Source: Ruminococcus sp. (lineage in GTDB: Bacteria; Bacillota; Clostridia; Oscillospirales; Ruminococcaceae). From it: a DNA stretch of 64,000 nucleotides. This document shows, one piece after another, positions 1 to 64,000 of this stretch (position 1 is its first letter; the number at the start of each line of letters is the position of its first letter). The stretch covers positions 9,664 through 73,663 of the forward strand of contig JAJQCE010000029.1 of NCBI GenBank assembly GCA_021202895.1, in the 5' to 3' direction. The position numbers and the translations under genes were made by a program. The notes beneath the pieces were generated by a model that saw nothing but the letters and a program-made list of their open reading frames with translations, was not told the origin of the DNA and made no database searches.

Positions 1-21
1 TACTACCATGCTTCTTACAAC

Positions 22-1269
22 TCAATCACGCCCATAAAGGTCGCGTGTATACACCTTATCTTTCACATCATCCAAATCAGAACTATATCGGTTCGCAATA
101 ATCGCCTGTGATTGTTCTTTGAATGCTGCTAAGTCATTAACGACCTTACTTCCGAAGAAGGTAGCCCCATCTTCGAGAGTTGGCTCGTAAACAATTACGG
201 TTGCTCCCTTAGCCTTGATCCGCTTCATAACACCCTGGATACTGCTCTGACGGAAGTTGTCACTATTGCTCTTCATCGTGAGCCTGTACACTCCAATCAC
301 ACATGACTTCTCAGCACCAGCTTCATAATCTCCCCGGTTGTAGTAATCGTAGTATCCTGCCATGTTCAGAACTCTGTCGGCAATGAAGTCCTTTCTTGTA
401 CGGTTGCTCTCTACAATCGCCTGAATCAAGTTCTCCGGCACATCTGCGTAATTCGCCAACAACTGCTTTGTATCTTTCGGCAGGCAATAGCCGCCGTAGC
501 CAAACGAAGGATTATTGTAGTGCGACCCTATACGCGGATCGAGGCAGACGCCTTCTATAATCTGCTGTGTGTTTAACCCTTTCATCTCAGCGTAAGTGTC
601 CAGCTCGTTGAAATAGCTGACTCTCAATGCCAGATAAGTGTTTGCAAACAGCTTTACGGCTTCTGCCTCAGTAAAGCCCATGATAAGGGTTTCTATATTC
701 TCTTTTATTGCGCCCTCCTGCAAGAGAGATGCGAATGTGTTAGCAGCCTTTACTAATCTTGCATTCTCCACATCTGTTCCAACTATGATTCGGGATGGGT
801 AGAGATTGTCATATAATGCCTTGGACTCACGGAGGAACTCTGGGCTGAAAATGATATTGTCACAATGAAACTTTTCCCGAACCGAAGCAGTGTATCCCAC
901 TGGAATTGTAGACTTTATGACCATGATGGCATCCGGATTATTTTCAATAACAAGTTTGATGACTGTCTCTACAGCAGATGTATCAAAGAAGTTCTTCTTG
1001 CTGTCATAATTTGTGGGTGCAGCAATGATAACGAAATCAGCATTCTTATATGCTGATGCCGCGTCCATTGTGGCAGTCAAATCCAACTCTTTTTCTGCCA
1101 AATATTTTTCTATGTACTCATCCTGAATAGGGCTTATCTTCTTATTTATAAGGTCAATCTTGCTCTGTATAATGTCCACAGCTGTGACCTTGTTATGCTG
1201 TGCCAAAAGAACAGCAAGGCTCAAACCCACATATCCGGTTCCGGCAACTGCAATGTTTAAATTACTCAT
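22..1269 (-). CDS. ugd: UDP-glucose 6-dehydrogenase
   Basis: Rossmann GTGYVG, SPEFLRE and catalytic [10 protein letters not shown] motifs; 415 aa. Confidence 0.95.
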
Positions 1270-1284
1270 CTAACATATACTCCT

Positions 1285-2157
1285 TTACTTCCCTCTCACC
1301 ATAGCCAGCCATATGAACTTAAAGTTCGTATGCCAGTACTTTGAAAACAGTCTTTTCGGTTCCTGTATCAATCTATAGACCCATTCCAGGTTGTGCTTCT
1401 GCATCCATTCCGGCGCACGGTTTATGTTTCCAGCATAGTAGTCGAAACCGGCTCCCACACCGACCATAAGGCCGTTCACTCGCCCCAAATGCTCGTACAT
1501 CCATTTCTCCTGTTTCGGGCAGGACAGCCCCACCCACACGAAATCTGGTTGAAGTTCGTTAATTCTCTCCACAATCAGCCGATCCTCTTCTTCTGTGGTA
1601 GGACGAAATGGCGGGCTGTACATCCCCACGATATCTATACTAGGGTACTGATCCAGTAGCTTCTCGCGGAGCTTTTCAAACGTAGAATCCGTTGAGCCGT
1701 AGAAGAAGTGCTTTAGAGGACGATTTTGACTCATCTTAAAAATCTCACCCATGTAGCTCGGTCCAGTAGTTCTCTGCATCTTCTTATACCCACGATGCCG
1801 CCCTACTGTGGACAACGGACCTCCGTCCGGCATGCACAAAGCAGAACTGTTCAGAATTTTGCAGAATTCCGGATCGTTGTATGCAGTCACATCAGAGTAC
1901 ACGTTGACCACACACATATAGTCACCTTTTAACTTTTCGATGTTCTTGTTGGTATATTTCAGCAGCCAATTCATATCAATTGCCGCTATGTCTACCCCTA
2001 AGATTTTGCAAGTGGGGATTTTAGATTTGTCTATTTTGCGCTTGAATTCTGCGCTATTTTCATATGTATTTATTTTCTGTGTGCTGTCCGCACCAGGTAT
2101 TTTATCTGCGCTTTTAATCTCCACGCTATTTGTTGTCCCTTTACTTGGCATCTTCAT
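1285..2157 (-). CDS. WecB/TagA/CpsF family glycosyltransferase
   Basis: DGGP, FFYGS, SPPFR, PDFVWVGLSCPKQE and GVGAGFD...RAPEWMQ motifs; start uncertain (2151, 2157 or 2181). Confidence 0.88.
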   Translation of the reverse strand: MKMPSKGTTNSVEIKSADKIPGADSTQKINTYENSAEFKRKIDKSKIPTCKILGVDIAAIDMNWLLKYTNKNIEKLKGDYMCVVNVYSDVTAYNDPEFCKILNSSALCMPDGGPLSTVGRHRGYKKMQRTTGPSYMGEIFKMSQNRPLKHFFYGSTDSTFEKLREKLLDQYPSIDIVGMYSPPFRPTTEEEDRLIVERINELQPDFVWVGLSCPKQEKWMYEHLGRVNGLMVGVGAGFDYYAGNINRAPEWMQKHNLEWVYRLIQEPKRLFSKYWHTNFKFIWLAMVRGK

Positions 2158-2599
2158 CCCCCACACATACCTTTGTGGCAAAATTCTCGGTGTCCCATCT
2201 ATCAGTAACAGCTGCGGTTTCCCACAGCACTTTTTCTATCTTCATCCGCACTTCCGCACGGTCTATTTCTCTACTCCTGCCCCTTTTTCTCATTCATCCA
2301 AGCACTTTCAAGCCCTTGTTATGTGCAAAAGGTTTTATATTATGTCAAGACACGGAGTGAGCATATATGAGAAGCCTATTTTTTTGTCTCATATAATTCT
2401 CCTACCACTGCTTCCTTATCATCTGCCACACTCTTATCAAATCTATCCTCACCTGGCACAGCCGTAATGTCCCCTTTTTCAATAGCCGCTTACTGCTCCC
2501 CTCTCTTGTTATGTGTTTTTTTTCTGTACAGCTCTGTGGTTATCTAACACATTTTAATGCGATTTTAAAATCATAATTGTTCCGCAAATATCAAAATAG

Positions 2600-3916
2600 T
2601 CAGCTCTGAAGCTCGAATTTCTGCTTGTCGTATACGCTGATTCCCTCGCCAATCTGTACCTCTATAAGCTTCAGCTCGGTAATAGCGGCAACTGTGTGCC
2701 GACATCCCGCACACATTTTAATGACATCTCCCACTGTAACAGATGTTTCAACTCCATCTATTGTGACAATTCCTTCTCCATTTATCACATTCCATATCTC
2801 ATCACGCATCCGATGACTGTGATAATTCATGCTGTGACCTGGATTCAATGTCACTTTAATTGTCATACAGTTTTCTTCTACATCAAGCACACGGAAGCTA
2901 CCCCATGATTTTTCTGCAAACATTATTTGCTGATCAATGGCGTCAACATATGGCTTTATGTAGCTTGACTGCTCTTTGTCTGATACTAGTATCCCTTCAG
3001 GACTTGCCGAAACTATAACATCTTTCAAACCCATACAAACGATAGGAATATTCAGATCGTTGACAACATTAACATTTTCACAGGTTTCATTAACAATAAC
3101 ATTGTCAAGCTCTGGATCATCCATTGCTTCAGTCAATGTGTTCCATGTTCCAAGATCTCTCCACTGACCCGAAAAGCGCATTACCTGAATTTCATTTTCC
3201 TGCTCTGCTACCGCATAGTCAAAGCTGATTTTTGTCAGCATATCGTATTTATTAAATAAGTCTTCATAGTCCGTGAAATCCATCAGCTCATGCGCTTTAT
3301 CTAACACATATTTTAGTTTATAAGCAAACACTCCGCCGTTCCAAAGTGCACCGCAGGAGATATACTTTTTAGCAGCTTCTACATCTGGCTTCTCTTTGAA
3401 AGTTTTCACTTCGCATATATCACCTGAAGAATCTGGGATAATATAACCATACTTTTCGCTTGGATAGGTCGGTTCAATTCCCATCAGAACAAGCTTTGCC
3501 TCGCCCTTTGAAGCCTGCTTTGCCAAAAGCTTTAGTGCTTCAAAATAGTCATCCTCAACGTAAGGGTCAACTGGGGAAACAACTACAGTTTCATCATCGC
3601 TTATTCCTTTTACGTCATGAAGATATGCAGACGCAAGCGCAATTGCTGGGAAAGTGTCCTTTCTGCAAGGCTCTACACTGATTTCTACCTCGTCGCCAAG
3701 CTGATTGCGAATAGCAGAAACCTGCGTCTTGGATGTTGCTATTGTCACTGACGCATCAGAATCCGCCTGTTTGATCTGACGATAAACACGCTGAAGCATC
3801 GATTCATAGCTTCCGTCCTCTGCTTTAAAAATTTTTATAAATTGTTTGGAGCGAACATCATTTGACAATGGCCACAGCCGCTTGCCTGAGCCGCCCGATA
3901 GCAGGATAATATTCAT
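2600..3916 (-). CDS. manC: Mannose-1-phosphate guanylyltransferase with C-terminal cupin (mannose-6-P isomerase type 2) domain
   Basis: ILLSGGSGKRLWPLS, FKEKP, WNGG, DLGTW; C-terminal EKSWGSF...SMNYHSH cupin. Confidence 0.9.
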   Translation of the reverse strand: MNIILLSGGSGKRLWPLSNDVRSKQFIKIFKAEDGSYESMLQRVYRQIKQADSDASVTIATSKTQVSAIRNQLGDEVEISVEPCRKDTFPAIALASAYLHDVKGISDDETVVVSPVDPYVEDDYFEALKLLAKQASKGEAKLVLMGIEPTYPSEKYGYIIPDSSGDICEVKTFKEKPDVEAAKKYISCGALWNGGVFAYKLKYVLDKAHELMDFTDYEDLFNKYDMLTKISFDYAVAEQENEIQVMRFSGQWRDLGTWNTLTEAMDDPELDNVIVNETCENVNVVNDLNIPIVCMGLKDVIVSASPEGILVSDKEQSSYIKPYVDAIDQQIMFAEKSWGSFRVLDVEENCMTIKVTLNPGHSMNYHSHRMRDEIWNVINGEGIVTIDGVETSVTVGDVIKMCAGCRHTVAAITELKLIEVQIGEGISVYDKQKFELQS

Positions 3917-3945
3917 AACGAAATACCCCTTCTGTATGATTAAAT

Positions 3946-4890
3946 CTATCTTTCAGCCCGCATGGGGTTATTCAAAAAATCATCATAGGAAAATCTGATT
4001 CCATCCTCAAGCTCTGTCTTGTAAGTCCACCCAAGAGCCTTTGCTTTGCCAACGTCCAGAAGCTTTCTTGGCGTTCCATTAGGCTTGCTTGTATCCCAAC
4101 GAATTTCACCTGTGTATCCGACTACTTTAGCTACAAGCTCTGTCAGCTCTTTAATTGTCAGTTCCTTGCCCGTTCCTGCATTTACTGTTTCATTGCCACT
4201 GTAATTGTTCATCAGAAACACGCATAAATTCGCCAGGTCGTCAACATACAAAAACTCACGAAGCGGAGAACCATCGCCCCAACAGGTTACATATTCTTTG
4301 CCCTCAAGCTTTGCCTCGTGGAAACGGCGGATAAGTGCAGGAAGCACGTGAGAATGTGTAGGGTGATAATTGTCGTTCGGGCCGTAAAGATTAGTCGGCA
4401 TCACCGATATGTAATCTGTACCATATTGACGATTAAGAAATTCGCAATATTTAAGACCTGAGATTTTCGCCAGCGCATATGCTTCGTTCGTCTTTTCGAG
4501 CTCGCTTGTCAAAAGGCAGCTCTCCTTCATAGGCTGCGGAGCCATACGAGGATAGATGCAAGAAGAACCGAGAAATTCCAGCTTTTTGCAGCCGTTCTGC
4601 CATGCGGCATGAATAACATTCATCTCAAGAATCATATTGTCATACATAAAATCTGCAAGTGCGCTCTCATTTGCAACAATTCCGCCCACCTTTGCCGCCG
4701 CCAGGAACACATACTCAGGTTTTTCCTCAGCAAAGAACGCTTCAACAGCACTTTGCCTTGTAAGATCAAGCTCTTTGTGTGTACGGGTAATTATGTTGGC
4801 ATATCCTTGCCGCTCAAGCTCACGCACAATAGCGGAACCAACCATCCCCCGATGACCGGCAACATATATTTTTGCGTTCTTATTCATCAT
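3946..4890 (-). CDS. fcl: GDP-L-fucose synthase
   Basis: VAGHRGMVGSA, FLGSSCIYP, YALAK, PTNLYGPNDNY, WGDGSPLREFL. Confidence 0.95.
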   Translation of the reverse strand: MMNKNAKIYVAGHRGMVGSAIVRELERQGYANIITRTHKELDLTRQSAVEAFFAEEKPEYVFLAAAKVGGIVANESALADFMYDNMILEMNVIHAAWQNGCKKLEFLGSSCIYPRMAPQPMKESCLLTSELEKTNEAYALAKISGLKYCEFLNRQYGTDYISVMPTNLYGPNDNYHPTHSHVLPALIRRFHEAKLEGKEYVTCWGDGSPLREFLYVDDLANLCVFLMNNYSGNETVNAGTGKELTIKELTELVAKVVGYTGEIRWDTSKPNGTPRKLLDVGKAKALGWTYKTELEDGIRFSYDDFLNNPMRAER

Positions 4891-4945
4891 TATCTGATAA
4901 CTCCCTTTTTTCGAGATATTCTTACAAATTCCAGCAAATACGCTC

Positions 4946-5979
4946 TTAAGCCCTTTCCGCTTTCACTTTTTTCATGTCATGCTCAACCATAAGCTTAACT
5001 AGCTCTTCAAAGCTTGTCTTTACTGGATTCCAGCCAAGCTCTTTCTTTGCTTTAGTTGGATCTCCCCAAAGATTAACTACATCAGTCGGGCGGTAGAAAT
5101 CTGGACTAACCTCAACCAACACTTTTCCAGTCGCCTTGTCAATTCCCTTTTCATTCATCTCTTCACCTTGCCACTCAAGCTCGATTCCCACATAGCGGAA
5201 AGCAAGAGTTGCAAATTCCCTGACGGAATGCTGCTCACCAGTTGCAATTACAAAATCCTCAGGAGTATCATGCTGTAAAATAAGCCACATACACTCAACA
5301 TAGTCCTTGGCATAACCCCAGTCACGCAGCGAGGAGAGGTTGCCAAGATAAAGCTTGTCCTGCTTTCCCTGAGCAATTCTTGAAGCTGCAAGTGTAATCT
5401 TCCTTGTTACAAATGTTTCACCGCGTCTTTCAGATTCGTGATTGAAAAGAATACCCGAACAGCAAAACATATTGTACGCTTCTCTATATTCCTTGGTTAT
5501 CCAAAATCCATACTGCTTTGCAACTGCATAAGGGCTGTAAGGATGAAACGGCGTATTTTCATTCTGCGGCACTTCCTCAACCTTTCCATAAAGTTCTGAG
5601 GTAGATGCCTGATAAATTCTGCAGGTGTCCTTTAACCCAGTTAAACGAACCGCTTCTAAAATACGCAAAACACCTGTAGCATCAACATCCGCCGTAAATT
5701 CCGGCACATCAAAGCTTACCTGCACATGACTCTGTGCTGCAAGATTATATATTTCATCTGGGCGCACAGCTCCGATCACAGACACAAGGCTCATTGAATC
5801 GCCTAAATCTCCAAAATGAAGATGGAAATTCTCTGTACCCTCCAGGTGCGCTATACGCTCACGGTAATCTACAGACGACCGCCGAATGATGCCATGTACT
5901 CATATCCTTTTTCCAAAAGAAACTCCGCCAAAAATGAGCCGTCCTGTCCTGTGACACCTGTGATAAGCGCTTTTTTCAT
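4946..5979 (-). pseudogene. gmd: GDP-mannose 4,6-dehydratase with a 1-nt deletion near 5899
   Basis: ATG at 5979 gives [27 protein letters not shown], then GAG-TAC instead of GAG-GTA-CAT leads to TAG at 5869-5871; the other frame continues HGIIRRSS...YNLAAQSHV...QASTSELYG to the stop at 4946. Confidence 0.9.
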
Positions 5980-6218
5980 ATTTACCCTACTCTCTATTTA
6001 TTCATTATTGCTTTATAAGTCCTCTTCCCATATACGAAATAAGTGCTGAACGCTTAAGCGCAAAGCTTTTCATAATTAATCAAGTCAAGAAAAATATATT
6101 ACAAAAGTCTCTAAACACAATCAGCGTTTTATGTTTCAAATTTTTTATCCAGGCGCAGACAATCATCAATTTATATGCGAAATTCTGTTTTTGCGTTCCT
6201 AGATAATCCTACTATATC

Positions 6219-6247
6219 ATTATACCATACTTCACCCCTTGCGTCAA
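6219..6247 (-). promoter_or_regulatory. sigmaA promoter of the gmd-fcl-manC operon
   Basis: TTGACG-17 nt-TATAAT with TGn extension on the minus strand. Confidence 0.75.
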
Positions 6248-6431
6248 GTGGTGAATTTTAATTATTTACAATTCGGCAATTTGTAATATGAATTCTTAAC
6301 AATCTCAGCCGTAATTAGTCATATTGTGCAAAAATTGTCTGGTTATTTGCTGCAAAAAACGTCAGACTTTTTGTGTATATTAACGAATTTTTAATTAAAA
6401 ATAGAAAAAAGTGATTTTGTCCCCAATAAAA

Positions 6432-6455
6432 ATGCGGCATGATTTTTTGCCGCAT
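6432..6455 (-). terminator. Intrinsic terminator of the Y-family polymerase gene
   Basis: ATGCGGCA/TGCCGCAT 8-bp stem followed by TTTTATT on the minus strand. Confidence 0.65.
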
Positions 6456-6460
6456 CATTC

Positions 6461-7948
6461 TTATGCTCTGTGACCGCCGATTTGACGATTTCTGCTTGTT
6501 GCTGTCGCTCCCTTTTCCAAGCTTATGCCTTTTATTATTGAGTTTTTTCCAAATCTATTTTTTATTCCCGTAACAGCAGTCTGAAGCTGCTTTTCATGCT
6601 CTTTTTTTTGCTCAAGCTTTAGCTGAATATCAATGCCGCTGAATAAATCAAGCTGCATTACCTGATCATTTTTACTGCTTTCACAGACTGTATTTTCAGC
6701 AGACATTGTAATTCTTCTTATTAAAAGATTTTTATTCTCCACTTGCTTAAACAGCCTACACGCAGCCTTGGTTATTTCCATTGACGACGCAGTTTTAGTG
6801 CTGATTCCAATTGTTCCATGAAAATGCTTTGGGATTATCCTGCCGTACATATCCGCAACCGTTTCACCTTGATAGCTTATTTTTGGATTGCTTATATTTT
6901 CAACATCGTATCCTATTGTGAGTGTAAGCTTGTCTGTAACAAGCCTTTTCTCACTTAGCTCATATGCCAGAGCGTCCGCCATTTCCTTTACTATCAGCAG
7001 CGCTTTTTCATATTCGTAAGGCTCCTGAAGCACCTGACCTGATGAAATACTGCTGCTCTTTGCTTTGTATGACTTTATATCCGCTATTTCAGTCGGTTCA
7101 TAACCCCACGCATGGTCAATCAGCAGCTCGGCGTTTACTCCGAAAACTTTGTATAAATAATCTTCATATTTCAATGAAAATTCTGCTATATCTCCCATAG
7201 TGTAAAGTCCCATTTCCTCAAGCTTCTTTGAATATCCTCTGCCGATTCTCCAAAAATCTGTAAGAGGGCGGTGATTCCACAGCTCTTTGCGATAGCTATG
7301 CTCATCTAATTTCGCAATTCTCACACCATTTTCATCCGGCAGTCTGCGCTTTGCAACTATATCCATAGCCACCTTAGACAAATAAAGATTAGTTCCTATT
7401 CCGGCAGTGGCAGTAATTCCCGTTTGCTTTAAAATATCTTTGATAATTATCATTGCAAACTCCTGAGCACTTAAGCCATTTGCTAAAATATAGCCTGTTA
7501 TATCAATAAAAACCTCGTCAATCGAATAAACATGAATATCCTCCTCAGAAACATATTTGAGATATATTTTGTAAATTTCTGTGCTGTAATGTATATACAG
7601 TGCCATTCTTGGCACGGCGGCGATATAATCGGCTTCAAGCTCGCTGTGATTATAAAGCTCTTCAGCGTCAAAAGACTTACCTTCAAAGCTTTTGTCAGGT
7701 GTTTTTTCAAGGCGTTCACGATTTACATCTCTCATCTTCTGCACGACCTCAAACAGCCTTGCTCTTCCTCCTAATCCATATTGTTTCAAGGATGGCGAAA
7801 CTGCCAGACATATTGTCTTTTCAGTGCGGCTTGCATCAGCTACAACAAGATTAGTTTTCAGCGGATCAAGACCACGCTCAACGCACTCTACCGATGCGTA
7901 AAAGGATTTTAAATCTACAGCTAGATAAGTTCTCTCCACTCTCAACAC
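6461..7948 (-). CDS. Y-family (DinB/UmuC/ImpB-like) error-prone DNA polymerase
   Basis: AVDLKSFYASVEC, YSIDEVFID, TATAGIGTNLYLSKVAMD, FWRIGRG, C-terminal KNRFGKNSI. Confidence 0.93.
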   Translation of the reverse strand: MLRVERTYLAVDLKSFYASVECVERGLDPLKTNLVVADASRTEKTICLAVSPSLKQYGLGGRARLFEVVQKMRDVNRERLEKTPDKSFEGKSFDAEELYNHSELEADYIAAVPRMALYIHYSTEIYKIYLKYVSEEDIHVYSIDEVFIDITGYILANGLSAQEFAMIIIKDILKQTGITATAGIGTNLYLSKVAMDIVAKRRLPDENGVRIAKLDEHSYRKELWNHRPLTDFWRIGRGYSKKLEEMGLYTMGDIAEFSLKYEDYLYKVFGVNAELLIDHAWGYEPTEIADIKSYKAKSSSISSGQVLQEPYEYEKALLIVKEMADALAYELSEKRLVTDKLTLTIGYDVENISNPKISYQGETVADMYGRIIPKHFHGTIGISTKTASSMEITKAACRLFKQVENKNLLIRRITMSAENTVCESSKNDQVMQLDLFSGIDIQLKLEQKKEHEKQLQTAVTGIKNRFGKNSIIKGISLEKGATATSRNRQIGGHRA

Positions 7949-8013
7949 CCCTCTCGACGATATTTTCGCTTATACACTGCCGTTCTCTTACTGCTTTAAA
8001 ATTGCAGCTTAAA

Positions 8014-8066
8014 GAACATATGATTCCTTCTAATTCTATTATATCACGAACATATGATTCTTTCAA
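8014..8066 (-). promoter_or_regulatory. sigmaA promoter with two identical SOS-box-like 13-mers
   Basis: -35 TTGAAA (8061-8066), 17 nt, -10 TATAAT (8038-8043); GAACATATGATTC at 8014-8026 and 8048-8060. Confidence 0.75.
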
Positions 8067-8252
8067 GGGTTGAAAGAAACAAACGTGCTTATTTTACAAA
8101 AAATTCACAAAATTCATATTTGAGCTAAATTAGTTTTCCCCATCAGTTCAATTGTATTCAATGCACAAAAAAACACCTGCATATTTGCAAAAAGCAAATA
8201 ATACAGGTGTGCAATTTACGTTTTTTTAAAGTAAAGCTATCCTATGTGATTT

Positions 8253-8831
8253 TCAGATTTTCACAATAGTTCCCATCTGATTTCTTCCTGCGCCCACTGC
8301 GTTAGACTCATCTGTGTCAATGTGCATAGCTCTGACATAGCTTTCGCTCACGCGACATACTGTATCGCCTAAAATTGCGCTTCTGTTTTCCGAATCAATT
8401 TTAACTGCTACAATTTCACCGTTTGTAACTCCCAGCTCCTCAGCATCGGCAGGGGTAAGGTGGATATGACGCTTAGCTACGATAACGCCCTCTTTAACCT
8501 CGACCTCTCCGCAGGGTCCAACCAGCTTACAGGCTCCTGAGTCCTTAACATCTCCCGACTCTCTTACAGGAGCGGCAATTCCGATTGAACGAGCGTCTGT
8601 CGCTGAAAGCTCAATCTGATCAGCACTGCGGCAGGGTCCTAAAATCGATACGTTAGGCAGCTCCTTTTTAGGTCCTACAACGGTAACTCTTTCCTCACAG
8701 GCAAACTGTCCGGGCTGGGAAAGATCCTTCTTTTTAGTAAGCTCATGACCCTCACCGAAAAGCACTGCAAGTGTTTCCTTTGTTACGTGGACGTGTCTTG
8801 CGGACGTTTCAACAATAAATTCCTTTGACAT
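8253..8831 (-). CDS. pduL: Phosphate propanoyl/acetyltransferase PduL
   Basis: VETSARHVH, LSQPGQF, VIVAKRHIHL, MHIDTDE; RBS GAAAGGAAG before ATG 8831. Confidence 0.92.
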   Translation of the reverse strand: MSKEFIVETSARHVHVTKETLAVLFGEGHELTKKKDLSQPGQFACEERVTVVGPKKELPNVSILGPCRSADQIELSATDARSIGIAAPVRESGDVKDSGACKLVGPCGEVEVKEGVIVAKRHIHLTPADAEELGVTNGEIVAVKIDSENRSAILGDTVCRVSESYVRAMHIDTDESNAVGAGRNQMGTIVKI

Positions 8832-8993
8832 AAAATTTAACTTCCTTTCAAAAATTTTTTCATTGTCAGCAAATTTCACCGCACAAAAATCACAAAGTGC
8901 GATAAACATCTAACAGGACATCTCTATAAGACACTGCCAAAGTAATGCAGTGACAATTTGCCGCAGATGTGCGTCAAGAGATGCCCTATATAT

Positions 8994-9022
8994 ATTTTAC
9001 TACTATTTCGGACTAAAATCAA
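8994..9022 (-). promoter_or_regulatory. Probable sigmaA promoter of pduL
   Basis: TTGATT-17 nt-TAAAAT. Confidence 0.5.
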
Positions 9023-9040
9023 GTCCTTTTTCACATTTTT

Positions 9041-9317
9041 TTACTTTGCAGCCTTGTTTTTTTCCATGCTTAAGATTTCATACTTACGCTTTGTAGCCAT
9101 GCCTCCTCTGATATGACGTTCCTGCTTATTGATTTCAAGAAGCTTTTCAACCTCCTTGTAAAGCTCAGGCGAAAGCTCGGGCAGCTTTTCACGAATATCT
9201 TTATGTACCGTTGGATTTTGAAATACCAAACTGCTTTGCAGCTTTTCTGACGGTTGCGTCATTTCTTACCATATACTCACCGAGCATTATAGGTCGGCAC
9301 TTATCAGTAAGACTCAT
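9041..9317 (-). pseudogene. spoIIID: Stage III sporulation transcription factor SpoIIID with a +1 frameshift at 9211-9212
   Basis: Frame 1 ends ATVRKAAKQFGISKS-NGT*; frame 2 continues TVHKDIREKL...ERHIRGGMATKRKY; removing one A gives a 91-aa SpoIIID. Confidence 0.88.
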
Positions 9318-9417
9318 AATTTCACCCCAAAACATATATTTTTTGTGTAATTTAAATATATGCTTTGAGGCATAAGAATATGACAAAAAAGCGGCAGATA
9401 TGCTCTGCCGCTGAATA

Positions 9418-10701
9418 TCAGCTTGATTTAGCCTCAAGTCGTTTGGATTTATCTCCTCTGACAACCATAGGCTGTTGATTATTATTAACTGTTTCCTGCG
9501 TTACAACAACTTTGGTAATTTCAAAATCAGACGGTGCTTCAAACATAATATCAGTGAGGATATGCTCGACAATTGCTCTAAGACCTCTTGCTCCTGTTTT
9601 CTGTTCAATAGCCTTTTGTGCAACGGCTTTAAGCGCATCGTCTGTCATTTCAAACTCTATACCGTCCATTGTAAAAAGCTTTGTATACTGCTTTATCAAG
9701 GAGTTTTTAGGCTCGGTCAAAATTCTGCAAAGCGCCGTTTCGTCAAGCTCGTCAAGAACTGTTATAAGCGGAAGTCTGCCGACAAGCTCAGGCACAAGTC
9801 CGTACTTGATAAGGTCGTGAGGAACAACCTTTTTCATAATATCATGCTCCTCGCCCTGCTTAACCACGTTTGCGCCAAAGCCCATTGCTGATGATTCCGT
9901 ACGCTTTTTAATAATAGACTCAAGTCCTTCAAATGCGCCGCCGCAGATGAAAAGAATGTCCTTAGTATTTATCTGAATAAATTCCTGATGAGGATACTTT
10001 CTGCCGCCCTGCGGGGGAACATTTGAAACTGTACCCTCTACAATTTTCAAAAGTGCCTGCTGAACTCCCTCGCCGCTGACATCGCGGGTGATGGAGGTAT
10101 TTTCCGACTTTCTTGCAATCTTATCAATTTCATCAATATAGATTATTCCCTTTTCAGCCGCTTCAACATCATAATCGGCAGCCTGAATTAAGCGCGTCAA
10201 AACGTTTTCCACATCATCGCCTACATAGCCTGCTTCTGTAAGAGTTGTAGCGTCTGCAATTGCGAAAGGTACATTCAAAAGATTTGCAAGCGTTTGTGCA
10301 AGCAAAGTTTTTCCTGTTCCTGTAGGACCTAGCAAAAGCACATTACTCTTTTGGATTTCAACATCGTTCTCATTTTCTTCATCATAGTGAGAAAGAACCC
10401 TCTTATAATGATTATAAACTGCAACAGACAGTGCGATTTTAGCCTCGTCCTGACCGATAATATATTCGTCGAGCACATTTTTTATCTCAATCGGCGTATG
10501 CAGAGTTATACCGTACTCTTCCTCATCTACAGCAGCACCAAGCTCTGTTTCCTCGGTGAGCATAGTCTGACGGCTCAGGAGATTATAGCAAAGCGTAACA
10601 CATTCATCGCAGATATGATTACTATCCGCTGAAAAAATATATTTTACCTTTGTTTCGGGCTTGCCGCAAAAATCACATTTTTTTATTGTTTCATTAGCCA
10701 T
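9418..10701 (-). CDS. clpX: ATP-dependent Clp protease ATP-binding subunit
   Basis: CDFCGK..ICDECV zinc finger, [26 protein letters not shown]. Confidence 0.97.
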
Positions 10702-10720
10702 TTTTATCAATCCTTGCCTT

Positions 10721-11311
10721 TTATCTATGGGCTATAACCTTATCAATCAAACCGTAATCTACCGCCTCCTGAGCAGAAAGATAGTTGTCACGCTCAGTAT
10801 CAACGTTAATCTGCTCAATCGGCTTACCAGTATTTTCAGAAAGAATACGATTCAGATTTTCTCTGGTTCTGACCATATGGTCTGACGCTATTTTTATGTC
10901 TGTAGTCTGACCTGACAATCCGCCTCCGCTGATAAGCGGCTGATGAATCAAAATTTCGCTGTTAGGAAGCGCAAAGCGCTTTCCCTTAGCACCGCTTGAA
11001 AGCAAAAACGCTCCCATTGACGCCGCCATTCCTATACAGATAGTGGACACATCACACTTAATGTATTGCATTGTATCATAAATTGCCATACCCGCTGTGA
11101 TTACTCCTCCAGGGCTGTCAATATACAAATCAATGTCCTTATCAGGGTCCTGCCCCTCCAGATAAAGCAGCTGGGCGATTACAACGCTTGCCGTTGCGTT
11201 ATCTATCTGGTCGCACAGCATAACGATTCTGTCATTGAGCAAGCGTGAAAAGATGTCATAGCTTCTCTCTCCTCTTCCCGTCTGCTCTACAACATAAGGT
11301 ACTAATGCCAT
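10721..11311 (-). CDS. clpP: Clp protease proteolytic subunit
   Basis: [38 protein letters not shown]. Confidence 0.97.
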
Positions 11312-11402
11312 AATTATTGCCTCCTTAAATTTAATTTTTGTTGTACTTTCTTTTTTACACAAATTTTCCGCACAAAAGGATTGTGGGAAAAATTGTTTTC
11401 AA

Positions 11403-12683
11403 CTACTTAATAACAGCCGTTTCCTTAACTAAATCTACAGCCTTGCTTACAGCAACGTCAAGAGCGATTCCCTTATCGGTAAGCTGTGCCTTTACAGCGT
11501 CAACCTCAAGACCGTAAGCGTCTGCAATTCTGGTATACTCCGCTTCGATTTCCTCATCGCTGGCTTGAATCCCCTCAAGCTTTACTATCTGCTCAAGCGC
11601 AAGTCTTAAATCGACCTGACTTTTAGCCTGTCCCTCATAAACCTTTTTTGCGCTGTCAAGGCTCTGACCTGTATACTGGAAATACTGCTGCAAGGTAATA
11701 CCCTGCGGTGCAAGACGCTGTGAAAGCTCCTGAAGCATTTCATTTACACGATTATCATACATAACCTGTGGAACGTCAGCCTTCATATTTTCTACAAGCT
11801 TATCAAACAGCTTGCGTTCAACATCGTTTTCAGCTGCCTTTTCAGCGGATTCCTCAAGCGTCTTTTTGATGTCGGCTTTATACTCGTCAACTGTATCAAA
11901 TTCAGTAGAATCCTTAATCAGTTCATCGTCAAGCAGCGGAACCTCCTTAAACTTAACCTCTTTAAGATTTATCTTAAATACAGCGTCCGCTCCCTTAAGC
12001 TCCTCTACCTGATATTCCTCTGGGAAGGTGACATTAATATCAAAGCTTTCACCTGCCTTATGTCCAACAATCTGCTCTTCAAAGCCAGGGATAAACTGAC
12101 CGCTGCCAAGCTCTAAATCAAAGTCCTCAGCCTCGCCGCCCTCGAAAGCAACGTCATCCTTAAAGCCCTTAAAATCAATTACAACTATGTCGCCGTTTAC
12201 AGCCTCTCTATCATCAGCATTGATAAGTCTTGCGTTCTTTTCACATATCTTATTTGCTTTCTTGTCAACGTCCTCATCAGTAACAGCATTGACAACCTTT
12301 TCAACCTCTATTCCCTTGTAATCGCTAATCTCTACCTCAGGCTTAACGGTGCAGGTTGCCTTAATGACAACTCCATTTTCCTTGCTGATTTGAGTTACCT
12401 TAGCATCAGGACGGTCTACAAGCTCGATCCCCGATTCGTCTACAGCAGAATCAATCGCTTTCGGAGCAATTGAATTAACTGCATCCTCAAAGAAAAATTC
12501 TTCGCCGTACTCACGCTCAATCAGCTTGCGGGGAGCCTTGCCCTTGCGGAATCCTGGCATAGATATTCTTTTTCTTGTTTTGAGGTAGGTTTTCTGAATC
12601 GCTTCCTCAAATTCCTCTGCGCTGATTTCAATTTCCAGCTCCACCGTATTCTTTTCGGTATTGTTTACAGCCTTTAAACTCAT
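11403..12683 (-). CDS. tig: Trigger factor
   Basis: GFRKGKAP, FKBP-type GEAEDFDLELGSGQFIPGFEEQ; tig-clpP-clpX order. Confidence 0.97.
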   Translation of the reverse strand: MSLKAVNNTEKNTVELEIEISAEEFEEAIQKTYLKTRKRISMPGFRKGKAPRKLIEREYGEEFFFEDAVNSIAPKAIDSAVDESGIELVDRPDAKVTQISKENGVVIKATCTVKPEVEISDYKGIEVEKVVNAVTDEDVDKKANKICEKNARLINADDREAVNGDIVVIDFKGFKDDVAFEGGEAEDFDLELGSGQFIPGFEEQIVGHKAGESFDINVTFPEEYQVEELKGADAVFKINLKEVKFKEVPLLDDELIKDSTEFDTVDEYKADIKKTLEESAEKAAENDVERKLFDKLVENMKADVPQVMYDNRVNEMLQELSQRLAPQGITLQQYFQYTGQSLDSAKKVYEGQAKSQVDLRLALEQIVKLEGIQASDEEIEAEYTRIADAYGLEVDAVKAQLTDKGIALDVAVSKAVDLVKETAVIK

Positions 12684-12758
12684 TTTTTATTCCTCCATTT
12701 ATGAATGTATCTGAATAATTATAGCACACTTTGAATCAAAAATCCAGTGTTTTTATAA

Positions 12759-13469
12759 TTATTCATCATTTTGCACAATTTTTGTTATGTTCAGCGGCAT
12801 AAATTGTAGAAAATCACTTGAAACAAGATGGTAATTTATACCGTCACGTTTGCCTTTTACAGCATACATATGCTTTTTTTTACCATGAATATGTCCATAG
12901 AAGCACTCTTTAACATTATGACGCTTAAGCACGTCTAAAATTTCTTTATTTTCTCCGTCAAGATAAATTGGCGGATAGTGCAGAAACACAAGCGGCTCAA
13001 GGTCTTTACTTTCAGCCAAAGCTATTGACGTTTCAAGACGCTGCGCCTCACGAAGCAGGATCTTTTTATCCGTATACTCACCGTTCTCGCTAATCCAGCC
13101 TCTTGTTCCGCAGATTCCAAATCTGCCATATGAATAGCAGTTGTTATGCAGTATAAAAATATCGTCAAAGTCGTTTGACTTTAAAAATTTTTCCATTTTG
13201 CCAACTGTATTCCACCAATAATCGTGATTGCCCTTTGACAAAATCTTAATGCCGTTAAGCCCACTCAAAAATTTAAAATCATCATAAGCGTCTTCAAGCT
13301 TCATTGCCCAGCTAAAATCTCCTGGCAAAACCACAATATCGTTTTGCTTTACGCAATGCTGCCAATTGTGTTTAAGTCTTTCAGCATAATTATCCCAGCC
13401 GTCAAAAATATCCATCGGCTTATTTACCGAGAAAGGCAGATGCAAATCAGCTATTACAAAAAGTGACAA
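12759..13469 (-). CDS. Calcineurin-like metallophosphoesterase
   Basis: ADLH, PGDFSW, GNHD, FLHYPP, YGHIH; TTG start after GGAGG. Confidence 0.85.
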   Translation of the reverse strand: MSLFVIADLHLPFSVNKPMDIFDGWDNYAERLKHNWQHCVKQNDIVVLPGDFSWAMKLEDAYDDFKFLSGLNGIKILSKGNHDYWWNTVGKMEKFLKSNDFDDIFILHNNCYSYGRFGICGTRGWISENGEYTDKKILLREAQRLETSIALAESKDLEPLVFLHYPPIYLDGENKEILDVLKRHNVKECFYGHIHGKKKHMYAVKGKRDGINYHLVSSDFLQFMPLNITKIVQNDE

Positions 13470-13577
13470 GTAAAAACCTCCAAAACGACTGATGAATAAC
13501 TAAGCTTGTTTCGTCAATAATATTTCTATGGCGGCAAAGCCGTCTATAAGCAAAGCTCAAAAAGGAGTTGAAAGAAA

Positions 13578-13739
13578 ATGGACAACATCAACAGAGGTAT
13601 TCACTGCAACGTAGAAAACTGCGTTTACAACAAGAACGCCTGCGAATGTACAGCAGATACTATTGATGTAAGCTGTACCTGCTCAAAGCCAGATTGCTGT
13701 GACGAAACCGAATGTAAGACCTTTAAATGCAAATGCTAG
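13578..13739 (+). CDS. 53-aa Cys-rich protein, DUF1540-like (not in the ORF track)
   Basis: AAGGAG RBS; MDNINRGIHCNVENCVYNKNACECTADTIDVSCTCSKPDCCDETECKTFKCKC; CxVxNCxY..C.A..I.V and T.C.TF pattern. Confidence 0.8.
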   Translation: MDNINRGIHCNVENCVYNKNACECTADTIDVSCTCSKPDCCDETECKTFKCKC

Positions 13740-13778
13740 TTGTGTTAAATTTGTCCTTTAAGGGCAGATTAACACAGC

Positions 13779-13800
13779 CGCCTGACCATACGGTCGGGCG
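13779..13800. terminator. Hairpin between convergent DUF1540-like gene and thrC
   Basis: CGCCTGACC-ATAC-GGTCGGGCG stem-loop. Confidence 0.55.
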
Positions 13801-13806
13801 TACATA

Positions 13807-15297
13807 TCAGATTCCCAGTACAGAATAAACGTAATCCGCCATAGAAGCCTTTTCAATCACGTCCTTAAATCTTACTTCCTTATCCTTAAGCTGTGCAAGC
13901 GAGGACGGAACAGGAAGTCCTGAAAGCTCGTGAAGCTTATCCACAAGCTCAAATTCGCTTGATTCGGTATTCTTGCCAAGTGCTGAAAGCACAGAGCCTG
14001 AAAACTTATATGGACTTGCCGTTGAAGCGATTATCGTCTTTGTATCATCACCTGTTGAAGCCTTATAATCAAGATAAACCTTTACAGCTACAGCGGTATG
14101 GGTATCGCAGACATAGCCGTATTTATCGTAAATTTCCTTAATTGTCGACTTAGTCTGAGTGTCGTTGCAGAAGCCTGCTGAAAACTCTTCAAAGAGCTTT
14201 TGCTTAACGTCCTCTGTAACCTCATATTTCCCATCTTTAGCAAGCTTGCCGAACCAATCGTTTACAAGCTCGGTATTCTCATCTGAAAGAATATAGAGAA
14301 GTCTTTCAAGGTTTGAAGAAATAAGAATATCCATTGACGGAGAAATCGTAGTGTGAAAATCACGGTTTTTGTCATATATTCCCGTTTTGAGAAAGTCGGT
14401 AAGCACATTATTTGCGTTTGACGCACAGATAAGCTTATTTACAGGCACTCCCATATGCTTTGCGTAATAGCCTGCAAGTATATTTCCGAAGTTGCCCGTT
14501 GGAACAACTATATTTATCTTATCGCCAAGCTCGATTTCGCCGTCTGCGACAAGCTGTGCATAGGAGGACACATAGTAAATAATTTGCGGCGCAAGTCTGC
14601 CCCAGTTTATTGAATTTGCAGAGGAAAACATCATGCCGTTAGCTTCAAGCTTCCTGGCAATTTCCTCGCTTGTGAAAATAGCCTTTACGCCGTTTTGCGC
14701 ATCGTCAAAATTGCCGTCTATAGCGCACACTCCAACGTTATTTCCCTCCTGAGTCGTCATTTGCTTTTTCTGCATGGCGGAAACTCCATCGGCAGGGTAA
14801 AAGACCAGAATCGAAGTCCCCTCTACATCCTTAAAGCCTTCCAGAGCAGCTTTTCCTGTATCTCCAGAGGTTGCCACAAGAATAACAACCTTTTTATCTG
14901 AATTAAGCTTTCTAGTAGACGTTGTAAGCAGGTAAGGCAGAATCTGAAGCGCCATATCCTTAAATGCGCAGGTAGGTCCATGCCAAAGTTCAAGCATAAA
15001 GCCGCCGTCAAAAAGCTTATTAAGCTGAGCTATATCATCGCTGTCAAAAGCCTTTGTTGTATAGGCGTTGTCAACGCAATGAGATATTTCCGCTTCGGTA
15101 AAATCCGTAAGAAATTTTGCAAAAACAAGCTTCGCTCGTTCACGGTAGCTCATGCTTCCCATAGCCTTAAGCTCATCAAAGCTTACAGACGGAATTTCAC
15201 TCGGTACAAACAAGCCTCCGTCCTTTGAAATTCCCTGTGCTATCGCCTGTGCGCTCGAAACCTTTACATCGGCGTCACGTGTGCTTTTATAATACAT
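13807..15297 (-). CDS. thrC: Threonine synthase
   Basis: ELWHGPTCAFKDMALQ (PLP Lys), ATSGDTG, SANSINWGR, VPTGNFGN. Confidence 0.96.
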   Translation of the reverse strand: MYYKSTRDADVKVSSAQAIAQGISKDGGLFVPSEIPSVSFDELKAMGSMSYRERAKLVFAKFLTDFTEAEISHCVDNAYTTKAFDSDDIAQLNKLFDGGFMLELWHGPTCAFKDMALQILPYLLTTSTRKLNSDKKVVILVATSGDTGKAALEGFKDVEGTSILVFYPADGVSAMQKKQMTTQEGNNVGVCAIDGNFDDAQNGVKAIFTSEEIARKLEANGMMFSSANSINWGRLAPQIIYYVSSYAQLVADGEIELGDKINIVVPTGNFGNILAGYYAKHMGVPVNKLICASNANNVLTDFLKTGIYDKNRDFHTTISPSMDILISSNLERLLYILSDENTELVNDWFGKLAKDGKYEVTEDVKQKLFEEFSAGFCNDTQTKSTIKEIYDKYGYVCDTHTAVAVKVYLDYKASTGDDTKTIIASTASPYKFSGSVLSALGKNTESSEFELVDKLHELSGLPVPSSLAQLKDKEVRFKDVIEKASMADYVYSVLGI

Positions 15298-15321
15298 AAT
15301 TTTCTCACCTTTCTTTTTACC

Positions 15322-15711
15322 TTACGCCTGACTTGCGTCAAATGCGCTTACATAATATTTAACGTGTTTTACGCTGCCATTTTCCATAGTAACCGCCGCA
15401 ACGTCAAAACGGCAAATCGCTTCGCCGTATTCCTTTTTATAGCGGCTATAATAAAGCTGTGCGGTTTTTATAATAAAACGCTTCTTTTTAGCGGTAATCG
15501 CACGCTCTGCGCTTACCATAGCGTCAGCCTTTCGGGTCTTTACCTCGACAAACGCAAGATGATCATCCTTTCTGGCTATAATATCAATTTCTCCGCCTTT
15601 AACGGTGTAATTACGAGCTAAAATTTCATAGCCGTTATTCTCAAGAAACTTAGCGACTGCCGCTTCGCCTGCATTGCCTATTTTACGGTTTTCACTTCTG
15701 TTTTGCTGCAT
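15322..15711 (-). CDS. YraN (UPF0102) family nuclease-like protein
   Basis: GNAGE..A..FL, RNY...GEIDIIA, FVEVKTR, CRFDV. Confidence 0.9.
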   Translation of the reverse strand: MQQNRSENRKIGNAGEAAVAKFLENNGYEILARNYTVKGGEIDIIARKDDHLAFVEVKTRKADAMVSAERAITAKKKRFIIKTAQLYYSRYKKEYGEAICRFDVAAVTMENGSVKHVKYYVSAFDASQA

Positions 15712-16321
15712 AATATTTTTTTAAAAACGTACGCCTATGTATTTCACAGGCTCCGTATTTGTCAAGCGCTTCATAGTGAAGCTTTGTTCCGTACCCTTTA
15801 TGCTTTTCAAAGGAGTACTGCGGATATTTCTGCGCCATTTCTAGCATATATCTGTCACGGGCAACCTTTGCAAGAACAGATGCCGCCGCTATAGACTGAC
15901 TTTTAGCGTCGCCCTTAATCACAAATTCTGTCGGGCAGTCTACAGGCGGCGTTTTATTGCCATCGGCAAGCACCAGATCAGACACAACCTCAAGCTTATC
16001 AACTGCACGCTTCATCGCAAGCATAGAGCACTGCAAAATGTTCAGTCTGTCTATCTCCTCAACGCTTGCCGCTGCAATTGCCCAGTAAAGAGCTTTTTGC
16101 TTAATCTCGTCAAAAAGTTGCTCTCTCTTTTTAGGCGAGAGCTTTTTGCTGTCGTTAATTCCGTCAATCACCGTATCAGGTGAAAAAATCACAGCGGCGG
16201 CAAAGACATCGCCTGCTAAAGGTCCTCTTCCTGCTTCATCGGTGCCGCAAAGAAGCGGATATTTATCATAATAGCTCAAATCAAATTCATGAAGAACATT
16301 TTTTTCAATTGTAACATTCAT
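15692..16321 (-). CDS. rnhB: Ribonuclease HII
   Basis: GTDEAGRGPLAG, DSKKLS, DGN, KGDAKSQSIAAASVLAKV. Confidence 0.96.
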   Translation of the reverse strand: MNVTIEKNVLHEFDLSYYDKYPLLCGTDEAGRGPLAGDVFAAAVIFSPDTVIDGINDSKKLSPKKREQLFDEIKQKALYWAIAAASVEEIDRLNILQCSMLAMKRAVDKLEVVSDLVLADGNKTPPVDCPTEFVIKGDAKSQSIAAASVLAKVARDRYMLEMAQKYPQYSFEKHKGYGTKLHYEALDKYGACEIHRRTFLKKYYAAKQK

Positions 16322-17208
16322 TTCGGCAGCTCCAAAGTGATTCGTCCAAGCTTTCCCGCTCTAAATTCGTCCATAACTGTTATTGCGCATCTTTCGGTAT
16401 TTACATCTCCGCCTGAAAGCAGGAAGCCACGCTTTTTAGCTATCCTTTCCAAAAGCTCAAAGCCTATAACACAGCCTGAAAGCTCATCTCTGTTTTCAGG
16501 TAAATCATCAAGTGAAATACCATATCTTGAAACAATACATTCCGGATAAATCTCCAACATAAGCTCCAAAAATCTACAGGCAAGGTATTCTATATCAAGC
16601 ACCTGATCCTTGACCGCACCTGTAAAGGCAAGTCTTTCGCCAACGTCCTTGTCCTCAAACTTAGGCCAAAGCACTCCCGGCATATCAAGAAGCTCTATAT
16701 TATCGTCAACCTTAATCCACTGTGCGCCTCTAGTAACTCCAGGGCGATCCTCAACCCTTGTACAGTTATATCCTGCAAGCTTATTTATAAGAGAGGATTT
16801 GCCTACATTAGGTATTCCGACTATCATAAGCCTTATCGGTCTGCCATTCATGCCCTTTTCATTCCATGCCTTAGTTTTATCACTCATAAGCTCTGCAAGA
16901 GCTGATTTAAAGCGATTTATATTTTTGCCGCTCCTGCAATCGGTTGCTACAGCTAATATGCCATTTCTTTTATAAAAATCTATCCACTGAGATGTTGCCG
17001 TTTCGTCTGCCGAATCGGATTTATTAAGCACGATAATTCTAGGCTTATTTCCCACAAGGCTGTCCATTTCAGGATTACGGCTTGAATACGGAATCCTTGC
17101 GTCAGTGATTTCAGCCACCGCATCTACAAGCTTAAGGCTTGAACGCATAATCCGTCTTGTCTTAGCCATATGCCCAGGAAACCACTGCACCTGTGTATTT
17201 TCGCTCAT
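16318..17208 (-). CDS. rbgA: Ribosome biogenesis GTPase RbgA/YlqF
   Basis: QWFPGHMAKT, NKSD, GIPNVGKSS, LLDMPG. Confidence 0.96.
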   Translation of the reverse strand: MSENTQVQWFPGHMAKTRRIMRSSLKLVDAVAEITDARIPYSSRNPEMDSLVGNKPRIIVLNKSDSADETATSQWIDFYKRNGILAVATDCRSGKNINRFKSALAELMSDKTKAWNEKGMNGRPIRLMIVGIPNVGKSSLINKLAGYNCTRVEDRPGVTRGAQWIKVDDNIELLDMPGVLWPKFEDKDVGERLAFTGAVKDQVLDIEYLACRFLELMLEIYPECIVSRYGISLDDLPENRDELSGCVIGFELLERIAKKRGFLLSGGDVNTERCAITVMDEFRAGKLGRITLELPK

Positions 17209-17224
17209 TTAAAACCTCCGTTTG

Positions 17225-17839
17225 TCAGCTCAGCACCTCAAAGGTGTCAAAAGGATAGAACCTAAGCACAGCTTTGCCAAGCACGTCGTCCATGTCAATA
17301 AAGCCTACTCCTGCATCTCTGCTGTCACGAGAGCCGTTTCTGTTGTCGCCCAGCGCAAAGATGCAGCCGTCAGGAACATCATATTCATACTGTGTGTCAG
17401 AAATTTTATAGCTTTCATCAAAGGTTGTGAGAATTTCCATCTCCTCGCCTAAATAGCTTTCGTCAATTTCCTCACCGTTGACGGTAATAGTATTGGTTTC
17501 ATAGTCAATTATGACTTTATCTCCCTCAACGCCTATACAGCGTTTAATTATCGTCTTATTAAGACTAGGGCTATTTGCTACAATAATATCTCCGCGCTGA
17601 GGAGTATAATTAAAATGTGAAAGTAACAATCTTTGACCGTCCTCTAAAGTAGGAAGCATAGACGTGCCATCAACCACAACTGTTCTAAAAAGAAAAATAA
17701 ACACCAGCAAAACCAAAAATATTGCAAACACAAAGGATTCTACCCAGTCTAAAAATTCATTGACAGTACTGGATTTCTTTTGCTCCGAGTCATCTTTTTC
17801 TCTTTTATTACCATTAAGATTTTCATCATTGCTGCTCAT
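17225..17839 (-). CDS. lepB: Signal peptidase I
   Basis: VDGTSMLPTL, IIKRCIG, LGDNRNGSRDSR. Confidence 0.94.
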   Translation of the reverse strand: MSSNDENLNGNKREKDDSEQKKSSTVNEFLDWVESFVFAIFLVLLVFIFLFRTVVVDGTSMLPTLEDGQRLLLSHFNYTPQRGDIIVANSPSLNKTIIKRCIGVEGDKVIIDYETNTITVNGEEIDESYLGEEMEILTTFDESYKISDTQYEYDVPDGCIFALGDNRNGSRDSRDAGVGFIDMDDVLGKAVLRFYPFDTFEVLS

Positions 17840-18029
17840 AATTTATTCTGCCTCTTTAACAAAAAAAATATCTGTCTAATAAAATCATACATTACTATTA
17901 TAACAAATCCTGCGAATAATTGCAAGCGTCTTTGAAAAATTTTCATTTGAAATTCGACTATTCACGAAAATTTTACTTTTACAGCAGCTATATCTATGTA
18001 AAAATTTCCATTTAGTACAGCTATTAAAA

Positions 18030-18064
18030 TCACAGCCGATGCAAATTAAAACAATCGGCTGTGA
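18030..18064 (-). terminator. Probable intrinsic terminator
   Basis: TCACAGCCGAT/ATCGGCTGTGA perfect 11-bp stem, T-rich downstream on the minus strand. Confidence 0.6.
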
Positions 18065-18077
18065 AAAGAGGCATTTT

Positions 18078-18377
18078 TCATATTGTAAAGGTCATCTGCT
18101 CACTTATAAGCGGCTCATCCTCACTCTCAATTCTTATCTTTAATTCACCGCAAAAATCAATCGGCTCAAAAAATTCAAAAAACTCAAGATTTTTCTGACG
18201 GCAGCATAGCTTATCATTGATGTAAAGCCTTAGAATCTTTTTATCCGAGTTAACGCTGATACTTATGTAATCGTTTACTTTCTTTGCTTCGCATATATGA
18301 ATAAAACCGCAGACGTCATCCTTAATTACAGAATCATCTATATACAGGATTTCATCCTCATCTTCCTCTTCAATCAT
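18078..18377 (-). CDS. Hypothetical acidic protein (~99 aa)
   Basis: AAAGGAGG RBS before ATG 18377; own terminator; no recognised motif. Confidence 0.55.
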   Translation of the reverse strand: MIEEEDEDEILYIDDSVIKDDVCGFIHICEAKKVNDYISISVNSDKKILRLYINDKLCCRQKNLEFFEFFEPIDFCGELKIRIESEDEPLISEQMTFTI

Positions 18378-18647
18378 AACGAAAGCCTCCTTTCGCAAAT
18401 TACAAGGACTTGTTAATTTATGTCAATTTTATCTATGTAGATTCATATTATCTTATTTTCTAATTATATTATATCGCTTTTGCACAATTTTTTCATGAAC
18501 AATTATTATTTTTTTGTGAAACATTTTCTGCTATTTGATTATTGATGAGATATATTAACCTTATGTTTACAATATATACACTATATCAAAACACAATCAT
18601 ATATTTGTCGTAATATTTTAATCTATATAAGAATATTAGCCTATCAA

Positions 18648-18676
18648 TTGACAAATTATATGCGGTATGATATAAT
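18648..18676 (+). promoter_or_regulatory. sigmaA consensus promoter of the phosphoesterase-mnmA-LRR operon
   Basis: TTGACA-17 nt-TATAAT with TGn. Confidence 0.8.
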
Positions 18677-18701
18677 GATTTTAAATGAGTTAAGAGGTGT
18701 C

Positions 18702-19550
18702 ATGATAATGAGAATTGCAGCGCTTGGAGATATTCATTCAAACCATTTTGCGCTTGAAGCCTGTATGGACTGGATTTATAAAAACGACATTGACGGCATC
18801 GCTTTTTTAGGCGACTATGTTTCAGACTGTCCATATCCGCAGAAAACAATGCAGATAATAAGAAATATACCGTGCGAATACAAAACTTGGTTTGTAAGAG
18901 GAAACAGAGAGGACTATATGCTCTTTCACAAGCGTAATCTTACTGAAAGCTGGCACTACAATTCTCAAAGCGGCTCGCTTTTATACACCTACGAAAATTT
19001 AAGCGATTCGGATCTGCGCTTTTTTGAGGCTATGCCAATTGGAATGGAGGTAAAGCTCGACGGTTATCCGCCTTTTTCAATTTGTCACGGCTCTATGCAA
19101 AGCAGCGGCGAGCTTTTTTACGATGATTCGCCTGAAATTAAAAGCATAGCAAGGGAGATGACGACGAAGCTTTTAATATGCGCACACTGTCACAAGCAGT
19201 ACATTTACACTAAAGGAGCAAAAACCATTCTCAACGCAGGCACTGTGGGTGTTCCCTCGCGCGGTGACACTGATGCTCAGATGGCAATTATCGAGTCAAA
19301 CGGCGGAGAATGGAGTGTGCAGACTGTAGCTGTTCCATACGACAGAGAAGCAGTAATCAATGAATTTTACGAAAGCGGACTTATCAAAAAAGCCAACGTC
19401 TGGAGCAGAACTATTATTGCCGTGATTAAAACAGGCAGGCACTACAATTCAGAATGTGTACAGCTTGTCAAGAGGCTTTGCAAAGAGCTAGGAAGAGAAT
19501 TTTCCGATGAAGAAATTTGGCAGATGGTAGCATCAGAATTAGATATTTAG
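18702..19550 (+). CDS. Metallophosphoesterase (YfcE/calcineurin-like)
   Basis: GDIHSN, LGDYV, RGNRE, ICHGS, CAHCH, NAGTVG. Confidence 0.85.
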   Translation: MIMRIAALGDIHSNHFALEACMDWIYKNDIDGIAFLGDYVSDCPYPQKTMQIIRNIPCEYKTWFVRGNREDYMLFHKRNLTESWHYNSQSGSLLYTYENLSDSDLRFFEAMPIGMEVKLDGYPPFSICHGSMQSSGELFYDDSPEIKSIAREMTTKLLICAHCHKQYIYTKGAKTILNAGTVGVPSRGDTDAQMAIIESNGGEWSVQTVAVPYDREAVINEFYESGLIKKANVWSRTIIAVIKTGRHYNSECVQLVKRLCKELGREFSDEEIWQMVASELDI

Positions 19551-19562
19551 GAATGATGAAAA

Positions 19563-20636
19563 ATGAGTAAAAAGAAAGTACTTGTCGCTATGAGCGGAGG
19601 AGTTGACAGCTCGGTTTCGGTCAAGCTTTTACTTGACATGGGATATGAATGTGCAGGAGCGACTATGCACTTGTACAGCAACGACGACATAGGGCTTGAG
19701 CGAAGCAAAACCTGCTGCTCGTTAAGCGATGTTGAGGATGCACGTCTTGTCGCTTTAAAGCTAGGGATAGACTTTTTTGTATTTAACTTTTCAAACGAGT
19801 TTAAAGAAAAGGTGATAGACAGCTTTGTAAGCACCTATCTTTGCGGCGGCACGCCTAATCCCTGCATTGAATGCAACAAGCACCTTAAGTTCGGAAAATT
19901 TTTAGAGCGTGCCAGACTTTTAGGCTATGACTACATAGCTACGGGGCATTATGTGCGCAGAAAATTTGACGAAAGCTCCGGCAGATGGCTGCTTATGCGC
20001 TCGCCCGATTTAAAAAAGGATCAAAGCTATGTTCTCTACAACATGACTCAGGAGGAAATTGCGCACACGCTCTTTCCCGTCAGCGAAATGAGCAAGGACG
20101 AGATACGCTCAATTGCGTTTGAAAACGATCTTATCAACGCTGAAAAGCCTGACAGTCAGGACATCTGCTTTATCCCTGACGGCGACTATGTGAATTTCAT
20201 CACGCAAAGAGAAGGCGAACAGCCGCAGGGAGATATAATACTCACTGACGGTTCAAGGCTTGGTCGGCACAGCGGACTTATAAATTACACTATAGGGCAG
20301 AGGCGCGGAATCGGAATTTCCTACAGCGAGCCGCTTTTCGTAATTGACAAGGATTTAAGTACAAACACGCTTATCTTAGGCACAAAGGACAAGCTTGCAA
20401 GAAAATTCCTTGAAGCTAGTGATGTAAATTTCATTCTCTTTGACACGCTGACAGAACCATACCGCTGTACTGCGCAGACTCGTTACCATCAAAAGGATAT
20501 GCCCTGCACAGTTTATCCGCTGGAAAACGGCAATGTCAGAGTTGAGTTTGACACTATGCACAATGCCGTCTGCAAGGGGCAGGCTGTAGTGTTTTATCAG
20601 GGCGAAACGGTTGTCGGAGGAGGCAGGATATTATGA
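19563..20636 (+). CDS. mnmA: tRNA 2-thiouridine(34) synthase
   Basis: AMSGGVDS, TPNPCIECN, ATGHY, KDQSY, DSQDICF, TIGQRRG. Confidence 0.97.
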   Translation: MSKKKVLVAMSGGVDSSVSVKLLLDMGYECAGATMHLYSNDDIGLERSKTCCSLSDVEDARLVALKLGIDFFVFNFSNEFKEKVIDSFVSTYLCGGTPNPCIECNKHLKFGKFLERARLLGYDYIATGHYVRRKFDESSGRWLLMRSPDLKKDQSYVLYNMTQEEIAHTLFPVSEMSKDEIRSIAFENDLINAEKPDSQDICFIPDGDYVNFITQREGEQPQGDIILTDGSRLGRHSGLINYTIGQRRGIGISYSEPLFVIDKDLSTNTLILGTKDKLARKFLEASDVNFILFDTLTEPYRCTAQTRYHQKDMPCTVYPLENGNVRVEFDTMHNAVCKGQAVVFYQGETVVGGGRIL

Positions 20637-21832
20637 AAGAAAAAGCTATGAATAATGATTATATATACAAAATAGAAAGCGACGAGGTGAAAATCTGTCG
20701 TTTTAATCAAAGCTCAAGCCGCAATATAGAAATTCCCGCAAGCATAGATGGATATAAAGTCACAGAAATATCCTACTTTGCTTTTAAAAAATGTAAAAAA
20801 ATAGAAAGCATTGTTATACCTGACACTGTAAAAATTATAAATCACTTTGCTTTTTCCGAATGTACATCTTTAAAAAGCATCGTTATCCCTGATTCTGTTG
20901 AGAAAATAAGTGACAAGGCTTTTTTTATGTGCAAATCGCTGACATGCATAAGACTTCCAAACTCAGCAACCTTTTTTAACAGTTTCTCAACGGATAATGA
21001 GCAAGTCCCACCGAGATTTTTAAGATGTAAAGCTCTTACTTCAATAATTGCTGATCCTGAAAACAAATATTATTCAACAAAAGACGGAATATTATACAGC
21101 AAGGACGGTTCGGAGTTGACACTATATCCTGAGGGATTAACCAACGCTCATTTTTCAGTTCCAAAAGGTGTAAAAATCATTGGCGAACATTCCTTTTCGT
21201 ACTGTGATTCTTTAAAAAGTATACATATTCCCGACTCAGTTACTCAAATTAACATTTTTGCTTTTACCGAATGTAAAGCACTAGCGAAAGTTGAGCTTCC
21301 TGATTCACCTATAAAAATAGATTCTTTTGCATTTGAGAGCTGCAAAGCTTTAACGCAAATTGACATTCCCGCTTTTGCTAAAATGAATTTTGATTATAGT
21401 TTTTGTGGCTGCACATCGCTTGCTAAAATAAACGTTCATCCTAATCATAAATATTTATCCTCCTTAAACGGAGTAGTTTATAACAAGAACAAAACTGCTC
21501 TGTTACGCTGTCCTGAGGGATACCCTTATGAAAATCTTACAATTCCTGACAGCGTAATTGTAATTTGTGAGGACGCATTTCGCAATTGTAAAAAGCTAAA
21601 GCATATTGATATAGCTGATTCTGTTAAATTTATAGATTGGTTTGCATTTTATGGGTGCAGCAGTCTTGAAAGCGTTTATATACCAAATTCGGTTATAAAA
21701 ATTGGCGTTGGCGCTTTTGACGAATGTGATTCGCTTACAATTTATTGCCGACCTAACAGCAATGCGAGAATCTGCGCAAAAGTATGTGGTATTAAATATG
21801 CCACACGTTTATGGAAGCCAAAATTTAAATGA
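20633..21832 (+). CDS. BspA-type leucine-rich-repeat protein, no signal peptide
   Basis: Repeated IPDSVxxIxxxAFxxCxxL units and two GILYSKD/GVVYNKNKTxLxxxP turns. Confidence 0.88.
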   Translation: MKEKAMNNDYIYKIESDEVKICRFNQSSSRNIEIPASIDGYKVTEISYFAFKKCKKIESIVIPDTVKIINHFAFSECTSLKSIVIPDSVEKISDKAFFMCKSLTCIRLPNSATFFNSFSTDNEQVPPRFLRCKALTSIIADPENKYYSTKDGILYSKDGSELTLYPEGLTNAHFSVPKGVKIIGEHSFSYCDSLKSIHIPDSVTQINIFAFTECKALAKVELPDSPIKIDSFAFESCKALTQIDIPAFAKMNFDYSFCGCTSLAKINVHPNHKYLSSLNGVVYNKNKTALLRCPEGYPYENLTIPDSVIVICEDAFRNCKKLKHIDIADSVKFIDWFAFYGCSSLESVYIPNSVIKIGVGAFDECDSLTIYCRPNSNARICAKVCGIKYATRLWKPKFK

Positions 21833-21850
21833 CGTCAAAAGCTCTATATA

Positions 21851-21893
21851 AAAAATCACAGTCCGCAAAGCAAAAACGGACTGCGATTTTTTT
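21851..21893. terminator. Bidirectional terminator between the LRR and U32 genes
   Basis: AAAATC-A-CAGTCCG...CGGACTG-C-GATTTT. Confidence 0.65.
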
Positions 21894-23151
21894 ATCTCTT
21901 ATCAGCAGGCATTCTAACAATAGTATTTTTCTTGAAGCTGCGCTTTGACTTGATATAGAACTTCATAGCCGAGTGACAGGTGTTTTCAATCGGATTGCCA
22001 AGCTCGTCAAAAATTTCATCGGCTTTGATTTTTACAGGCTCGCCCTGCGGCTCTAAAAGCTCAAGTTCTGCGCCCTTTAAAAATTTATTTCGCTGTACAC
22101 ATTCTATCAGCTGCCGCTGTTCGTCATAGCCTGTCACAATTGCGACAGCGTCCCATTCACGGATATATCCGCTGTCCTTGTAATACTGGCTTTCCTTTGG
22201 ATGACCGAAAAAGAAGCCTGTGCAGTAAGCTCTGTGGCTCACCTTGAAAACCTCATCATGAATCCACTGTGGAAGTTCAAAGTTTTCGGGATTTGTTAAA
22301 AATTTGTCAACAGCACGGCGATAAGCATTCGTTATCACCGAAACGTAGTATGAGGATTTAGCTCTGCCCTCGATTTTAAGGCTGTCAACTCCAGCCTGCG
22401 CAAGCTTATCTACAAAGTCAATCATGCACAAATCCTTAGCGTTTAGAATATACAATCCCTTTTCGTCCTCGTAAATTGGATAATACTCGTTCGGACGCTT
22501 TTCCTCCATAAGATAATAGCCCCAACGGCATGGCTGTGCGCATTCTCCTCTGTTTGCGTCACGGTCAATAATGTACTGCGAAAGCAGGCAGCGTCCCGAA
22601 AAGCTCACGCACATTGCGCCGTGAACAAAGACCTCGATTTCAAGCTCCTTTGGCGTCTTGGCACGAATTTCAGATATTTCTTGAAGCGAAAGCTCACGGG
22701 CAAGAACCACTCGCTTTGCTCCCATATTGTAAAATTCAGATGCGGCAGCATAGTTTACAATCCCAGTCTGAGTTGACATATGAATTTCCATATCGGGCGC
22801 AAGCCTTTTAATCATCGCTAAAACGCCTATATCGTTTACGATAAGTGCGTCGACCTTAGCTTCAACCGCTTCGCTTAAAAACTGATCAAAGACGTCCATC
22901 TCATTATTTCTCGGCAGCGTGTTGCAGGTAAGATAAATCTGCTTGTCAAGCGAATGTGCAGTCTGTACAGCCTGTGAAAGCTGCTCAAATGTGAAGTTTG
23001 GCGACGCCGCTCTCATGCCGAACATTTTTCCGCCTAGATATACAGCGTCCGCTCCGAAAGCCAGAGCGGCATTAAGCCGCTCCATATCGCCCGCAGGAGA
23101 AAGCACCTCAAGCGGACGGGCAAAGTTAATTTTATTTCCCCTAACCGCCAT
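21892..23151 (-). CDS. U32 family protein (TrhP/YrrO-like tRNA hydroxylation)
   Basis: EVLSPAG, GADAVYLG, EVFVHGAMCVSFSGRCLLS, ANRGECAQPCRW, SLKIEGR. Confidence 0.92.
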   Translation of the reverse strand: MAVRGNKINFARPLEVLSPAGDMERLNAALAFGADAVYLGGKMFGMRAASPNFTFEQLSQAVQTAHSLDKQIYLTCNTLPRNNEMDVFDQFLSEAVEAKVDALIVNDIGVLAMIKRLAPDMEIHMSTQTGIVNYAAASEFYNMGAKRVVLARELSLQEISEIRAKTPKELEIEVFVHGAMCVSFSGRCLLSQYIIDRDANRGECAQPCRWGYYLMEEKRPNEYYPIYEDEKGLYILNAKDLCMIDFVDKLAQAGVDSLKIEGRAKSSYYVSVITNAYRRAVDKFLTNPENFELPQWIHDEVFKVSHRAYCTGFFFGHPKESQYYKDSGYIREWDAVAIVTGYDEQRQLIECVQRNKFLKGAELELLEPQGEPVKIKADEIFDELGNPIENTCHSAMKFYIKSKRSFKKNTIVRMPADKR

Positions 23152-24626
23152 TATTCGCTCAACCCCAGCAGCTCTAAATTCTCCTGATGCTCCTCATAGG
23201 TTTCTGCATAATAGCACTCATAGGTTTCAGGATCAGTGCAGAAGAAGTAGTAGTCGTTATCGTCAGGATAAAGCACTGCGTTTATAGCGTCAAGTCCAGG
23301 ATTGCATATAGGACCTGCCGGAAGCCCCTCGCAAACGTAGGTGTCGTAAACCTCGCTGTAAAAATCAAGCATTGTAGTGGAGGTTTCGGTTTTGCTTATA
23401 TAGCTTGTTACATAAATTCCCGTTGCGTCAGACTGAAGATAAGGATACTCATCGCTTTCAAGTCTGTTATAAAAAACCGCCGCTATTCCAGGCATATCCT
23501 CAGCGAAGCCCGCTTCCTTTTGAACTATTGACGCAAGAGTAATCACTTCGCTAAGAGTCATTCCGATTTCTTCCATGCGCTCGTACATATCGCTTGTTAT
23601 CTTAGATGACATATTTTCTCTGACAATTTTTGTTACGTTATAGGCTGAATCATCAACATAAAATTCATAGGTGTCAGGGAAGAAAAATCCCTCCATTGCA
23701 TAGTAGGTATCGGAATTTCTTGTCACATTTGCGTCTATCTCAAAGTCCTGCTCGGAATTAAACTGAAACAGGAAATCCTCAGCCGTGCATACTCCGTACT
23801 TTTCAAGCTTATTGGCTATGGCGTACAGACTTGAGCCCTCCGAAAAGGTCAGTGTGACTGTTTCATAGGATTCACGCATTGTCGAAAGCTCATTTAGAAT
23901 TTCCAAATAGCTCATATTCGGACTAAGTGTTATATCTCCAGGATAGAGAGATGGTGAATCGTTGATTCTCATTATTGCTTTAAACAACGTTTTATTTTCA
24001 ATTATACCGTTATCTATCAAAAGCTGAATTATTTCGTCTGTAGAAGACCCCTCTGGAATGTTAAAGGTAATATCCTGTTCGTTCTTGTTGATTCCTAAAT
24101 ATTCCATCCCAAGCATTATACCGCCTGTGGCTATTACAATAGAAACCGAAACAAGCACAATGGTAATTGTTATTCCGCTGATAACGCTGAAATTAAATAG
24201 GCTCTTCTTTTTAGCAGGCTTTTTCTTATTTGCTTTTTTAGCCTTTTTTGCTTTCTGCGATTTTTCGAGACTTTCTCTCTTAGCCTCCTGCGCTTCCATC
24301 TGTTCCTTTGCAAAAGCTTTATCTATATCGTCGCTGCCGATTTTAAGAGAAAAACCGCCTGAATCCTTTGCGGCAGACTCAGCCTGAGCTTCTGATACAA
24401 AGCTTTCCATATCATTTACAGATTCCTGAGAATCAGCCGAATTTAAAGCTTTTGCTCCATCATCATAGGCGGACAAATTTTCCTCTGCATCTGAATCTGA
24501 ATCAACCGTTTTCAGAATTTCTTCCTTTTCAGGCTCAACTAAATCCTGTACAGAATCATTCAGATTTAAAGTCGATTCCTTTTTGAAAGAAATATCAGGA
24601 AGCTCTCTTTTGTTTTTGTTTTCCAT
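23151..24626 (-). CDS. mltG: Endolytic transglycosylase MltG (YceG) with long N-terminal cytoplasmic region
   Basis: Single TM, EGFFFPDTY, LASIVQKEA, LQSDAT, GLPAGPICNPG, YYFF. Confidence 0.9.
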   Translation of the reverse strand: MENKNKRELPDISFKKESTLNLNDSVQDLVEPEKEEILKTVDSDSDAEENLSAYDDGAKALNSADSQESVNDMESFVSEAQAESAAKDSGGFSLKIGSDDIDKAFAKEQMEAQEAKRESLEKSQKAKKAKKANKKKPAKKKSLFNFSVISGITITIVLVSVSIVIATGGIMLGMEYLGINKNEQDITFNIPEGSSTDEIIQLLIDNGIIENKTLFKAIMRINDSPSLYPGDITLSPNMSYLEILNELSTMRESYETVTLTFSEGSSLYAIANKLEKYGVCTAEDFLFQFNSEQDFEIDANVTRNSDTYYAMEGFFFPDTYEFYVDDSAYNVTKIVRENMSSKITSDMYERMEEIGMTLSEVITLASIVQKEAGFAEDMPGIAAVFYNRLESDEYPYLQSDATGIYVTSYISKTETSTTMLDFYSEVYDTYVCEGLPAGPICNPGLDAINAVLYPDDNDYYFFCTDPETYECYYAETYEEHQENLELLGLSE

Positions 24627-24683
24627 ATATGTAATCCTTTCTTTTCGATACACGTAAAAAGCTTTCATAGCTTTTTACTCAAT

Positions 24684-25259
24684 TTAAAAGCATTTATCAT
24701 TAATACTCAAAATCTTTGTTTGAGTAACTATCATATCTACTGGCACATCGGTTTGTTCTTTCGGCAAAATATTTATCAAAAATTCGTCAAAGCATAGTCC
24801 GCAGCTTATGCCGTCATATGACGCTAAAAATCTGTCGTAAAAGCCCTTTCCAAAACCAATTCTTCCGCCGCTTAAATCAAAGCTCAGTGCGGGAACTATA
24901 CATATGCTGCCGTCAAAGCCTGAAAGCTTCGGACAGCTTTCCTTTGGCTCAAGCAAATTAAAGGATGCCCTTTCTAAATCATCTCTATCTCTCACAAGAT
25001 AAAAATCCATCGCATTTGAATTTTTCTCACACCTTGGAGCATAGAAGGATTTTTTATCGCTGCACGCTCTTTCAAATATAAGTGAGGTGTCAACTTCCAT
25101 TTCGGTTGAAATATAGCAAAGAACTACTTTGGCGGACTTATATTCATCACACCTGAAAAGATTTTCAGCAATAAGCTTTGAACCCTTGTAAATAAAATCC
25201 TGCGAAAGCTCAGAGCGTCTGCTCTTTAAGTCCTTTCTAAGTAAAAGCTTATCGTTCAT
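24684..25259 (-). CDS. 5-formyltetrahydrofolate cyclo-ligase
   Basis: EVDT, IVPALSFD..G.RIGFGKGFYDRFL, DVPVD. Confidence 0.92.
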   Translation of the reverse strand: MNDKLLLRKDLKSRRSELSQDFIYKGSKLIAENLFRCDEYKSAKVVLCYISTEMEVDTSLIFERACSDKKSFYAPRCEKNSNAMDFYLVRDRDDLERASFNLLEPKESCPKLSGFDGSICIVPALSFDLSGGRIGFGKGFYDRFLASYDGISCGLCFDEFLINILPKEQTDVPVDMIVTQTKILSINDKCF

Positions 25260-25797
25260 AGCATTGAAGGGTTGATGCAAGAGCGGCGGACTTTTCTTTA
25301 GTTGTAAGCACCTCAACAAGCTTTAGTCCAAATGTAATTGCTACGCCTGCTCCTCTGCCAGTAACAAAGCTGCCATCCACCACAACAGGCTTGCCGGTAG
25401 GCTTTGCGTTTTTCAAATCGCTTTCAAAGCCCGGGAAGCATGTACAGTATCTGCCCTCAAGCAAACCCTTATGACCTAAAATCTTTGGCGCAGCGCATAT
25501 TGCGGCAATGTATTTGTTGTTTTCCGAGCAAAAGTCAATAGCCGCCTGAACCTCAGGACAGTTTTCAAGATTATCTGCTCCTGGCATACCTCCAGGAAGG
25601 ACTATCATTTCAATCTCGTTATTAAGCTTGATGTCTTCAGCTTTAATATCAGTGACAAACTTAACTCCGTGAGCCGCCGTTATTTCAGTTGAACCCACTC
25701 CGACTGTCAATGTTTCAACTCCTGCTCTTCTGAGCAAATCAATCGGAGCCAAAGCCTCCAATTCCTCAAAGCCGTTCGCTAAAAATACATATACCAT
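25249..25797 (-). CDS. DJ-1/PfpI (YajL/ThiJ) family protein
   Basis: GFEELE, LPGGMPG, AAICAAP, TGRGAG. Confidence 0.92.
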   Translation of the reverse strand: MVYVFLANGFEELEALAPIDLLRRAGVETLTVGVGSTEITAAHGVKFVTDIKAEDIKLNNEIEMIVLPGGMPGADNLENCPEVQAAIDFCSENNKYIAAICAAPKILGHKGLLEGRYCTCFPGFESDLKNAKPTGKPVVVDGSFVTGRGAGVAITFGLKLVEVLTTKEKSAALASTLQCYER

Positions 25798-25849
25798 AAC
25801 CAAAACCCCTTTCAAATTTCAGACAGCTTATGAACATAACTGACTTTAT

Positions 25850-26755
25850 TTACAAAAATGAGATTGTATATTTTTCCAACAGATACAAAGGATGATAAGA
25901 AAGCTTAGATTTTTTTAATCCCTCAAGTCCTAAATCCTCTTCTCTGTTTATATACTTAAATTTATCAGCTGCAATCTTTGCAAGCTCATTGCAAAGCATA
26001 GGGTAAGCGCCCTGAATATTCGCATCAGCCTTTTCTATGTGAACATCAAAGGTATCACTGTTAAGCTGCCCGCCTATTGCAAAGCCTGCAAATTTGTCAT
26101 CTGAATACAAAATCACTCCGTCAAGCTCCAAGCTATCATAATCAGAAAAAAACTTATGAATCGCATACTGCTCAACTACAGATGAAAAGCTGTCCTTATT
26201 CTTCACATTATAGGAATTTGCCGCAAAGGCTATGCAGTAGTCAAAATCTTCAGGTCTAATTCTTCGCACCTCATACGGCTTGTCCTTTAAACGCTTGATA
26301 TGATTGCGTTTACCGTGATAGCGTCTGCCCGAAATTGAAGCTAAATCCTCGCTTGAATAGATATAATCAAAAGAGGAAGCGTCACCTGACACAGCTATTT
26401 TTTCACCGTACTCACTTTTTATCCACTCAAGATTTTCCTTTGTAACAGATGAAATAATCAGCCTATGTCCCTGCTCTTCAGCCTGCTTTTTCAAAAGCCC
26501 GAAAAGCTCAAAGTATTTGTTCCTTCCGCTGTCGTCAAGTTTTACACCAGCAGGAAAAGTGAAAATAGGTTGTGAGCCACGAAAGGAACAGCTGATGTAA
26601 AAATCATCATAGAAATCAATAAGTGTATTATTCAGTCTGCGCCATGCAAAATTATTCGCAAAGCAATATTCGCACCCTTGAAAATCAGATACAGCTAAAC
26701 AAGCGTTGATTCTGTCCTTATCCGTTATGTCAATTTCTCTGAAATTAAACATCAA
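25850..26755 (-). CDS. DUF2156 / PG-lysyltransferase-like GNAT domain protein
   Basis: FDYIY..EDL..G.RYHGKRNH, HIEKA, YINREEDLGLEGLKKSKLSYHP. Confidence 0.85.
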   Translation of the reverse strand: MMFNFREIDITDKDRINACLAVSDFQGCEYCFANNFAWRRLNNTLIDFYDDFYISCSFRGSQPIFTFPAGVKLDDSGRNKYFELFGLLKKQAEEQGHRLIISSVTKENLEWIKSEYGEKIAVSGDASSFDYIYSSEDLASISGRRYHGKRNHIKRLKDKPYEVRRIRPEDFDYCIAFAANSYNVKNKDSFSSVVEQYAIHKFFSDYDSLELDGVILYSDDKFAGFAIGGQLNSDTFDVHIEKADANIQGAYPMLCNELAKIAADKFKYINREEDLGLEGLKKSKLSYHPLYLLEKYTISFL

Positions 26756-26764
26756 GCACCCTCT

Positions 26765-27433
26765 TTAAAAAACATTTTCAAGCTCAAGAAGCTTTTTCGT
26801 CACTGCATCAATTTCTAGCGGCTTGCCGTCCTGAGAACATTCAACGACTATCCAGCCCTGCTTCTCGGCGGCATACAATGCAGCTTTTCTGCACTGCTTT
26901 AAAAAATTAACATTAGCTTCGTGAATATCCTTTTTTTCATCATTGCCTTTGTATCGTTTCAAAAGAAGCTGCTGAGAAATTTCAATTGGCATATCCAAAA
27001 ATATCACGCTGTCAGGCTCAGGCAATCCAAGCTTATTATATTCAAAGTCTCTCATCCATTCAAGATAGGAATCCCAATTCTCGTCTGTCAGCTTTGTCAT
27101 CTGATAAATACAATTTGAGGTAGAATATCTTGCCGCAAGAATAAGCTTTCCGTTCAAATAATCATCTTTCCAGAATCTAACAAAGCTTGCATATCTATCA
27201 ACCGCATAAAAGCTTGAAGCGGCATATGCGTTTACATCGTTTGGATTTTTTGAAAATTCGCCGTTTAAATACATCTTTACAAGAGCCGAAGAAGGTTCGT
27301 TATAATCAGGAAAGCTGATTTTTTTAACATCTGCTCCGTCAGCCGAAAGTATGTCGTAAAGTCTTTCAAACTGTGTAGATTTACCGGAGCCGTCAAGTCC
27401 CTCGAGCACAACAAGCTTACCCTTATCCGCCAT
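26765..27433 (-). CDS. tmk: Thymidylate kinase
   Basis: [12 protein letters not shown]-loop, [16 protein letters not shown]; adjacent to thyX. Confidence 0.88.
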
Positions 27434-28193
27434 TTTTAAGCTCCTTGAAAAACTCTCTCATTTCGTCAGGCTTGCCGCAGGACATCTTCCCCTCAGTGCA
27501 TACGCCGTTGACGCAGGACGGACCTGCGCTTTTAAAAAGTCGTGGTGCAACTGCGCTTACCTGCCGCAGCATTTCAACCGCTACCGCTCTGATTTCCCAT
27601 TGCGCTCTGTTACAGCAGCGAAGCTTAAAGAAATTAAGCAATGCTCTTGCGTTCATTGAAAGAATAATTTTTGTTTCACAGGCGTTTGGAAGTGCAAATC
27701 TTGCGTCCTCAATTGCCTTTTTCTTAGCCTTCTGCATTGCCTGCTTTTCGCTGATTCCTTGCTCTAAAAAGGCTTGATAATGCTTATCGGTAAGCATCTG
27801 AGCAAGCTTCTGATAGCTCTGTGCCGCAGACTGCATTTGTTCGATATAAAGCGAATTTATCTCATCATCAGCTGCAATTTCAGGCGGAGTTACATATTCA
27901 AACTGTTTCATGTCTACATAGCGTTGACTTTGCTGGGAATATGACGCAATTCTGTGCCTTACAAGCTGATGTGAACAAGCTCTTGAAATACCCTCAACCG
28001 CAAAGGTAAAGGTAACGTGTTCAAGCGGGCTTTCATGCCCGATAGACGCAAGCATTTCAACAAAGGATTCAATTTTTTCATCTGTAAGCCCGTCCATAAG
28101 CGAATCAACGTCCGCATTCGCATAGCAAAGCTTTGCGGCTGTAGCTATGTATTTTTCAGGTTCGGGCGTATGTGTCAGAAGCTTAACTTTCAT
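27423..28193 (-). CDS. thyX: FAD-dependent thymidylate synthase
   Basis: GHESPLEH and [23 protein letters not shown] ThyX motif; RAQWEIR. Confidence 0.96.
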
Positions 28194-28423
28194 TCATTTT
28201 CACCTTTTTCACTGTATTTGCAGTTTTTCATCAAAAATCAAACTTATTTTTTCCTTATTTTGAATAAAATGTATATTTATAAGCGCTATAACGATACATA
28301 TATATTTATTATAGCACACAAAAGCGAATTTGACAAGTGCTTTTTAAAAAATAATCGCTTTTTTTAATCTAAAAAGGACATTTATGTCGTGGCAAATTAT
28401 GTAAAATAAGCATAAAACAAAAA

Positions 28424-28448
28424 AGAGCGAGCCATTTTGACTCGTTCT
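28424..28448 (-). terminator. Terminator downstream of the FN3 gene relic
   Basis: AGAGCGAG/CTCGTTCT stem followed by a T run on the minus strand. Confidence 0.5.
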
Positions 28449-28456
28449 GACGCTGT

Positions 28457-28795
28457 TTAGCTTTTGATTGTTGCCTTTTTGGTGGTGAAGTAGGAATAAA
28501 CCGAAACTGATCAATAGTGAATGCTATCCCAACAAGTCCCTTTGTCACCCAAAATACTTAGCACCCTCATCAGAACAGTTTTACGTGCAGCAATTCTAAA
28601 TTTATAAACGGTAGCTTTCTTCATGCCTGTAACTATATATGAAGTATCCGAGGGGTCAGCATAATCAATAGTTCCCCACATTTTTGAACTCGAATCATAC
28701 TGTTGAATACAGTATCCACCACACTTGACCTTGTTCCACTTTAAAGTGACAGTGGTTTTTGTCTTTGTCGCAGTAACGTTAGTAACTTTTTTTGT
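28457..28795 (-). pseudogene. 3' fragment of a fibronectin type III-domain surface protein
   Basis: Minus frame reads KVTNVTATKTKTTVTLKWNKVKCGGYCIQQYDSSSKMWGT...GMKKATVYKFRIAARKT, then shifts frame, ending YFTTKKATIKS*; no usable start or 5' part. Confidence 0.7.
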
Positions 28796-28980
28796 GTAGT
28801 CACAGCAACATACGTTTTACTCTTATTTGTTTATTTCAAGAAGAAAAAATAGAGATTGCAATCATGTGTGATTTCAAATTTAACTTGGAACATAAAATTG
28901 CAGTTGTATTCAAAAACGAAAAATTTTTCAAGATTGGTCAACAGGATATTATCCCTTGAAAATACACCTGACTTGCTGCC

Positions 28981-29022
28981 AAAAAGACTGCTATTTTGCA
29001 AAGAGAAAACAGCAGTCTTTTT
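28981..29022. terminator. Terminator of the siroheme operon
   Basis: AAAAAGACTGCT...AGCAGTCTTTTT inverted repeat. Confidence 0.7.
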
Positions 29023-29045
29023 AATCACAGTTAATCGTACAATAG

Positions 29046-30305
29046 TTATCGAAATTTAGAAATCACATCACAAGTATAATCAATGTCATCATCGCTGTGA
29101 GCAATTGACACAAACATTGCCTCAAATTGAGAGGGTGCACTGTAAATTCCGTTATCGAGCAAATAGCAGCAGAAGCGAGCAAACTGCGCTGTATTGCAGG
29201 AAGATGCATCATCAAAGTTTTTCACCTTGCGCTCGGTAAAAAAGGGAGTTATAAGCGAGCCAACACGATTGACATTTAAACCGATAAAAGTCATAGCATC
29301 CTCGATTTTCTTAGATTTTTGTTCAAGCTCTAAATAAATGCTTTCATTCTTCTCAAGTGCTTTAATTGTAGCAGATCCAGCCGATACGGCTACGGGATTT
29401 CCAGACAAAGTACCCGCCTGATAGACTGAACCTAGCGGAGCGACTGTATTCATGATATCCTCACGTCCCCCATAAGCGGCAAGCGGCATGCCGCCTCCTA
29501 CAATTTTGCCAAGCGTGGTTAAATCCGCATTGACACCATAAAGCTGCTGAGCTCCGCCAATCGAAAGTCGAAAACCTGTTATAACCTCATCAAAAATAAG
29601 TATACAATTATACTCGTCTGATAACTCTCTTAATTGCTTTAAAAAGCCCTTTTCAGGCGGTACAACACCCATGTTCGCAGCTACGGGTTCGACAATTATA
29701 CAGGCAATCTCGTTGCCGTGACATTCGAGGATTTTTTTTACACTAGAAATGTCGTTGTATCTTGCAAGAAACGTGTTCTCGGCATATCCGTCGGGTACTC
29801 CACTACTGCTTGGCATTGAATTTGTCATCAATCCAGAACCCGCTTTTACAAGCAATCCGTCGGAATGTCCGTGATAGCAACCCTCGAACTTTATAATTTT
29901 ATCACATCCTGTAAATCCTCTTGCAGCACGTATAGCACTCATCACAGCCTCTGTCCCTGAATTGACAAGACGCAATTTTGACATAGACGGAAAGTGCTTC
30001 TTAATAAGTTCGACAAGCTCGATTTCTCCCTCATGACAAGCTCCAAAGGTGAGACCCTTCTGGGCGGAAGAAATGACAGCGTTAATAACCTCACTGTAGG
30101 CGTGACCTAAGATGTTAGGTCCCCATGAGCATACATAATCGATGTACTCGTTACCGTCAACGTCGTAGATTTTTGAGCCGTTTGCACGATCAATGAAAAC
30201 TGGATTTCGCCCTATTGATTTGCATGCTCGTACAGGACTGTTGACACCTGCGGGCATAAATTCACACGCTTTTTGGTAAAGCTCATCTGATTTGCTAGTT
30301 GTCAT
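29046..30305 (-). CDS. hemL: Glutamate-1-semialdehyde 2,1-aminomutase
   Basis: PAGVNSPVRA, NSGTEA, GCYHGH, FDEVITGFR, LGKIVGGG, QAGTLSGNP. Confidence 0.96.
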   Translation of the reverse strand: MTTSKSDELYQKACEFMPAGVNSPVRACKSIGRNPVFIDRANGSKIYDVDGNEYIDYVCSWGPNILGHAYSEVINAVISSAQKGLTFGACHEGEIELVELIKKHFPSMSKLRLVNSGTEAVMSAIRAARGFTGCDKIIKFEGCYHGHSDGLLVKAGSGLMTNSMPSSSGVPDGYAENTFLARYNDISSVKKILECHGNEIACIIVEPVAANMGVVPPEKGFLKQLRELSDEYNCILIFDEVITGFRLSIGGAQQLYGVNADLTTLGKIVGGGMPLAAYGGREDIMNTVAPLGSVYQAGTLSGNPVAVSAGSATIKALEKNESIYLELEQKSKKIEDAMTFIGLNVNRVGSLITPFFTERKVKNFDDASSCNTAQFARFCCYLLDNGIYSAPSQFEAMFVSIAHSDDDIDYTCDVISKFR

Positions 30306-30306
30306 T

Positions 30307-31275
30307 TTAATTCTCCTCATCAATCCATTTTGCGGCATCAAGTGCATGGTACGTTATAATTATATTTGCACCCGCACGTTTTATTGACGTTAAATTCTCC
30401 ATTACAACACGCCTTTCGTCAATCCATCCAAGCTGAGCTGCCGCCTTTACCATTGAGTACTCACCACTGACGTTGTAGGCGGCAAGCGGTAAGTCGAAAC
30501 GCTTAGATGCTTCGTGAACAATATCAAGATAGGGCAACGCAGGCTTTACCATAACCATATCCGCACCTTCGTCAATGTCATCAGAAATTTCTCTTAATGC
30601 TTCCCTTGCGTTAGCGGAATCCATTTGGTAGGTTCTTCTGTCACCAAAAGCGGGAGCGGACTCAGCTGCATCTCTAAAAGGTGTGTAATACACGGATGCA
30701 AATTTTGCACTGTATGCCATGATTGGTGTGTATACAAAGCCATTTTCATCAAGAGATCTGCGAATAGCTGCAACTCGCCCATCCATCATGTCTGACGGGG
30801 CAATAATGTCCGCTCCTGCCTTAGCCATGCTAACTGCCATTTCACAAAGAAGAGGAAGTGTTTGGTCGTTTAGTATTACACCATCCTTTACAACTCCGCA
30901 ATGTCCATGTGAAGTGTACTCGCAAAGACAAATATCAGCAATTACCAAAAGCTTAGGAAATTCAGATTTTATGTATCTTATCGCACGCTGAGTAATTCCG
31001 TTGTCATCATATGCACTTGTTGCCAGCTCATCCTTTTCATTCGGTATTCCAAAAATTAAAACTCCCGAAATCTCACTATCTGATACCTGTTTAATAAGTT
31101 CATATAAATTGTCCAAAGGATATTGAAATATTCCTGGCATAGAGTCAATCGGTTTCTTTTCAATTATGCTATCTGAAACAAACATAGGATAGATAAGTTC
31201 GCTTTTTGAAAGTCTTGTTTCTCTCACCAATTCTCTCATTGCATTACTTGTTCTAAGTCTTCTAAATCTGCGCAT
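30307..31275 (-). CDS. hemB: Porphobilinogen synthase
   Basis: [38 protein letters not shown]. Confidence 0.97.
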
Positions 31276-32749
31276 TATTGTTCTTCCTTTTGATTAGAAA
31301 TATAGTATTTTCTATGCTTTCCACGGATGAACTTTTTGAAATTGATATGTTTTTTACTTTTCTTTTCTCAAGCTCATTTTGAGTAGGCTTCCCAATACAA
31401 ATTGCATATGAATCGTCATTTACTTTACCACCCATTTCAAAGAAAGCTCTAACTCCAGCAGTGCTTGCAAAAATATAATATTTGCAGTTTTGGGGAGGAT
31501 TTAGCTGCAAAGCCTTTGTTTCATATACTTTTATGTCTTCATAGCACATATTACTATTGTCCAAAATTTTGGTCAGATCGTCCGAACCATTTTTGGCTCT
31601 TGCAATTAGTATTTTTTCACTTTTATCAAATCTTTCGCATAACATCTGAGCAAGCTTTTTTGATGTAGCAACGTCAGGTATGAAATCCGTAAATATTCCA
31701 TGCTTCTCAATTGCTCTAGCAGTACTTTTACCAACAGCCGCAAGCTTAATATTGCTAAGTCTGCGCAAATCTATGCACTCTTTTACAAGTGCCTCAAAGA
31801 ATGCTTCGACTCCGCTGGCGCTTGTAAAGGCAGCACATCTAAAGCTCTCTATATTCTGCAAAGCTGCTTTTAAACTGGGATTATCTGCTTTCTTAATAAT
31901 TTCAAGGCACGGCAGAGAAAGAACATTTGCTCCGTCATTTTCAAGTAGCTTTGACATCCTATTTACTATGTTTTGACTTCCCGTAACGCACACGCTTACT
32001 CCGCTTAGTTTCTTATTTAATTTTGTAGTCAGTTCAAGCTCGGCAGTCTTTCCGACAACGAAAACTGCGGGAGGCTCGAGTTCCTCTTCTGAAACCACCC
32101 TTGCAATATCACAAAGAGGTGCCCTAACAACCTTTTGTCTTGATGTCGCACCATTTGAAATTACAGCAGACGGTGTAGCTTTGTCCACTCCATTTAAAAT
32201 AAGATTGTCCGCAATTTGCATTATTTTTTTTAGTCCCATCATAAATACAAGTGTTCCGTCACTGCTTGCAAGCCGTGAAAAATCATCTGGAAAATCATTT
32301 CGCATAGTATTTGCTGTAATGACCTCGAAGGATCTGCTCACATCTCTGTGTGTAACAGGAATTCCCGCAAGCTCAGCAGCGGCAATTGCCGATGAAATTC
32401 CAGGCACTATCTCAAAATCTATGTTAGCTTGCTTTAGCGCAATCGCTTCCTCTCCGCCACGTCCAAAAACAAACGGATCTCCACCCTTAAGACGCACTAC
32501 ATTCTTGCCTTTCATGGCATTTTTTATTATCAAGCTGTTAATCTCTTCCTGAGTAGAACTGTACTTTCCAGCACGTTTGCCTACAGAAAATTTTTCGGCT
32601 TTTTTAGCAAAAGACAAAAGACGAATATCAATTAATGCATCGTAAATTACCACATCACATTCGCCCAAAATCTGCATTCCTCTTACAGTTATAAGGTCAT
32701 AATCACCACAGCCTGCGCCTACAAGTGAAACTCTTCCCATTTGACTCAT
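31262..32749 (-). CDS. cobA: Uroporphyrinogen-III C-methyltransferase / synthase fusion (CobA-HemD)
   Basis: [30 protein letters not shown]; C-terminal FTSASGV and AVGKSTA HemD-like domain. Confidence 0.92.
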
Positions 32750-33609
32750 AGCTGTCTCACCAGCCTTTCAATAAGCTTATATCGATTTTCCAACAAATCC
32801 TCTCCAAAGGCTCTATTAAAGCCGTCAGATGTTATCCTGACAGTTATTTTTTGCTCATCTGCTACAGAGTAAACGCCAATTGGCATAGAACAATCTGCAT
32901 CAAGCAGAGATAAAAGATACCTTTCTGTGTCAAAGCTAATATGAGTTTTGGCATTATCAATTTTCTTTAGCAACTCACAGACTTTGCTGTCTTTTCTAGC
33001 TTGAATCGCAATTATTCCTTGACAGGGTGCAGGTAAAAATTCATCTGGACTAAATCTTTTTATTTTTAATCCATCACGCTTGCTAAAACCTAAACGTTCC
33101 AACCCAGCTGCTGCAAGCATTATCGCATCAAATTCACCTTCACGCAGCTTTTGTATACGTGTGTCAACATTCCCTCTGATATCACCAAAGGATGCGAGCG
33201 GATAAAAGCTTAAAAGCTCTCGTATTCTGCGCAAGGAGCCTGTGCCAACTGAAAATAAATCATCTGCTGCTGGCTCAAACTCCTCAAGCGTCACAAGCGC
33301 ATCCCGACAATCACCTCTAGGAAGAACAGCGCAAATATCTGTTCCATCAGCAAGCTTAAGCGGCAAATCCTTTGCACTGTGAATGGCTATATCAGCATTT
33401 TCGCTAAGAAGTGCTTCTTCCACATTTCTAACAAAGATTCCTTGAGTATTAAAATTTGAAAGAGACGTTTTTTGATCAATATCCCCTGGCGATTTTATAG
33501 TCTTAATCTCAAAGTTCAAGTCCAAAAAAAAGGACTTTAAAGCATCTATAACGATTTCACACTGTTTAAGCGAGAGTTTAGATCCTCTTGCTACAATTGT
33601 TATTTTCAT
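32746..33609 (-). CDS. hemC: Hydroxymethylbilane synthase
   Basis: RGSKLS, GD, HSAKDLP, GTGSLRR, RGNVDTR, LAAAGLERLG, PAPCQG. Confidence 0.95.
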   Translation of the reverse strand: MKITIVARGSKLSLKQCEIVIDALKSFFLDLNFEIKTIKSPGDIDQKTSLSNFNTQGIFVRNVEEALLSENADIAIHSAKDLPLKLADGTDICAVLPRGDCRDALVTLEEFEPAADDLFSVGTGSLRRIRELLSFYPLASFGDIRGNVDTRIQKLREGEFDAIMLAAAGLERLGFSKRDGLKIKRFSPDEFLPAPCQGIIAIQARKDSKVCELLKKIDNAKTHISFDTERYLLSLLDADCSMPIGVYSVADEQKITVRITSDGFNRAFGEDLLENRYKLIERLVRQL

Positions 33610-34216
33610 TTTTTCCTTCCTCAAGCAGCTTTAAAACTTTTTCTTTCGCTTTTGATTTTTTCTCATTCATACATATCTCAAAAATAAGCGATATAATGTG
33701 ATTTTTTGTTTTTGTATCTGAATATATTTCTTGTAAGTCTTTGCGATACTCTCCCAAAATTTCTACAGCGAAAGACAAATTATCGGTCAAAACATCATCA
33801 ATTTTTTCTCTTACAAATGATGAAACAAATGGACTTTTCCCATTTGTAGTTACCGCTGCAGTTATATCTCCGTTTTTTGATATAGCGGGAAAAATAAAGC
33901 TGCATTTTTCTTTATCGTCAACGGTATTTATAAGAATATTTTCGTCCTGACAAAGTCTGAAAATATACTCATTTAATTGCTCATCATCGGTTGCAGCAAT
34001 AACGCAAAAAGCATTTTTAATATCCTTGTCAGAAAACTCTCGTTTATGAACAGTAACGTCTAGTTTTCCAAATTCTTCACATACATCCTTAGCGACAATT
34101 TTAATTTTTGCACCAAATTCCATAAGCTTTTGAGCCTTTCTGTAGGCCACCTTTCCGCCGCCTACAACTAAAATCTCTTTGTCACATACATCTATAAAAA
34201 ACGGAAAATAGCTCAT
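33578..34216 (-). CDS. Precorrin-2 dehydrogenase / sirohydrochlorin ferrochelatase (SirC/Met8/CysG N-terminal type)
   Basis: YFPFFID, LVVGGGKVAYRK, IAATDD, NTVD...FIFP. Confidence 0.9.
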   Translation of the reverse strand: MSYFPFFIDVCDKEILVVGGGKVAYRKAQKLMEFGAKIKIVAKDVCEEFGKLDVTVHKREFSDKDIKNAFCVIAATDDEQLNEYIFRLCQDENILINTVDDKEKCSFIFPAISKNGDITAAVTTNGKSPFVSSFVREKIDDVLTDNLSFAVEILGEYRKDLQEIYSDTKTKNHIISLIFEICMNEKKSKAKEKVLKLLEEGKNENNNCSKRI

Positions 34217-35346
34217 TTGTTTTGCTCCTCTAAAAGTTTTGATAAGGCTGTCAGAACTGCGTCAAACTGCGAGAATTCAAGACTTGACTTTAACGTGATA
34301 ATTAGTTTCCTTGCATCTATCTGCCTCTCACAAATTTGATTTAAAGTCGGCTGAAAACTATGATAAGCAAGTTCCTTTTCCAATTCATTAGTCTTAAGAT
34401 GAATTATTTCCTTTGCGGACAAAGCGATTTTTTCTTTTCGTTTGTTGTTTTGCTCCGCCATATTTTTAAAGTCATCAATGGTAAGAAGCTTCACTCCTTC
34501 GATTGTTTTTACATGCGAATCGATGTCGGGCGGCACGGCTAAATCTATAAAAAGCCTTGACTTTTCCTCTTTAATTGCATTATCTATCTCATTGTAATTT
34601 AGCGTGTAATGTGGTGCGTTAGTTGCACTTATAACGCAATCCATTTTGTCAATCAGCTTGTATCTGTCCGAAAAATCGTACAGCTTTACTCCCAGCTCTT
34701 TTGCAAGCTCTATATCCCTATTTCTGCTTCTCGTAGTAGCATAAGCTGTTACATTTTTATGTGCAATTAGATTTTTTAGAGTAGAAAGTCCAATCTTTCC
34801 GGTTGCACCGATCACAAGCGCATTAACAGCTGTATTTGTGAATTTTGCAGCAGCATTTGCCGCAAGTGTTGCTATAGAAACTGGGATAGTCGAAAGAGAA
34901 GTGCTTGTCTTTATTTTCTTGGCACAGGCAAATGCCGTTTGAAAAATCATGTTAAACTGTGAGGATACACAGCCACATTCGTTTGCGTTTTCGTAAGCCT
35001 CTTTAAGCTGCCGCAATATTTCATCCTCGCCTATCACCATCGAATCAAGACCAGCTGCAAGAGAAAATAAATGCTCTATCGCCTGGTGTCCACAAAATCG
35101 CATTACATACGGCCCAAGCTCATTTTCTTCAAAGTTCCCTATCTTAGAAAGAACGTGCGATATTTCTTCCCAATATTCTCCTTCAAAATAAATCTCAGTG
35201 CGATTGCAGGTACAAAGCATTACACATTCATTAGTGAAACTTGATTTTATTTTTTCGATAAGTTTGACTTGCTCACTCTTGCTCAACGCAAGCTGACTTC
35301 TAATTTTCTGTGGAGCAAGCTTATAGTTTATACTAGTGCAGTTCAT
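34213..35346 (-). CDS. hemA: Glutamyl-tRNA reductase
   Basis: LCTCNRTEIY, GLDSMVIGEDEILRQLK, IGATGKIG, DLAVPPDI. Confidence 0.93.
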   Translation of the reverse strand: MNCTSINYKLAPQKIRSQLALSKSEQVKLIEKIKSSFTNECVMLCTCNRTEIYFEGEYWEEISHVLSKIGNFEENELGPYVMRFCGHQAIEHLFSLAAGLDSMVIGEDEILRQLKEAYENANECGCVSSQFNMIFQTAFACAKKIKTSTSLSTIPVSIATLAANAAAKFTNTAVNALVIGATGKIGLSTLKNLIAHKNVTAYATTRSRNRDIELAKELGVKLYDFSDRYKLIDKMDCVISATNAPHYTLNYNEIDNAIKEEKSRLFIDLAVPPDIDSHVKTIEGVKLLTIDDFKNMAEQNNKRKEKIALSAKEIIHLKTNELEKELAYHSFQPTLNQICERQIDARKLIITLKSSLEFSQFDAVLTALSKLLEEQNK

Positions 35347-35379
35347 TTATTTCATCCTTGCCTTATACAAAATTTATTT

Positions 35380-35417
35380 CCTACTAAAATTATAGCACTT
35401 TATTTTTCGTTTGTCAA
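35380..35417 (-). promoter_or_regulatory. sigmaA promoter of the hem/siroheme operon with Rrf2-type box
   Basis: TTGACA (35412-35417)-17-TATAAT (35389-35394); CCTAC-TAAAATT-ATAGC at 35380-35396. Confidence 0.75.
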
Positions 35418-35460
35418 TATAAAAGCAGTCCGACACATTTAAAACATCAACTGCGAAGGG

Positions 35461-35898
35461 TTATGCTTTTGTCGCAACCTTTTTTACCTCATGCACTAAT
35501 GTATCAACCTGTTGAGCGTTATTAAACACGTTTAGAGAAAAACGGTACTGTACCTTGTTCGAGAGCATCAAGCGTTTGGTGGGCAAGTGTGGCGCAGTGC
35601 AGATAAAATCAAAACCATCCGAAAACGATATATTCAAAAGCTCCGCCGTATTGCTTAATCCCTTTTACAGCCATTTTGAGTGCCAAGGTAGAGTTTGAAG
35701 TAAAAATTGTATTTTCAGTCAATGCTCCATACATCTCAGCTGCGGACTCACGCACGTTAAATACCTATCCAGCAGTCATAACAGAAAGAGCATGTCCACC
35801 CTTTCTAAGGATTACCGCCATATTTTGTTATAGCTTGATTTACTGCAGCACGAACAGATGCAGAGGAATGCTATAGTCGAATTGTCAAAGTTAATCAA
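35461..35898 (-). pseudogene. Heavily deleted cysteine desulfurase-family (class V aminotransferase) relic
   Basis: RBS + TTG LINFDNST; SVRAAVNQAITKYGGNP; GGHALSVMTAG*VFNVRESAAEMYG..ENTIFTSNST.AL.MAVKG; FDFICTAPH; LEQGTVP; NVFNNAQQVDTLVHEVKKV; about 440 bp, several frameshifts and stops. Confidence 0.75.
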
Positions 35899-35984
35899 TA
35901 CCTTTCACCTCTTTTTTTACAACAAATGTGATTAATAAATACAATTATCTTTATTATAATATGAAAAAGAGGGAATTTAAGTTA

Positions 35985-36031
35985 GAAAAACGACTGCCGC
36001 ATTTTTCTTTTACAATGCAGCAATCGTTTTC
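35985..36031 (-). terminator. Probable terminator of the ASST operon
   Basis: Imperfect inverted repeat GAAAAACGA..GCATT / AATGC..TCGTTTTC. Confidence 0.5.
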
Positions 36032-36049
36032 TATGTTTAGAGACGGTTT

Positions 36050-37549
36050 TTAGTTATCCTCAAGATCACTCTTGTTTACGCTTGCAACGCAAAAATCAAT
36101 TCTTTCGTCCTTATCCTTGCTTGAATTGCCGCCGCCTGTCATACCAACATTCTTGTTGGGATCTATTCCATCGACTGCGGTAACCTCGCCAGTTCCCTCG
36201 CCCTTTGATGCTCCAGGAACTCTAAACGTCGAAACGTCTATAGGCTCAATCGATGTTTCAACAGGCTTTTCAAGCTGAGGAATCCACTCGTATGGAACAC
36301 GGTATGCACGATAAACCATGTTGTTTCTAACCTTGCCGCCTATTTTGTTGAAATAAGGATTGATATACTCCCACACAATTTCATGCTCAGGTGTGACCTC
36401 AATAAGACGACCGTCCGACCCTTCGGTGATTAGCGTGTTGCCGTTAGGAAGACGCTGCGCTGCACTTATGTACGAGCTGTAGAACTTTGAAGCGTCACTA
36501 AACAAGAAATGTCCAGCCTCTAAGGGAGTGTACTGCCATGTGATTTCAAGCGTCACAGGATTAAACTGCAGCACTCTCGAGTAGTCACGGTGAGCGTTGT
36601 TTACGCCCGTTGCAGATGCAGGATTAGGAACGCCGTAGCCTCCCTCTCCGCCGTTGTCGAATACTAACAGGTCGCCTTCCCCGGGTAAGCCCTTAGGTAT
36701 CATGTGAAGGTGATGCTGACCAATTATCCATCCAAGCTTTCTTGTAGCCTCGTTTTCGTTAAAATCAGGACCTAAACGCCATACTATCTTACCTGTTTCA
36801 CGGTCAATAATTGCTAAGATATTTGAATTTCTAGCATCAAAGATGATATTATTAGGATTAAATCTCTCGTCACCCGCATCATACCACTTGTTTTCACCAA
36901 GTGTAGCAAAATTGTTTATGTGCATCCAATCTCCGCCCGCATCACCGTGAACTCCTGGATTGCGGTAGAGTGTGTTCTTTGCAGCTTCGTCAAAGCCAAG
37001 CTCGTCAAAGTGATCGCTTGCTTTCCAACTCCAAAGGATGTTGCCCTCCCAGTCAACCTCAATAATCTTGTCGTCAATAAGACGCTTATCTGAGATGTTG
37101 TGGTTGTAGACATTTTCATGAGTTAGAATCAACGTCTTTCCGCTGTCTATTTTAGGCTCGCCGCCTGGATAATAGTATCCTACGGTATTACCCTCACGCT
37201 GAAAATCGTGATGCTGTCTTGCCATATACTGTGGCTCTTCACCAGGATCCGCTACAAGCTCGGTTTTATCAAACTTCCAGACGATGTGTCCATCCCAGTC
37301 AACCTGAACTAAGTCAAGCTGGTCTTGATAGCCTGCCTTTGCAGTACGTCTGCCAGTAGAGCCAAAAACGTATCCGCCAGGGAGAATCTTGTTCGGAAAA
37401 CCTCCCAAGCCTGCCCAAAGCTTAACCTCGTTGCCATTCATGTCTACAAGCAGTGCACCCTTTGTAGATGGAAAAATCGTGTAACCACTGTATGTTTTGT
37501 CTTTGTTAAAAATTGTTGTCCCCGTAGGGAATACGCTAGGATAGCCCAT
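36050..37549 (-). CDS. Aryl-sulfate sulfotransferase family protein (ASST-1), cytoplasmic, with C-terminal Cys tail
   Basis: Beta-propeller-type repeats (EVDWEGNILWSW, TGKIVWRLG), QHHD, DWMHIN, DARN, GQHH, VFDNG, SSAQRLPNGNTLITEG-type motif; no signal peptide. Confidence 0.85.
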   Translation of the reverse strand: MGYPSVFPTGTTIFNKDKTYSGYTIFPSTKGALLVDMNGNEVKLWAGLGGFPNKILPGGYVFGSTGRRTAKAGYQDQLDLVQVDWDGHIVWKFDKTELVADPGEEPQYMARQHHDFQREGNTVGYYYPGGEPKIDSGKTLILTHENVYNHNISDKRLIDDKIIEVDWEGNILWSWKASDHFDELGFDEAAKNTLYRNPGVHGDAGGDWMHINNFATLGENKWYDAGDERFNPNNIIFDARNSNILAIIDRETGKIVWRLGPDFNENEATRKLGWIIGQHHLHMIPKGLPGEGDLLVFDNGGEGGYGVPNPASATGVNNAHRDYSRVLQFNPVTLEITWQYTPLEAGHFLFSDASKFYSSYISAAQRLPNGNTLITEGSDGRLIEVTPEHEIVWEYINPYFNKIGGKVRNNMVYRAYRVPYEWIPQLEKPVETSIEPIDVSTFRVPGASKGEGTGEVTAVDGIDPNKNVGMTGGGNSSKDKDERIDFCVASVNKSDLEDN

Positions 37550-37550
37550 G

Positions 37551-38933
37551 TTACTTTACCTCCGTTACTTCGCCCTCACCAATGACACTCACTGTGCCGG
37601 GCACTCTAAATGTTTCAATATCGACTGGTTTAATGTCAACCTCTTCAGGTCTTGAAAGCTGCGGAACCCACTCATAAGGAACTCTGTAAGCTCTGAAGAG
37701 AAAGTTGGTCTTTTTTGTTTTATCTGAAAAATGCGTTTCAAAATAGGGATTTATGTATTCCCATACTATTTCATGCTCTGCTGTAACCTCTAACACTCTT
37801 CCATCTGAACCCTCAGTAATAAGAGTGTTGCCGTTTGGAAGCCGCTGTGCTGAGCTTACGTACGAGCTGAAAAATTTCGTTGGGTCTGTGAATGTGTTGA
37901 ATCCAGCCTCTTCAGGTGTATACTGCCAAGTTATATCAAGAGTTACGGGGTTAAACTGCAAAACCCTTGAATAGTTTCTCTGATAATGATTAATTCCCGT
38001 TTCAGAGTTTACCGTCGGCACACCATAGCCAGATGCTCCTCCATTATCGAAAACGAGAATGTCACCTTCGCCAGGCAGACCTTTTTGAATAAGGTGCAGA
38101 TGATGCTGTCCCATTATCTGTCCTAACTTCTTTAAAGCTTCGTTTTCGCTGAATTCAGGTCCCAATCTCCATACAACTTTACCTGTTTTCTTCTCAATAA
38201 TACCAAGTATATTTGCCTGTCTTGCATCAAAAAGAATATTCTCAGGATTAAAGCGTTCATCGCCGTTATCATACCACTTGTTCTCACCAAGAATTGAAAT
38301 GTTATTAAACGTAAGCCAGTCGTGCCTTCCGCTTCCTCTTCCAGGCGTACGATAAATAGTATTCTTTGCTGCCTCATCAAAGCCAAGCTCGTCAAAGTGT
38401 TCCGACGCTTTCCAGCTCCATACAATATTACCCTGCCAATCAACTTCAATTATCTTTTCGTCATTGATTGTGTGTGGTGAAATTTTAGGATCATTTGTGC
38501 GTTCGTGGGTAATAATGATTGTGTTCTCGCCCTCCGTTTTAGGAAGACTGTTCGGTGAAAAATACCCTAACGGTAAGCTTTCTCTCTGCCAATCATGCGA
38601 TTGCTTTGCAACATAAACCTCACCATCATCCGTTTGGATTTTTGTGTTTTTGTCAAACCTCCAAACTACATTTCCGTTCCAATCCACCTGCAAAAGGTCG
38701 GCACGCTCAAGAAATTCAAGCTTATCTCTGTACTTATTTGATGATGTCACAAGATAACCGCCAGGAAGAATTCTGTCAGGAAAGCCAAGTGTTCCTGTCC
38801 ATGTTTTAACTTCTCTTCCATTCATATCGATAAGCTGTGCGCCTTTTGCACTGTGAAAAATTGTATAACCGCTGTATGCCTTACTTTTATTATAAAGCGT
38901 CACACCAGTCGGGTAAACTGTTGGATAGCCCAT
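37551..38933 (-). CDS. Aryl-sulfate sulfotransferase family protein (ASST-2), cytoplasmic paralogue
   Basis: Colinear with ASST-1 (e.g. SEHFDELGFDEAAKN, RVLQFNPVTL, QRLPNGNTLITEGSDGR); DWLTFN in place of DWMHIN; no Cys. Confidence 0.83.
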   Translation of the reverse strand: MGYPTVYPTGVTLYNKSKAYSGYTIFHSAKGAQLIDMNGREVKTWTGTLGFPDRILPGGYLVTSSNKYRDKLEFLERADLLQVDWNGNVVWRFDKNTKIQTDDGEVYVAKQSHDWQRESLPLGYFSPNSLPKTEGENTIIITHERTNDPKISPHTINDEKIIEVDWQGNIVWSWKASEHFDELGFDEAAKNTIYRTPGRGSGRHDWLTFNNISILGENKWYDNGDERFNPENILFDARQANILGIIEKKTGKVVWRLGPEFSENEALKKLGQIMGQHHLHLIQKGLPGEGDILVFDNGGASGYGVPTVNSETGINHYQRNYSRVLQFNPVTLDITWQYTPEEAGFNTFTDPTKFFSSYVSSAQRLPNGNTLITEGSDGRVLEVTAEHEIVWEYINPYFETHFSDKTKKTNFLFRAYRVPYEWVPQLSRPEEVDIKPVDIETFRVPGTVSVIGEGEVTEVK

Positions 38934-38951
38934 AAATAAGCCCCTTTTCTT

Positions 38952-39482
38952 TTAAAATGTTATTTTAATATCTTCGACTCTGTCTGAAAATACCTTTTGT
39001 GCCGACACAATGCCGTTATTGCCTAGATTTCTAACAAGTATAAGGCTGCCAATTTCGATAGCTTCATACGACACAAGCGGAAGTATTCCATTGTCAAGTA
39101 ATATCTCCTTTGTAGCACTGTCATAACCCTTTGCCAATATAGCTGCACTTCCTGAAGCTATAAGAAAAGACGCTGTATCATGGGTTAAGTCTGTAATTTT
39201 GTGATCTACGCTTATAATTCCCGAAAGTACTGTGTTTCTAATTCTAAACCCGTCAATGGTTCTTTTAAGAAAATCAATCCTTTCTCTAAGGAAAGATAGA
39301 TTTACAATCGGGCAGCTGTCGGTTTGTGCCGCAAGCTCACCAAGCTTGTAAGGCTTTGCCTTTTGCTCGAACTCTTCTCTCTCCTCAGCCGTTTTAGGCA
39401 GCTTGTCAGATATGACATAAAGCGATGCATCTGTAGAAATATCACGTCTGTTATAGGAGAGCTCTGCATATTTGTATTCCAA
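38952..39482 (-). CDS. Hypothetical protein; C-terminal half resembles an aconitase/LeuD swivel domain
   Basis: TTG start after GGAGG; GSAAILAKGY...LLDNGILPL resembles G..AVIA.SF.RI...N..N.G.LPL. Confidence 0.55.
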   Translation of the reverse strand: MEYKYAELSYNRRDISTDASLYVISDKLPKTAEEREEFEQKAKPYKLGELAAQTDSCPIVNLSFLRERIDFLKRTIDGFRIRNTVLSGIISVDHKITDLTHDTASFLIASGSAAILAKGYDSATKEILLDNGILPLVSYEAIEIGSLILVRNLGNNGIVSAQKVFSDRVEDIKITF

Positions 39483-39502
39483 AATATAACCTCCTTGTAT
39501 GC

Positions 39503-40549
39503 TTATGATAGCTCTACCATAATCTTGTCGCTGTCCTCACCAAATGCTAGTACAGCTGCCGAGGTGTCTATGAATTGACGTACATCATACTCAGTATCAT
39601 ATTTGCCGTTTTCATATGCCCATGCGGCAACATCCTCAAGCTTTTGCGCACCCTCTTCAGTGAAGCCTAGGTTGAATTGCAGATTATTCCAGTTGGACTG
39701 GAAATCATCCTCTTCTATACCAAATTTGCTTGCAATATCAGGCGTCACCTCATCAAGATGCTCGGTTATGTACTCAACACTCTCTTCAAGCGCAACAAGG
39801 TAATCGCCGAGAAGCTCGGTATTATCATCAAGAAAATCTGTTGTGGTCATAAGATAGCTTCTTGTTGCTATGCCAATTTCATCGGATGTCGCTACAAGAA
39901 CCATTCCGTACTCCTCATAGCGTTCAGCTGTTGCTCCGCTTGCTATAACTGCTCCAACCTCTCCTTTACTAACAAGCGAAAGGGATGACGACACGTCTGT
40001 TGAGTTTATATTTTCAACCTTATCCGGATCTAAGCCAACATAAGTTAGCGCCAGCCAGTTTTGATATTCTGAAACTGTACCTATATTCGTAATTATTCCG
40101 GGGCTGTCATAGAGTCCCTCAAGATTATCTGCATATTCCTCGGCTACGTAAAGTCCTCCAGTGGTATCTCTGCCAGTGCGGCCGCCTGTAAGCTCTGAGA
40201 AAGTAACCAGGTTTGTGTCATCCAGTGTATTTCCTATGCGGTTTACAAGTGCAAAATCAGCTAAAAGACCTGTATCTGCCGTGCCGTTTTGAACAGCATC
40301 CATTGTGTTTATACTGGCAGCGTACTCCGCAGTAGTAAGCTCTATTCCATACTTTTCAAAGATACCCTGCTCACTGCCTATGTATGTGGCATACTGATCC
40401 GCCTGACCTGTCATGATAGCTACGCGAAGCGTTGTAAGCTCGGTTCCATCCTCTGCTGTTGAAGTGTCGTCAGAATCACCGCATCCGACAAATGCCGTAA
40501 CTGAAAGTGACGATGCTACTAAAAACGCTAATATTTTCTTTATTTTCAT
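39503..40549 (-). CDS. ABC transporter substrate-binding lipoprotein, SsuA/TauA-like
   Basis: Lipobox FVGC, LRVAIM, IGSEQGIFEKYGIELT, family-typical size and position next to an SsuC-type permease. Confidence 0.8.
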   Translation of the reverse strand: MKIKKILAFLVASSLSVTAFVGCGDSDDTSTAEDGTELTTLRVAIMTGQADQYATYIGSEQGIFEKYGIELTTAEYAASINTMDAVQNGTADTGLLADFALVNRIGNTLDDTNLVTFSELTGGRTGRDTTGGLYVAEEYADNLEGLYDSPGIITNIGTVSEYQNWLALTYVGLDPDKVENINSTDVSSSLSLVSKGEVGAVIASGATAERYEEYGMVLVATSDEIGIATRSYLMTTTDFLDDNTELLGDYLVALEESVEYITEHLDEVTPDIASKFGIEEDDFQSNWNNLQFNLGFTEEGAQKLEDVAAWAYENGKYDTEYDVRQFIDTSAAVLAFGEDSDKIMVELS

Positions 40550-40565
40550 TGTAATCAACTCCTAA

Positions 40566-41360
40566 TTATTTAAGTCCGTAATGACCAAGTTTCTTTCTTC
40601 CTATAAACTGTAAAAGTCTGTCTGCTATAAATCCCAGTAGTGCAAGCGTTACTATTCCTGCAAATGCCCAGCTTGTTCTGTAGTAAAGCTTCGAGCTTTG
40701 GATTAGATAGCCAAGTCCATCGCTTCCGACAAGCATTTCTGCCGCTATAACGGTAAGTATTGATGAACTAAGTCCTAAGCGTATTCCTGTGAATATATTT
40801 GCCACCGCTGAGGGAAGAATTACCGTGAAGAAGACTCTTGCCTTCTTAGCTCCCATACAAGAAGCTGCCTCAACAAGCGACTGATCTGTAGATACAACAC
40901 CAGCTATAGTGTTTACAAAAATTGCAAAGAACGACGCATAGAATATAAGTGCAACTTTAGACTCTTCTCCTACGCCAAACCACATCAGAAAAAGTGTGGT
41001 AAGTGCGATTGCAGGAACGAATCTAAAAAAGCTTAAAATCGGCTCTACCAGGTATCTCACAGGCTTGAAGCTTCCGACTAAAAGTCCAAGCGGTACGCCA
41101 AAAACTACTGCTAGTGCCCAGCCCTTTGCAACTCTCGAGATACTTGCTACAAAATCTGCCCAGAGAGTGCCATCCTGAACTAGAATTATAAGACTGTCGA
41201 TGGTTTCCTTAGGCGAAGGCAGGAAATAGTCGTCATACGCAAGCGAGCCTAACCCCCAAACGACCAGAATTATCGCCCATGAAATTACTCCGCATTTAAA
41301 AATTCTCTGTCCTATATTTTCTGAGGATCTGCTCTTCTGTTTTTTTTCTTCTTTTGCCAT
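40566..41360 (-). CDS. ABC transporter permease, SsuC/TauC-like
   Basis: LPSP, SISRV..GW, FRFVPAIAL, GVGEESK, EAASCMGA, IAAEMLVGSDGLG. Confidence 0.9.
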   Translation of the reverse strand: MAKEEKKQKSRSSENIGQRIFKCGVISWAIILVVWGLGSLAYDDYFLPSPKETIDSLIILVQDGTLWADFVASISRVAKGWALAVVFGVPLGLLVGSFKPVRYLVEPILSFFRFVPAIALTTLFLMWFGVGEESKVALIFYASFFAIFVNTIAGVVSTDQSLVEAASCMGAKKARVFFTVILPSAVANIFTGIRLGLSSSILTVIAAEMLVGSDGLGYLIQSSKLYYRTSWAFAGIVTLALLGFIADRLLQFIGRKKLGHYGLK

Positions 41361-41373
41361 AACGCATTCCTCC

Positions 41374-42441
41374 TTAAATGTAGTAAATTGTGCTGTCATC
41401 GATAAAGCTGTTTGATACAACCTCGGTTTTGTCACCATCTATCGTGTACAGCTTTTTGATAAGCACCTTGACTTCGTCGCCCTTCTTAAGCCTTGTGGCG
41501 TTAAGGTCGTATCTTCCCGTGACAGACATGCTGTCTATGTTTACTTTGACCTCAAATGCGTTCCCTCTAAAGAACACATCCTCTACTATGCCATTCTCCA
41601 TAGAGCTTTCGTATTGATGATGCCCATTGTCCGTAAACTTGTTTATCTCAATAAACTCAGGACGAATTACCGCCGAAGCTTTGCTGTCCGAACCAGAAAA
41701 GCCCTTTAATCTGCCATAATCGGTGATTATCGCCGATTGTCCGATAAACTGAGCGACAAATGGTGTTTTCGGGTTAAGATAAATCTCAGCGGGATTTCCA
41801 ACCTGTTCGACCTTACCAAGGTTTGTTATGACAATTTCATCCGCCACCTCGATAGCCTCATCTTGATCGTGGGTTACAAAGATGCTTGTAATTCCGATTT
41901 TATCAATCGTCTCTCTAAGCCATGTTCTTAGCTCTTTTCTTACCTTTGCATCAATCGCCGCAAACGGTTCGTCCAAAAGAAGAAGCTCAGGCTCGGGAGC
42001 TAAGGCTCTTGCTAGTGCAATTCTCTGACGCTGACCGCCGCTAAGCTGCTCGGGATAACGTTTTTCAAGTCCCGGAAGACCAACAAGATCGAGCAACTCG
42101 GCAACACGATTTCTAATTGTTTCTTTATCCTTTTTTTGAACCTTTAGACCGTAAGCTATGTTATTGTACACATTCATATAAGGAAACAGCGCATAGTTTT
42201 GAAATACAAAGCCTATTCCTCTCTCGCTTGAAGGAAGATCGTTGACGACCTTGCCGCCGATTGAAATATCTCCGCTGTCCTGATGTTCAAGTCCCGCTAT
42301 CATTCTAAGGATAGTTGTTTTGCCGCTTCCTGATGGTCCCAGCAAGCCGATTAATTTTCCCTTCTCGATGCCAAAGGTAACGTCACTTGATGCCTTGCAA
42401 TCGCCAAATGTCTTGTTTACATTGTTTAACTCAATATACAT
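41374..42441 (-). CDS. cysA: ABC ATPase of the CysA (sulfate/thiosulfate) type
   Basis: GPSGSGKT, ERGIGFVFQNYALF, LSGGQRQR, LLLDEPFAAIDAKVRKELRTWLR, C-terminal TOBE-like region. Confidence 0.85.
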   Translation of the reverse strand: MYIELNNVNKTFGDCKASSDVTFGIEKGKLIGLLGPSGSGKTTILRMIAGLEHQDSGDISIGGKVVNDLPSSERGIGFVFQNYALFPYMNVYNNIAYGLKVQKKDKETIRNRVAELLDLVGLPGLEKRYPEQLSGGQRQRIALARALAPEPELLLLDEPFAAIDAKVRKELRTWLRETIDKIGITSIFVTHDQDEAIEVADEIVITNLGKVEQVGNPAEIYLNPKTPFVAQFIGQSAIITDYGRLKGFSGSDSKASAVIRPEFIEINKFTDNGHHQYESSMENGIVEDVFFRGNAFEVKVNIDSMSVTGRYDLNATRLKKGDEVKVLIKKLYTIDGDKTEVVSNSFIDDSTIYYI

Positions 42442-42564
42442 AATAACCAACTCCGAATTATTTTACTGTTGTTAGTTGTTTCAAATCTGATCTTAAGTCA
42501 ACATCGCTTGCTTTTAATAAAGATCTGTACCATAAAGTTTGACCCCCTTTTAATTCATACCTTT

Positions 42565-42621
42565 TCGATATGATTAGTATGTTTATAATTATAAACCCAT
42601 TTTTCCGATATGTCAATAGGG
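42565..42621 (-). promoter_or_regulatory. sigmaA consensus promoter of the cysA-ssuCA-ASST operon with two Rrf2-type boxes
   Basis: TTGACA (42611-42616)-17-TATAAT (42588-42593); boxes at 42605-42621 and 42565-42581. Confidence 0.8.
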
Positions 42622-42707
42622 TTTTTGAAAATTTGTGATAACTCACAAATAAAAAAGAATATATCGCAAAATTTTTAGACAGAATAACCCAAAATAACAA
42701 TTAGCTA

Positions 42708-42763
42708 TTGACAAATCAACTGAAATAATATATAATAAGTATAAATCATATTAATCGAATATG
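42708..42763 (+). promoter_or_regulatory. sigmaA consensus promoter of the thioredoxin gene with palindromic box
   Basis: TTGACA (42708-42713)-17-TATAAT (42731-42736); CATAT-TAATCGA-ATATG at 42747-42763. Confidence 0.78.
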
Positions 42764-42789
42764 AAAAGTATAGTTAGGAGATGAAAAGC

Positions 42790-43104
42790 ATGATTACTGA
42801 GCTTACAACCAGCACATTTGACGAAATAACCTCAACCGACAAACCTGTGGTGATAGAATTTTACTCGCCGACCTGTGTTCACTGCAAGAGAATGGAGCCA
42901 GGACTTAACGAGGTTGCCGACGAGCAAGAAAACGACGCAGTTATTACCAGATGTGACATCACAACCTCGCCTGAGCTTGCGCAGCGCTATGACATCACTG
43001 CCGTTCCGACAACGCTCTTTATAAAAAACGGTGAAATTAAGGACAAGCTTGTGGGATTTACACATAAGCTGATAATTTCCCAGGGTATTGAAAAGCTAAA
43101 GTGA
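42790..43104 (+). CDS. Thioredoxin family protein (CVHC)
   Basis: EFYSPTCVHCKRM, cis-Pro VPT, GEIKDKLVG; start 42790 or 42781. Confidence 0.9.
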   Translation: MITELTTSTFDEITSTDKPVVIEFYSPTCVHCKRMEPGLNEVADEQENDAVITRCDITTSPELAQRYDITAVPTTLFIKNGEIKDKLVGFTHKLIISQGIEKLK

Positions 43105-43116
43105 GCAAAATTTAAT

Positions 43117-43148
43117 GGGAACCGAAATTCAAATCGGTTCCCTCTTTT
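43117..43148. terminator. Bidirectional terminator between trx and trxB
   Basis: GGGAACCGA/TCGGTTCCC 9-bp stem plus T run. Confidence 0.75.
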
Positions 43149-43158
43149 TGTATAGTAT

Positions 43159-44058
43159 TTAAAGACTTCTAAGATAATTCTCAGCGCTTGTTACGGCATT
43201 TGCTCCGTCAGCGGCTGCGGTTATCACCTGTCTAAGGGGTGTGGTTCTCACATCTCCCGCAGCAAACAAGCCCTTGGCATCGGTAGCTCCGTCCTCACCT
43301 GCAATGATATATCCGAAGCTGTCAAGTGAACAAACTCCTTTTAAAAGCTCGGTGTTCGGCAGACTTCCAAGTGCGCAGAAAACACCGTCTATCTTTAGCG
43401 TGTCAATAGAGCCGTTTCGGTTTAACACGAGCTCTTCAGCTTTGTCGCCTCCGTTTACCTTAGTCACAGTAGTGTTTAGTATAAACTCAATGTTTTCAAC
43501 AGCATTCACCTGTGCTTGTAAGCTTTTGTTTGCCCTAAATTCATCTCTTCTGTGGATTAGATAGACCTTCTTAGCAATCTTTGATAGGTAAGCTGCATCT
43601 CCAAGCGCAGTATCTCCGCCACCTATGACGGCTACAATCTTGTTTTGATAGAAAGCTCCGTCACATACCGCACAGTAGGATACACACTGTTTTTCACTCC
43701 CCTCAACGCCAAGTCTGCGGTAGGATGTTCCCGCAGCGTAGATAATAGCCTTAGCTTCAAGTACCCTTCCGTCTGAAAAGGTTACCGCCCAATAGTCACT
43801 TTCCTTTGCTATTGCTTTAGCCTCGCCGTCATAGAACTCAGTTCCCAAAGCTAAAGCATGCTCACGAAAACCCTCGCCTAAATCATATCCTGATACTCCG
43901 TAAAGCCCAGGATAGTTTTCTACACGCTCACTTACCGAAATCTGTCCCGTACCCATATAGTCTTTTTCGACCACCACGGCGTTTAGCATAGCGCGCTTAG
44001 CGTAAATTGCAGCCGTAAGTCCAGCAGGTCCGCTGCCTATTATAATTATGTCATACAT
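43159..44058 (-). CDS. trxB: Thioredoxin-disulfide reductase
   Basis: GSGPAGLTAA, VSYCAVCDG, GGGDTA, HRRDEFRA, FAAGDV. Confidence 0.93.
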   Translation of the reverse strand: MYDIIIIGSGPAGLTAAIYAKRAMLNAVVVEKDYMGTGQISVSERVENYPGLYGVSGYDLGEGFREHALALGTEFYDGEAKAIAKESDYWAVTFSDGRVLEAKAIIYAAGTSYRRLGVEGSEKQCVSYCAVCDGAFYQNKIVAVIGGGDTALGDAAYLSKIAKKVYLIHRRDEFRANKSLQAQVNAVENIEFILNTTVTKVNGGDKAEELVLNRNGSIDTLKIDGVFCALGSLPNTELLKGVCSLDSFGYIIAGEDGATDAKGLFAAGDVRTTPLRQVITAAADGANAVTSAENYLRSL

Positions 44059-44070
44059 AACAATTCCTCC

Positions 44071-44523
44071 TCAAATATAGTACATAGGTTCGCTTGCATT
44101 ATTTTCAAGCTCCTTCTCATAACGCTCGGCAAGATCTGCCACCGTAACCGACATAGCGCAGTCCGACATATACCTTTCTATTTTGTTCCACAAAAGCTCA
44201 TTTATCACGTCAGAGAAACCATTGTTTTCGTTTCCGATCTCGGGAACATCGTTGTTTAAAAGCGACGATTCAAGAGCGTTTATCACTTCATTAAGCGTAA
44301 TATCCTCTGCCCTTTTAGAGAGAATATACCCGCCTCCTGAGCCTTTTTGTCCCTTAATTAGATGTGAATGGCGAAGTGACGAGAGTATCTGCTCGAGGTA
44401 CTTTTCAGAAATACCCTGCCTTCCTGAAATGCTGATAACAGTGACCGTTTTTCCATTCCGTGCATTGATTGCAATGTCAGTAATTGCCAAAATTCCACAC
44501 TCAACCTTTGTTGAAATTTTCAT
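44071..44523 (-). CDS. Rrf2 family transcriptional regulator (CymR-like, no IscR Cys triad)
   Basis: MKISTK, ISEKYLEQIL..L, KGSGGGYIL, ITLNEVINALE, LW. Confidence 0.92.
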   Translation of the reverse strand: MKISTKVECGILAITDIAINARNGKTVTVISISGRQGISEKYLEQILSSLRHSHLIKGQKGSGGGYILSKRAEDITLNEVINALESSLLNNDVPEIGNENNGFSDVINELLWNKIERYMSDCAMSVTVADLAERYEKELENNASEPMYYI

Positions 44524-44545
44524 GTGTGCCTCCTTTCACTCAATT

Positions 44546-44590
44546 CCTATCTGCTTAATATAGTATAACTGATTTTTTTGAGATTGTCAA
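44546..44590 (-). promoter_or_regulatory. sigmaA promoter of rrf2-trxB with autoregulatory box
   Basis: TTGACA (44585-44590)-17-TATACT (44562-44567); box CCTAT-CTGCTTA-ATATA at 44546-44562 flanked by AATT. Confidence 0.72.
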
Positions 44591-44683
44591 CCCCCCTACA
44601 GCCTTATGGCAGCCTAATAAATTTAACAAAAAATCATAAATTTATCGGCGAATTTTTGTGCATTTCGTAGAATTCATTGTTTT

Positions 44684-44716
44684 CCTATTGACTTTGTAGG
44701 AAATTCAGTGTATAAT
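44684..44716 (+). promoter_or_regulatory. sigmaA promoter of the metY(pseudo)-sulfite reductase-sulfur carrier operon with box over -35
   Basis: TTGACT (44688-44693)-17-TATAAT (44711-44716); TTTCCTAT-TGACTTT-GTAGGAAA. Confidence 0.78.
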
Positions 44717-44779
44717 AAACATTAGAATTTAAATCAGCTCTTTTTCACAAAAAAATCAAGGTGAATGAGGTCACAACAA

Positions 44780-45896
44780 CGGACTTTAATACCGCACTAC
44801 TGCACAAGTCTTTTTTTGGAGAAAAACAGACTGGAGCTACGACGAACCTATCTGCCAAACTGACTAGTTTGCACACAAATCCGCACAATGGCTAGAGAAA
44901 ATATTTAATAACAAGGCTAATGGATATGCCTACACACGTATTGTAAATCCTAACTGTGTCCTCATTTGAAAACCGCATTGCAGCTATTGAGGGCGGAATT
45001 TCTGTGATTGCTTGCTCGTCAGGTTCGGTTGCAGTGGCAATGTCAATACTAAACATCGTTTTAGCTGTAGATGAAATTATTTCCAGCAGTGCGCTCTATG
45101 GCGGCACTCTCAACCTTTTCGGTGGTCTTAGGTCTTTCGGAATTGAAGTAAAGTATGTAAACGAGGCAATTCCTGATCTTATCAAGCCGCTTATCATCGA
45201 CAGCACCACAGCTACACCTTACATATTATAACCGATAGAGCTTGGAGATGATATTGCAGTTCATTCCTCATCTAAGTAGATAAACGGCGGCGGAAATTCA
45301 GTCTGCGGAGTTATCGTAGACAGCGGAAGGTACAAGTGGTTCTTTGATAAACACCCATCACTTTCAAAATATAGAAAATTTGGTGGTTTTGCCTACACCG
45401 CAAGCCTAAAGAACGGCATCTGGAGAGATGTAGGATGCTGCCCTGCTCCGATGACTGGCTTTTATGAACAGCGTAGGGCTTGAAACGCTCAGTCTTAGAA
45501 TGCAGCAATGCTGCGACAATGCGCCAAGGCTTGCCAAACACCTAGAGAGCAAAGGACTTTCGGTAAACTATCCTGCTCCTAAGTCCTCTCCCTACTATAT
45601 AATATCATACGAAGCTAGCTTAACGGCAATGGCGGAGCTGTTTTTACGTTTCGCATGGAAAGCAAGGAGAAGGCATTTAAGCTTTTAGGCTCGCTTGAAT
45701 ACTCGATAATTGCATCCAACATGGCGATGTAAGAACGCTTGTTATTCACCCTGCGAGTACGCTCTTTGCGCACAGTGATGAAACGGAAAAGTAAACGTCA
45801 GGAGTTTATGAGGATACTATTAGGGTGAGTGCGGGTATTGAAGATATTGAAGAGTTAATAGATGACTTTAATAGAGCATTTGCACTTTATAACTAA
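44780..45896 (+). pseudogene. metY: O-acetylhomoserine sulfhydrylase (MetY/CysD family) pseudogene
   Basis: Fragments FNTALLH, YAYTRIVNP, FENRIAAIEGG..IACSSG, LYGGT, LIIDSTTATP, HSSSK*INGGGNS (stop right after PLP Lys), GLETLSLRMQQCCDNA, IRVSAGIEDIEELIDDF; internal deletion and several frameshifts; 5' boundary approximate. Confidence 0.88.
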
Positions 45897-45910
45897 CAGG
45901 AGGAATTAAG

Positions 45911-46774
45911 ATGGCAGTAGATTATGCAACGCTCAAAAAGGGCGGATTTATGAGACAAAAGCAGAAGAACAACTTTTCACTAAGACTAAGAGTTGTAGGA
46001 GGAAACCTTACAGCTAAGCAGCTTGCAAAGATTGCCCAGGTTTCTGAAAAGTACGGTGACGGTCATGTACATCTCACCTCACGTCAGAGTGTAGAGATAC
46101 CGTTTATCAAGCTTGACGACATAGATGAGGTAAAAGCTGCTCTTGCCGAGGGAGATGTTTCACCTGGAGTCTGCGGACCTAGGGTGCGTACCATTACCGC
46201 CTGTCAGGGAGAGGCAATTTGCCCGAGCGGATGTATCGACACCTATAAGCTTGCTAAAGAGCTTGACGAACGCTACTTTGCAAGAGAGCTTCCGCACAAG
46301 TTTAAGTTTGGCATTACGGGATGTCAGAACAACTGCCTAAAGGCTGAGGAAAACGATCTCGGCATAAAAGGAGCGCTCAAGGTAAAGTGGAAGAAGGACA
46401 GCTGTATTCAATGCGGAGTCTGTCTTAAGGCTTGCCGCACGCAGGCTCTAAGCCTTGAGGATGGCAGGATAGATCTCGAGGAGGGCAAGTGCAATTTCTG
46501 TGGAAGATGCGTAAAGGCTTGTCCTGCGGATGCGTGGGATGTTACAAGCGGCTACATAGTTTCATTCGGAGGAATTTTTGGCAACAATATAAGCAAGGGC
46601 GAGGCTATCATTCCGTTTATAGACGACCACGACAAGCTCATGAGCGTTTGCGATGCGGCGATTAGCTTCTTTAATGAGAACGCACTTGCAGGCGAGAGAT
46701 TTAAGTTTACCATAGACAGGGTAGGCAAGGACAAATTTGAGCAAAGGATTTTGGAGGCGTATAACAATGGCTGA
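45911..46774 (+). CDS. Siroheme/[4Fe-4S] sulfite reductase-like protein (AsrC/Dsr fold, with 2x[4Fe-4S] ferredoxin insert)
   Basis: LRLRVVGG, HLTSRQSVEI, TACQGEAIC and GCQNNC siroheme-cluster Cys, CIQCGVC/CNFCGRC ferredoxin motifs, GERF. Confidence 0.88.
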   Translation: MAVDYATLKKGGFMRQKQKNNFSLRLRVVGGNLTAKQLAKIAQVSEKYGDGHVHLTSRQSVEIPFIKLDDIDEVKAALAEGDVSPGVCGPRVRTITACQGEAICPSGCIDTYKLAKELDERYFARELPHKFKFGITGCQNNCLKAEENDLGIKGALKVKWKKDSCIQCGVCLKACRTQALSLEDGRIDLEEGKCNFCGRCVKACPADAWDVTSGYIVSFGGIFGNNISKGEAIIPFIDDHDKLMSVCDAAISFFNENALAGERFKFTIDRVGKDKFEQRILEAYNNG

Positions 46775-47012
46775 GTTTAACATTGACGACACGGTGGACA
46801 TCACCGACGTGGTTTGCCCGACCACATTTGTAAAGGCTAAGGTAGCTCTTGAGGAACTAGAAGAGGGCGAGGTGCTTTCAATAAAGATGAATGACGGTGA
46901 GCCTGTACAGAACGTGCCAAGAAGCATAAAGGAAGAAGGACATCGGATTTTAAAGCTCATCGATAACGAGGACGGCACATATAATCTTATTGTCAGAAAG
47001 GTCGGTGATTAA
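46767..47012 (+). CDS. TusA/SirA-family sulfurtransferase
   Basis: VDITDVVCPTTFVKAKVALEELEEGEVL.I...G....NVPRS. Confidence 0.9.
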   Translation: MAEFNIDDTVDITDVVCPTTFVKAKVALEELEEGEVLSIKMNDGEPVQNVPRSIKEEGHRILKLIDNEDGTYNLIVRKVGD

Positions 47013-47327
47013 ATGGCTGTAAAGGTAAATGCGGACTGCTTCGAAAGCGAAGTCTTGTCGGCTGAAGAGGTTGTGCTTGTTGACTTTTACTCCGATTCGT
47101 GCGTACCATGCAAGCGAATAGCTCCGCTGCTTTCGCAGATCGAGCAGGAGAACGAGAGCATAAAGCTTGCAAAGCTAAACATAAACTTTGACCAAGAGAC
47201 TGCCAAGGCTTACGGTGTGACTGCTGTTCCTACGCTGGTGCTTTTTAAAGGCGGAAAGGAAAAGGCTAGGCTTGTCGGCAGCGTAAAAAAGGAAACGATT
47301 GAGGAAGCAATAAATTCTATAGACTAA
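47013..47327 (+). CDS. Thioredoxin family protein (CVPC)
   Basis: VDFYSDSCVPCKRI, VPTL.LFKGG. Confidence 0.9.
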   Translation: MAVKVNADCFESEVLSAEEVVLVDFYSDSCVPCKRIAPLLSQIEQENESIKLAKLNINFDQETAKAYGVTAVPTLVLFKGGKEKARLVGSVKKETIEEAINSID

Positions 47328-47339
47328 GGAGAGATTGAT

Positions 47340-47546
47340 ATGAAAATCAAAGTTGCAGGAGTTAAGAAGGAAAAAGAAGAGGGTATTACCGTTGCAAAGC
47401 TTATCGAGGAAGAAAAGGTGGAAACACCTGAGTATGTAACTGTTACGGTAAACGATGAGTTTTTAAAGAGCGGCACATTTGAGCAGACTGTGCTTAAAGA
47501 TGGTGACGAGGTCGAGTTTCTCTACTTTATGGGAGGCGGCAGATAA
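47340..47546 (+). CDS. ThiS/HcyS-like sulfur carrier protein ending GGG-R
   Basis: 68 aa, VTVTVNDEF, LKDGDEVEFLYFMGGGR. Confidence 0.92.
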   Translation: MKIKVAGVKKEKEEGITVAKLIEEEKVETPEYVTVTVNDEFLKSGTFEQTVLKDGDEVEFLYFMGGGR

Positions 47547-48355
47547 TGGCTTTTACAAACGAACAGATAGAGCGTTACTCTCGCCACATCATACTAAAAG
47601 AGGTCGGCGCAAAGGGGCAAAAAAAGCTTTTAAATGGGAGCGTACTTATAATCGGAGCAGGGGGTCTCGGTGCACCTGCGGCGATGTACCTTGCGGCAGC
47701 GGGAATAGGAAGGATTGGAATTGCGGACGCTGACGAAGTGGATCTTTCTAACCTACAGCGTCAGATTATTCACGCTACCGAAGACGTAGGCAAACCAAAG
47801 GTCATCTCGGCTAAGGAAACGATAGAACGTATGAACCCTGATGTTAAGGTGGAAACCTACCAGACATTTGTAAGCAGTGAGAACATAATGGAGCTTATCA
47901 AGGACTATGACTTTATCATTGACGGCACGGACAACTTCCCTGCTAAATTTTTAATCAATGATGCCTGCGTCATGGCAAAGAAGCCTTTTTCACATGCGGG
48001 TATCATACGCTTTAAAGGACAGCTTATGACCTATGTTCCAGGACAGGGGCCGTGCTACAGATGCGTGTTTAAGAACCCTCCCCCAAAGGATGCGGTGCCT
48101 ACCTGCAAGCAGGCAGGAGTAATCGGTGCTATGGGCGGCGTTATCGGAAGTCTTCAGACTATGGAGGCGGTAAAGTACATCCTGGGAGTAGGAGATCTTT
48201 TGACAGGGTATCTGCTTACATACGATGCTCTGAAGATGGATTTTAGAAAGGTAAAGCTTCCGAGCAATACAAGCGAATGTGCGGTTTGCGGTGAACATCC
48301 CACGATAAACGAGCTTATCGACTACGAGCAGACGGAGTGTGACGGTGCGCTATGA
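47546..48355 (+). CDS. ThiF/MoeB/HesA family adenylyltransferase (HcyF-like)
   Basis: RYSRHI, IGAGGLG, D.D.VDLSNLQRQ, DGTDNF, CYRC and CAVC Zn sites. Confidence 0.93.
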   Translation: MAFTNEQIERYSRHIILKEVGAKGQKKLLNGSVLIIGAGGLGAPAAMYLAAAGIGRIGIADADEVDLSNLQRQIIHATEDVGKPKVISAKETIERMNPDVKVETYQTFVSSENIMELIKDYDFIIDGTDNFPAKFLINDACVMAKKPFSHAGIIRFKGQLMTYVPGQGPCYRCVFKNPPPKDAVPTCKQAGVIGAMGGVIGSLQTMEAVKYILGVGDLLTGYLLTYDALKMDFRKVKLPSNTSECAVCGEHPTINELIDYEQTECDGAL

Positions 48356-48777
48356 TTAGACTTAAACAGGATGACTATGATAAGATTTTAGCATATGCCA
48401 AAAGCGAGCTGCCAAATGAAGCCTGCGGGCTTATTGCTGGAAGTGAAACCGATCAGGGTGACAAGCTTGTCGAAAAAGTGTATCTTTTAACCAACATCGA
48501 CCACAGCAACGAGCACTTTTCGCTAGATCCTAAGGAACAGCTTGCCGCAGTGAAGGATATGCGCTCACTCGGTCTTAAGCCGCTTGGCAACTGGCACTCG
48601 CACCCCGAGTCGCCATCACGTCCCTCGGACGAGGACAAGCGTTTAGCCTATGACAGCAAGGCTAGCTACATGATACTCTCACTTATGCAGATAGACAGCC
48701 CTGTGCTAAACTCATTTAAAATAGAAGGCGATGTCTCTCAAAAGGAAGAGCTTGTGATAATAGGTGTCATTAAATGA
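48352..48777 (+). CDS. JAB/MPN (Mov34) metalloprotease (HcyD/Mec-like)
   Basis: NEACGLI and NWHSHPESPSRPSDED (HxH-x10-D). Confidence 0.92.
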   Translation: MIRLKQDDYDKILAYAKSELPNEACGLIAGSETDQGDKLVEKVYLLTNIDHSNEHFSLDPKEQLAAVKDMRSLGLKPLGNWHSHPESPSRPSDEDKRLAYDSKASYMILSLMQIDSPVLNSFKIEGDVSQKEELVIIGVIK

Positions 48778-49095
48778 CATAACTAATTTTTTATGTGGGG
48801 ATATATGGTGGTTGAGGTAATTCCTCACATGTCCCCACTTTAAATTTTTTCTAAAAAAACTACTCAATTGCGGACAATGGTTATGAGATAAAAAACACTT
48901 GATGAGAATAAGGCACGTGAGCTTGCAAGGATCTGCGGTTAAGAGATAAATGTGTGGTGGTCGGAAATACCCACACCACCTGTAAGGTCTTAGAAGTTGA
49001 CGATGAAGCCCGCCTTTAGGTGGAGTACGAGGACAAAACTAAAGCCAAGCACTATTCAGGCCATGTCGAGAGAATATTATTAGATTAAACAGACA

Positions 49096-49134
49096 TGTCT
49101 TTGCTCACAGTACAGTGAGCAAAGACACTATTTT
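49096..49134 (+). terminator. Strong hairpin at the right end of the sulfur island
   Basis: TGTCTTTGCTCAC/GTGAGCAAAGACA perfect 13-bp stem. Confidence 0.7.
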
Positions 49135-49258
49135 CAATATGCAAAATAAAATTTTTACAGCTTTGGCATCATGCACAAAAATAACTCTCGTTTTTTAGAA
49201 GAAATGACAAAGCTTCGGCTTAAGTATGCGCCAAAATCAAAAATATTCAAAAAAGGTG

Positions 49259-49287
49259 TTGACAAATAAAAAAATACGTGCTATAAT
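49259..49287 (+). promoter_or_regulatory. sigmaA promoter of the T-box/thrS transcript
   Basis: TTGACA-17-TATAAT with TGn. Confidence 0.8.
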
Positions 49288-49297
49288 GTATATGATA

Positions 49298-49543
49298 TTT
49301 AAAACTATGACGAGAGAAGCTGTTTTTGCAATAAAGCTTTCAGAGAGTGCTTCATATGCTGGAAGAAGCGCAGCTTTTAAAATTCGGATACCGCTCTTTG
49401 AGTTCGCCTAATCAGCGACGGCAAACCCCGTTACAGGTTATGTGCTTTTTAAGTACGCAAAGGCGCCTTTCGGCGTGAAATTGGGTGGAACCACGGCTTG
49501 AAATTTTGTCGTCCCTTAGACTTTAGTCTTTGGGACTTTTTGT
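49298..49543 (+). ncRNA. T-box riboswitch (Thr)
   Basis: Stem I GA/AGAGAG..GCTGG..AG pattern, candidate specifier ACC at 49390-49392, T-box AATTGGGTGGAACCACGG, terminator GTCCC...GGGACTTTTTG. Confidence 0.9.
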
Positions 49544-49565
49544 TTTCTCTGAAAGGATTTTTAGT

Positions 49566-49955
49566 ATGAAAGTAAATACGCTGAAATTAAGACGCATACT
49601 TTCAGTTGTATGCTATATTCTTATGCTTGCGGCTGACTTTGCTGAAGTATATGTTATATATTTCTCTTACAGCGGCGGAATAACCTATTACTTTGGTATG
49701 CTTTTGTTTGTGCCGATTTTCATTTTCACTTACTGGATGGAAACCTTTTTTTCACAGCTGACATATGGTAAGGTAAAAATAAACAGTGAGAAAAAAAAGA
49801 AACGAATAATGCCAAAGAAGCTAAGGGCATTTTTAAATTCCTTAGGAACTATTTTAAGCCTTGCCATAGTAGCTTTTTGGATCTACATTTACATAATGCA
49901 GTCACTTAACACTACGTCAAACGAGGCTCTTTTAGTTAAGAATTTTTTATTATGA
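49566..49955 (+). CDS. Hypothetical membrane protein (about 3 TM) between the T-box and thrS
   Basis: GAAAGGA RBS; 129 aa; three hydrophobic stretches and a Lys/Arg-rich loop. Confidence 0.7.
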   Translation: MKVNTLKLRRILSVVCYILMLAADFAEVYVIYFSYSGGITYYFGMLLFVPIFIFTYWMETFFSQLTYGKVKINSEKKKKRIMPKKLRAFLNSLGTILSLAIVAFWIYIYIMQSLNTTSNEALLVKNFLL

Positions 49956-49969
49956 AAGGATAGATAAAT

Positions 49970-51916
49970 ATGATTAAACTCACACTTAAGGACGGCAGCG
50001 TTCGTGAAATTGAATCACAAATGCCTGCTTATGAAATTGTCAAGTCAATAGGCATGGGGCTTTACAAGGCTGCCTGCTGCGTGAAAATTAACGACGAAGT
50101 CAGGGATCTTCGCACTGTAATTGACTCTGACTGCGAATTTGAGGTTCTCACCTTTGATTCAAAATCTGGTGCTGAAACCTTCCGTCACACAGCGGCTCAC
50201 CTTATGGCGCAGGCGGTTAAGAATCTCTACCCCGAAGCCAAGCTTGCAAGAGGTCCTGCTACCGAAACGGGCTTTTACTACGACTTTGAGGTTGCAAAGC
50301 CATTTTCACCTGACGATTTAACCAAAATTGAAGCAGAAATGAAAAAGCTTGCGAAGGAGGGCTATGAGCTTGAACGCTTTGAGCTTGATGCTGACGAAGC
50401 TTTGAAGCTTATGGAGGAGAGAAACGAGGACTACAAGATAGAGCTTATTCACAAGCACGACAATCTGGGCGAAGCGTTAAGCTTTTACAAGCAGGGTGAT
50501 TTTGTAGACCTGTGCGCAGGACCTCATCTTATGAGCGTTTCACCCGTCAAGGCTGTCAAGCTGCTTTCCTGTACAGGTGCGTACTGGGGCAAGGCCGAGG
50601 ACGGCAAACAGCTTTCGCGTATCTATGGAACAGCTTTCCCTAAAGCTTCAATGCTTGATGCGTATTTAAAGCAGATGGAGGAGGCTAGACTTAGAGATCA
50701 CAACAAGCTCGGACGTGAGCTTGAATACTTTACCACTGTTGATTATATCGGTCAGGGTCTGCCTGTGCTTTTGCCAAAGGGAGCAAGGGTTGTTCAGCTT
50801 TTGCAAAGATGGGTTGAGGACGTTGAGCAGGAGCACGGCTGTCAGCTTACAAAGACTCCCCTTTTCGCAAAGAGCGATCTATACAAAATTTCAGGTCACT
50901 GGGATCACTACCTTGACGGAATGTTTATTTTAGGCGATCCGTACGATGAGGAAAAGGAATGCTTTGCGCTTCGTCCTATGACCTGCCCATTTCAGTATCA
51001 GGTTTTCCTGAACAGACAGCGTTCCTACCGTGATTTACCAATGCGTTTAACTGAAACCTCTACGCTTTTCAGAAACGAAGACAGCGGAGAAATGCACGGG
51101 CTTATCCGCGTTCGCCAGTTCACTATTTCAGAAGGACATTATATTCTCCGTCCAGATCAGCTTGAGGAGGAATTTAAAGGCTGTCTTGATCTAGCAAAGT
51201 ATATGCTTGACACTGTAGGACTGCTTGACGACTGCACATTCAGATTTTCACAGTGGAATCCTGAAAACCCCGACAACAAGTACGAGGGTACTCCCGAACA
51301 ATGGGAAGCAGCGCAGGCGGCTATGAAAAAGATTCTTGACGATTTAAATGTCGACTATGAAATCGGAATTGACGAGGCGGCGTTCTACGGTCCTAAGCTT
51401 GACATTCAATACAGAAACGTTTACGGCAAGGAGGACACGCTTGTTACAATTCAAATTGACATGCTGCTTGCTGAACGCTTTGGAATGTACTACATTGACA
51501 AGGATGGACAGAAAAAGCTGCCCTACATTATTCACCGCACCTCGTTAGGCTGCTATGAACGCACGCTAGCTTATATGATTGAGCATTTTGCGGGAGTTAT
51601 GCCGCTCTGGCTTGCGCCTGAGCAGGTTAGAGTTCTGCCGATTACCCCTGAACAAAACGACTATGCGCAATCTATAGCAAACAAGCTCAAGAGCTATGGA
51701 ATGAGAGTTACCGTTGACGACCGTGACAGCAACATAGGTCCTAAAATCAAAAATTCACGCTTAGAGCGCATACCTTATATGCTGATTGTCGGCGAAAAGG
51801 AAGCTTCGGCAAACACTGTTACAGTTAGAAGCCGCAAGGAGGGAGAAATTCCTCAAATGCCGCTTGACGATTTAGTCAGCAAGCTTGTTGAGGAAATTTC
51901 AACAAAGGCAAAATAA
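49970..51916 (+). CDS. thrS: Threonyl-tRNA synthetase
   Basis: TGS domain, FRHTAAH, DLCAGPH, RDHNKLG, RPMTCP, AFYGPKLD, IIHRTSLG..ER. Confidence 0.98.
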   Translation: MIKLTLKDGSVREIESQMPAYEIVKSIGMGLYKAACCVKINDEVRDLRTVIDSDCEFEVLTFDSKSGAETFRHTAAHLMAQAVKNLYPEAKLARGPATETGFYYDFEVAKPFSPDDLTKIEAEMKKLAKEGYELERFELDADEALKLMEERNEDYKIELIHKHDNLGEALSFYKQGDFVDLCAGPHLMSVSPVKAVKLLSCTGAYWGKAEDGKQLSRIYGTAFPKASMLDAYLKQMEEARLRDHNKLGRELEYFTTVDYIGQGLPVLLPKGARVVQLLQRWVEDVEQEHGCQLTKTPLFAKSDLYKISGHWDHYLDGMFILGDPYDEEKECFALRPMTCPFQYQVFLNRQRSYRDLPMRLTETSTLFRNEDSGEMHGLIRVRQFTISEGHYILRPDQLEEEFKGCLDLAKYMLDTVGLLDDCTFRFSQWNPENPDNKYEGTPEQWEAAQAAMKKILDDLNVDYEIGIDEAAFYGPKLDIQYRNVYGKEDTLVTIQIDMLLAERFGMYYIDKDGQKKLPYIIHRTSLGCYERTLAYMIEHFAGVMPLWLAPEQVRVLPITPEQNDYAQSIANKLKSYGMRVTVDDRDSNIGPKIKNSRLERIPYMLIVGEKEASANTVTVRSRKEGEIPQMPLDDLVSKLVEEISTKAK

Positions 51917-51923
51917 CACAAAC

Positions 51924-51970
51924 AAAGGGGAGCTGCTTCTCAACGTTGTTTGAGAAGCAGCTCCCCTTTT
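51924..51970. terminator. Bidirectional terminator between thrS and GH5
   Basis: AAAGGGGAGCTGCTTCTCAA/TTGAGAAGCAGCTCCCCTTT perfect 20-bp stem. Confidence 0.88.
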
Positions 51971-51989
51971 ATTTTATCGGAAGTTTTTG

Positions 51990-54900
51990 TCATTTTCTCT
52001 TCTTTAAAACAAACATCACCGCCGACACCGTAATCAAAGCTCCTGACGCCGCTGCCGCTGCCGCTCCAGTATCGGGGTTATCGGTATCCCCACTGCTTGA
52101 TGTAGCTGTGCTACTTGAAGCTGACGAGCTGCTGTCCTCCTCAGATGAATCATCTTGTGAATCAGAATCCGAAGTATCATCATCTGTATCTGAAGAATCA
52201 TCAGTATCTGTATCATTGTCTTCATCTGACGAATCATCGTCCGTATCATCTGTAGGTTCTTCGTCTAAATCATTGTCATCATCATTTTCATCGTCATCAT
52301 CATTGTCATCATCGTCATCGTCTTCTCCGACAATTACCGTAAACGTTACTGTATAGCCGTTATCAGTCAATGCAGTTACAGTCGTTTTACCGTATTCCAT
52401 AGCGGTTACTTTTATAGTAGCGTATCCGCTTTCAGAATCTGCCGACAATGCCGTGCAGTCAACTGCGGCAATAGAACTGTCTGCGCTTGCAAAGGTGATA
52501 AGAGAATCGCTGCCCAATTCTGAAATTTTAACAGTAAGCTCGCCTGTGTCACCGATATTAGGAAGAACAAGCTTTAAATCACTCACTGCATCAAGCGCAA
52601 TCGCAGCATTTTCGCTTTCACTTGAGCTTTCTTCAGCAAAGGTTAAACCTTGAATTGTAAAAGTTACAGAGATTGATGTCGGATTAGAAATATTGCTGAA
52701 CGAAGCGGTGTAGTTTGAAACTGAAATACCGTCTACTACCGTTCCTCCCCATGCGTTAATAGGTTTACCCGAATCAAGAACGCTGCCGTTCATCGCAGAA
52801 TAGAAATTGCTGTCGGTAACGGTTAGTTCCGTACCGTTTACCGAAACACTGTCATATCTTATCGAAGCGGCTGTAACCTGTGATTTTGTTGCGTTTCCTA
52901 CTGTAACATCGTAATCCTGAATATAGATTGCGGTAAGATTATTTATAGTAGTGATACCTGCACTTTTTCCGGCAGCCGAAAGATCCGAATCAATATCAAA
53001 TGTCAGCGTATACTGACCGTCCTCTGTAACTGCGATAGACGGACCAGTTTCAATACTCCAGTAATTATTTGTACTGTCGTTATAGAGAACATTAAGCGCA
53101 AGATTAATTTCTCCTGTAATTTCGACATCGCTTACTGTAACCTTTACCGTCTTTGTAAGTCCAGTTGAAGATGTCAGCGTCAAATATGTTGTGCCTGCGC
53201 TTACGCCTACAATTTTGCCTAAAGCATTTACTGTAGCTATATTGGTATTTGACGACTTGTAGCTAATATAGTCATCCGCATCTGACGGTGAAACCTCTGC
53301 GTCAATATAGGTATATTTTCCAGTAATAACAGAATAGCTGTCCTCGCAGTCAATTGCTGTAACAGTCGCCGAATCCGAATCCGCCGTTACTTTAACTTCA
53401 ATCTCCTGCTTAACATCACCGTTTTGCGCATATGCGGTGATTGTAGTTATTCCTATACCTCTAGCTCTAATTTTCCCCTGTGAAACTGTAGCTATCGTAT
53501 CATCATCAGTACTCCACAGAAGTACATCATTTGAATCTGACGGCGATGTTTCTGCGGTTACCGTGTAATTATCGCCCAAGGTTATAGTTACCGATTCATC
53601 ACTAAGAGAAATATCGGTAAATTCGACTATTTCAGGGTCGCTTTCAATATCGGTATAATTATAGCTTTCATTAAGAGAAGACGGTGTGAGATATGTTCCT
53701 CTCATCATAGCGTCTGTAATTGTCTTGAATATAGGTTCGCAGTTTGTTCTGTCCCAATAGGAATAAAGTCCCGTTTCGTACTTATCCGAACCATAGCCCT
53801 GATCCCAGACAATCGGCACGCACCCAAGCGTCTTACACGCTCTGTTTACTATTTCAGAGAAATATGCTCTTGCAACATCATTATATCCTGTATCAGTTCT
53901 GCTTTGAGTGTATGTTCTTGTTCCATACTCGCCCAAAATAATCGGTACGTCAAACTTGTTTGCGGCAATTTTTAGATTATTTACTACCTGATAAACCTCG
54001 CTGTACGTCCATGTTACATTTGTACTTGATTTATAAACATGAAGTGCAAACATAATAGCGTTATCAGAATTGTAGCTGTCGTCAGGAAGTGTAAACGCAG
54101 AAGCGTTTCCGCTGTTTGCATAGTGAGCAACTGCGGCAAGCCATCTGTGAGTGTTGTTTGAGCCTGTCGAGCGAACAACATTTACAAAAATCTGATTCAA
54201 ATTGTTGATTATCGGAGTGTCATACTCAATAGCCTCTGAGGAGTTTTTGTCATCGCCATCCATGCAGGTTATTTCGTTCATCGATTCAAAAATCAGATGT
54301 TCGTCATAATCCTTAAAATATTCTGCGATATTTCTCCACACACATTCATACTCTTCATATACAGCGTCAATATCGTCTGCGGCAACTCTAAGCCAGCCTG
54401 TCTGCTCCGCTCCGTCATGGTGAACATTTATAATTGCGTACATATCCTGAGATACGCAGTAGTCAACTATATCCTGAACGCGGCTTATCCATGCGTCGTT
54501 AATTTCATAGCCGTTTTCAGTATCTATCATATTTCCCCACGTGACAGGAATACGCACCGTGTTGTAGCCTGCGTCATGAAGTGCCTTTATGTATGCCTTT
54601 GTAGTTACAACAGACTGCCACGAGGTTTCACTGGGAGTAAAGCCTGAATGACCGTCCATCGTATTGCCGAGATTTATTCCCGCTCCCATTTCCTCAATAA
54701 TTTCCTCATTGGTAAGACTGCGCCAAGGAAGTGGGTATTCCTCTGTATCGGTATCGGCAAAAAGCATATCCGCCTTTACCTCTTCAAGTGAGGAACGAGC
54801 AGAGGAGTAATCGCTGTCAGACGAGCTTGAGCTATTGTAAACTGCTGTCGCCGAAGCGAGCTCTGTCTGAAAAGCAGTCCATGAATCCGCCTGATACTTA

Positions 54901-55547
54901 GATGAATCCATATCTGCGCAGTAGTCAAGCGTCAGCTTTAAAAGCTCTTTATTGCTAAGAGAATCATCCTCTTCGTCATAGCTTGTAGATTCAGTAGTCG
55001 GTGCGGTGAAGCTTGACGAGCCTTCAGAATAGTTGTATGTCGCTCCGTTTGAAAAGATTATTCCCAAAAGCTCACAATCGGTATCCTCTGTGTCAATTCT
55101 TATTGTAATCGTTATATAGTTTGCATAATCACTGCTCGCCCAGTCGCCGCCATCCTTAGTAGTAGTATTAAGATACAGCGTAGGGAAAACATAACAGCCT
55201 GTTCCCGCATTTCCTACCAGATTATCCTGAATTGCATTGCCGCTGCTTGAAGTGACATTTTGTCCGACAAGATACTTACTTGAAACCTTGCCTTCGCCCT
55301 CACTGCCAAGCATAATCTGAGCATTAACCTTTGAATCAGCTCCGCCCTCAGTCATTTTGACATAGACAAGCGCAGAAGCGCTTCCCTGCCAGCTGACTCC
55401 AGCATCGCTTAATTCATCCTGAGTTATCGTATATTTTGTATACGGTATTTCAGTATCACTGTCAGCGGCAGGAGTTACAGCGCTAAGACTAAATGACGTC
55501 AAAAATACTGCTGCTGCAAGCGCTGAAATTATTCGTTTAAGCTTCAT
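51990..55547 (-). CDS. Sortase-anchored multimodular GH5 glycoside hydrolase (endoglucanase/xyloglucanase-like)
   Basis: Signal peptide; N-terminal domain; FIVAR-like helix; GH5 INLGNTMDG, VRIPVTW, LIFESMNE (acid/base), IILGEYG (nucleophile), VWDQG; Big_2-like repeats; CBM-like domain; Asp/Ser linker; NPDTG + TM + KKRK. Confidence 0.9.
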   Translation of the reverse strand: MKLKRIISALAAAVFLTSFSLSAVTPAADSDTEIPYTKYTITQDELSDAGVSWQGSASALVYVKMTEGGADSKVNAQIMLGSEGEGKVSSKYLVGQNVTSSSGNAIQDNLVGNAGTGCYVFPTLYLNTTTKDGGDWASSDYANYITITIRIDTEDTDCELLGIIFSNGATYNYSEGSSSFTAPTTESTSYDEEDDSLSNKELLKLTLDYCADMDSSKYQADSWTAFQTELASATAVYNSSSSSDSDYSSARSSLEEVKADMLFADTDTEEYPLPWRSLTNEEIIEEMGAGINLGNTMDGHSGFTPSETSWQSVVTTKAYIKALHDAGYNTVRIPVTWGNMIDTENGYEINDAWISRVQDIVDYCVSQDMYAIINVHHDGAEQTGWLRVAADDIDAVYEEYECVWRNIAEYFKDYDEHLIFESMNEITCMDGDDKNSSEAIEYDTPIINNLNQIFVNVVRSTGSNNTHRWLAAVAHYANSGNASAFTLPDDSYNSDNAIMFALHVYKSSTNVTWTYSEVYQVVNNLKIAANKFDVPIILGEYGTRTYTQSRTDTGYNDVARAYFSEIVNRACKTLGCVPIVWDQGYGSDKYETGLYSYWDRTNCEPIFKTITDAMMRGTYLTPSSLNESYNYTDIESDPEIVEFTDISLSDESVTITLGDNYTVTAETSPSDSNDVLLWSTDDDTIATVSQGKIRARGIGITTITAYAQNGDVKQEIEVKVTADSDSATVTAIDCEDSYSVITGKYTYIDAEVSPSDADDYISYKSSNTNIATVNALGKIVGVSAGTTYLTLTSSTGLTKTVKVTVSDVEITGEINLALNVLYNDSTNNYWSIETGPSIAVTEDGQYTLTFDIDSDLSAAGKSAGITTINNLTAIYIQDYDVTVGNATKSQVTAASIRYDSVSVNGTELTVTDSNFYSAMNGSVLDSGKPINAWGGTVVDGISVSNYTASFSNISNPTSISVTFTIQGLTFAEESSSESENAAIALDAVSDLKLVLPNIGDTGELTVKISELGSDSLITFASADSSIAAVDCTALSADSESGYATIKVTAMEYGKTTVTALTDNGYTVTFTVIVGEDDDDDDNDDDDENDDDNDLDEEPTDDTDDDSSDEDNDTDTDDSSDTDDDTSDSDSQDDSSEEDSSSSASSSTATSSSGDTDNPDTGAAAAAASGALITVSAVMFVLKKRK
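52100..52325 (-). repeat. Low-complexity Asp/Ser/Glu linker (degenerate TCA/TCG triplet repeats)
   Basis: DDDDDDNDDDDENDDDNDLDEE...SSEEDSSSSASSS encoded by GAT/GAC/TCA-rich triplets. Confidence 0.85.
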
Positions 55548-55679
55548 ATTTATTCCCTCCGTTTAATTGTCAAACGTTAAAAAGCTCACTATCTTTATTG
55601 TAAACCATTACAACAATTTTGTCAATTCGCTTTAATCACAATATTTTTATATGAATTTGTGCAACTTGCACAAAAATCA

Positions 55680-55709
55680 AGCTTCAACACCTCGATTACC
55701 GTTGAAGCT
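55680..55709 (-). terminator. Probable tyrS terminator
   Basis: AGCTTCAAC/GTTGAAGCT 9-bp stem followed by TGATTTTT on the minus strand. Confidence 0.55.
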
Positions 55710-55725
55710 CGATTAGAACATATTC

Positions 55726-56943
55726 TTATTTTACCGTCACCTTATGAAACACCTTTTTGCCCTTTTTAATTATAACTGCACTTGACAAGTCAACACGGCC
55801 TTTAGGATCGTTAAGCTTCGCATCATTTACACTGATGCCGTTTTGCGTGACAAGCCGCCTTGCTTCGCTCTTTGACGGTGCAAGTGAGCAGCGAACCAGC
55901 AAATCCAGAATATTCATACCGCCGTCCGTAAGCTCATCAGCTGAAATTTCAGTTGTCGGCATATTTTCACTTGCGCTGTTTGCTGAAAAAAGCGAGCGAG
56001 CGGCTTCAAGGGCTTTATCTGCCTCATCATCACCATGAACCAGCTTTGTAAGCTCATACGCAAGAAGCTCCTTTGCCTTGTTAAACTGCGCTCCCTCCAT
56101 AGTTTTTTCCATTTCCTCAATTTCCTCAATCGGTACAAAGGTGAGCATTTTAAGACACTTGATAACATCGGCATCATCGATATTTCTCCAGTACTGGAAA
56201 AAGTCATACGGCGATGTCTTGTCGGGATCCAGCCAAACTGCGCCCTTTTCAGTCTTGCCCATCTTTTTGCCCTCTGAATTAAGCAGGAGGGTTATCGTCA
56301 TGGCATAGGCGTCCTTGCCGAGCTTTTTGCGGATAAGCTCTGTTCCGCCAAGCATATTCGCCCACTGATCATCGCCGCCGAACTGCATATTGCAGCCGTA
56401 ATCAGTATAAAGCTTGTAAAAATCATAGCTCTGCATAATCATGTAATTAAATTCAAGGAAGGTAAGTCCTCTCTCCATTCTCTGCTTGTAGCACTCAAAG
56501 GTGAGCATTTTGTTCACTGAAAAGTGAACTCCTACCTCACGCAGAACATCTACATAATTTAAATCAAGCAGCCAGTCGGCATTGTTCACTGCAATTGCCT
56601 TATTGTCAGAAAAGTCAATGAATCGGCTCATCTGCTTCTTAAAGCACTCTACATTGTGATCTATCGTTTCTCTAGTCATCATTTTGCGCATATCAGACTT
56701 GCCTGACGGGTCGCCTATCATACCCGTGCCGCCGCCTAAAAGCACTATCGGCTTATTACCTGCCATTTGCAGACGCTTCATAAGACAAAGCGCCATAAAA
56801 TGTCCTACATGAAGCGAATCCGCAGTTGGATCAAAGCCTATATAAAACGTAGCTTTTCCAGCATTTATAAGCTCTTCGATTTCTTTCTCATCAGTAAGCT
56901 GAGCTATAAGCCCTCTTCTTTTTAATTCTTCAAAAACAGTCAT
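55726..56943 (-). CDS. tyrS: Tyrosyl-tRNA synthetase
   Basis: YIGFDPTADSLHVGH, QFGGDDQW, KMGKT, C-terminal S4 domain. Confidence 0.98.
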   Translation of the reverse strand: MTVFEELKRRGLIAQLTDEKEIEELINAGKATFYIGFDPTADSLHVGHFMALCLMKRLQMAGNKPIVLLGGGTGMIGDPSGKSDMRKMMTRETIDHNVECFKKQMSRFIDFSDNKAIAVNNADWLLDLNYVDVLREVGVHFSVNKMLTFECYKQRMERGLTFLEFNYMIMQSYDFYKLYTDYGCNMQFGGDDQWANMLGGTELIRKKLGKDAYAMTITLLLNSEGKKMGKTEKGAVWLDPDKTSPYDFFQYWRNIDDADVIKCLKMLTFVPIEEIEEMEKTMEGAQFNKAKELLAYELTKLVHGDDEADKALEAARSLFSANSASENMPTTEISADELTDGGMNILDLLVRCSLAPSKSEARRLVTQNGISVNDAKLNDPKGRVDLSSAVIIKKGKKVFHKVTVK

Positions 56944-57147
56944 TTTTTATTCCTCCGTAAAATATATTTTCAGTTTATATATTTCTAAAAAACCATTTCA
57001 GTGCAGATTTTAAAAATGTACATTAAATATCCATATAATAAAATTTACAACGAAATCGTCGGTCGATTTCACTGATACCACTTCCTTTATTGTTATTTTT
57101 TAGCAAGCTCAAAGCTCTTATCAAGCCTTTCAAAAAGCTCACCTCAA

Positions 57148-57400
57148 ACAAAAAGCCCTCTGAAAAGCCAAAGCTTACCAGAGGGCGAAAAACGCTGTAC
57201 CACCTCAATTTATCGAACTAAAAGTCCGATCTCATTGTCCTTTAACGCAGGAAACGTCCTTTCCTAATCACGCACAATGGCGTCTTTCTCAGAAAGAAAG
57301 CTGATAGAATGTAATTGACAAACGCACGCTGTCTGCTCACACCAACCGCAGACTCTCTGAAAGTCACAAACCGCTTGCTTAAATTCCCGTCATAGCCTTT
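57148..57400 (-). ncRNA. T-box riboswitch (Tyr)
   Basis: Stem I GACGGG..AGAGAG..GGTTGGTGTGAG, specifier TAC (plus-strand GTA 57311-57313), T-box AAATTGAGGTGGTACAGCG, terminator GCCCTCTG...CAGAGGGCTTTTTG. Confidence 0.9.
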
Positions 57401-57439
57401 ATATATCAATCATTTAATAAATGCCTATACAAAAATAAA

Positions 57440-57512
57440 AGCGGATTACGAGGCTCGAACTCGCTACCTCCACCTTGGCAAGGTGGCGCTCTACCGGATG
57501 AGCTAAATCCGC
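57440..57512 (-). tRNA. tRNA-Gly(GCC), CCA not encoded
   Basis: GCGGATT acceptor stem, CCACC-TTGCCAA-GGTGG anticodon arm, TTCGAGC T-loop. Confidence 0.95.
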
Positions 57513-57634
57513 AAAATTCAAAATCAAATCAAAGTACGTAAACCAACATTGAACAAACTCTTAGGGCGGACGGTTTTTGCGTCAGCAAAAACATAAATGA
57601 AAAGCCCGAACATAGACTTGTGTCCGTCCCGAAG

Positions 57635-57707
57635 TGCCTCCGGACGGAATCGAACCATCGACACGGGGATTTTCAGTCCCCTGCTCTACCTACTGAGCTA
57701 CAGAGGC
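57635..57707 (-). tRNA. tRNA-Phe(GAA), CCA not encoded
   Basis: GCCTCTG stem, GGGGA-CTGAAAA-TCCCC anticodon arm, TTCGATT T-loop. Confidence 0.95.
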
Positions 57708-57920
57708 AAGAAAATATTCAAAATATAATCTTGACAAATATCCCCATCGAGGATAACATCAGGTTTATTTTTTTACAAATGAAATTCACAGCAAATTCCA
57801 CACCAAACTTCTCCCAGCGAAAATTCGGAAACAATCCCCGAAATTTCACGCAGTGAAATTTATAGCATATGCACACCAAAAATAAAAGCGACTAACAAAG
57901 TAAACGCATATGCGTGCGAG

Positions 57921-57994
57921 CGACCGGAATGGGGCTCGAACCCACGACCTCCAGCGTGACAGGCTGGCGTTCTAACCAACTGAACTACCCGGCC
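57921..57994 (-). tRNA. tRNA-Asp(GTC), CCA not encoded
   Basis: GGCCGGG stem, CCAGC-CTGTCAC-GCTGG anticodon arm, TTCGAGC T-loop. Confidence 0.95.
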
Positions 57995-58025
57995 GAATAA
58001 ACGGAGCAGATGCCTGCTCCGCAAA

Positions 58026-58101
58026 TGGTGGAAACTATAGGACTCGAACCTATGACCCTCTGCTTGTAAGGCAGATGCTCTCCCAGCTGAGCTAAGCTTC
58101 C
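58026..58101 (-). tRNA. tRNA-Val(TAC) with encoded CCA
   Basis: GGAAGCT stem, TCTGC-CTTACAA-GCAGA anticodon arm, ends ACCA. Confidence 0.96.
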
Positions 58102-58137
58102 ATTTCATAATTGCCTTTTTAAACTGACAACATAATG

Positions 58138-58166
58138 ATTATACAACATTTTCGCTCTGATGTCAA
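58138..58166 (-). promoter_or_regulatory. sigmaA promoter of the tRNA operon
   Basis: TTGACA-17-TATAAT. Confidence 0.8.
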
Positions 58167-58321
58167 TAGATTTTTTGATTTTTAATGATTTTTGTCAACT
58201 TGCACAATTTTTTTGCACAAAATTTGTGCGTTTTGTCAGTTTCAATAATTTCAATTTTATGATATAATAAATATATATAAGTAAATTTGGATTTCAATAT
58301 TTAATTAAGTGGTGATGAATT

Positions 58322-59488
58322 ATGAACAAAATCTTGTGCGTAAAGAGATTTTTCGTTGTGGTCTTAAGCTTTGTTATGACGCTTTGTATGCTAGGCGTTG
58401 ATATAGACCTTGATACATCAATAACTGTAAGCGCTGCGTCAACATACACTATATCTGTCAAATCTAAGGAAATGTACTCTATGTCCTATGCAGCTCTTGA
58501 TTTAATTAACGCCGACCGAACAGCCAGCGGAGTAAGCAAGCTGACTATGGACGAAACGCTTCTTGAAATTGCGGCACAGAGAGCCGCTGAAATCAGCTTG
58601 TACTTTAGTCACACAAGACCTGACGGCTCAAGCTTTAACTCGGGCTTTGACTATGCTTCTTCCTGCGCTGAAAATATCGCTTACGGTCAAACTACGGCGG
58701 CTAAGGTTTACTCCGCCTGGAAAAGCTCCTCAGGACATTATAGCAATTATATGAACTCAACATACAAAAGAACTGGTCTTGCTTGTGCATATATTAACGG
58801 CACATATTACTGGGTTCAGGTTTTTGACAACGGCACAGCCGATTCAATTTCGCAACCTTCAAATACAACTGTAACAAGAACAATCAAGGCAAGCTCCTCA
58901 AACGCTTCAGGCTATGTCCCTACTTCCACTCCAAAAATAACAAGTATTACAAATTCAGGCTACAAGGTTACGCTTAAGTGGGAAAAGGTTTCTAACGCAA
59001 ACGGCTACAGAATTTATAAATATGACAGTACAACAAAATCATATAAGAAAATTAAGACAATCACCTCTGCTTCAACACTTAAATATACAGATAAAACTAC
59101 AAACGGCGGCGATACAGCTAAGTATGTAATTAAGGCTTACCGCAAAAACGGATCGTTTACAGGCTGGACTGCGAAATCCTCCGCTAAAAGCATTAAAACC
59201 ACTCCGTCAACACCAACTATGAAATCGGCGAGCAAAACACAAACAGCCGTGCGTATCAACTGGTCAAGCGTGGACTGCGACGGATATAAAATTTATAAGT
59301 ACAACTCATCAACAAAGAAATATGAACTCATAAAGAAGGTTTCAGGCTCCACAACAACCTACAGACTTTCAGGACTAAAAAAAGGTACTGCGTATAAATT
59401 TAAAGTCAGAGCATACTATATCAATACGGCAGGCAATTACGTTTACAGTGGCTACACAAGCGTAAAAAAAGTAACTACAAAGAGCTAA
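58322..59488 (+). CDS. Secreted CAP/SCP-domain protein with two FN3 domains
   Basis: Signal peptide; LINADR, AAQRAAEI..YFSHTRPDGS, AENIAYG, W..S.GH..N; two TLKW..V....GY.IYKY...YKFKVRAY units. Confidence 0.88.
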   Translation: MNKILCVKRFFVVVLSFVMTLCMLGVDIDLDTSITVSAASTYTISVKSKEMYSMSYAALDLINADRTASGVSKLTMDETLLEIAAQRAAEISLYFSHTRPDGSSFNSGFDYASSCAENIAYGQTTAAKVYSAWKSSSGHYSNYMNSTYKRTGLACAYINGTYYWVQVFDNGTADSISQPSNTTVTRTIKASSSNASGYVPTSTPKITSITNSGYKVTLKWEKVSNANGYRIYKYDSTTKSYKKIKTITSASTLKYTDKTTNGGDTAKYVIKAYRKNGSFTGWTAKSSAKSIKTTPSTPTMKSASKTQTAVRINWSSVDCDGYKIYKYNSSTKKYELIKKVSGSTTTYRLSGLKKGTAYKFKVRAYYINTAGNYVYSGYTSVKKVTTKS

Positions 59489-59492
59489 ATCT

Positions 59493-59520
59493 TCGCCGTC
59501 CGAAGCAAAACGGACGGCGA
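59493..59520. terminator. Hairpin between convergent genes
   Basis: TCGCCGTCCG-AAGCAAAA-CGGACGGCGA perfect 10-bp stem. Confidence 0.7.
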
Positions 59521-59531
59521 ATTTTAAATCA

Positions 59532-59834
59532 TCATTCAAAATGCGGAACGCCGAACGGCTCTAAATTGCTGTACTCGCTCCACTGTTCAAGACTTTTGTC
59601 GCTGCCGCTTCTGATAAGCCCTGTACATTCATTCACGCTAGCTGCCGACATCATACATCCTCGCCTGTCCTTAGCTTTTGGCTTGTAGCTTTTTTCACAT
59701 TCGTAAAGCCTCTTGAAAACATCTACTCCGCACTTGTACATTCTCTGCTGAAGCCCTATTGGCAGAGAATTGTAAAAATCCATCGCCTCGCTGTCTGATT
59801 CTAAAAACTCGGACAAATCTTTATACTCACTCAT
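59532..59834 (-). CDS. Hypothetical 100-aa protein
   Basis: AAGGAG RBS before ATG 59834; motifs YKDLSEFLESDSEAMDFYNSLP and SAASVNECTGLI. Confidence 0.65.
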   Translation of the reverse strand: MSEYKDLSEFLESDSEAMDFYNSLPIGLQQRMYKCGVDVFKRLYECEKSYKPKAKDRRGCMMSAASVNECTGLIRSGSDKSLEQWSEYSNLEPFGVPHFE

Positions 59835-59926
59835 AAAAATCTCCTTTGCATATTTGTTTTTAAATATTATCCCACGCAATGCAAGATTTATCAAAGGAAA
59901 TTTTTCATTTTTAAAAGGAGCTTTCT

Positions 59927-60700
59927 ATGACTATAAGACATATAATCCTTATGCTTGAAGCCTGCTGGCTGATGATTTTCTTCGTACCTCTGCCTGTACT
60001 TTGCTCAGGCAATGCTCTCGGAATAGTCTTTTGCGCCATTTTATTTTTTATTACTTTTTATTGGAACGATTCTCTCAGCTTTGTCGCCAGCATTTTCAAC
60101 AGCTCACTTTGCGCGAAAATTATAATCTTAATTGCCGCTTTTTTAATTGCTGCGACAGTGGTATATATTTTTATTCTAAACGCAAAAATGATTATCGCTT
60201 CAAAGCGCAGACCTCCAATTGGCAAACCCTGCACGGTAATAATTTTAGGGTGCAGGGTAAAAGAAAACCGCCCGTCAAGAATGTTAAGGCGCAGACTGGA
60301 TACCGCTCTTGAATATCTTAACGAAAATCCAGATTCGGTTTGTATAGCTTCAGGCGGGCAAGGTGATGATGAAAAAATATCGGAAGCAGAGGCAATGAAA
60401 AGCTATCTGCTTGACAAGAGCTTTGACGAGAGCCGCATTTACCTCGAGAACAAGTCAAAAAGCACCTATGAAAACCTCCTCTTCTCTCGTGAAATTATTC
60501 GCTCAAATTCACTGCCAGAAATCATAGCCACTGCAACAGACGGCTTTCACCAGTACAGAACGCACTTGATTGCAAAATCGCTTGAGCTTGACACCTTTGC
60601 GCTTTCATCTAAAACCGAGCCCAGATATGATCCCACCTACAGAGTAAGAGAATGGCTCGGACTTAGCGCATATTTTTTATCAAACAAAAAATTCAAATAA
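59927..60700 (+). CDS. YdcF/ElyC/SanA (DUF218) membrane protein
   Basis: N-terminal TMs, IILGC, RRLDTA, ASGGQG.DE.ISEAEAM, ENKSKSTYENL, TDGFHQYR. Confidence 0.9.
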   Translation: MTIRHIILMLEACWLMIFFVPLPVLCSGNALGIVFCAILFFITFYWNDSLSFVASIFNSSLCAKIIILIAAFLIAATVVYIFILNAKMIIASKRRPPIGKPCTVIILGCRVKENRPSRMLRRRLDTALEYLNENPDSVCIASGGQGDDEKISEAEAMKSYLLDKSFDESRIYLENKSKSTYENLLFSREIIRSNSLPEIIATATDGFHQYRTHLIAKSLELDTFALSSKTEPRYDPTYRVREWLGLSAYFLSNKKFK

Positions 60701-60738
60701 AAAATCACACAGTATTTTCATTACGGTGTGATTTTTTT
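60698..60738. terminator. Bidirectional terminator
   Basis: AAAAAATCACAC...GTGTGATTTTTT. Confidence 0.7.
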
Positions 60739-60744
60739 ATTAAA

Positions 60745-60990
60745 TCAGTCCTGCAAAACTCTGTAGTTTTCAGCGGCGTTATCCTTTGTCGCATATTCGT
60801 TTACAGAAATCACCTCGACCTTTAACGGCTTTTGTCCCATGTTAATGAGGATAACATCACCCTCCTTGACATTATAAGAGGCTCTTGCGACTTTACCGTT
60901 GACCTCTATTTTTCCAGCGTCGCACGCTTCATTTGCCACTGTGCGGCGCTTAATCAGCCTTGTAACCTTTAGATATTTGTCAAGCCGCAT
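60745..60990 (-). CDS. yabO: S4-domain RNA-binding protein YabO/RqcP
   Basis: MRLDKYLKVTRLIKRRTVANEACDAGKIEVNG. Confidence 0.93.
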   Translation of the reverse strand: MRLDKYLKVTRLIKRRTVANEACDAGKIEVNGKVARASYNVKEGDVILINMGQKPLKVEVISVNEYATKDNAAENYRVLQD

Positions 60991-61060
60991 AATGCTCACC
61001 TCATTTCATTGATAAATTAAAGGAGCGTCCCGAAAAACGAAACGCTTCCCTAAGCTGTAA

Positions 61061-61336
61061 TTACTTGTTTACTGCATCCTTTAAAGTCTGACCTGGCTTA
61101 AATACAGGAACGGTCTTTGCAGGAATAACAATAGATTCCTTGGTTTGGGGATTGCGTCCTGTTCTTTCAGGATTTTCCTTGGTCTTAAATGTACCGAAGC
61201 CTACAAGAGTAATCTTATCTCCTGCAACCAATACATCAGTAATTGAGTCTATTACTGCGTTAAGCGCCTTTTCAGCATCCTTCTTAGAATAGCCGCCCTT
61301 TTCAGCAATAGCGTTTACAAGTTCTGCCTTTTTCAT
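61061..61336 (-). CDS. hup: Histone-like DNA-binding protein HU
   Basis: MKKAELV, LVGFGTF, RTGRNPQT, PVFKPG..LKDAV. Confidence 0.96.
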   Translation of the reverse strand: MKKAELVNAIAEKGGYSKKDAEKALNAVIDSITDVLVAGDKITLVGFGTFKTKENPERTGRNPQTKESIVIPAKTVPVFKPGQTLKDAVNK

Positions 61337-61408
61337 TTTAAAATACCTCCAAATTATTTTTGACAAATCGGCTCTCTGCCGCTGTCTTATATCATCAAGC
61401 TGTAATGC

Positions 61409-62188
61409 TTAATCTTCATCAATATAAAGCCTTTTAACCAATTCCTTCATGCTGTCAGATTTTTCAAGCTTTTCAAATCTTGCAATAAAACCATCGCACT
61501 CATCTCTAAGCAGTTCCTCCGCATCAAAGCCACATAGCCTTGCAAGATTAGCGGAAAGCAGTAGAAGCAGCGCAATTTTTTTGCCTGCATTTTCTTCAAA
61601 ATCATCTGCAAATTCCAACTCTGATACCAAGCGCTTAATTTCATCAAGTATTTTATCAGTACTGTCAAAGTCAACGCCTGCCCTTGACGCACGCTTTCCA
61701 AGCTTCTGTGCACGCATAAGCGCAGGAAAGCTCTTAGGAACGCTTTGCAAAGTGTCAAGATCAGTTTGCTGCTTCTCCTGCTTCTTTATCGAATCCCAGT
61801 TTGATAAAACCTTATCAACAGTATCAGCCTCAACATCGCCGAAAACGTGCGGATGACGCAAAATAAGCTTCTTGCAGACCTCATCGCAAACATCGTCTAA
61901 ATCAAAGCCTCCCTTGTCCTTTTCAATATCCGTGTGAAAGACAACCTGAAGTAGTACGTCGCCAAGCTCCTCACGAAGCATATCAGCGCTCTTACAATCA
62001 ATCGCATCAAGCACCTCGTAGGTTTCCTCGACAAAATCCTTTTTTAGCGATTCATGCGTCTGAACCTTGTCCCAAGGACATCCGTTTTCACAGCGAAGCA
62101 AGGAAACAACCTCGACTAAATCGTAAACATTAAAGCCGTCCTTTTTTAAAAGCTCATTAACCCGATCTTCAAAATTCAACGTTTTCAC
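61409..62188 (-). CDS. mazG: MazG-family nucleoside triphosphate pyrophosphohydrolase (YabN C-terminal part)
   Basis: LRCENGCPWDKVQT, EETYEVLDAI, EELGDVLLQVVFH, RHPHVFG. Confidence 0.92.
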   Translation of the reverse strand: MKTLNFEDRVNELLKKDGFNVYDLVEVVSLLRCENGCPWDKVQTHESLKKDFVEETYEVLDAIDCKSADMLREELGDVLLQVVFHTDIEKDKGGFDLDDVCDEVCKKLILRHPHVFGDVEADTVDKVLSNWDSIKKQEKQQTDLDTLQSVPKSFPALMRAQKLGKRASRAGVDFDSTDKILDEIKRLVSELEFADDFEENAGKKIALLLLLSANLARLCGFDAEELLRDECDGFIARFEKLEKSDSMKELVKRLYIDED

Positions 62189-62236
62189 CGCCTAAAAAAG
62201 TCTCCAATTCTATTTTAACCTATAATCAAAAAAATT

Positions 62237-63976
62237 TCAAGTGTTTTTCGATATTTTTTTTGAAAAAATTGATAATATTTGATTTTTCGGCGAAATGCAC
62301 AATAATAGGTACGAAAAAAGACATATTATTGCACTATTTAGCACAGAAATTACAACTCCAAACCTTAAAAATACTCCATCTAGCCTTGAAACTAAAAGCT
62401 GCTGAGTTAAAATTGCAGTGCATACGCATAGAAATGATGGCAAAAATGTAACAAATATACTCTTCAAAGCTTTCCAACCGCACCCAGTTCCTTTTACAAG
62501 ACTTGCAACAGCCGCCATGCACATCACTGCCTGAGATATTACAGTTGACAGTGCTGCGCCGCTAATATTAACGCTGTCAAGCGGAATCAAAAGCATATTA
62601 AGCGCAAGCTTTAAAAGAGTTGCTGAAATTGTTATAAAGAGTGCAGATACCTGTTTATTACAGGCACTCAATGCGCTCATGCAGGGCATTGCTATTCCCA
62701 TAAAAATAACAGCTATTCCCAAAATCGAAAGTGGCTTTTGAGAAACGATAATTTCCGCTGTCGAGCCAGAAAAAAACAGATTCAAAAGCTCCTTTGAAAA
62801 AACAAATATTCCAAGACCGCAGGGAATTGAAATTGCGCTTGAAAGCAAAAGCAATGAAGATACGCTCTTTTTAATTTCAGATCTGTCATTTTCCGTATAG
62901 GCGCACGTAAGAGATGGCAAAATACTTTTTCCTAGCATAGCGGTAAAGGTTGGAGCAAGACCGAATATTGTCAGCGCAAGACCTGTGTATGAGCCGTAGA
63001 CAAAACTCGCTCTGTCCTCAGAGGAATATCCGTAGGAGCTTAAAAATACAAACAGCTGTGGGTTAGCTGAAAAAGCTTTGTTTAACCCTGGAGTTATTGT
63101 CAAAAGATCCGCCATAGATGAAAGCGTTGCTGCTACTGCTGTTACCGAAGCAGGCAAAGCATATTTTGCGATTTGCTTTGAAGCAGTTATAAATCTCAAA
63201 TTAAGCGGCAGACTGTAAGCTTTAAGCTCCGCCGCAATGCTGTGCGAACGTCTGCGGTTTATTATAAAAAGAAAAATGCAGGCAAAAAACGAAGCAAGAG
63301 ATACTCCGAGCGCTGAGGCGGCAGCCGCATAAGGAACAGCCGTAAGCACAGCGGCTCTTGAATCGCTGCAATATATGCCAAAGCAGCCGTGGTAGCTTTC
63401 AAAGCTTTTGTTTGCGTAATCAAGAACAAGGTAAGCTCCTAAAAGTCCGAAAATGAGCTTAAAAACCGTTTCAGCAATTTCCGAAACGGCTGTAGGCGTC
63501 ATGCTTTCCATTCCTTCAGCCCAGCCTCGCTGAACATTCATCATTGCCGCAGGAAACAGTGACAAAGCAACAGCAATTAAAGCGTACTGCGCCTTTGGAA
63601 TATGTACAGCATTTTCCGCAAGCGTTCCAGACAAAAGTATAAGCCCAACTGAAAGTGCCAATGACATTAAGCCAAAAATCAGCATGGCGGCTTTTTTTAT
63701 TTTAAGCGCATTGTAATATCTGCAGGAAGCAAGCTGCTGAGAAACAAGCCTGCTCATTGTGCTTGGTATTCCGCCTGCCGCAAATGCAAAGACAGGTGTA
63801 AAAACCGCAAACGCACCCGAATAGCAGCTCATTCCGCTGCCGCCCAGCATTGACGTGAGCGGTATTTTATATGCAAGTCCTATAATTTTAGTCACCAGCA
63901 CCATAATTAAAAGCACTGCCGAACCCTTTAAAAAGCTCTGCCTTTTCAAAAATTCACGCACCTTTCGCATAGTCAA
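62237..63976 (-). CDS. MOP-family polysaccharide/lipid II flippase (YabM/SpoVB-like)
   Basis: FLKGSAVL...KIIG..YKIPL, many TMs, GAALSTVIS; yabM-mazG-hup-yabO order; start 63970 or 63976. Confidence 0.85.
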   Translation of the reverse strand: MTMRKVREFLKRQSFLKGSAVLLIMVLVTKIIGLAYKIPLTSMLGGSGMSCYSGAFAVFTPVFAFAAGGIPSTMSRLVSQQLASCRYYNALKIKKAAMLIFGLMSLALSVGLILLSGTLAENAVHIPKAQYALIAVALSLFPAAMMNVQRGWAEGMESMTPTAVSEIAETVFKLIFGLLGAYLVLDYANKSFESYHGCFGIYCSDSRAAVLTAVPYAAAASALGVSLASFFACIFLFIINRRRSHSIAAELKAYSLPLNLRFITASKQIAKYALPASVTAVAATLSSMADLLTITPGLNKAFSANPQLFVFLSSYGYSSEDRASFVYGSYTGLALTIFGLAPTFTAMLGKSILPSLTCAYTENDRSEIKKSVSSLLLLSSAISIPCGLGIFVFSKELLNLFFSGSTAEIIVSQKPLSILGIAVIFMGIAMPCMSALSACNKQVSALFITISATLLKLALNMLLIPLDSVNISGAALSTVISQAVMCMAAVASLVKGTGCGWKALKSIFVTFLPSFLCVCTAILTQQLLVSRLDGVFLRFGVVISVLNSAIICLFSYLLLCISPKNQILSIFSKKISKNT

Positions 63977-64000
63977 ATCAAAGACAAGTTCTTATGCCTT

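Follow-up and report, generated by a model that had tools for sequence, protein, structure and literature searches.

The 64,000-nt window that we analysed (contig JAJQCE010000029.1 of assembly GCA_021202895.1, Ruminococcus sp., a gut Ruminococcus-like bacterium; all coordinates are positions in this window) contains a gene island with a functional span of 29046-48777. The island combines a hemA-to-hemL siroheme operon, an SsuABC-like importer, the ASST-family genes ASST-1 and ASST-2, the thioredoxin TrxA1 (CVHC), TrxB, an Rrf2/CymR-like regulator, a small siroheme sulfite reductase (SiR), TusA, a second thioredoxin, ThiS, ThiF and JAB. Profile matches recovered in place every gene named in an earlier sequence-only reading, and the island lacks sat, cysD, cysH and cysC, as that reading had said.

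The siroheme operon (29046-35346, minus strand) begins with hemA (glutamyl-tRNA reductase, 34213-35346; PF05201, PF01488), followed by the gene for a sirC/CysG-N-like precorrin-2 dehydrogenase (33578-34216; PF13241 NAD_binding_7) that is probably also the chelatase, hemC (porphobilinogen deaminase, 32746-33624; PF01379), a cobA/hemD fusion (uroporphyrinogen-III methyltransferase and synthase, 31262-32749; PF00590, PF02602), hemB (porphobilinogen synthase, 30307-31275; PF00490, 501 bits) and, last, hemL (glutamate-1-semialdehyde aminomutase, 29046-30347; PF00202, 234 bits). Within the 700 nt that separate ASST-1 from hemA lies what remains of a cysteine-desulfurase-like gene for a class-V PLP enzyme (35464-35898, minus strand; blastx against the intact gene of locus L008), disrupted by stops, frameshifts and the loss of a large internal segment; its intact counterpart encodes 375 aa and lies upstream of hemA in L008.

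ASST-1 (36050-37549, minus strand) is a 499-aa cytoplasmic ASST-family beta-propeller, as assigned by PF05935/PF14269, conservation, hhalign and an AF2 model, and its 460-aa paralogue ASST-2 (37551-38933, minus strand) is 63% identical to it; both start with MGYP and have no signal peptide. On the same strand, the importer genes and a gene for a 176-aa accessory protein occupy 38952-42450. The importer comprises a lipoprotein substrate-binding protein (SBP) of the NMT1/SsuA family (39503-40558; PF09084), which scores far short of the SsuA cut-off (TIGR01728, 46 bits) and for which a PDB search found no informative relative, a TauC/SsuC-like permease (40566-41438; PF00528; NF007545, 161 bits, below cut-off), whose true start is probably at ~41360 (the L008 orthologue has 264 aa), and a CysA-like ATPase with a C-terminal extension (41374-42450; TIGR00968, 343 bits), 53-57% identical to canonical sulfate transporter ATPases.

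TrxA1 (42781-43104, plus strand; PF00085) has a CVHC active site and belongs to the CxHC type, which in our tally accompanies ASST-1 genes in other genomes. A bidirectional terminator hairpin (43117-43142) separates it from two minus-strand genes (43159-44523) encoding TrxB, a low-Mr thioredoxin reductase with a CAVC site (43159-44058; PF07992), and a CymR-like regulator of the Rrf2 family (44071-44523; PF02082; NF047409, 83.6 bits, below cut-off) whose sequence lacks the Fe-S cysteine triad. The genome contains no other intact trxB (a truncated one lies elsewhere), and TrxB could therefore be present as a housekeeping gene.

The sulfite reductase operon (plus strand) is headed by metY (O-acetylhomoserine sulfhydrylase, 44770-45887; 72% identical in DNA to its intact L008 counterpart), which, judging from the alignment, is a dead pseudogene: it has at least 8 in-frame stops and one frameshift, and two deletions have removed 37 and 11 codons. 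The genes that follow (45911-48777, plus strand) encode a small siroheme/[4Fe-4S] sulfite reductase into which a 2x[4Fe-4S] ferredoxin domain is inserted (45911-46774; PF01077, PF03460, Fer4), a TusA-like sulfur carrier with a CPTT motif (46770-47012; weak matches to NF041048 and NF001423, E 1e-7 to 1e-4), the thioredoxin TrxA2 with a CVPC site (47013-47327; PF00085), a ThiS-like sulfur carrier ending in GGGR (47340-47546; PF02597, TIGR01683), a ThiF/MoeB-like adenylyltransferase (47546-48355; PF00899, 292 bits) and a JAB/Mec+-type protease (48352-48777; PF14464) that would trim the carrier C-terminus. A thiocarboxylate carrier had been claimed for this island; ThiS, ThiF, JAB and TusA are indeed there, but their MetY partner has been lost in this genome. 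Beside the metY and PLP-enzyme pseudogenes, the 20 other island genes are intact.

Five strong sigma-70 promoters lie in the island, upstream of hemA (35389-35417, minus strand; TTGACA-17-TATAAT, 12/12, extended TG), the ABC-ASST operon (42588-42616, minus strand; 12/12, with CCTATTGACA...CGGAAA across the -35 box and spacer), trxA1 (42708-42736, plus strand; 12/12), rrf2-trxB (44562-44590, minus strand; 11/12) and the metY-SiR operon (44683-44716, plus strand; 11/12). A candidate operator, TCCTA-N9-TAGGA (44683-44701), overlaps the -35 box of the last. Co-regulation of the island, as proposed earlier, is supported only in part: the shared element CCTATTGAC...AGGAA is clear at two of the five promoters but degenerate at three, and our searches for a strict 17-bp palindrome found none.

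The gap in sulfate activation extends beyond the island. A search of the whole genome (2.1 Mb, 99.5% complete), a check that the sequence-only reading had suggested, found sat, cysDN, cysC and cysH all missing, with no match to ATP sulfurylase (PF01747), CysD/CysH-type genes (PF01507) or APS kinase (PF01583) and with control genomes positive. The island's sulfite reductase is the only NIR_SIR gene of the genome, and sulfide consumers are encoded elsewhere by two CysK genes and another MetY-like gene.

ASST-1 keeps the sulfuryl-transfer residues of E. coli ASST, the nucleophilic histidine and three sulfuryl-binding residues (active-site list from PMC13426309). An hhalign comparison of the two proteins (87% probability) places His356 at H210, Asn358 at N212, Arg374 at R240 and the nucleophile His436 at H279, all four being invariant or at least 98% conserved across the family; the alignment spans residues 158-387 only, and His252 and Thr501 have no confident placement. 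In structure, the AF2 model is matched best by the ASST-type sulfotransferase Cpz4 (E 2.7e-17). The C-terminal tail carries Cys487, the sole conserved cysteine of the clade (191/198 homologues), preceded by a variable acidic/Gly linker. This tail cysteine is, by sequence comparison, clade-specific: 68 of 76 more distant representatives are extended at the N-terminus, mostly by a signal-peptide-like stretch, and in 60 of these 68 no cysteine follows the propeller. Two proteins, P0124 and P0125, fuse a leaderless ASST body to a C-terminal thioredoxin domain, and P0124 retains the tail cysteine. ASST-2 has a threonine at the H210 position (the His356 equivalent), a serine at the H113 position and no cysteine tail, and it probably serves as a partner or specificity subunit rather than catalysing on its own. 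For ASST-1, we propose a thioredoxin-dependent enzyme that would release sulfite.

The suggested neighbourhood survey gave 78 loci, in as many other species, at which ASST-1 clusters with the importer, CxHC thioredoxin, TrxB, sulfite reductase and siroheme genes. The importer lies within five genes of ASST-1 in 88% of these loci and a thioredoxin in 63% (adjacent in 35%), while TrxB is near in 40%, SiR in 35% and hem genes in 24%, all percentages being minimum values, given the many short contigs. NIR_SIR was found in 48/49 carrier genomes vs 63/300 (21%) in a class sample. This linkage also occurs in Pseudolactococcus and Bifidobacterium but with a different, CysI-like sulfite reductase, and thus spans two unrelated sulfite reductase types and three lineages. 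The predicted anticorrelation with cysDNH is partial: credible CysD, CysH and Sat are missing in 23 of the 49 carriers, but canonical activation genes are present in 17. Moreover, the gap-filling argument is weak alone because SiR without sulfate activation is common in the class even where ASST is absent (43/61 SiR-positive genomes have no PAPS_reduct).

Canonical clusters (L089-L092) carry a sulfate ABC transporter, CysH and CysD beside SiR, and two of them (L091, L092) also carry ThiS-ThiF-JAB. The MetY-SiR-TusA-ThiS-ThiF-JAB cluster is otherwise conserved, but the slot that canonical clusters give to CysPTWA-CysH-CysD is taken by the ABC-ASST(-Trx-TrxB) set, and locus L094 has a single co-directional array, ATPase-perm-SBP-ASST1-MetY-SiR-TusA-Trx-ThiS-ThiF-JAB. 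Five loci have SdsA1/BDS1-type alkyl sulfatase genes within the ABC-ASST cluster, which suggests sulfate esters as the substrate class.

With moderate confidence, we read the island as a sulfur-acquisition unit in which an ASST-derived cytoplasmic enzyme would make sulfite in place of ATP sulfurylase and APS/PAPS reductase. That ASST stands in for sulfate activation was the core of the sequence-only reading, and it is supported by the missing sat, cysDN, cysC and cysH, the conserved linkage, the co-occurrence with SiR and the module position, and further by the retained sulfuryl-transfer residues, the tail cysteine and the ASST-thioredoxin fusions; the computational checks that this reading had suggested turned out wholly or mostly in its favour. 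ATP independence applies to the activation step alone, as ABC import and ThiF still consume ATP. Dozens of species carry this gene set, which points to a hitherto undescribed direct route from sulfate esters to sulfite.

All of the chemistry that follows is inferred, as are the identity of the substrate and what ASST-2 and the 176-aa protein do. An SsuABC/AtsRBC-like importer would take up an organic sulfuryl donor. A sulfate ester is the likeliest candidate, with phenol and indole sulfates as guesses. The sulfuryl group would pass to His279 of ASST-1, as in characterised ASSTs, and from there to Cys487 on the flexible acidic tail as S-sulfocysteine; we know of no precedent for a sulfohistidine handing its sulfuryl group to a protein thiol. 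The CxHC TrxA1, recycled by TrxB and NADPH, would then attack the thiosulfonate and free sulfite, as in CysH. Sulfite would be reduced to sulfide by the small siroheme sulfite reductase, with its cofactor supplied by the adjacent hem/siroheme operon, and sulfide fixed by CysK or MetY-type sulfhydrylases or, in relatives with an intact metY, through a TusA/ThiS-COSH/ThiF/JAB relay. The 17 carriers with canonical activation, a possible housekeeping TrxB and decay of the island (two pseudogenes) count against this pathway.

Alternatively, ASST-1 could be an ordinary sulfotransferase acting on small or intracellular acceptors and grouped here merely by a CymR-type regulon, with sulfite coming from the environment or a sulfonate lyase and thioredoxin just keeping the enzyme cysteine reduced. 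Sulfur-starvation regulons do combine unrelated functions (ssu, tau and ats genes). The many Clostridia with sulfite reductase but neither sulfate activation nor ASST, and the possible housekeeping role of TrxB, also fit. Characterised ASSTs, moreover, are all transferases, with physiological roles unknown (PMC13426309). We nevertheless consider this unlikely: it leaves unexplained the invariant, clade-specific cysteine on a mobile tail, the adjacent dedicated CxHC thioredoxins and cis thioredoxin fusions, the linkage to two unrelated sulfite reductases in three lineages and the exact CysH/CysD position in a conserved cluster, and a transferase would yield no assimilable sulfur for the cell.

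The same machinery could instead act on thiosulfate or another S-sulfonate (Bunte salt, S-sulfocysteine), ASST-1 and thioredoxin forming a thiosulfate reductase whose sulfide and sulfite are both assimilated. HS- matches phenolate as a leaving group, the CysA-like ATPase is of the sulfate/thiosulfate type, NMT1-family binding proteins include the oxyanion binders NrtA and CmpA, and the top family match of the TusA-like protein, though weak, is TsuB/YeeD of thiosulfate utilisation. However, TusA is not specific to the ASST system because canonical CysDH clusters carry it too, and known thiosulfate importers rely on CysP/Sbp-type or YeeE-type proteins, whereas this one pairs an NMT1 SBP and a TauC-like permease. 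The alkyl sulfatase genes in five clusters and the full ASST constellation for aryl sulfates kept in the active site also speak for esters, making a thiosulfate donor quite unlikely.

Whatever the family does elsewhere, the pathway could be dead in this one genome and the island a decaying relic, as the pseudogenes at the head of the SiR operon and between ASST-1 and hemA, the truncated trxB and the small genome might suggest. This is very unlikely given the 20 intact genes, the identity of ASST-1 (91%) and ASST-2 (86%) to their L008 orthologues and the five promoters at or near perfect consensus; CysK and the second MetY-like gene can use the sulfide, and the genome holds no alternative route to sulfite.

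Import of C-sulfonates (taurine, isethionate, alkanesulfonates) and their reductive C-S cleavage by ASST-1 and thioredoxin, which would parallel SsuD and TauD without needing oxygen, would suit an SBP and permease nearest the SsuA and TauC families and the sulfonate-sulfur assimilation that Clostridia reportedly carry out anaerobically with unidentified enzymes (Denger and Cook, and Chien and colleagues, in the 1990s), but is highly improbable: the active-site residues conserved here belong to an O-sulfuryl transferase that uses a histidine nucleophile, chemistry that leaves C-S bonds unbroken, the alkyl sulfatase co-location suggests esters, and the SBP family includes AtsR, which binds sulfate esters in Pseudomonas.

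The 176-aa accessory protein encoded between ASST-2 and the importer (38952-39482, minus strand) has a LeuD/aconitase-swivel-like fold with an invariant Cys57 (D-x-C-P), and its gene accompanies ASST-1 at just 5 of the 78 loci.

All sizeable ORFs from 25.8 to 52 kb of the window were scanned with Pfam and NCBIfam models, which bore out the gene inventory named by the sequence-only reading. The sulfur-gene island, flanked by the housekeeping genes thyX, tmk and thrS, contains an ABC-ASST operon on the minus strand that begins with a CysA-like ATPase (41374-42450) and continues with a TauC/SsuC-like permease (40566-41438), an NMT1/SsuA-like lipoprotein substrate-binding protein (SBP, 39503-40558), a 176-aa protein (38952-39482), and the two leaderless paralogues ASST-2 (37551-38933) and ASST-1 (36050-37549). 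Beyond ASST-1 and a gap of 700 nt, the same strand carries, in transcription order, hemA, a sirC-like gene, hemC, cobA/hemD, hemB and hemL (35346 down to 29046). The thioredoxin gene trxA1 (42781-43104, active site CVHC) is divergent from the ATPase gene and is followed by the minus-strand unit rrf2-trxB (44523-43159). A plus-strand operon (44770-48777) carries a metY pseudogene, a small siroheme sulfite reductase (SiR), a TusA-like protein, a second thioredoxin, trxA2 (CVPC), and the tightly spaced or overlapping genes of a ThiS-like carrier (PF02597, ending in GGGR), ThiF (PF00899) and JAB (PF14464). An 80-aa ORF in the divergent promoter region (42458-42700) matched no family and is taken to be spurious. 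The model of the 176-aa protein (pLDDT 89) matches a LeuD/aconitase swivel domain over its C-terminal half (E 1e-4, ~100 residues, 2.3 Å) and its Cys57, within D-x-C-P, is invariant; this protein may be a thiol or sulfur-relay accessory, but it is not a core component since its gene occurs in only 5 of 78 ASST-1 loci. PDB sequence searches with the 176-aa protein and with the SBP gave no informative relative.

The assembly as a whole (2.10 Mb, 31 contigs, 99.5% complete) contains no match to ATP sulfurylase (PF01747), PAPS_reduct (PF01507, which takes in both CysH and CysD) or APS kinase (PF01583), while control genomes were positive each time; the absence of sulfate activation first remarked for the island thus holds genome-wide. 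The means to use sulfite and sulfide are present: the island's reductase is the sole NIR_SIR gene of the genome, two cysK genes exceed the curated cut-off, and one of them is next to a second MetY-like gene, which is intact.

Both paralogues pass the Pfam cut-offs for ASST, with 86 (ASST-1) and 73 bits (ASST-2) for PF05935 and 65 and 66 bits for PF14269. An AF2 model of ASST-1, built from a 34-sequence alignment, is a propeller (pLDDT 86.6, with low confidence in the tail beyond ~residue 440) and its top PDB fold match is Cpz4 (Foldseek E 2.7e-17, TM 0.51-0.55), also the only, weak, match in PDB sequence searches with ASST-1 alone or with the family profile. The E. coli CFT073 enzyme AssT (EcAST) was never retrieved by these searches, nor matched by phmmer, and was linked to ASST-1 by a profile-profile alignment of the CFT073 gene (L088:33858-35654) with the family profile (hhalign 87% probability), a remote similarity. 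The EcAST active site consists of His252, His356, Asn358, Arg374 and Thr501 plus His436, which is sulfated transiently (PMC13426309, 2026 review). When the numbering is adjusted for the 27-residue leader, His356 and Asn358 correspond to H210 and N212 of ASST-1 (motif DWMHIN), Arg374 to R240 (motif DAR) and the nucleophile His436 to H279 (motif GQHH), each of these being invariant or ≥98% conserved in the ASST-1 family. His252 falls outside the aligned region and Thr501 aligns with I361, which adjoins the invariant S362. With four EcAST residues having conserved counterparts, the sulfuryl-transfer site of ASST-1 looks complete as judged from these alignments.

Three features set the ASST-1 clade apart. 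Its N-terminus (MGYP...) is invariant and has no hydrophobic leader, and it has a single conserved cysteine, Cys487 (motif [DN]FC[VT]A, present in 191 of 198 homologues), which lies behind a variable acidic/Gly-rich linker in the low-pLDDT tail of the model. More distant full-body relatives (below ~55% identity, n = 76, from 1.84 billion representatives searched) carry an N-terminal extension in 68 cases, mostly signal-peptide-like, and 60 of these 68 have no cysteine after the propeller. The third feature is fusion: the same representative search returned two leaderless ASST-like bodies naturally fused to a C-terminal thioredoxin domain, P0124 (site CKNC) and P0125 (site CLHC); P0124 keeps the tail cysteine ahead of the thioredoxin domain, and in P0125 the counterparts of His113 and His210 are gone, yet the thioredoxin retains CLHC. 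A chimeric ASST-thioredoxin query designed for such fusions returned none. ASST-2 has Thr at the His210 site, and so lacks the full EcAST sulfuryl-binding set, has Ser at the His113 site, and is missing the C-terminal 39 residues including the cysteine; it is nevertheless maintained, since it is 86% identical to its orthologue in the closest relative's locus (L008).

In public data, ASST-1 has homologues in over 7000 clusters at 90% identity. The best 120 of these are 63-84% identical, and the names attached to them point to Clostridia, Treponema, Coriobacteriales, Bifidobacterium and relatives of Lactococcus; for the clade, source names indicate Bacillota of gut, rumen and termite gut, together with Bifidobacterium, Coriobacteriia and Treponema. 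Three contexts were inspected one by one. In the first (L001, a 4.2-Mb metagenome-assembled chromosome), an NMT1-type ABC importer, an ASST gene, SiR and thioredoxin occur together. Pseudolactococcus reticulitermitis (L002) and Bifidobacterium callitrichos (L003) have the same importer type, an ASST gene, SiR and siroheme genes, with thioredoxin reductase in the latter, and the SiR of both is an unrelated two-module CysI-like type. We scanned one genome per species, which yielded 80 loci whose ORFs were labelled by BLAST against the window proteins, and ASST-1 was called in 78, the basis of all linkage shares. An importer lies within five genes of ASST-1 in 88% of these loci and a thioredoxin in 63% (immediately adjacent in 35%), with trxB in 40%, sulfite reductase in 35%, ThiF or JAB in 27% and hem genes in 24% of the loci; many contigs being short, all of these shares are minimum values. 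The co-occurrence of ASST with thioredoxin, trxB and sulfite reductase, for which the sequence-only reading proposed a survey, recurs in these loci. TrxA1-type thioredoxins have C-x-H-C in almost all cases (CVHC, CSHC, CAHC, CGHC, CPHC), and TrxA2-type thioredoxins CxPC or CxAC. One Clostridia-type ABC-ASST cluster (ASST-1 83% identical) sits on a contig labelled 'Escherichia coli isolate ... cleanbin' (L031, CAVIFG010000030.1), a bin that is probably mislabelled or contaminated.

Because the random sample of the class Clostridia was too poor in the clade (3 of 301 genomes), co-occurrence at genome level was tested on genomes reached through the loci. A NIR_SIR gene was present in 48 of 49 such carriers, whereas an even sample of the class had one in 63 of 300 genomes. 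The expected anticorrelation with cysD held only in part: nothing credible for CysD, CysH or Sat was found in 23 of the 49, but 15 have a canonical CysD (~190 bits, ORF ~300 aa) and two Bacillaceae have CysH plus Sat. In nine of 49 carriers, PAPS_reduct occurs only in unusual 400-800-aa proteins. Genomes with PAPS_reduct only in 570-800-aa proteins and without canonical CysH or CysD were G305, G308, G333, G337, G341 and G342. CysD is mostly missing where ASST is fused into the SiR-ThiS cluster, for example in L047, L055, L057, L059-L062 and L082. Among SiR-positive class genomes without ASST, only 18 of 61 have PAPS_reduct; SiR without sulfate activation is thus common, probably reflecting AsrC-type enzymes, and taken alone it is no reason to postulate a new sulfite source.

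In each of four canonical clusters (L089-L092) the small SiR has as neighbours CysH- and CysD-type genes and a sulfate ABC transporter with an ATPase 53-57% identical to that of the window. L089 and L090 contain only these, L091 adds MetY, ThiF and JAB, and L092, the fullest set, has transporter, CysH, CysD, ThiS, ThiF, JAB, SiR and TusA in one array. In the one other carrier from the class sample (L094), a single co-directional array reads ATPase-permease-SBP-ASST1-MetY-SiR-TusA-Trx-ThiS-ThiF-JAB. Compared in this way, the ABC-ASST(-Trx-TrxB) set takes the position of CysPTWA-CysH-CysD, which on gene order is the classical signature of non-orthologous replacement at the sulfite-producing step. 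Altogether, comparative genomics supports the proposal of the sequence-only reading that ASST replaces the activation step.

From this we infer both the import step and every chemical step of the following scheme. An imported sulfuryl donor would sulfurylate His279 of ASST-1 and the sulfuryl group would pass from His279 to Cys487, where TrxA1 would attack the resulting thiosulfonate and free sulfite; TrxA1 would be recycled by TrxB and NADPH. The siroheme reductase would then convert sulfite to sulfide, to be fixed by CysK, by the second MetY-like enzyme or, in relatives, by a ThiS thiocarboxylate relay. The proposed release of sulfite mirrors CysH, which frees sulfite from PAPS or APS with a mobile C-terminal tail that bears its catalytic Cys and is serviced by thioredoxin. 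In the proposed reaction of ASST-1 the sulfuryl group would likewise be captured on a mobile C-terminal-tail Cys and released as sulfite by thioredoxin, and the two enzymes occupy the same place in the pathway, directly upstream of SiR, and in the conserved cluster. Their folds are however unrelated (beta-propeller vs ATP-pyrophosphatase-like), the tail motifs differ ([DN]FC[VT]A vs ECGLH) and, unlike CysH, ASST-1 would use no nucleotide-linked substrate, making ATP sulfurylase and APS kinase dispensable; ASST-1 would thus work like CysH from outside the CysH family (PF01507). An ASST-fold enzyme with CysH-like chemistry inside a known assimilation cluster is therefore a supported reading of the genomic evidence, and we think it probable, with some reserve, that ASST-1 and thioredoxin yield sulfite from an imported sulfuryl donor. 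Our judgement is evenly balanced on the wider proposal that the leaderless Cys-tailed clade is an unrecognised enzyme class, a thioredoxin-dependent sulfate-ester reductase that would turn imported organic sulfates into sulfite via sulfo-histidine and S-sulfocysteine.

The nature of the donor is the less secure part, and that it is specifically a sulfate ester we propose only tentatively. Thiosulfate or S-sulfonates are less likely rival donors; the importer's ATPase barely reaches the sulfate-ATPase subfamily cut-off (343.4 vs 342.75). What ties the importer to sulfate esters is a gene for an SdsA1/BDS1-type alkyl sulfatase (PF14863), found together with a DUF1254/DUF1214 protein inside the ABC-ASST cluster of five loci (L035:3428-9661, L052, L053, L056 and L076). 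The nearest route for such esters, Pseudomonas AtsRBC with atsA/atsK/sdsA1, and yeast Bds1, has in common with the island an NMT1/SsuA-family binding protein, a TauC-like permease, SdsA1-type genes in these five related clusters and putative sulfur-starvation control. The sulfatase route releases inorganic sulfate that must then be activated with ATP, whereas the island would keep the group-transfer potential of the ester and make sulfite directly.

ASST-1 could also, less probably, be an ordinary transferase within a sulfur-starvation regulon. Cpz4, an ASST-type sulfotransferase (PDB 9KF4/9KF6; Streptomyces, caprazamycin biosynthesis) and the closest PDB entry by both structure and sequence, is, like ASST-1, a cytoplasmic ASST-family member of ~470 aa, but a biosynthetic transferase. 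It is ≤20% identical to ASST-1 and has no known thioredoxin or sulfite-reductase context. The PAPS-independent AssT of E. coli CFT073 (PDB 3ELQ/3ETS) shares PF05935, PF14269 and the beta-propeller fold with ASST-1, and each is encoded beside a dedicated thioredoxin-fold partner. ASST-1 departs from it in being ~100 residues shorter, in its invariant C-terminal-tail Cys, which EcAST lacks, and in its linkage to an importer and a sulfite reductase; and the hallmarks of an exported ASST, a signal peptide and an oxidising Dsb partner (DsbL/DsbI in AssT), are replaced by a leaderless protein and a reducing CxHC Trx plus TrxB. A full-text literature search found no ASST linked to thioredoxin, sulfite or sulfite reductase, and no description of sulfate-ester reduction.

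That the island is a relic is a further, unlikely rival, to which its decayed genes lend some colour. At the head of the SiR-ThiS operon, metY (44770-45887, plus strand), intact in relatives, is broken with respect to the intact L008 orthologue (72% DNA identity) by one frameshift, at least eight in-frame stops and two deletions (37 and 11 codons), so that ThiS, ThiF and JAB have lost the enzyme that usually serves as their acceptor. Between ASST-1 and hemA, the gap is occupied by the remnant (35464-35898, minus strand) of a class-V PLP enzyme (cysteine-desulfurase-like) gene, which in L008 is intact (375 aa) and upstream of hemA. Yet the promoter of the metY pseudogene and every gene downstream of it are intact. 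The trxB of the island is the sole intact trxB in the genome. The orientation of the hem operon relative to the ASST operon is inverted compared with L008. On another contig (C4, ~41859-42600), an rrf2 paralogue 57% identical to that of the island precedes a truncated trxB remnant, apparently a degraded copy of the rrf2-trxB unit; a normal WCGPC thioredoxin is encoded on contig C24.

The operon otherwise resembles known thiocarboxylate clusters, Wolinella succinogenes HcyS/HcyF/HcyD/MetY/Sir and Mycobacterium CysO/MoeZ/Mec+/CysM, with which it shares a ThiS-like carrier with residues past Gly-Gly, a ThiF-like activator, a JAB protease, a siroheme SiR, a TusA-like protein and the organisation in one metY-headed operon. 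It differs from them in that the MetY acceptor is a pseudogene in this genome and that their usual sulfate-activation genes are absent from island and genome, with the ABC-ASST-Trx set in their place.

C-sulfonates are an unlikely candidate for the imported substrate. The importer matches PF09084, PF00528 and PF00005; its binding protein and permease stay below the cut-offs of the specific NCBIfam models, SsuA_fam (46 vs 163) and TauC (161 vs 342). Sao, a selenoprotein-linked organometallic system (bioRxiv 10.1101/2022.07.06.499078), was also considered for the importer and rejected: SaoP is the permease's best NCBIfam match, yet the scores are far below cut-offs.

The physiological roles of ASTs are poorly understood (PMC13426309, 2026 review). 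If ASST-1 works as proposed, this would be the first physiological role for any ASST-family enzyme and a new entry step in assimilatory sulfur metabolism, from sulfate ester to sulfite at the expense of thioredoxin alone, by which anaerobes would bypass ATP sulfurylase, APS kinase and CysH and save the 2-3 ATP equivalents that activating sulfate costs. It would also explain how SiR is supplied in about half of the carrier species, those without a sulfate-activating enzyme, including cultured gut Blautia. Host-made aryl sulfates (for example p-cresyl, phenyl and indoxyl sulfate) are candidate substrates, as are sulfated steroids and drugs and the phenol sulfates of plants. The clade would then identify gut bacteria that consume host sulfo-conjugates (uraemic toxins, sulfated hormones, drug sulfates) and constitute a microbial sink for host sulfated metabolites.

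A consensus scan placed five perfect or near-perfect σ70 promoters in the island, one before each unit, and a bidirectional terminator between trxA1 and trxB. Palindromes were searched by k-mers with mismatches, inverted repeats and the pattern TCCTA-N(5-13)-TAGGA; a strict 17-bp palindrome common to all promoters was rejected, as it had a single site, 44683-44701. In 157 promoter regions of relatives, the words that recur most often lengthen the -35 box to CCTATTGAC(A), and regions aligned on TATTGAC show an AGGAAA-like element 4-5 nt downstream (46 aligned sites: 20 ABC, 13 metY, 6 hemA, 5 trxA1 and 2 rrf2 promoters). Of the window's own promoters, that of metY carries TTCCTATTGAC-N5-TAGGAA in full and that of the ABC operon CCTATTGACA-N3-CGGAAA. 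The GGAAT-type half-site is reminiscent of the Bacillus CymR box. The Rrf2 protein matches its superfamily model but reaches only 83.6 vs a cut-off of 195 with the CymR model and 83.5 vs 207 with the IscR model; it has no Fe-S cysteines, its only two Cys being at positions 9 and 122. These motifs make joint control of the ABC-ASST and SiR operons plausible, but for all five units together co-regulation can be proposed only tentatively; the trxA1, hemA and rrf2 promoters carry degenerate versions. Rfam found no riboswitch in the island, and riboswitch or T-box control of it was discarded; the only T-box is a leader at 57178-57402, beyond the island, which accompanies four tRNA genes (57440-58101) in a minus-strand segment spanning 57178-58101.

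Follow-up and report, generated by a model that had tools for sequence, protein, structure and literature searches.

CymR is the Rrf2-family master repressor of cysteine metabolism in Bacillus subtilis and Staphylococcus aureus, and it acts together with CysK. The Bacillus operator is a palindrome of about 27 bp with a ATAGGAAT-type half-site, which the box analysed here resembles at the level of the half-site. In S. aureus, the C-terminal tail of CymR (...GYMFYI) inserts into CysK. IscR is defined by three Cys and one His as [2Fe-2S] ligands and by isc/suf control. Clostridial CymR candidates are of the rrf2-cysK(-iscS) type, e.g. CAC2236/CAC2235 of Clostridium acetobutylicum (PMC3828012).

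The DNA analysed was a 64,000-nt stretch (the window) of Ruminococcus sp., assembly GCA_021202895.1, contig JAJQCE010000029.1, forward-strand positions 9,664–73,663; it contains a sulfur island with several operons in both orientations. We consider it likely, with a probability of about 0.8 from sequence comparison, that this island forms a CymR-type repressor regulon governed by a cluster-less Rrf2 protein, and that the siroheme, sulfur, and thioredoxin operons belong to it together with cysK and a gshA-like operon located elsewhere. The CymR-like Rrf2 repressor encoded in the island itself very probably binds the palindrome that is repeated at the island promoters. At the Rfam gathering thresholds no riboswitch and no T-box was found within the sulfur island, and the sole T-box of the search (57178–57402) lies outside it, so RNA-based control of the island leaders is not indicated.

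The rrf2 gene (44071..44523, minus strand) encodes a CymR-like regulator of 150 aa. Its Rrf2 domain scored 92.2 bits with Pfam PF02082 and 91 bits with TIGR00738, both above the cut-offs. The score with the CymR equivalog of NCBIfam (NF047409) was only 83.6 bits, which fails the cut-off of 195 and is a difference from CymR itself, and the NCBIfam IscR model gave 83.5 bits, also under its cut-off. The protein was equally close to IscR structures and to CymR. Its best structural-sequence matches were the IscR proteins of E. coli and Thermincola potens (4CIC), with 73 and 65 bits, and a MYYI terminus is found in T. potens IscR as well. In its CC-N13-GG geometry the box is similar to IscR type-2 sites. 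The protein differs from IscR in its cysteines, gene linkage, and predicted targets. Cys9 and Cys122 are the only cysteines of the island protein, none of them a [2Fe-2S] ligand, and the 90–110 region shows no conserved Cys in 13 homologues. In this genome the island rrf2 shows no linkage to iscSU, and the top-scoring predicted targets are sulfur assimilation genes, not genes of Fe-S biogenesis. Both the island protein and CymR are Rrf2 winged-helix proteins without Fe-S ligand cysteines, and both carry an M-(F/Y)-Y-I tail, which in S. aureus CymR is the part that docks into CysK. The island protein terminates in ...EPMYYI, and among the 13 homologues Y148, Y149, and I150 never vary and the preceding M hardly does. 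The likeness to CymR/IscR-type boxes noted in the original prediction is probably real, and the local protein has the hallmarks of CymR (absent cluster ligands and a CysK-docking-type tail).

The original prediction described a 17-bp operator, CCTAT-N7-ATAGG, at six sites. All six 17-mers are present exactly as listed, and each overlaps or closely follows one of the five near-consensus sigma-A promoters of the island, which score 11–12/12. The length was underestimated, as the comparative motif is a 27-bp palindrome, wAwTTC[C/A]TAy-N7-rTA[G/T]GAAwTw. With up to two mismatches, the short consensus gave 27 matches in the whole window against 20 expected; because this is no global enrichment, phylogenetic footprinting and an extended position weight matrix (PWM) were used. 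The PWM was trained on 36 sites from eight other Ruminococcus species, with this genome and its nearest relative left out, and was scanned over the 2.1-Mb genome. The six best matches were the cysA, metY, trx1, and rrf2 promoters of the island, cysK, and the gshA-like operon. Intergenic matches of at least 16.5 bits numbered 5, compared with 0.45 expected from Markov-2 simulations. The genome scan proposed in the original prediction thus placed four of the island promoters among the top six, but hemA only at rank 48. An alternative PWM, built from G015 and G010 sites only, gave the same picture, with the cysA operator at rank 1. The operator signal is local and clear only with the extended 27-bp motif. 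It is very unlikely that the palindromes arose by chance, or as AT-rich sequence typical of promoters, and lack a regulator of their own: the flat window-wide count of the short consensus and the failure of two of the six listed sites would fit such an explanation, but with the independent PWM the sites stand clearly apart from the remaining genome, and they are kept with palindrome-preserving changes among species whose regulators are 49–63% identical. Further PWM matches at hisZ, inside rpoD, and at a small membrane ORF (C31:199720) were judged likely false or undecided. The region upstream of iscS reached only 12.1 bits.

The rrf2-trxB operator (44541..44567, core 44546–44562) scored 16.7 bits and ranked sixth in the genome. 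Autorepression is implied by its position over both the -10 box (44567..44562) and the predicted start of transcription; apparent autoregulation and co-transcription with trxB distinguish the island rrf2 from cymR. The thioredoxin reductase gene trxB (43159..44058, minus strand; TIGR01292 323 bits, slightly below the 343-bit cut-off) starts 12 nt downstream of rrf2 and is read as co-transcribed for this reason. A bidirectional terminator (43117–43142) closes the operon. The operator is kept as ...AGATAGGAATTG in G003, G015, G010, and L039–L045.

The metY operator (44679..44705, core 44684–44700) scored 21.5 bits (rank 4), and its spacer contains the -35 hexamer TTGACT of the metY promoter (44688–44716). 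It is kept as TTCCTAyAAAGTCAATAGGAA at all orthologous loci examined, and the rrf2 box is likewise kept at every one of them. The operon behind it (44780..48777, plus strand) includes a metY pseudogene, an AsrC-like sulfite reductase (45911–46774), a TusA-like gene (46767–47012), and a ThiS-like carrier with a C-terminal GGGR (47340–47546), all on the plus strand, as well as trx2, a MoeB/ThiF-like E1, and a JAMM protease.

The trx1 operator (42742..42768, core 42747–42763) scored 19.8 bits (rank 5). It follows directly after the -10 box (42731–42736) at about +1 to +25 and precedes the thioredoxin gene trx1 (42781..43104, plus strand; TIGR01068 77 bits). The box was present in 4/4 species compared (the present genome G000, G003, G015, and G010), and in G010 it has the canonical CCTAT-N7-ATAGG form at the same place.

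The cysA operon (36050..42450, minus strand; NCBIfam and Pfam matches) encodes a sulfate-type ABC ATPase, a permease, an NMT1/SsuA-like binding protein, a 176-aa ORF, and two arylsulfotransferase (ASST) paralogues. Its operator (42551..42577) scored 22.8 bits (rank 3) and occupies about +4 to +30, downstream of the -10 box (42593..42588). The original prediction had placed two sites here. The first, 42565..42581, was mis-registered: it scored 3.9 bits (rank 463) and overlaps the right half of the true operator, whose core is CATAC-CTTTTCG-ATATG at 42556–42572, 9 bp leftward. The corrected operator of G000 is kept with palindrome-preserving changes in G003, G015, G010, and G043. The second, 42605..42621 over the cysA -35 hexamer, found no support, with −9.1 bits for a 7-bp spacer and a half-site sum of 9.6, the background level, for a 6-bp spacer. 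In G015 and G010 the TTGACA hexamer alone is kept in this region, and the site is not kept in more distant relatives. The other four sites, at hemA, trx1, rrf2, and metY, stood.

The hemA operator is the weak one of the set. It spans 35375..35401 (core 35380–35396) and scored 10.4 bits, with a strong half-site TATTTCCTAC and a second half merged with the extended -10 box TGCTATAAT, giving half-site scores of 10.2 and −3.0, respectively. For any one 60-position window, the probability of such a match arising by chance is about 0.006. Of the Bacillus CymR consensus, the ATAGGAATT half-site agrees with the motif; the full consensus, used as a pattern with up to three mismatches, matched the hemA box alone and was uninformative. 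The operon downstream (29046..35346, minus strand; NCBIfam matches) carries hemA, sirC (precorrin-2 dehydrogenase), hemC, cobA/hemD, hemB, and hemL. In G003 the box and the hemA promoter are kept together while the flanks diverge, as is seen for the boxes at orthologous promoters generally. Boxes of the hem operon scored 18.1 bits in G003, 12.2 in G043, 21.6 and 21.5 in G044, 21.1 in G041, 19.2 in G042, and 19.3 in G015. G010 has its hem genes directly behind rrf2, and rrf2-hemA is one operon.

The box is always found with the regulator gene, and this holds for the rrf2-cysK-iscS arrangement of Clostridium species too. In C. liquoris, C. tetanomorphum, and C. mobile, whose homologues are about 40% identical, a box of about 22 bits was found upstream of rrf2 in 3/3, and C. 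liquoris and C. mobile also had a box of about 19 bits before cysK. The Ruminococcus box is thus the same as that of the clostridial rrf2-cysK(-iscS) type, for which the regulons themselves are only predicted. The difference is one of location, as the Ruminococcus regulator is not beside cysK, but among the sulfite-reduction, siroheme, and thioredoxin genes of the island. This comparative evidence supports the original view that one operator type and the local Rrf2 would repress the divergently oriented operons, siroheme synthesis included.

The original prediction described the island operons as one functional unit. The highest box scores belong to cysK and the gshA-like operon, which lie elsewhere in the genome, and the regulon is therefore not confined to the island. 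The genome has a cysK gene (445.7 bits on TIGR01139, above cut-off), whose box scored 24.4 bits and is positioned after the -10 box; cysK boxes of 18–25 bits were found in 7/10 relatives. The predicted regulation of cysK and of sulfur-uptake genes by boxes that overlap promoters is a further likeness to CymR. The box of the gshA-like (glutamate-cysteine-ligase-like) operon is the best of the genome, with 25.8 bits, and lies over the -35 hexamer. The last gene of this operon encodes a second Rrf2 protein (contig C4:41859–42308), a paralogue that is also a difference from the CymR systems. It scored 95.8 bits on NF047409 (cut-off 195), is 57% identical to the island Rrf2, and has the same recognition helix (ISEKYLEQ), a similar wing, and the MYYI tail, so it may share operator boxes with the island protein. 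It is possible, though rather unlikely, that the C4 paralogue mainly or jointly reads the island boxes, with the island Rrf2 either redundant or dedicated to only some of them; the paralogue's close similarity and the genome-best box on its own operon would agree with this. Against it, G003, G015, and G010 each have a single protein of this Rrf2 subfamily, the metY-divergent one, and lack a C4-type paralogue, yet boxes are kept on the genes compared: rrf2, metY, trx1, and cysA boxes in all three, and hem and cysK boxes in two each. CATAT-type and CCTAT-type boxes also occur together in such single-regulator genomes, and the island Rrf2 is the conserved, box-linked orthologue. A tentative extension, which we would not favour at present, is that two paralogous CymR-like repressors with one operator code, one for sulfur assimilation and one for a cysteine-consuming operon, form a cysteine supply-and-demand circuit, with the C5 pathway as a purely siroheme branch.

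Under the preferred reading of an island-encoded CymR-type repressor, the 44071–44523 product would bind the 27-bp palindrome as a dimer. The boxes lie over the -35 (metY), over the -10 and predicted start (rrf2 and hemA), or at about +1 to +30 (trx1 and cysA); given this placement on or near promoters, binding would block RNA polymerase. By analogy with CymR of Bacillus and Staphylococcus, docking of the C-terminal MYYI into the active site of CysK is probable. High cysteine with low O-acetylserine would then give strong repression, which sulfur limitation would relieve. That the protein senses thiol or redox stress instead of cysteine supply, like the single-Cys oxidation of S. aureus CymR, seems improbable. 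The literature describes an inactivation of S. aureus CymR by oxidation, rrf2 and trxB share one operon, trx1 has a box, control of two thioredoxins would fit, and Cys9 is kept within the metY-linked group. Cys9 is replaced by Tyr or Phe, however, in close homologues having the same box, the regulon consists mostly of sulfur-assimilation genes plus cysK, and the CysK-docking-type tail (YYI) is invariant. The two kinds of sensing could coexist.

The CymR-type regulon would cover sulfur uptake and sulfate-ester handling (the ABC transporter and two arylsulfotransferases), sulfite reduction with a ThiS/MoeB/JAMM thiocarboxylate relay, two thioredoxins with thioredoxin reductase, the whole C5 pathway to siroheme, the cofactor of sulfite reductase, and the regulator itself; beyond the island it would include cysK and the glutamate-cysteine-ligase-like operon. 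Compared with CymR, the additions are the hemA-hemL siroheme pathway, the thioredoxins, the arylsulfotransferases, and the relay. Motif, regulator type, and logic are those of the known CymR cysteine regulons, so this is a well-supported but ordinary example with no new mechanism. Our literature search found no description of a sulfur-assimilation regulon in gut or rumen Ruminococcus. A further suggestion of the comparison is that clostridial CymR/IscR-like proteins carry the CysK-docking tail in general. For gut and rumen Ruminococcus, the result is a map of the sulfur-assimilation regulon that can be put to the test, in which cysteine control would be linked to siroheme synthesis from glutamyl-tRNA, to the thioredoxin system, and to the thiocarboxylate relay.

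The sigma-A consensus scan gave five near-perfect promoters in the sulfur island, with 11–12 of 12 positions matched. Measured from the first base of the -35 hexamer through the last base of the -10 box, they lay at 35417..35389 (hemA, minus strand), 42616..42588 (cysA, minus), 42708-42736 (trx1, plus), 44590..44562 (rrf2, minus), and 44688-44716 (metY, plus). The siroheme operon reads hemA-sirC-hemC-cobA/hemD-hemB-hemL, and the cysA operon encodes an ABC transporter, an NMT1/SsuA-like binding protein, a 176-aa ORF, and two arylsulfotransferase paralogues. trx1 and rrf2-trxB are separate units; between the convergent trx1 and trxB, a hairpin at 43117-43142 (9-bp stem, T-runs on both strands) looks like a bidirectional terminator. 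The plus-strand metY operon contains metY, an AsrC-like sulfite reductase, a TusA-like gene, trx2, a ThiS-like carrier, MoeB/ThiF, and JAMM.

The six 17-mers of the original prediction (35380, 42565, 42605, 42747, 44546, and 44684) were all present at these exact coordinates, each on or just 3' of one of the five promoters, as had been claimed. Across the window, CCTAT-N7-ATAGG, the short consensus, was not enriched when as many as two mismatches were allowed (27 matches vs 20.0 expected), and the case therefore depends on location and independent evidence.

Orthologous islands were observed in the Ruminococcus genomes G003, G015, and G010 (regulator identity of 77, 56, and 49%, respectively) and in seven more species (L039-L045). 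In all of them the divergent rrf2/metY region retained two boxes, one 3' of the rrf2 -10 box (...AGATAGGAATTG) and one covering the metY -35 hexamer (AATTCCTAyAAAGTCAATAGGAA). This retention shows the putative operator to be a 27-bp palindrome, wAwTTC[C/A]TAy-N7-rTA[G/T]GAAwTw. The trx1 box was conserved 3' of its -10 box, with the canonical CCTAT-N7-ATAGG form in G010. In the cysA leader, the site proposed at 42565 was in the wrong register (3.9 bits, rank 463), but a conserved palindrome, CATAC-CTTTTCG-ATATG, lay 9 bp to the left at 42556-42572, and its changes between species preserved the symmetry (CATAT..ATATG in G015, CATAC..GTATG in G010). The 42605 site did not hold, scoring −9.1 bits in the independent matrix described below, outside the top 16,000 genome matches. 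The close relative G003 alone kept its sequence; all that survived in G015 and G010 was the TTGACA hexamer. A 6-bp spacer at 42605 gave a half-site sum of 9.6, which is background level, and was rejected.

metY itself (O-acetylhomoserine sulfhydrylase, 44780-45896) is a pseudogene in this genome, with a changed start codon (ATG AAC to ACG GAC), a deletion of ~40 codons, and several frameshifts and stops. The G003, G015, and G010 copies are intact (~410-420 aa). Around the pseudogene, the promoter, candidate operator, and downstream relay genes are all intact.

A first PWM, built from G015 and G010 sites only, was scanned against the 2.1-Mb genome. Its top five matches were the corrected cysA box, a site on contig C4, trx1, metY, and rrf2, and at ≥18 bits there were 5 intergenic matches vs 0.2 expected. 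A second, independent PWM was larger, drawing on 36 sites in 8 other species, with none contributed by this genome or G003. It ranked first the box of a gshA-like operon (C4:38900, 25.8 bits), followed by cysK (C31:143317, 24.4 bits), cysA (42551, 22.8 bits), metY (21.5 bits), trx1 (19.8 bits), and rrf2 (16.7 bits). At ≥16.5 bits, 5 intergenic matches were found vs 0.45 expected. The hemA box ranked 48th (10.4 bits); in any one promoter window of 60 positions, a match of ≥10.4 bits is expected by chance with a probability of ~0.006. A further box-like site of 14.4 bits (49679-49705, AATAACCTATTACTTTGGTATGCTTTT) lies within an unassigned 141-aa ORF (49530-49955) flanked by the JAMM gene and thrS.

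The cysK box was kept in 7/10 relatives at 18-25 bits. Upstream of cysK (C31:142349-146834, L038) are genes for a PatB C-S lyase, a cystathionine gamma-synthase/lyase-family (metB-like) protein, and a LysR regulator; the LysR gene heads this cluster and, 32 bp ahead of its start, carries a weaker box (15.6 bits with the first PWM). An iscS-like gene also had a weaker match upstream. The C4 operon (C4:38900-42308; L036 8901-12312) has four genes, encoding a glutamate-cysteine-ligase-like protein, a class-II glutamine amidotransferase, a serine-hydrolase-like protein, and a second Rrf2. This paralogue is 57% identical to the island Rrf2 and has the same recognition helix and MYYI tail, and in this strain the two may share boxes; however, G003, G015, and G010 have one protein of the subfamily, encoded divergently from metY, which presumably serves the whole regulon.

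The hemA box of this genome consists of one strong half-site (TATTTCCTAC, 10.2 bits), the other half being merged with the extended -10 box (TGCTATAAT, −3.0 bits). The rrf2 box likewise has one half merged with the -10 region. In G003 the hemA promoter and box were conserved while the flanks diverged. G043 has a 12.2-bit box directly 3' of the hemA -10 box, and the G044 operon carries a pair, at 21.6 and 21.5 bits. In G041, G042, and G015 the operon begins with a DUF3877 ORF, preceded by boxes of 21.1, 19.2, and 19.3 bits, respectively. The G010 hemA gene lies immediately behind rrf2 as part of one operon. No convincing box was found at the hem operons of G046 and G045. The proposal that siroheme synthesis belongs to the regulon is therefore well supported at the genus level, whereas in this strain, with its 10.4-bit box, it is plausible but weaker. 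In every case the hem operon was connected with either the sulfur island or a box, by varying arrangements (L031, L035, L121, L125-L127); compared with this genome, its orientation is reversed in G003, and in G046 it sits behind cysA.

The island regulator, an Rrf2 protein of 150 aa (Pfam, 92 bits), lacks the Cys ligands that IscR has. Its NCBIfam scores for CymR (83.6 bits) and IscR (83.5 bits) were both under the cut-off, and the closest solved structures were Thermincola potens IscR (73 bits), E. coli IscR (65 bits), and B. subtilis CymR (49 bits). Across 13 aligned homologues, the KYLEQ core of the recognition helix and the C-terminal YYI were invariant, and the Met before YYI nearly so; the island protein ends in ...EPMYYI. 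In S. aureus, the CymR C-terminal peptide ...GYMFYI enters the active site of CysK, binding with nanomolar affinity, and the Ile at its end is a conserved feature of CysK partners. The source genome encodes a bona fide CysK. The MYYI C-terminus is common to the iscU-adjacent Ruminococcus Rrf2 group and T. potens IscR (PDB 4CIC; alignment A1), so CysK docking may be widespread among clostridial IscR/CymR-like proteins. Directly downstream of rpoD is a third and distant Rrf2 gene (C19:56212-56688), which has a Cys-rich stretch (CLSDEKGCSRGADGACC) and is probably of the Fe-S type.

The boxes cover the -35 hexamer at metY and the gshA-like operon, and the -10 box and predicted transcription start at rrf2 and hemA. 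At trx1, cysA, and cysK, where the box is 3' of the -10 box of a consensus promoter, they lie at about +1 to +30 from the predicted start. This geometry is typical of repression by occlusion, in which the candidate repressor would keep RNA polymerase from the island promoters. By analogy with Bacillus and Staphylococcus, where cysteine supply is sensed by the CymR-CysK complex and O-acetylserine, the signal would most likely be cysteine supply sensed in the same way. A thiol or redox input to the regulator is also conceivable, given the co-transcription of trxB and the partly conserved Cys9.

The rrf2-cysK-iscS gene order of clostridia was present in Clostridium liquoris, C. tetanomorphum, and C. 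mobile, and matches the CAC2236/CAC2235 arrangement proposed as clostridial CymR (PMC3828012). A Ruminococcus-type box precedes rrf2 in all three species (~22 bits) and cysK in C. liquoris and C. mobile (~19 bits). Our literature search found no description of such a regulon in Ruminococcus. Although the island Rrf2 fails the strict NCBIfam CymR equivalog threshold, the circuit has most of the defining CymR features and is, as judged from these sequences, a CymR-type regulon. The parts particular to this lineage are the complete siroheme pathway, the thioredoxin system, the operon with the arylsulfotransferases, the ThiS/MoeB/JAMM relay, and the second paralogue.

Follow-up and report, generated by a model that had tools for sequence, protein, structure and literature searches.

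ASST-1, an ASST-family beta-propeller protein encoded in the window (the whole 64,000-nucleotide stretch of Ruminococcus sp. DNA analyzed here), is, on balance, probably the subunit that carries out catalysis in a sulfate-ester reductase dependent on thioredoxin, and would be a convergent counterpart of CysH built on the ASST beta-propeller. Because it combines a near-invariant cysteine on its C-terminal tail with a thioredoxin, a sulfonate-type importer and a sulfite reductase of its own, the protein probably turns sulfate esters into sulfite. Those parts of the model that are open to computation (the anatomy of the protein, conservation of the cysteine, the active-site residues, thioredoxin linkage and fusion, and the lack of sulfate-activation genes) all came out in its favor and are thus supported. 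Literature searches turned up no account of an ASST that is cytoplasmic, linked to thioredoxin or able to form sulfite.

ASST-1 carries its only cysteine on a C-terminal tail

The asst-1 gene (36050..37549, minus strand) encodes a predicted cytoplasmic protein of 499 residues that keeps the active-site residues of the ASST family and adds a cysteine-bearing tail. The propeller begins at Met1 (MGYPSVFPTG), leaving no room for a signal peptide, and the AlphaFold2 model is all-beta with a mean pLDDT of 91. Its translation contains exactly one cysteine, Cys487 (codon TGC, 36089..36091, minus strand), the proposed sulfuryl acceptor, in agreement with the earlier note, which had placed the sole cysteine on a C-terminal tail. 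Cys487 lies within the motif I484-D-F-C-V-A-S490 (36080..36100, minus strand), which is conserved among homologues; its wider context is RIDFCVAS, preceded by a linker rich in Gly, Ser, Asp and Lys. The C-terminal end that carries it, as translated from 36050-37549 on the minus strand, reads ...VDGIDPNKNVGMTGGGNSSKDKDERIDFCVASVNKSDLEDN*, and the final 40 residues include 7 Asp, 5 Gly, 5 Asn, 4 Lys and 4 Ser.

The extension as a whole comprises residues 460-499 (36053..36172, minus strand; pLDDT 76/61/75/72 along its length). The claim that this tail is flexible was also supported by AlphaFold2, which places the minimum pLDDT of the entire protein (61) in the linker, at residues 471-480. In a short-tailed Paenibacillus member of the family, the cysteine-bearing segment (residues 461-484) likewise received pLDDT values of only 57/44/41, and the low confidence of the models in two family members supports a flexible tail.

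Immediately upstream of ASST-1, with its stop codon one base away from the ASST-1 start, lies the gene for ASST-2 (37551..38933, minus strand), a tail-less, cysteine-free paralogue of 460 residues with the substitutions H113S and H210T. The two proteins are 63% identical over an alignment that ends at ASST-1 residue 459, leaving approximately 40 extra residues in ASST-1; the extension is therefore missing from ASST-2, as had been claimed. Judged by its sequence, ASST-2 is a recent, fast-evolving and degenerate duplicate, and its role is probably that of a non-catalytic partner.

The tail cysteine is conserved across the family

Conservation of the tail cysteine had been set beforehand as a test capable of refuting the proposal. 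The motif [DN]-F-C-[VMT]-[AV] was found at the same site in 109 of 111 full-length homologues with 63-84% identity to ASST-1, the two exceptions being one protein that ends just before the motif and one that has Asn for Cys. In 55 of the motif-bearing close homologues the cysteine is the only one in the protein. Across phyla, where the motif takes the form x[FLA]C[VIL], the cysteine column is occupied in 82 of 89 family members (from 84 loci in many phyla), and in a 49-sequence alignment (alignment A2) it shows no variation. In most of the family the cysteine sits at a fixed distance, 50-53 residues, past a YRAYRxP anchor; the longer acidic linker, which places it 61-68 residues from the anchor, is peculiar to the subfamily of ASST-1. 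From these alignments, the tail cysteine is a hallmark of the family, far beyond chance, and the refuting condition clearly does not hold.

Three members without the cysteine (loci L071, L078 and L079) have no tailed partner nearby. Selenocysteine in place of cysteine was considered and rejected, as reading through the stop codon in six Cys-less members revealed no TGA at the motif position. The tail cysteine is also missing, from sequences read by eye, in sequence-similar relatives with signal-peptide-like N-termini, which have 20-30 additional N-terminal residues. Within the order of the host, the family is present in 3 of 301 genomes. The Cys-tailed cytoplasmic clade comprises thousands of sequences, and its hosts include gut Clostridia, Bifidobacterium, lactobacilli, Paenibacillus, Spirochaetes, Chlorobi, Dehalococcoidia and Desulfovibrionaceae.

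Paired systems in spirochaetes and Synergistes (L030, a pair of the Treponema type, L040 and L081) show a division of labor, in which the tailed copy is degenerate at H113/H144/D207/H210 and the tail-less copy is intact. Because the cysteine and the intact active site reside on different proteins in these pairs, the residue patterns indicate that the tail must serve an active site, and must do so in trans in the three paired systems.

The active site resembles that of ASST-type sulfotransferases

ASST-1 matches PF05935 (E 2.6e-24, 86.4 bits against a curated cut-off of 24.2) and PF14269 (E 1e-17, 65 bits against a cut-off of 27). An hhalign comparison with E. coli ASST (the CFT073 gene, in which precursor His463 is mature His436) aligned His279 of ASST-1 (36713..36715, minus strand), which is kept in 89 of 89 family members, with the catalytic sulfo-histidine His436 at a probability of 88%. 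His210 (36920..36922, minus strand; Thr in ASST-2) aligned with the sulfuryl-binding His356, Asn212 with Asn358, and Arg240 (36830..36832, minus strand) with Arg374. His436, His356, Asn358 and Arg374 are listed in a review as the catalytic and sulfuryl-binding set of the E. coli enzyme, EcAST (PMC13426309); for His252 and Thr501 of EcAST, no reliable counterpart position in ASST-1 could be assigned. With an hhalign probability of this size, ASST-1 is only remotely similar to the classical ASSTs.

The periplasmic ASST/AstA proteins (E. coli CFT073, PDB 3ELQ; PF05935) are homologous to ASST-1 according to Pfam, and the equivalents of their four catalytic and binding residues are kept. In contrast to them, ASST-1 is cytoplasmic, without a signal peptide, without a Dsb-made disulfide (it has one cysteine only) and without their N-terminal beta-sandwich domain; a cysteine tail and a thioredoxin partner set it apart further, and its neighbors are sulfur assimilation genes rather than dsbL/dsbI. 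The closest fold in the PDB is that of the ASST-like Cpz4 from caprazamycin biosynthesis (9KF6/9KF4, PF14269; Foldseek E 5e-17, TM about 0.5), which is also the best sequence match (phmmer E 2e-5). E. coli ASST was absent from the best 50 Foldseek matches, and PDB sequence searches with ASST-1 (single-sequence phmmer and profile) matched Cpz4 and not E. coli ASST. Cpz4 is likewise cytoplasmic and PAPS-independent, but it is only 18-20% identical to ASST-1 and sulfates a natural product, and the match says nothing on the cysteine tail or the thioredoxin link.

Thioredoxin is linked, and in places fused, to Cys-tailed ASSTs

A thioredoxin, TrxA1 (42781..43104, plus strand; PF00085), is encoded close to the ASST operon and is the proposed resolving partner of Cys487. 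Its active site has the atypical sequence C32-V-H-C35 (nucleotides 42874-42885), and its gene is preceded by a perfect-consensus promoter (42708..42736, plus strand) that diverges from the promoter of the ABC-ASST operon (42588..42616, minus strand), itself a 12/12 match to the sigma-70 consensus. A thioredoxin reductase, TrxB (43159..44058, minus strand; TIGR01292, E 1e-96), follows, together with an Rrf2-family (CymR/IscR-like) regulator (44071..44523, minus strand).

This arrangement recurs elsewhere. In a survey of 80 loci, seeded from window proteins only, a thioredoxin gene with the CxHC motif lies within 1.5 kb of the ASST in 17, and 23 loci have TrxB no more than 10 kb away. Over that same distance, about half of the family loci show neither a thioredoxin nor TrxB nor a sulfite reductase; many of the contigs surveyed are short. 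Operons that unite thioredoxin, ASST, ABC transporter and sulfite reductase were found in unrelated genomes. In six proteins, with at least three independent origins, a thioredoxin domain is fused straight behind the Cys motif, and in five of these six TrxB is encoded immediately upstream; one thioredoxin fusion, P0125, is without the tail cysteine. The CxHC motif is common to TrxA1, the ASST-adjacent thioredoxins and fused domains from elsewhere. The fused domains are 25-34% identical to the two island thioredoxins by BLAST, those with CxHC leaning, though not decisively, to TrxA1. Gene order and fusions thus support thioredoxin as the partner of the Cys-tailed ASSTs.

Neighboring genes point to sulfite as a plausible product

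Upstream in the operon is an ABC importer of the sulfonate/taurine/nitrate type (39503..42450, minus strand), composed of an NMT1/SsuA-like binding protein, a TauC/SsuC-like permease and an ATPase. The binding protein has only a weak, below-cut-off match to the SsuA family, and no relative of it was found in the PDB. A homologous transporter stands beside the ASST in 43 of the 80 loci; in Desulfovibrio a DASS-type anion symporter takes its place. Between the importer and ASST-2, the operon also contains an orphan ORF of 176 residues (38952..39482, minus strand), which has no Pfam or NCBIfam match, is not conserved and has no counterpart across the 84 related loci.

Beyond the regulator lies a small siroheme/Fe-S sulfite reductase of the AsrC-like type (45911..46774, plus strand; PF01077, PF03460, TIGR02912), the proposed consumer of sulfite, and on the other side of the ASST genes the translated ORFs include hemA to hemL, cobA/hemD and sirC (29046..35346, minus strand), which would supply its siroheme. 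The same siroheme genes border the island in L007, L018-L020 and L022. A sulfite reductase occurs within 10 kb of the ASST in 14 of the 80 loci and ThiF/JAB genes in 10, and a gene of the TauE sulfite-exporter family adjoins the ASST in one locus. The host genome (99.5% complete) gave no match to PF01507 (CysH/CysD) or to PF01747 (Sat-type ATP sulfurylase), and an Rfam scan of the island detected no riboswitch. With these neighbors, sulfite is a plausible product.

Comparison with CysH and DsrC/TusE

CysH (APS/PAPS reductase) has a single essential cysteine on a flexible C-terminal tail, much as ASST-1 has a conserved cysteine on a low-confidence one. It forms E-Cys-S-SO3-, from which thioredoxin then frees sulfite (PMC1175818; bioRxiv 10.64898/2026.09.04.749436). 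A lone cysteine near the C-terminus is found in the PAPS reductase of E. coli, and plant APS reductases have a C-terminal thioredoxin domain behind theirs (PMC1175818), an arrangement mirrored by the ASST-thioredoxin fusions. The product of CysH feeds sulfite reductase, as proposed for ASST-1. However, the two proteins are unrelated in sequence and fold (ATP-PPase-like versus beta-propeller), and the motif is ECGLH in CysH but [DN]FC[VM] in the ASST-1 family. ASST-1 does not match PF01507, so it is not a sulfonucleotide reductase and can be at most a functional analogue. Its cycle, unlike that of CysH, probably opens with a sulfo-His step, and its proposed donor is a sulfate ester rather than APS or PAPS, so that no ATP would be spent.

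A second likeness is to DsrC and TusE, in which a flexible C-terminal arm with a conserved Cys followed by Val enters the sulfur-handling active site of a partner. DsrC has two cysteines and forms a trisulfide with DsrAB, whereas ASST-1 has one, and no homology is claimed.

Proposed mechanism and alternative explanations

From these elements we infer the chemical steps and the substrate of an ASST-1 cycle. The sulfonate-type importer would take up a negatively charged sulfate ester, an aryl sulfate being the likeliest, and His279 would attack the ester sulfur to form N-sulfo-histidine, as in classical ASSTs, with the sulfuryl group held by His210, Asn212 and Arg240. In place of a phenol acceptor, the Cys487 thiolate would reach into the active site, either of the same subunit or of its partner, and receive the sulfuryl group from the sulfo-histidine, giving S-sulfocysteine (a thiosulfonate). 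The CxHC thioredoxin TrxA1 would then attack the sulfur of Cys487, freeing sulfite, and be recycled by NADPH and TrxB. Finally, the island sulfite reductase would convert sulfite to sulfide for a ThiS/ThiF/JAB thiocarboxylate route.

The cycle of cysteine and thioredoxin could be real and yet act on some other imported sulfur compound that feeds sulfite reductase, such as thiosulfate, an S-sulfo compound, an activated sulfonate or a sulfoxide. The ligand of a sulfonate/taurine/nitrate-family importer cannot be read from its sequence, a DASS-type anion symporter substitutes for it in Desulfovibrio, and single-Cys, thioredoxin-recycled enzymes that act on other substrates have precedents in Msr and the 1-Cys peroxiredoxins. 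Against this stand the retention of the full four-residue set by which classical ASSTs bind and carry the sulfuryl group, the chemical difficulty of a histidine attack on a C-SO3 sulfonate without a good leaving group and, for thiosulfate, the usual need for binding proteins of the CysP/Sbp type; we consider a different substrate unlikely. That ASST-1 is an ordinary cytoplasmic aryl-sulfate:phenol sulfotransferase, with the tail cysteine acting as a thioredoxin-opened redox switch (an active-site plug or an inter-subunit disulfide), is distinctly less probable. The complete ASST catalytic set would suit such an enzyme, and an inter-subunit disulfide was once proposed for the oxidized dimer of E. 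coli PAPS reductase (PMC1175818). However, a sulfotransferase gives no assimilable sulfur, and a switch therefore does not account for the association of the gene with sulfite reductase, siroheme genes and importer in a genome with no detected sulfate activation; nor would three thioredoxin fusions, or the separation of cysteine and active site in the pairs, be expected of a mere regulator.

It is highly improbable that the tail cysteine serves, in the manner of DsrC or TusE, as an arm that carries persulfide or relays sulfur to sulfite reductase or to a ThiS/ThiF module instead of taking up a sulfuryl group. With Val next to its Cys and its place on a flexible C-terminal stretch, the C-V motif does recall the arm of DsrC, and the ThiF/JAB genes near some ASSTs would provide a recipient, but these genes are missing from most loci and no rhodanese or cysteine desulfurase partner was found. 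Moreover, a relay offers no role for the thioredoxin fusions or for the ASST active site, and DsrC needs two cysteines where ASST-1 has one.

Implications for sulfur metabolism

Sulfate esters form one of the main pools of sulfur in soil and in the gut; those of the gut comprise, among others, phenyl, p-cresyl, indoxyl, steroid and drug sulfates. To our knowledge, in the established routes for their use sulfatases first hydrolyze the ester, and the sulfate is then activated at the expense of ATP. If sulfate-ester reduction by ASST-1 is correct, thioredoxin-driven conversion of an ester to sulfite would represent a novel reaction as well as a novel point of entry to sulfur assimilation. It would explain why organisms such as the host keep a sulfite reductase and siroheme synthesis without detectable CysH/CysD-family or Sat-type genes, and uremic toxins and drug conjugates would gain a further microbial sink. 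Such an enzyme would, in addition, be a clear example of convergent evolution, in which the CysH solution of tail cysteine, thiosulfonate and thioredoxin, down to a plant-like thioredoxin fusion, was reinvented on an unrelated propeller.

We give about even chances to the broader reading that the entire cytoplasmic Cys-tailed ASST clade is an unrecognized enzyme class, consisting of ATP-independent, thioredoxin-dependent sulfate-ester reductases that make sulfite directly from aryl sulfates of host, diet and soil. Were this the case, sulfite made in this way would stand in for the Sat/CysC/CysH route in assimilating organisms, and sulfite-respiring Desulfovibrionaceae and Peptococcaceae could channel aryl sulfates, p-cresyl and indoxyl sulfate among them, into H2S.

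Results

Translation of the reading frame at 36050-37549 (−) gives ASST-1, an aryl-sulfate sulfotransferase-like protein of 499 aa whose sole cysteine, C487 (codon TGC at 36089-36091, −), lies in the context ...GMTGGGNSSKDKDERIDFCVASVNKSDLEDN. ASST-1 and its tandem paralogue ASST-2 (37551-38933, −) match PF05935 and PF14269 well over the cut-offs, and each starts its first propeller strand at the very N-terminus, without a signal peptide. ASST-2 (460 aa) is free of cysteine. The two share 63% identity in an alignment that stops at ASST-1 residue 459, and the C-terminal extension of ASST-1 relative to ASST-2 is 40 residues; translation and alignment thus confirm in every detail the earlier note's description of a single cysteine, C487, and an extension absent from ASST-2. 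The propeller of ASST-1 is modeled by AlphaFold2 with high confidence (pLDDT 91, pTM 0.90), the lowest confidence falls in linker residues 471-480 (pLDDT 61), and the FCVA residues lie between two short predicted strands. The final 24 residues of a short-tailed Paenibacillus member, including the Cys, have pLDDT values of 57/44/41, and the low confidence in both models bears out the flexible, Cys-bearing tail proposed previously.

Conservation among homologues had been put forward as the check on likening C487 to the tail cysteine of CysH, and it holds in both sets compared: the Cys is carried by 109/111 close homologues and 82/89 members of the wider set. The former are the full-length sequences among the best 120 homologues (63-84% identity), in which [DN]-F-C-[VMT]-[AV] occurs at the same place; of the two exceptions, one ends two residues short of the motif and one has Asn. 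The motif Cys is the sole cysteine in 55 of these proteins, and the linker ahead of the constant motif varies in length and sequence. More distant representatives (42-50% identity) retain xFC[VI]. The wider set comprises 89 family members from 84 loci in GTDB genomes and assemblies, spanning Bacillota, Actinomycetota, Spirochaetota, Synergistota, Chlorobiota, Myxococcota, Planctomycetota, Chloroflexota, Fusobacteriota, Thermodesulfobacteriota and SAR324; across a 49-sequence alignment, the Cys column shows no variation. Most family members place the Cys 50-53 residues past a YRAYRxP anchor, an acidic insertion of 10-15 residues being a trait of the window's subfamily and about 50 extra residues being present in Bifidobacterium. 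The motif is absent from relatives with signal-peptide-like N-termini. The tail Cys of the family is therefore conserved and sits on a flexible C-terminal tail. Within the host's order, only 3/301 genomes contain the family, from which the island is patchily distributed and probably mobile.

No close solved structure was found for ASST-1 by sequence; Cpz4, the ASST-like sulfotransferase of caprazamycin biosynthesis, is its top match in both sequence and fold. Alignment of the family profile to E. coli CFT073 ASST with hhalign (probability 88%; mature E. coli numbering) pairs H279, H210, N212 and R240 of ASST-1 with His436, His356, Asn358 and Arg374, respectively, the sulfo-histidine and sulfuryl-coordinating residues according to a recent review (PMC13426309). 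H279, N212 and R240 are conserved in 89/89 family members and H210 in 85/89. With all four kept, ASST-1 is equipped, by this alignment, for the first ASST half-reaction.

The genes lie in an operon ordered ABC-orf176-ASST-2-ASST-1, divergent from trxA1 (42781-43104, +) with two perfect consensus promoters; trxB and then an Rrf2 regulator gene follow beyond trxA1. The transcription units of the island are preceded by five promoters with a perfect or nearly perfect match to the sigma-70 consensus (42588-42616, −; 42708-42736, +; 35389-35417, −; 44562-44590, −; 44688-44716, +). For the 176-aa ORF of the operon (38952-39482, −), neither Pfam nor NCBIfam gave a match and none of the 84 related loci has a counterpart, which places it outside the conserved module. 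The tailed ASST has a Trx gene as its immediate neighbour in 17/80 loci and TrxB within 10 kb in 23/80. The active site of these adjoining thioredoxins is an atypical C-x-H-C (CVHC in TrxA1), that of the second island thioredoxin, beside the sulfite reductase, being C-[IV]-[PA]-C. In six genomes (loci L044, L050, L053, L064, L065 and L070) ASST and Trx are fused in proteins of about 600 residues, with the thioredoxin domain placed after the Cys motif ALCVATDEEE and bearing the active site RC[VT]HCK in four and a CxNC variant in two. In 5/6 fusion loci TrxB is directly upstream, L044 having none in the segment searched. Two more fusions occur among the distant representatives (P0124 and P0125), of which P0125 has the Trx domain and no tail Cys. 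The fusions fall in three well-separated places on the maximum-likelihood tree, indicating at least three origins, and such repeated fusion is strong evidence that the tail Cys is a thioredoxin substrate.

The window further encodes a small sirohaem sulfite reductase (45911-46774), a second Trx, ThiF and JAB, with the whole sirohaem pathway on the other side. Unrelated organisms show this combination again: one NCBI genome has Trx-ASST-ATPase-permease-binding protein-sulfite reductase, Pseudolactococcus has ASST-ABC-CysI-like sulfite reductase-sirohaem genes, and in Bifidobacterium callitrichos TrxB-ABC-ASST is divergent from sulfite reductase, flavodoxin and CbiX. A gene of the TauE/SafE (sulfite exporter) family adjoins a Trx-ASST-ABC operon on an Oscillospiraceae contig (L004, 12363-13130, −), and full islands are found in loci L007, L018-L020, L022 and L025. 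The L018 contig is labelled Parabacteroides distasonis and its island is nearest on the tree to the Lachnospiraceae islands L022 and L025, probably reflecting bin contamination or recent transfer. In the host genome (99.5% complete) no match to PF01507 (CysH/CysD) or PF01747 (ATP sulfurylase) was obtained, with controls detected; the host therefore has no detectable sulfate-to-sulfite route, and the sulfite reductase is kept. A T-box leader and four tRNA genes (57178-57402, −, and 57440-58101, −) are unrelated to these features.

Two tandem paralogues are present in four systems, the window and three others. In the window pair, ASST-1 has an intact site and the tail, and ASST-2 has lost the tail, every Cys, H113 and H210; ASST-2 is a recent duplicate within the window's own clade, on a very long branch (0.87 vs 0.11 for ASST-1), and is a copy either degenerating or serving as a non-catalytic partner. 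The arrangement is reversed in Treponema primitia, a Spirochaetaceae MAG and a Synergistaceae MAG (L030 8510-11293; L040 728-3571; L081 3459-6437), where the tailed copy carries H113N, H144N/C, D207F/Y and H210A and the tail-less, Cys-free copy has all the catalytic residues. The tailed and tail-less kinds form separate, well-supported orthologous groups. With active site and Cys on different copies, the two must cooperate in trans if both matter; the substitutions thus imply a putative carrier/catalyst split, and, in the absence of a structure, no better evidence is at hand than these pairs for entry of the tail into a propeller active site.

Discussion

The most economical reading of the sequences follows the earlier note and is the one towards which we lean: His279 would accept the sulfuryl group of an imported sulfate ester, and Cys487 would take it from the sulfo-His, or attack the bound ester directly, to give an enzyme thiosulfonate from which the CxHC thioredoxin would free sulfite for consumption by the island's sulfite reductase. 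On a rough estimate, an aryl sulfate has a group-transfer potential intermediate between free sulfate and APS, and its reduction would therefore be within thioredoxin's reach.

The importer in the window is of the taurine/sulfonate/nitrate ABC type, and in a Desulfovibrio MAG (L042, 4145-5548, +) a Na+/sulfate-symporter-family (DASS) transporter replaces it directly upstream of the tailed ASST, with a lipoamide-dehydrogenase-like flavoprotein 1 kb downstream; that the same redox cycle acts on another sulfur substrate is a rather unlikely alternative. A main weakness of the preferred reading is that many loci have no redox or sulfite gene in view, and these may use a housekeeping thioredoxin or reflect short contigs. 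We consider it improbable that the enzyme is an ordinary sulfotransferase under redox regulation, and very improbable that the tail Cys is a persulfide relay arm.

Homology places ASST-1 in the ASST superfamily as a divergent cytoplasmic member, whereas classical ASSTs have a periplasmic/Dsb feature that it does not share. It lacks the PAPS_reduct domain and so falls outside the CysH family, yet by analogy it appears to work like CysH: E. coli PAPS reductase has a single C-terminal Cys, and plant APS reductases carry a C-terminal Trx domain (PMC1175818) behind the catalytic C-terminal cysteine, as in the ASST-Trx fusions. Full-text literature searches returned no account of an ASST that is cytoplasmic, linked to thioredoxin or forms sulfite, no NCBIfam model covers the Cys-tailed proteins, and NCBI product names for the family are 'aryl-sulfate sulfotransferase' or, oddly, 'thioredoxin'. 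The tailed ASST may define a new enzyme activity, a prospect to which we give even chances.

Follow-up and report, generated by a model that had tools for sequence, protein, structure and literature searches.

The window, 64,000 nt of contig JAJQCE010000029.1 from a Ruminococcus sp. of the ground-squirrel gut, carries two adjacent genes of the aryl-sulfate sulfotransferase (ASST) family, ASST-2 and ASST-1, in a gene string with a sulfonate-type ABC importer and a gene for a 176-aa protein (Table 1). Genes for a thioredoxin, a thioredoxin-reductase-like flavoprotein and an Rrf2 regulator are found near the string, and sulfite reductase and siroheme genes lie near the ASST-1-type canonical partner. 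As originally predicted, the two ASST paralogues align end to end (63% identity, 6 gap positions), and ASST-2 has an intact frame, contains no cysteine and is separated from ASST-1 by 1 nt (position 37550, between the stop of one and the start of the other). The C-terminus of ASST-2 (...GEVTEVK) stops where an ASST-1-type tail would start.

Table 1. Genes, junction, promoter and active-site codons at the ASST-2/ASST-1 locus (window coordinates).
Feature	Position	Strand	Description
ASST-1	36050..37549	-	canonical 499-aa enzyme, full His constellation and Cys-tail
Cys487 codon of ASST-1	36089-36091	-	sole Cys of ASST-1, in tail
His210 codon of ASST-1 (CAC)	36920-36922	-	DWMHIN motif
Coupling junction	37550..37563	-	GGAGG (37559-37563) in last ASST-2 codons, TAA, one base, ASST-1 ATG
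ASST-2	37551..38933	-	460-aa ASST-family beta-propeller paralogue; incomplete active site, no Cys, no C-terminal tail
His277 codon of ASST-2	38103..38105	-	retained sulfo-histidine equivalent (E. coli His436), in GQHH
Arg238 codon of ASST-2	38220-38222	-	retained, E. coli Arg374 equivalent
Asn210 codon of ASST-2	38304-38306	-	retained, E. coli Asn358 equivalent
Thr208 codon of ASST-2 (ACG)	38310..38312	-	position of ASST-1 His210 and E. coli His356 (hhalign)
His204 codon of ASST-2	38322..38324	-	replaces Gly (ASST-1 Gly206, E. coli Arg352 position); candidate compensating His
His113 codon of ASST-2	38595-38597	-	retained, aligned to E. coli His252
Ser112 codon of ASST-2	38598..38600	-	replaces subfamily-conserved His (ASST-1 His113, aligned to E. 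coli Thr251)
176-aa protein	38952..39482	-	one invariant Cys (Cys57, AAQxxSCP); no family assigned
NMT1/SsuA-like binding protein	39503-40558	-	sulfonate-type ABC importer (39503..42450)
ABC permease	40566-41438	-	sulfonate-type ABC importer
ABC ATPase	41374-42450	-	sulfonate-type ABC importer
Putative sigma-70-type promoter	42588..42616	-	12/12 consensus, consensus match only; ahead of ABC, 176-aa, ASST-2 and ASST-1 genes
Thioredoxin	42781-43104	+	near gene string
Thioredoxin-reductase-like flavoprotein	43159-44058	-	near gene string
Rrf2 regulator	44071-44523	-	near gene string

ASST-2 matched Pfam families PF05935 (73.5 bits, cut-off 24.2) and PF14269 (65.8 bits, cut-off 27), which it shares, together with the six-bladed beta-propeller, with PAPS-independent ASSTs such as E. 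coli CFT073 AssT (3ELQ/3ETS), D. hafniense ASTB and Bacteroides BvASST. The best Foldseek matches of its AlphaFold2 (AF2) model (pLDDT 93, pTM 0.93) were Cpz4 (9KF6/9KF4) and E. coli ASST 3ETS, both with a probability of 1.00, while phmmer searches of the PDB with either paralogue reached Cpz4 as the sole structure. Cpz4, from the caprazamycin biosynthesis pathway of Streptomyces, is the closest solved structure (sequence E 4e-5, Foldseek E 2e-16, TM 0.57); it is of similar size, cytoplasmic and consists of the propeller only, but it shares just 16% identity with ASST-2, belongs to a natural-product pathway, has neither a Cys-tail nor thioredoxin genes in its context, and is not known to form a live/dead pair.

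The likeness to E. coli AssT is remote (24% over 297 columns by hhalign), and a 64-sequence profile matched AssT only in part. The alignment starts at E. coli residue 175, so that ASST-2 appears to lack the N-terminal beta-sandwich. The E. coli protein is exported to the periplasm, whereas the N-terminus of ASST-2 (MGYPTVYPTG) aligns with those of cytoplasmic-type homologues. Without cysteines ASST-2 cannot form a Dsb-dependent disulfide, unlike E. coli AssT, and its operon context is sulfur assimilation with thioredoxin rather than dsbL/dsbI.

Both paralogues belong to a subfamily that forms a cytoplasmic branch within the PAPS-independent ASSTs. In its canonical members the flexible C-terminal tail, about 40 aa long, bears a near-invariant Cys, and these members travel with genes for thioredoxin, a sulfonate-type importer, and sulfite reductase or siroheme synthesis; fusions of ASST, Cys-tail and thioredoxin also occur. 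The NMT1/SsuA-type importer and nearby thioredoxin of the window follow this pattern. A profile search for the Cys-tailed subfamily returned thousands of protein clusters, and such proteins are common in gut anaerobes. The family was present in just 4 of 401 genomes of the same class, too sparse a sample for studying pairs, and a literature search found no paper on the function of these cytoplasmic Cys-tailed proteins. In the APS/PAPS reductase CysH, a Cys on a C-terminal tail forms an S-sulfocysteine intermediate from which thioredoxin releases sulfite. CysH serves as a working analogy for ASST-1, which likewise has its only Cys on a flexible tail at the C-terminus, is served by a dedicated thioredoxin and lies near genes for sulfite reductase and siroheme; the fold and donor of CysH are unrelated, however, and ASST-2 itself has neither tail nor Cys.

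Active-site residues were mapped to E. coli AssT by hhalign (prob 97%), with the numbering verified on the CFT073 protein. The AssT active site comprises His252, His356, Asn358, Arg374, Thr501 and His436 (PMC13426309), and the last of these, the sulfo-histidine nucleophile, aligns with His279 of ASST-1. Of the five His/Asn/Arg residues defined in the literature, ASST-2 retains four and is missing only the equivalent of His356: the His356-x-Asn358 pair has become Thr208-Phe-Asn210, with the Asn kept and the His gone. In DhASTB, His283 has been proposed as a proton donor/acceptor beside the phenolic OH (bioRxiv 10.64898/2026.10.08.757636), and the common His-x-Asn motif (His283-x-Asn285 in DhASTB) suggests that this residue equates with E. 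coli His356. The original prediction, made from the two sequences, was that DWLTFN in ASST-2 stands opposite DWMHIN in ASST-1, that QHHD is changed to QSHD, that GQHH and DAR are kept, and that the lost His of DWxHxN is catalytic. The alignment bore out all three motif statements, with the Thr and His codons where they had been placed, and the lost residue corresponds to the proposed proton shuttle. The further suggestion that the QH His is catalytic held in that this motif contains the His252 equivalent; this residue is, however, retained as His113 of ASST-2, and the His lost in QSHD aligns with E. coli Thr251.

Of the 119 closest database homologues, 117 have His at the Thr208 column, as do all 86 canonical ORFs of genome loci, all 79 further metagenome loci and E. 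coli AssT, so the substitution in ASST-2 is far from a chance variant. The ten-residue constellation of the subfamily (Gln75, His113, His114, His144, Asp160, Asp207, His210, Asn212, Arg240 and His279 in ASST-1) reads Leu, Ser, His, His, Glu, Asp, Thr, Asn, Arg and His in ASST-2 (signature LSHHE.DTNR.H). Four positions before Thr208, at a column where Gly is invariant in the 86 canonical sequences, all three ASST-2 orthologues have a His (His204, in RHDW), and it is possible that this residue compensates for the lost one. ASST-2 is predicted to be inactive with aryl sulfates.

Orthologues of ASST-2 were found in three assemblies (the window, L003 and L098) and are 82-86% identical, compared with 81-91% for ASST-1. 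The order of importer, 176-aa gene, ASST-2 and ASST-1 is the same in all three, with ASST-2 directly upstream of ASST-1 in every case; the junction in L003 is that of the window (GGAGG inside ASST-2 and a 1 nt gap), and the thioredoxin, thioredoxin-reductase-like and Rrf2 neighbours are common to L003 and L098. The dN/dS values of the orthologues are 0.07 (at a dS of 1.1) and 0.03, and in the tree the stem leading to ASST-2 is long (0.43-0.62) and its tips are short. ASST-2 is maintained by purifying selection, and the possibility that the substitution is private to this strain is excluded by the three syntenic orthologues and these dN/dS values.

Among the Cys-tailed proteins, copies without the His are confined to tandem genes. 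Each of ten tandem loci (WIN, the window's own contig, also fetched as L103; L003, L098, L010/L011, L012/L013, L048, L067, L183, L184 and L185) has one His-less member, whereas the roughly 160 single-gene loci have none (the first seven tandem loci give a Fisher p of about 1e-12). In the single-gene loci the His set is always complete, and a tail Cys is missing only from two ORFs truncated at a contig end. The rule holds only within the Cys-tailed subfamily: two distant family members (P0122 and P0126) have Tyr at the His210 column and are single genes in other contexts, implying that loss of His at this column need not abolish all catalysis.

The arrangement of His and Cys differs between the pairs. 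Outside the window type, the His-less copy keeps the Cys-tail and it is the His-bearing partner that lacks the canonical tail Cys; only the window lineage combines a His-less, tail-less copy with a complete enzyme, and ASST-2 is the only His-less lineage that is also without a tail. The recurrence of His-less paralogues in tandem, raised as a check in the original prediction, was found, but not in the expected form of a His-less copy beside a Cys-tailed one. One complementary pair occupies 3883-5340 and 5361-6854 of L010. At L185, the His-bearing partner has no tail Cys but carries a fused thioredoxin domain; there the tail Cys belongs to the His-less copy, in which the sulfo-His has gone as well (H279N). 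Neither of these copies could, as judged from their residues, finish a Cys-dependent reaction by itself. The complementary pattern of His and Cys implies cooperation between subunits, and the live/dead pairs, in which nature has taken the mechanism apart, indicate that the histidine site may be on one polypeptide and the tail Cys on another. This would make the enzyme an oligomer with a trans-acting tail and tie thioredoxin to the reaction.

At 158 positions conserved in at least 95% of sequences, three (Gln75, Asp160 and His210) are changed in all three His-less lineages, where 0.04 would be expected by chance. ASST-2 has 22 changes at conserved positions, compared with 5-9 in the other His-less lineages and only one in each His-bearing partner. 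A search for positions relaxed in all tail-less proteins, which might mark a cis tail-docking surface, found none. Three independent origins of the His-less lineages are favoured by maximum likelihood, and a single origin is not rejected by AU tests (p 0.06-0.33): p was 0.064 for all His-less copies as one clade, 0.33 for ASST-2 with the F-type clade, and 0.09 for the L010 copy with the F-type clade.

Every tandem pair found thus joins a live active site to a dead one, which suggests enzymes built of two subunits. The best explanation, to which we give even credence, is that ASST-2 is a catalytically disabled, pseudoenzyme-like paralogue kept as an accessory, non-catalytic subunit of ASST-1. 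ASST-2 has lost the residue acting on the phenolic oxygen in both donor and acceptor, together with the neighbouring subfamily-conserved Gln75, His113 and Asp160 (ASST-1 numbering) and the whole Cys-tail, and keeps those that bind the sulfuryl group (equivalents of E. coli His436, Arg374, Asn358 and His252). If the enzyme is an oligomer in which the tail Cys can reach the active site of the neighbouring subunit, duplication followed by the death of one active site would leave one live site served by two redundant tails, either of which would be dispensable. Loss of the tail by the live subunit would give the complementary pairs (His+ Cys- with His- Cys+), and loss by the dead subunit would give the window pair (His+ Cys+ with His- Cys-). 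ASST-2 has the marks of a pseudoenzyme partner, namely a lost catalytic residue in a kept fold, purifying selection and co-occurrence with an active paralogue. The heteromeric subunit of the original prediction, which also allowed for a different substrate class or use of the RHDW His, is favoured by the tandem-only occurrence of His-less copies; ASST-2 would bind ASST-1 and may contribute stability, activation or regulation to the complex.

Dead-paralogue activator subunits that form a heteromer with the active copy are known as 'prozymes' of AdoMetDC and deoxyhypusine synthase in trypanosomatids (PMC5201418, PMC3663545). Like ASST-2 they are selection-maintained paralogues that have lost catalytic residues, but they are eukaryotic and belong to unrelated enzymes, and for ASST-2 both the complex and an activating effect are presumptive. 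E. coli AssT is a homodimer (PMC13426309), which is not directly transferable given the apparently missing beta-sandwich. Among the points against a partner role, about 160 loci manage with a single copy, so that ASST-1 should need no partner; ASST-1 is a normal member of the canonical clade with no sign of co-adaptation; and a heterodimer of ASST-1 and ASST-2 would have no activity if tails could act in trans only. If confirmed, the partner role would add an example from bacterial sulfur metabolism to the short list of dead-paralogue partner subunits. ASST-2, which has neither a live site nor a tail, is the most extreme of these copies and well suited to showing whether the stability, activation or control of a partner depends on a catalytically silent propeller.

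The 22 conserved-site changes, the new conserved His204 and the Cys-bearing 176-aa gene could equally mark a new function. ASST-2 may be a neofunctionalised enzyme or relay, alone or with the co-acquired 176-aa protein, a reading that we consider rather unlikely. It keeps the sulfo-His pocket, may use His204 or no general acid, and might be loaded with a sulfuryl group by a donor whose leaving group is good, for instance the S-sulfocysteine in the ASST-1 tail, or act as a second station docking a sulfonated Cys (of the tail or the 176-aa protein) for attack by thioredoxin. The equivalents of E. coli His436, Arg374, Asn358 and His252 are kept in all three orthologues, as is the change of the otherwise invariant Gly206 to His, and the many fixed changes were followed by strong constraint. 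Retention of six pocket residues is, however, statistically unremarkable at the overall identity of 82-86%. The missing His is the one placed beside the phenolic oxygen in each half-reaction, and its position is T in two orthologues (window and L098) but N in the third (L003), so no new catalytic residue has been fixed there. Among 97 loci searched and three looked-up homologues, the 176-aa gene neighbours an ASST gene only in the company of ASST-2, and, on this distribution, ASST-2 was gained together with it. The protein had no Pfam, NCBIfam or PDB sequence match, and its AF2 model, built from only 5 sequences, is unreliable (pLDDT 49). A 40%-identical homologue in an unrelated context has the same Cys motif, so this Cys is no adaptation to ASST-2.

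A non-enzymatic role for ASST-2, in ligand binding or regulation and with no productive ASST-1 complex, is improbable; the protein might in that case buffer or sense sulfate esters or titrate ASST-1 activity as a poison subunit. Such a role would fit the division of the pocket, in which the sulfuryl-binding half is kept and the leaving-group half lost, and a tail acting only in trans would, by leaving the mixed dimer inactive, make ASST-2 a negative regulator. On the other hand, presumed co-transcription and the coupling-type junction predict that both proteins are made constantly and in roughly equimolar amounts, as few regulators are, ASST-2 is without a DNA-binding or signalling domain, and the other tandem pairs resemble obligate two-part enzymes.

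There is a slim chance that the 'dead' sites are not dead and that sulfate-ester cleavage and sulfite release are split between two stations. The live site would load the tail Cys from the aryl sulfate via the sulfo-His, and the remodelled site, its aryl half filled or removed and its sulfuryl pocket kept, would dock the S-sulfocysteine for thioredoxin. ASST-2 would then be the second station, either with the ASST-1 tail or with the 176-aa single-Cys protein as a detachable carrier, and the whole would be a previously undescribed multi-subunit sulfate-ester reductase. Finally, the long stem branch, the many conserved-site substitutions and the lost tail would suit a decaying duplicate whose His was lost by neutral drift, but this is highly improbable given an intact 460-aa frame in three diverged assemblies, dN/dS of 0.03-0.07 with short tips, a very confident AF2 model (pLDDT 93) and a conserved operon position.

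These findings, if confirmed, would guide annotation: the label 'aryl-sulfate sulfotransferase' is probably wrong for ASST-2 and is doubtful for the Cys-tailed subfamily as a whole.

ASST-2 and ASST-1 are head-to-tail neighbours on the same strand, and both match Pfam PF05935 and PF14269 with scores well over cut-off. The original prediction had described paralogues alignable over their full length and one base apart, with a histidine codon of ASST-1 exchanged for threonine in a cysteine-free ASST-2; all of this was confirmed (63% identity; His210, CAC; Thr208, ACG), and the codon positions were exact. The sole cysteine of ASST-1, Cys487, lies within a 40-residue C-terminal extension absent from ASST-2. 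A GGAGG sequence is found within the final codons of ASST-2, with the same layout at the orthologous locus L003. Pattern matches alone placed a 12/12 consensus promoter upstream of the ABC genes and no terminator-like site between these operon genes. The siroheme genes after ASST-1 run in the opposite direction at the syntenic locus L098, and are therefore outside the ASST operon. The ORF-free gap between ASST-1 and hemA also holds a 12/12 consensus promoter.

Simple sequence searches from ASST-1 or ASST-2 did not reach E. coli AssT, and gave Cpz4 as the nearest solved structure to both. Residues were mapped using the E. coli CFT073 assT gene, the numbering of His252, His356, Asn358, Arg374, His436 and Thr501 being confirmed on the mature protein, which was aligned by hhalign with a 64-sequence family profile (probability 97%, E 4e-11, 297 columns). 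His436 (the sulfo-His), Arg374, Asn358 and His252 correspond to His279, Arg240, Asn212 and His114 of ASST-1, and are kept in ASST-2 as His277, Arg238, Asn210 and His113. The equivalent of His356 (ASST-1 His210) is lost to Thr208, and ASST-1 His113 is replaced by Ser112. The latter position aligns with E. coli Thr251, so the change from QHHD to QSHD removes a subfamily-specific histidine and not the His252 equivalent. The predicted loss of catalytic histidines thus stands for the His356 equivalent only, the QH histidine being retained.

E. coli AssT is a homodimer in which His252, His356, Asn358, Arg374 and Thr501 surround sulfo-His436 (PMC13426309). In D. hafniense ASTB, His283 adjoins the phenolic OH and is proposed to donate a proton during the first half-reaction and to accept one during the second (bioRxiv 10.64898/2026.10.08.757636, 2026 preprint); the common His-x-Asn motif suggests that it is the equivalent of His356. 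On this mapping, ASST-2 retains the sulfuryl-binding half of the site but is missing the residue for dealing with the leaving group or acceptor. Its AF2 model is very confident (pLDDT 93, pTM 0.93) and has Cpz4 and E. coli ASST as best structural matches, indicating an intact fold. Unlike E. coli AssT, the ASST-1/-2 family appears to have no N-terminal domain, so the dimer interface of the E. coli enzyme may not carry over. In more distant relatives a Tyr occupies the His356 position and the gene stands alone, so loss of this histidine is by itself no proof of inactivity. Two database homologues with this Tyr (P0122 and P0126, 44–47% identity) have Ser at Asp160 and stand single, adjoining DUF1329 lipoprotein or TRAP transporter genes; they may be a different enzyme type.

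ASST ORFs were extracted from the window region, 80 genome loci and 11 contigs, 92 loci in all, and scored at signature columns in ASST-1 numbering. Every single-ASST locus in this set carried the full signature set and the tail Cys. A further 79 metagenome loci were single-gene and canonical (full His set plus tail Cys), the Cys being missing only from two ORFs interrupted by a contig end. Each tandem locus carried one member without the His210 equivalent (His-less): the window (L103), L003, L098, L010/L011, L012/L013, L048 (Treponema primitia ZAS-10) and L067. His-less copies thus occurred at 7/7 tandem and 0/163 single-gene loci (Fisher p ~1e-12). Seeding a profile search with His-less copies brought up one further His-less type, in at least 22 additional clusters at 90% identity (F75, N/H113, S/N160, [FY]207, A/G210), mostly from spirochaetes and Synergistaceae, four of which also lack the sulfo-His (H279N). 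The three clusters looked up (L183, L184, L185) each likewise had a His-bearing tandem partner. The idea that such copies recur beside Cys-tailed ones was borne out in part: they recur, and within the Cys-tailed subfamily only paired, but in the other pairs the Cys tail is on the His-less copy itself.

Canonical members are about 495 aa long, with N-termini mutually alignable from the first residues and a near-invariant tail Cys in motifs such as (D/N)FC(V/T)A or A(L/F)CV. Their genes stand single, adjoining an NMT1/SsuA-type ABC importer, often close to thioredoxin and siroheme or sulfite-reductase genes. No paper on this Cys-tailed ASST-like subfamily was found. Several canonical proteins, from Serratia, Brenneria, Cetobacterium, Clostridiales VE202-15 and Ca. 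Merdenecus, carry a C-terminal thioredoxin domain (CxxC) after the Cys tail; in Rosetta-stone fashion, these fusions support a connection of the tail Cys with thioredoxin.

Coordinates of ASST genes and associated features
Feature	Locus	Position	Strand	Remark
ASST-1	window	36050-37549	minus	499 aa ORF
ASST-2	window	37551-38933	minus	460 aa ORF
His210 codon, ASST-1	window	36920-36922
Thr208 codon, ASST-2	window	38310-38312
176-aa gene	window	38952-39482	minus	between ABC importer and ASST-2
ASST-1/hemA gap	window	35347-36049		~700 nt
Promoter in ASST-1/hemA gap	window	35417-35389	minus	12/12 consensus
His-less copy	L010	5361-6854
Three ASST genes	L183	4055-9560		Synergistaceae
Upstream copy	L185	277-1791		spirochaete; without His210 and sulfo-His (H279N); SNFCV tail kept
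Downstream copy	L185	1795-3468		spirochaete; all His residues; no tail Cys; direct C-terminal thioredoxin fusion
Tail-thioredoxin fusion	L074	3182-5026
Tail-thioredoxin fusion	L086	6001-7809
Tail-thioredoxin fusion	L091	6001-7803
Tail-thioredoxin fusion	L095 and L096	6001-7794
Tail-thioredoxin fusion	L097	6001-7809
P0122 gene	L101	1943-3415
P0126 gene	L102	4206-5603

At five tandem loci (L010, L012, L048, L067 and L184), the His-less copy retains the Cys tail and the His-bearing partner has lost its Cys through point substitution (...DDDYVVTNNNK) or truncation. The L185 pair is described in the table. At L183, a His-less gene with a Cys tail is followed by two His-bearing genes; the adjacent one has lost the canonical motif but does carry a Cys, within another tail sequence, and the third copy has no tail Cys. 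A second NMT1-type binding protein lies among these genes. Tail aside, the partners have one change each at 158 conserved positions, and the His-less copies five to nine. The invariance of the tail Cys in single-gene loci suggests that it takes part in the reaction. If so, neither member of a complementary pair would be sufficient alone, and the tail would have to serve the site of the other polypeptide.

P0002, the database protein nearest to ASST-2 (82%), comes from an assembly with the gene order of the window: thioredoxin, reductase, regulator, ABC importer, 176-aa gene, ASST-2, ASST-1. A third locus with this order, L098, encodes an ASST-2 that is 86% identical and also has DWLTFN; at L003 the motif is NWLNIN. 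All three orthologues share QSHD, His204 and GQHH, and none has the tail or any Cys. For ASST-2, dN/dS was 0.07 (dS 1.1) and 0.03, and for ASST-1 it was 0.035 in the only unsaturated comparison. Drift private to one strain, raised as an explanation of the His loss, is contradicted by the three syntenic orthologues and these ASST-2 values. In the trees, the ASST-2 clade has a stem of 0.43–0.62 substitutions per site and short tips, indicating that a burst of change gave way to constraint; nearly every other internal branch is at most 0.28, and one other clade has 0.47. ASST-2 departs at about 35 positions that are at least 90% conserved among its 119 nearest homologues, and at 22 of 158 whose conservation across 86 canonical proteins is 95% or higher (including R111K, G206H, R68Y and three Tyr-to-Phe changes). 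The clade is rare: among 241 million metagenome records scanned, identity above 64% was found only in the window's own contig. That contig, 100% identical over ASST-2, belongs to a gut metagenome co-assembly from the European ground squirrel, and its proteins have their nearest named relatives in Ruminococcus and Oscillospiraceae MAGs.

From these comparisons, there is about an even chance that ASST-2 serves ASST-1 as a non-catalytic partner, which would liken it to the 'prozymes', dead paralogues known for trypanosomatid AdoMetDC and DHS (PMC5201418, PMC3663545). The simplest model for both types of pair is that the enzyme would be an oligomer whose long tail reaches the site of a neighbouring subunit. 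Duplication and death of one site would leave a lone live site with two redundant tails, either of which could be lost. Loss from the live subunit would give the complementary pairs, and loss from the dead subunit the ASST-1/ASST-2 arrangement.

A new function for ASST-2 is the main rival, and a rather unlikely one. It would fit the sulfuryl pocket that ASST-2 has kept, the new and conserved His204 where Gly is otherwise invariant, the unusually many fixed changes, and the 176-aa gene acquired together with ASST-2, whose product has one invariant Cys (AAQxxSCP). This protein gave no family match and has only five database relatives. Across 97 loci and the looked-up contigs (three informative homologues), its gene adjoins ASST only where ASST-2 exists, the 65% and 70% relatives being directly upstream of ASST-2. 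A 40% relative that shares the motif has unrelated neighbours, adjoining queuosine genes. A 73% relative is on a 1.2-kb contig. That ASST-2 binds or regulates without forming a complex is improbable, and a decaying duplicate is scarcely credible given the low dN/dS, short tips and gene order kept at three loci.

Three His-less lineages were compared: ASST-2, the L010 copy and the F-type clade. Gln75, Asp160 and His210 are changed in all three (chance expectation 0.04 triple overlaps), and His113, His144 and Asp207 in two. In an ML tree built without those columns the lineages are separate: ASST-2 adjoins a canonical protein (L004), the L010 copy is sister to its own partner (79% identity, versus 55–63% to F-type proteins), and F-type copies and their partners form two parallel clades. 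AU tests did not formally reject a single origin (p 0.06–0.33), so independent origins are favoured but not proven. The states of ASST-2 differ (L75, E at 160, D/N207, T/N210, His144 kept), which argues for a route of its own. The database homologue P0290 (Treponema primitia ZAS-2, 498 aa) has Gln75, His144 and Asp160 replaced by S, N and N and still has Asp207, His210 and the tail Cys, possibly an intermediate state. The L010 copy and the distant F-type clade share the replacements N113, N144, S160, F207 and P278, the result either of striking convergence or of gene conversion from which the selected sites were spared.
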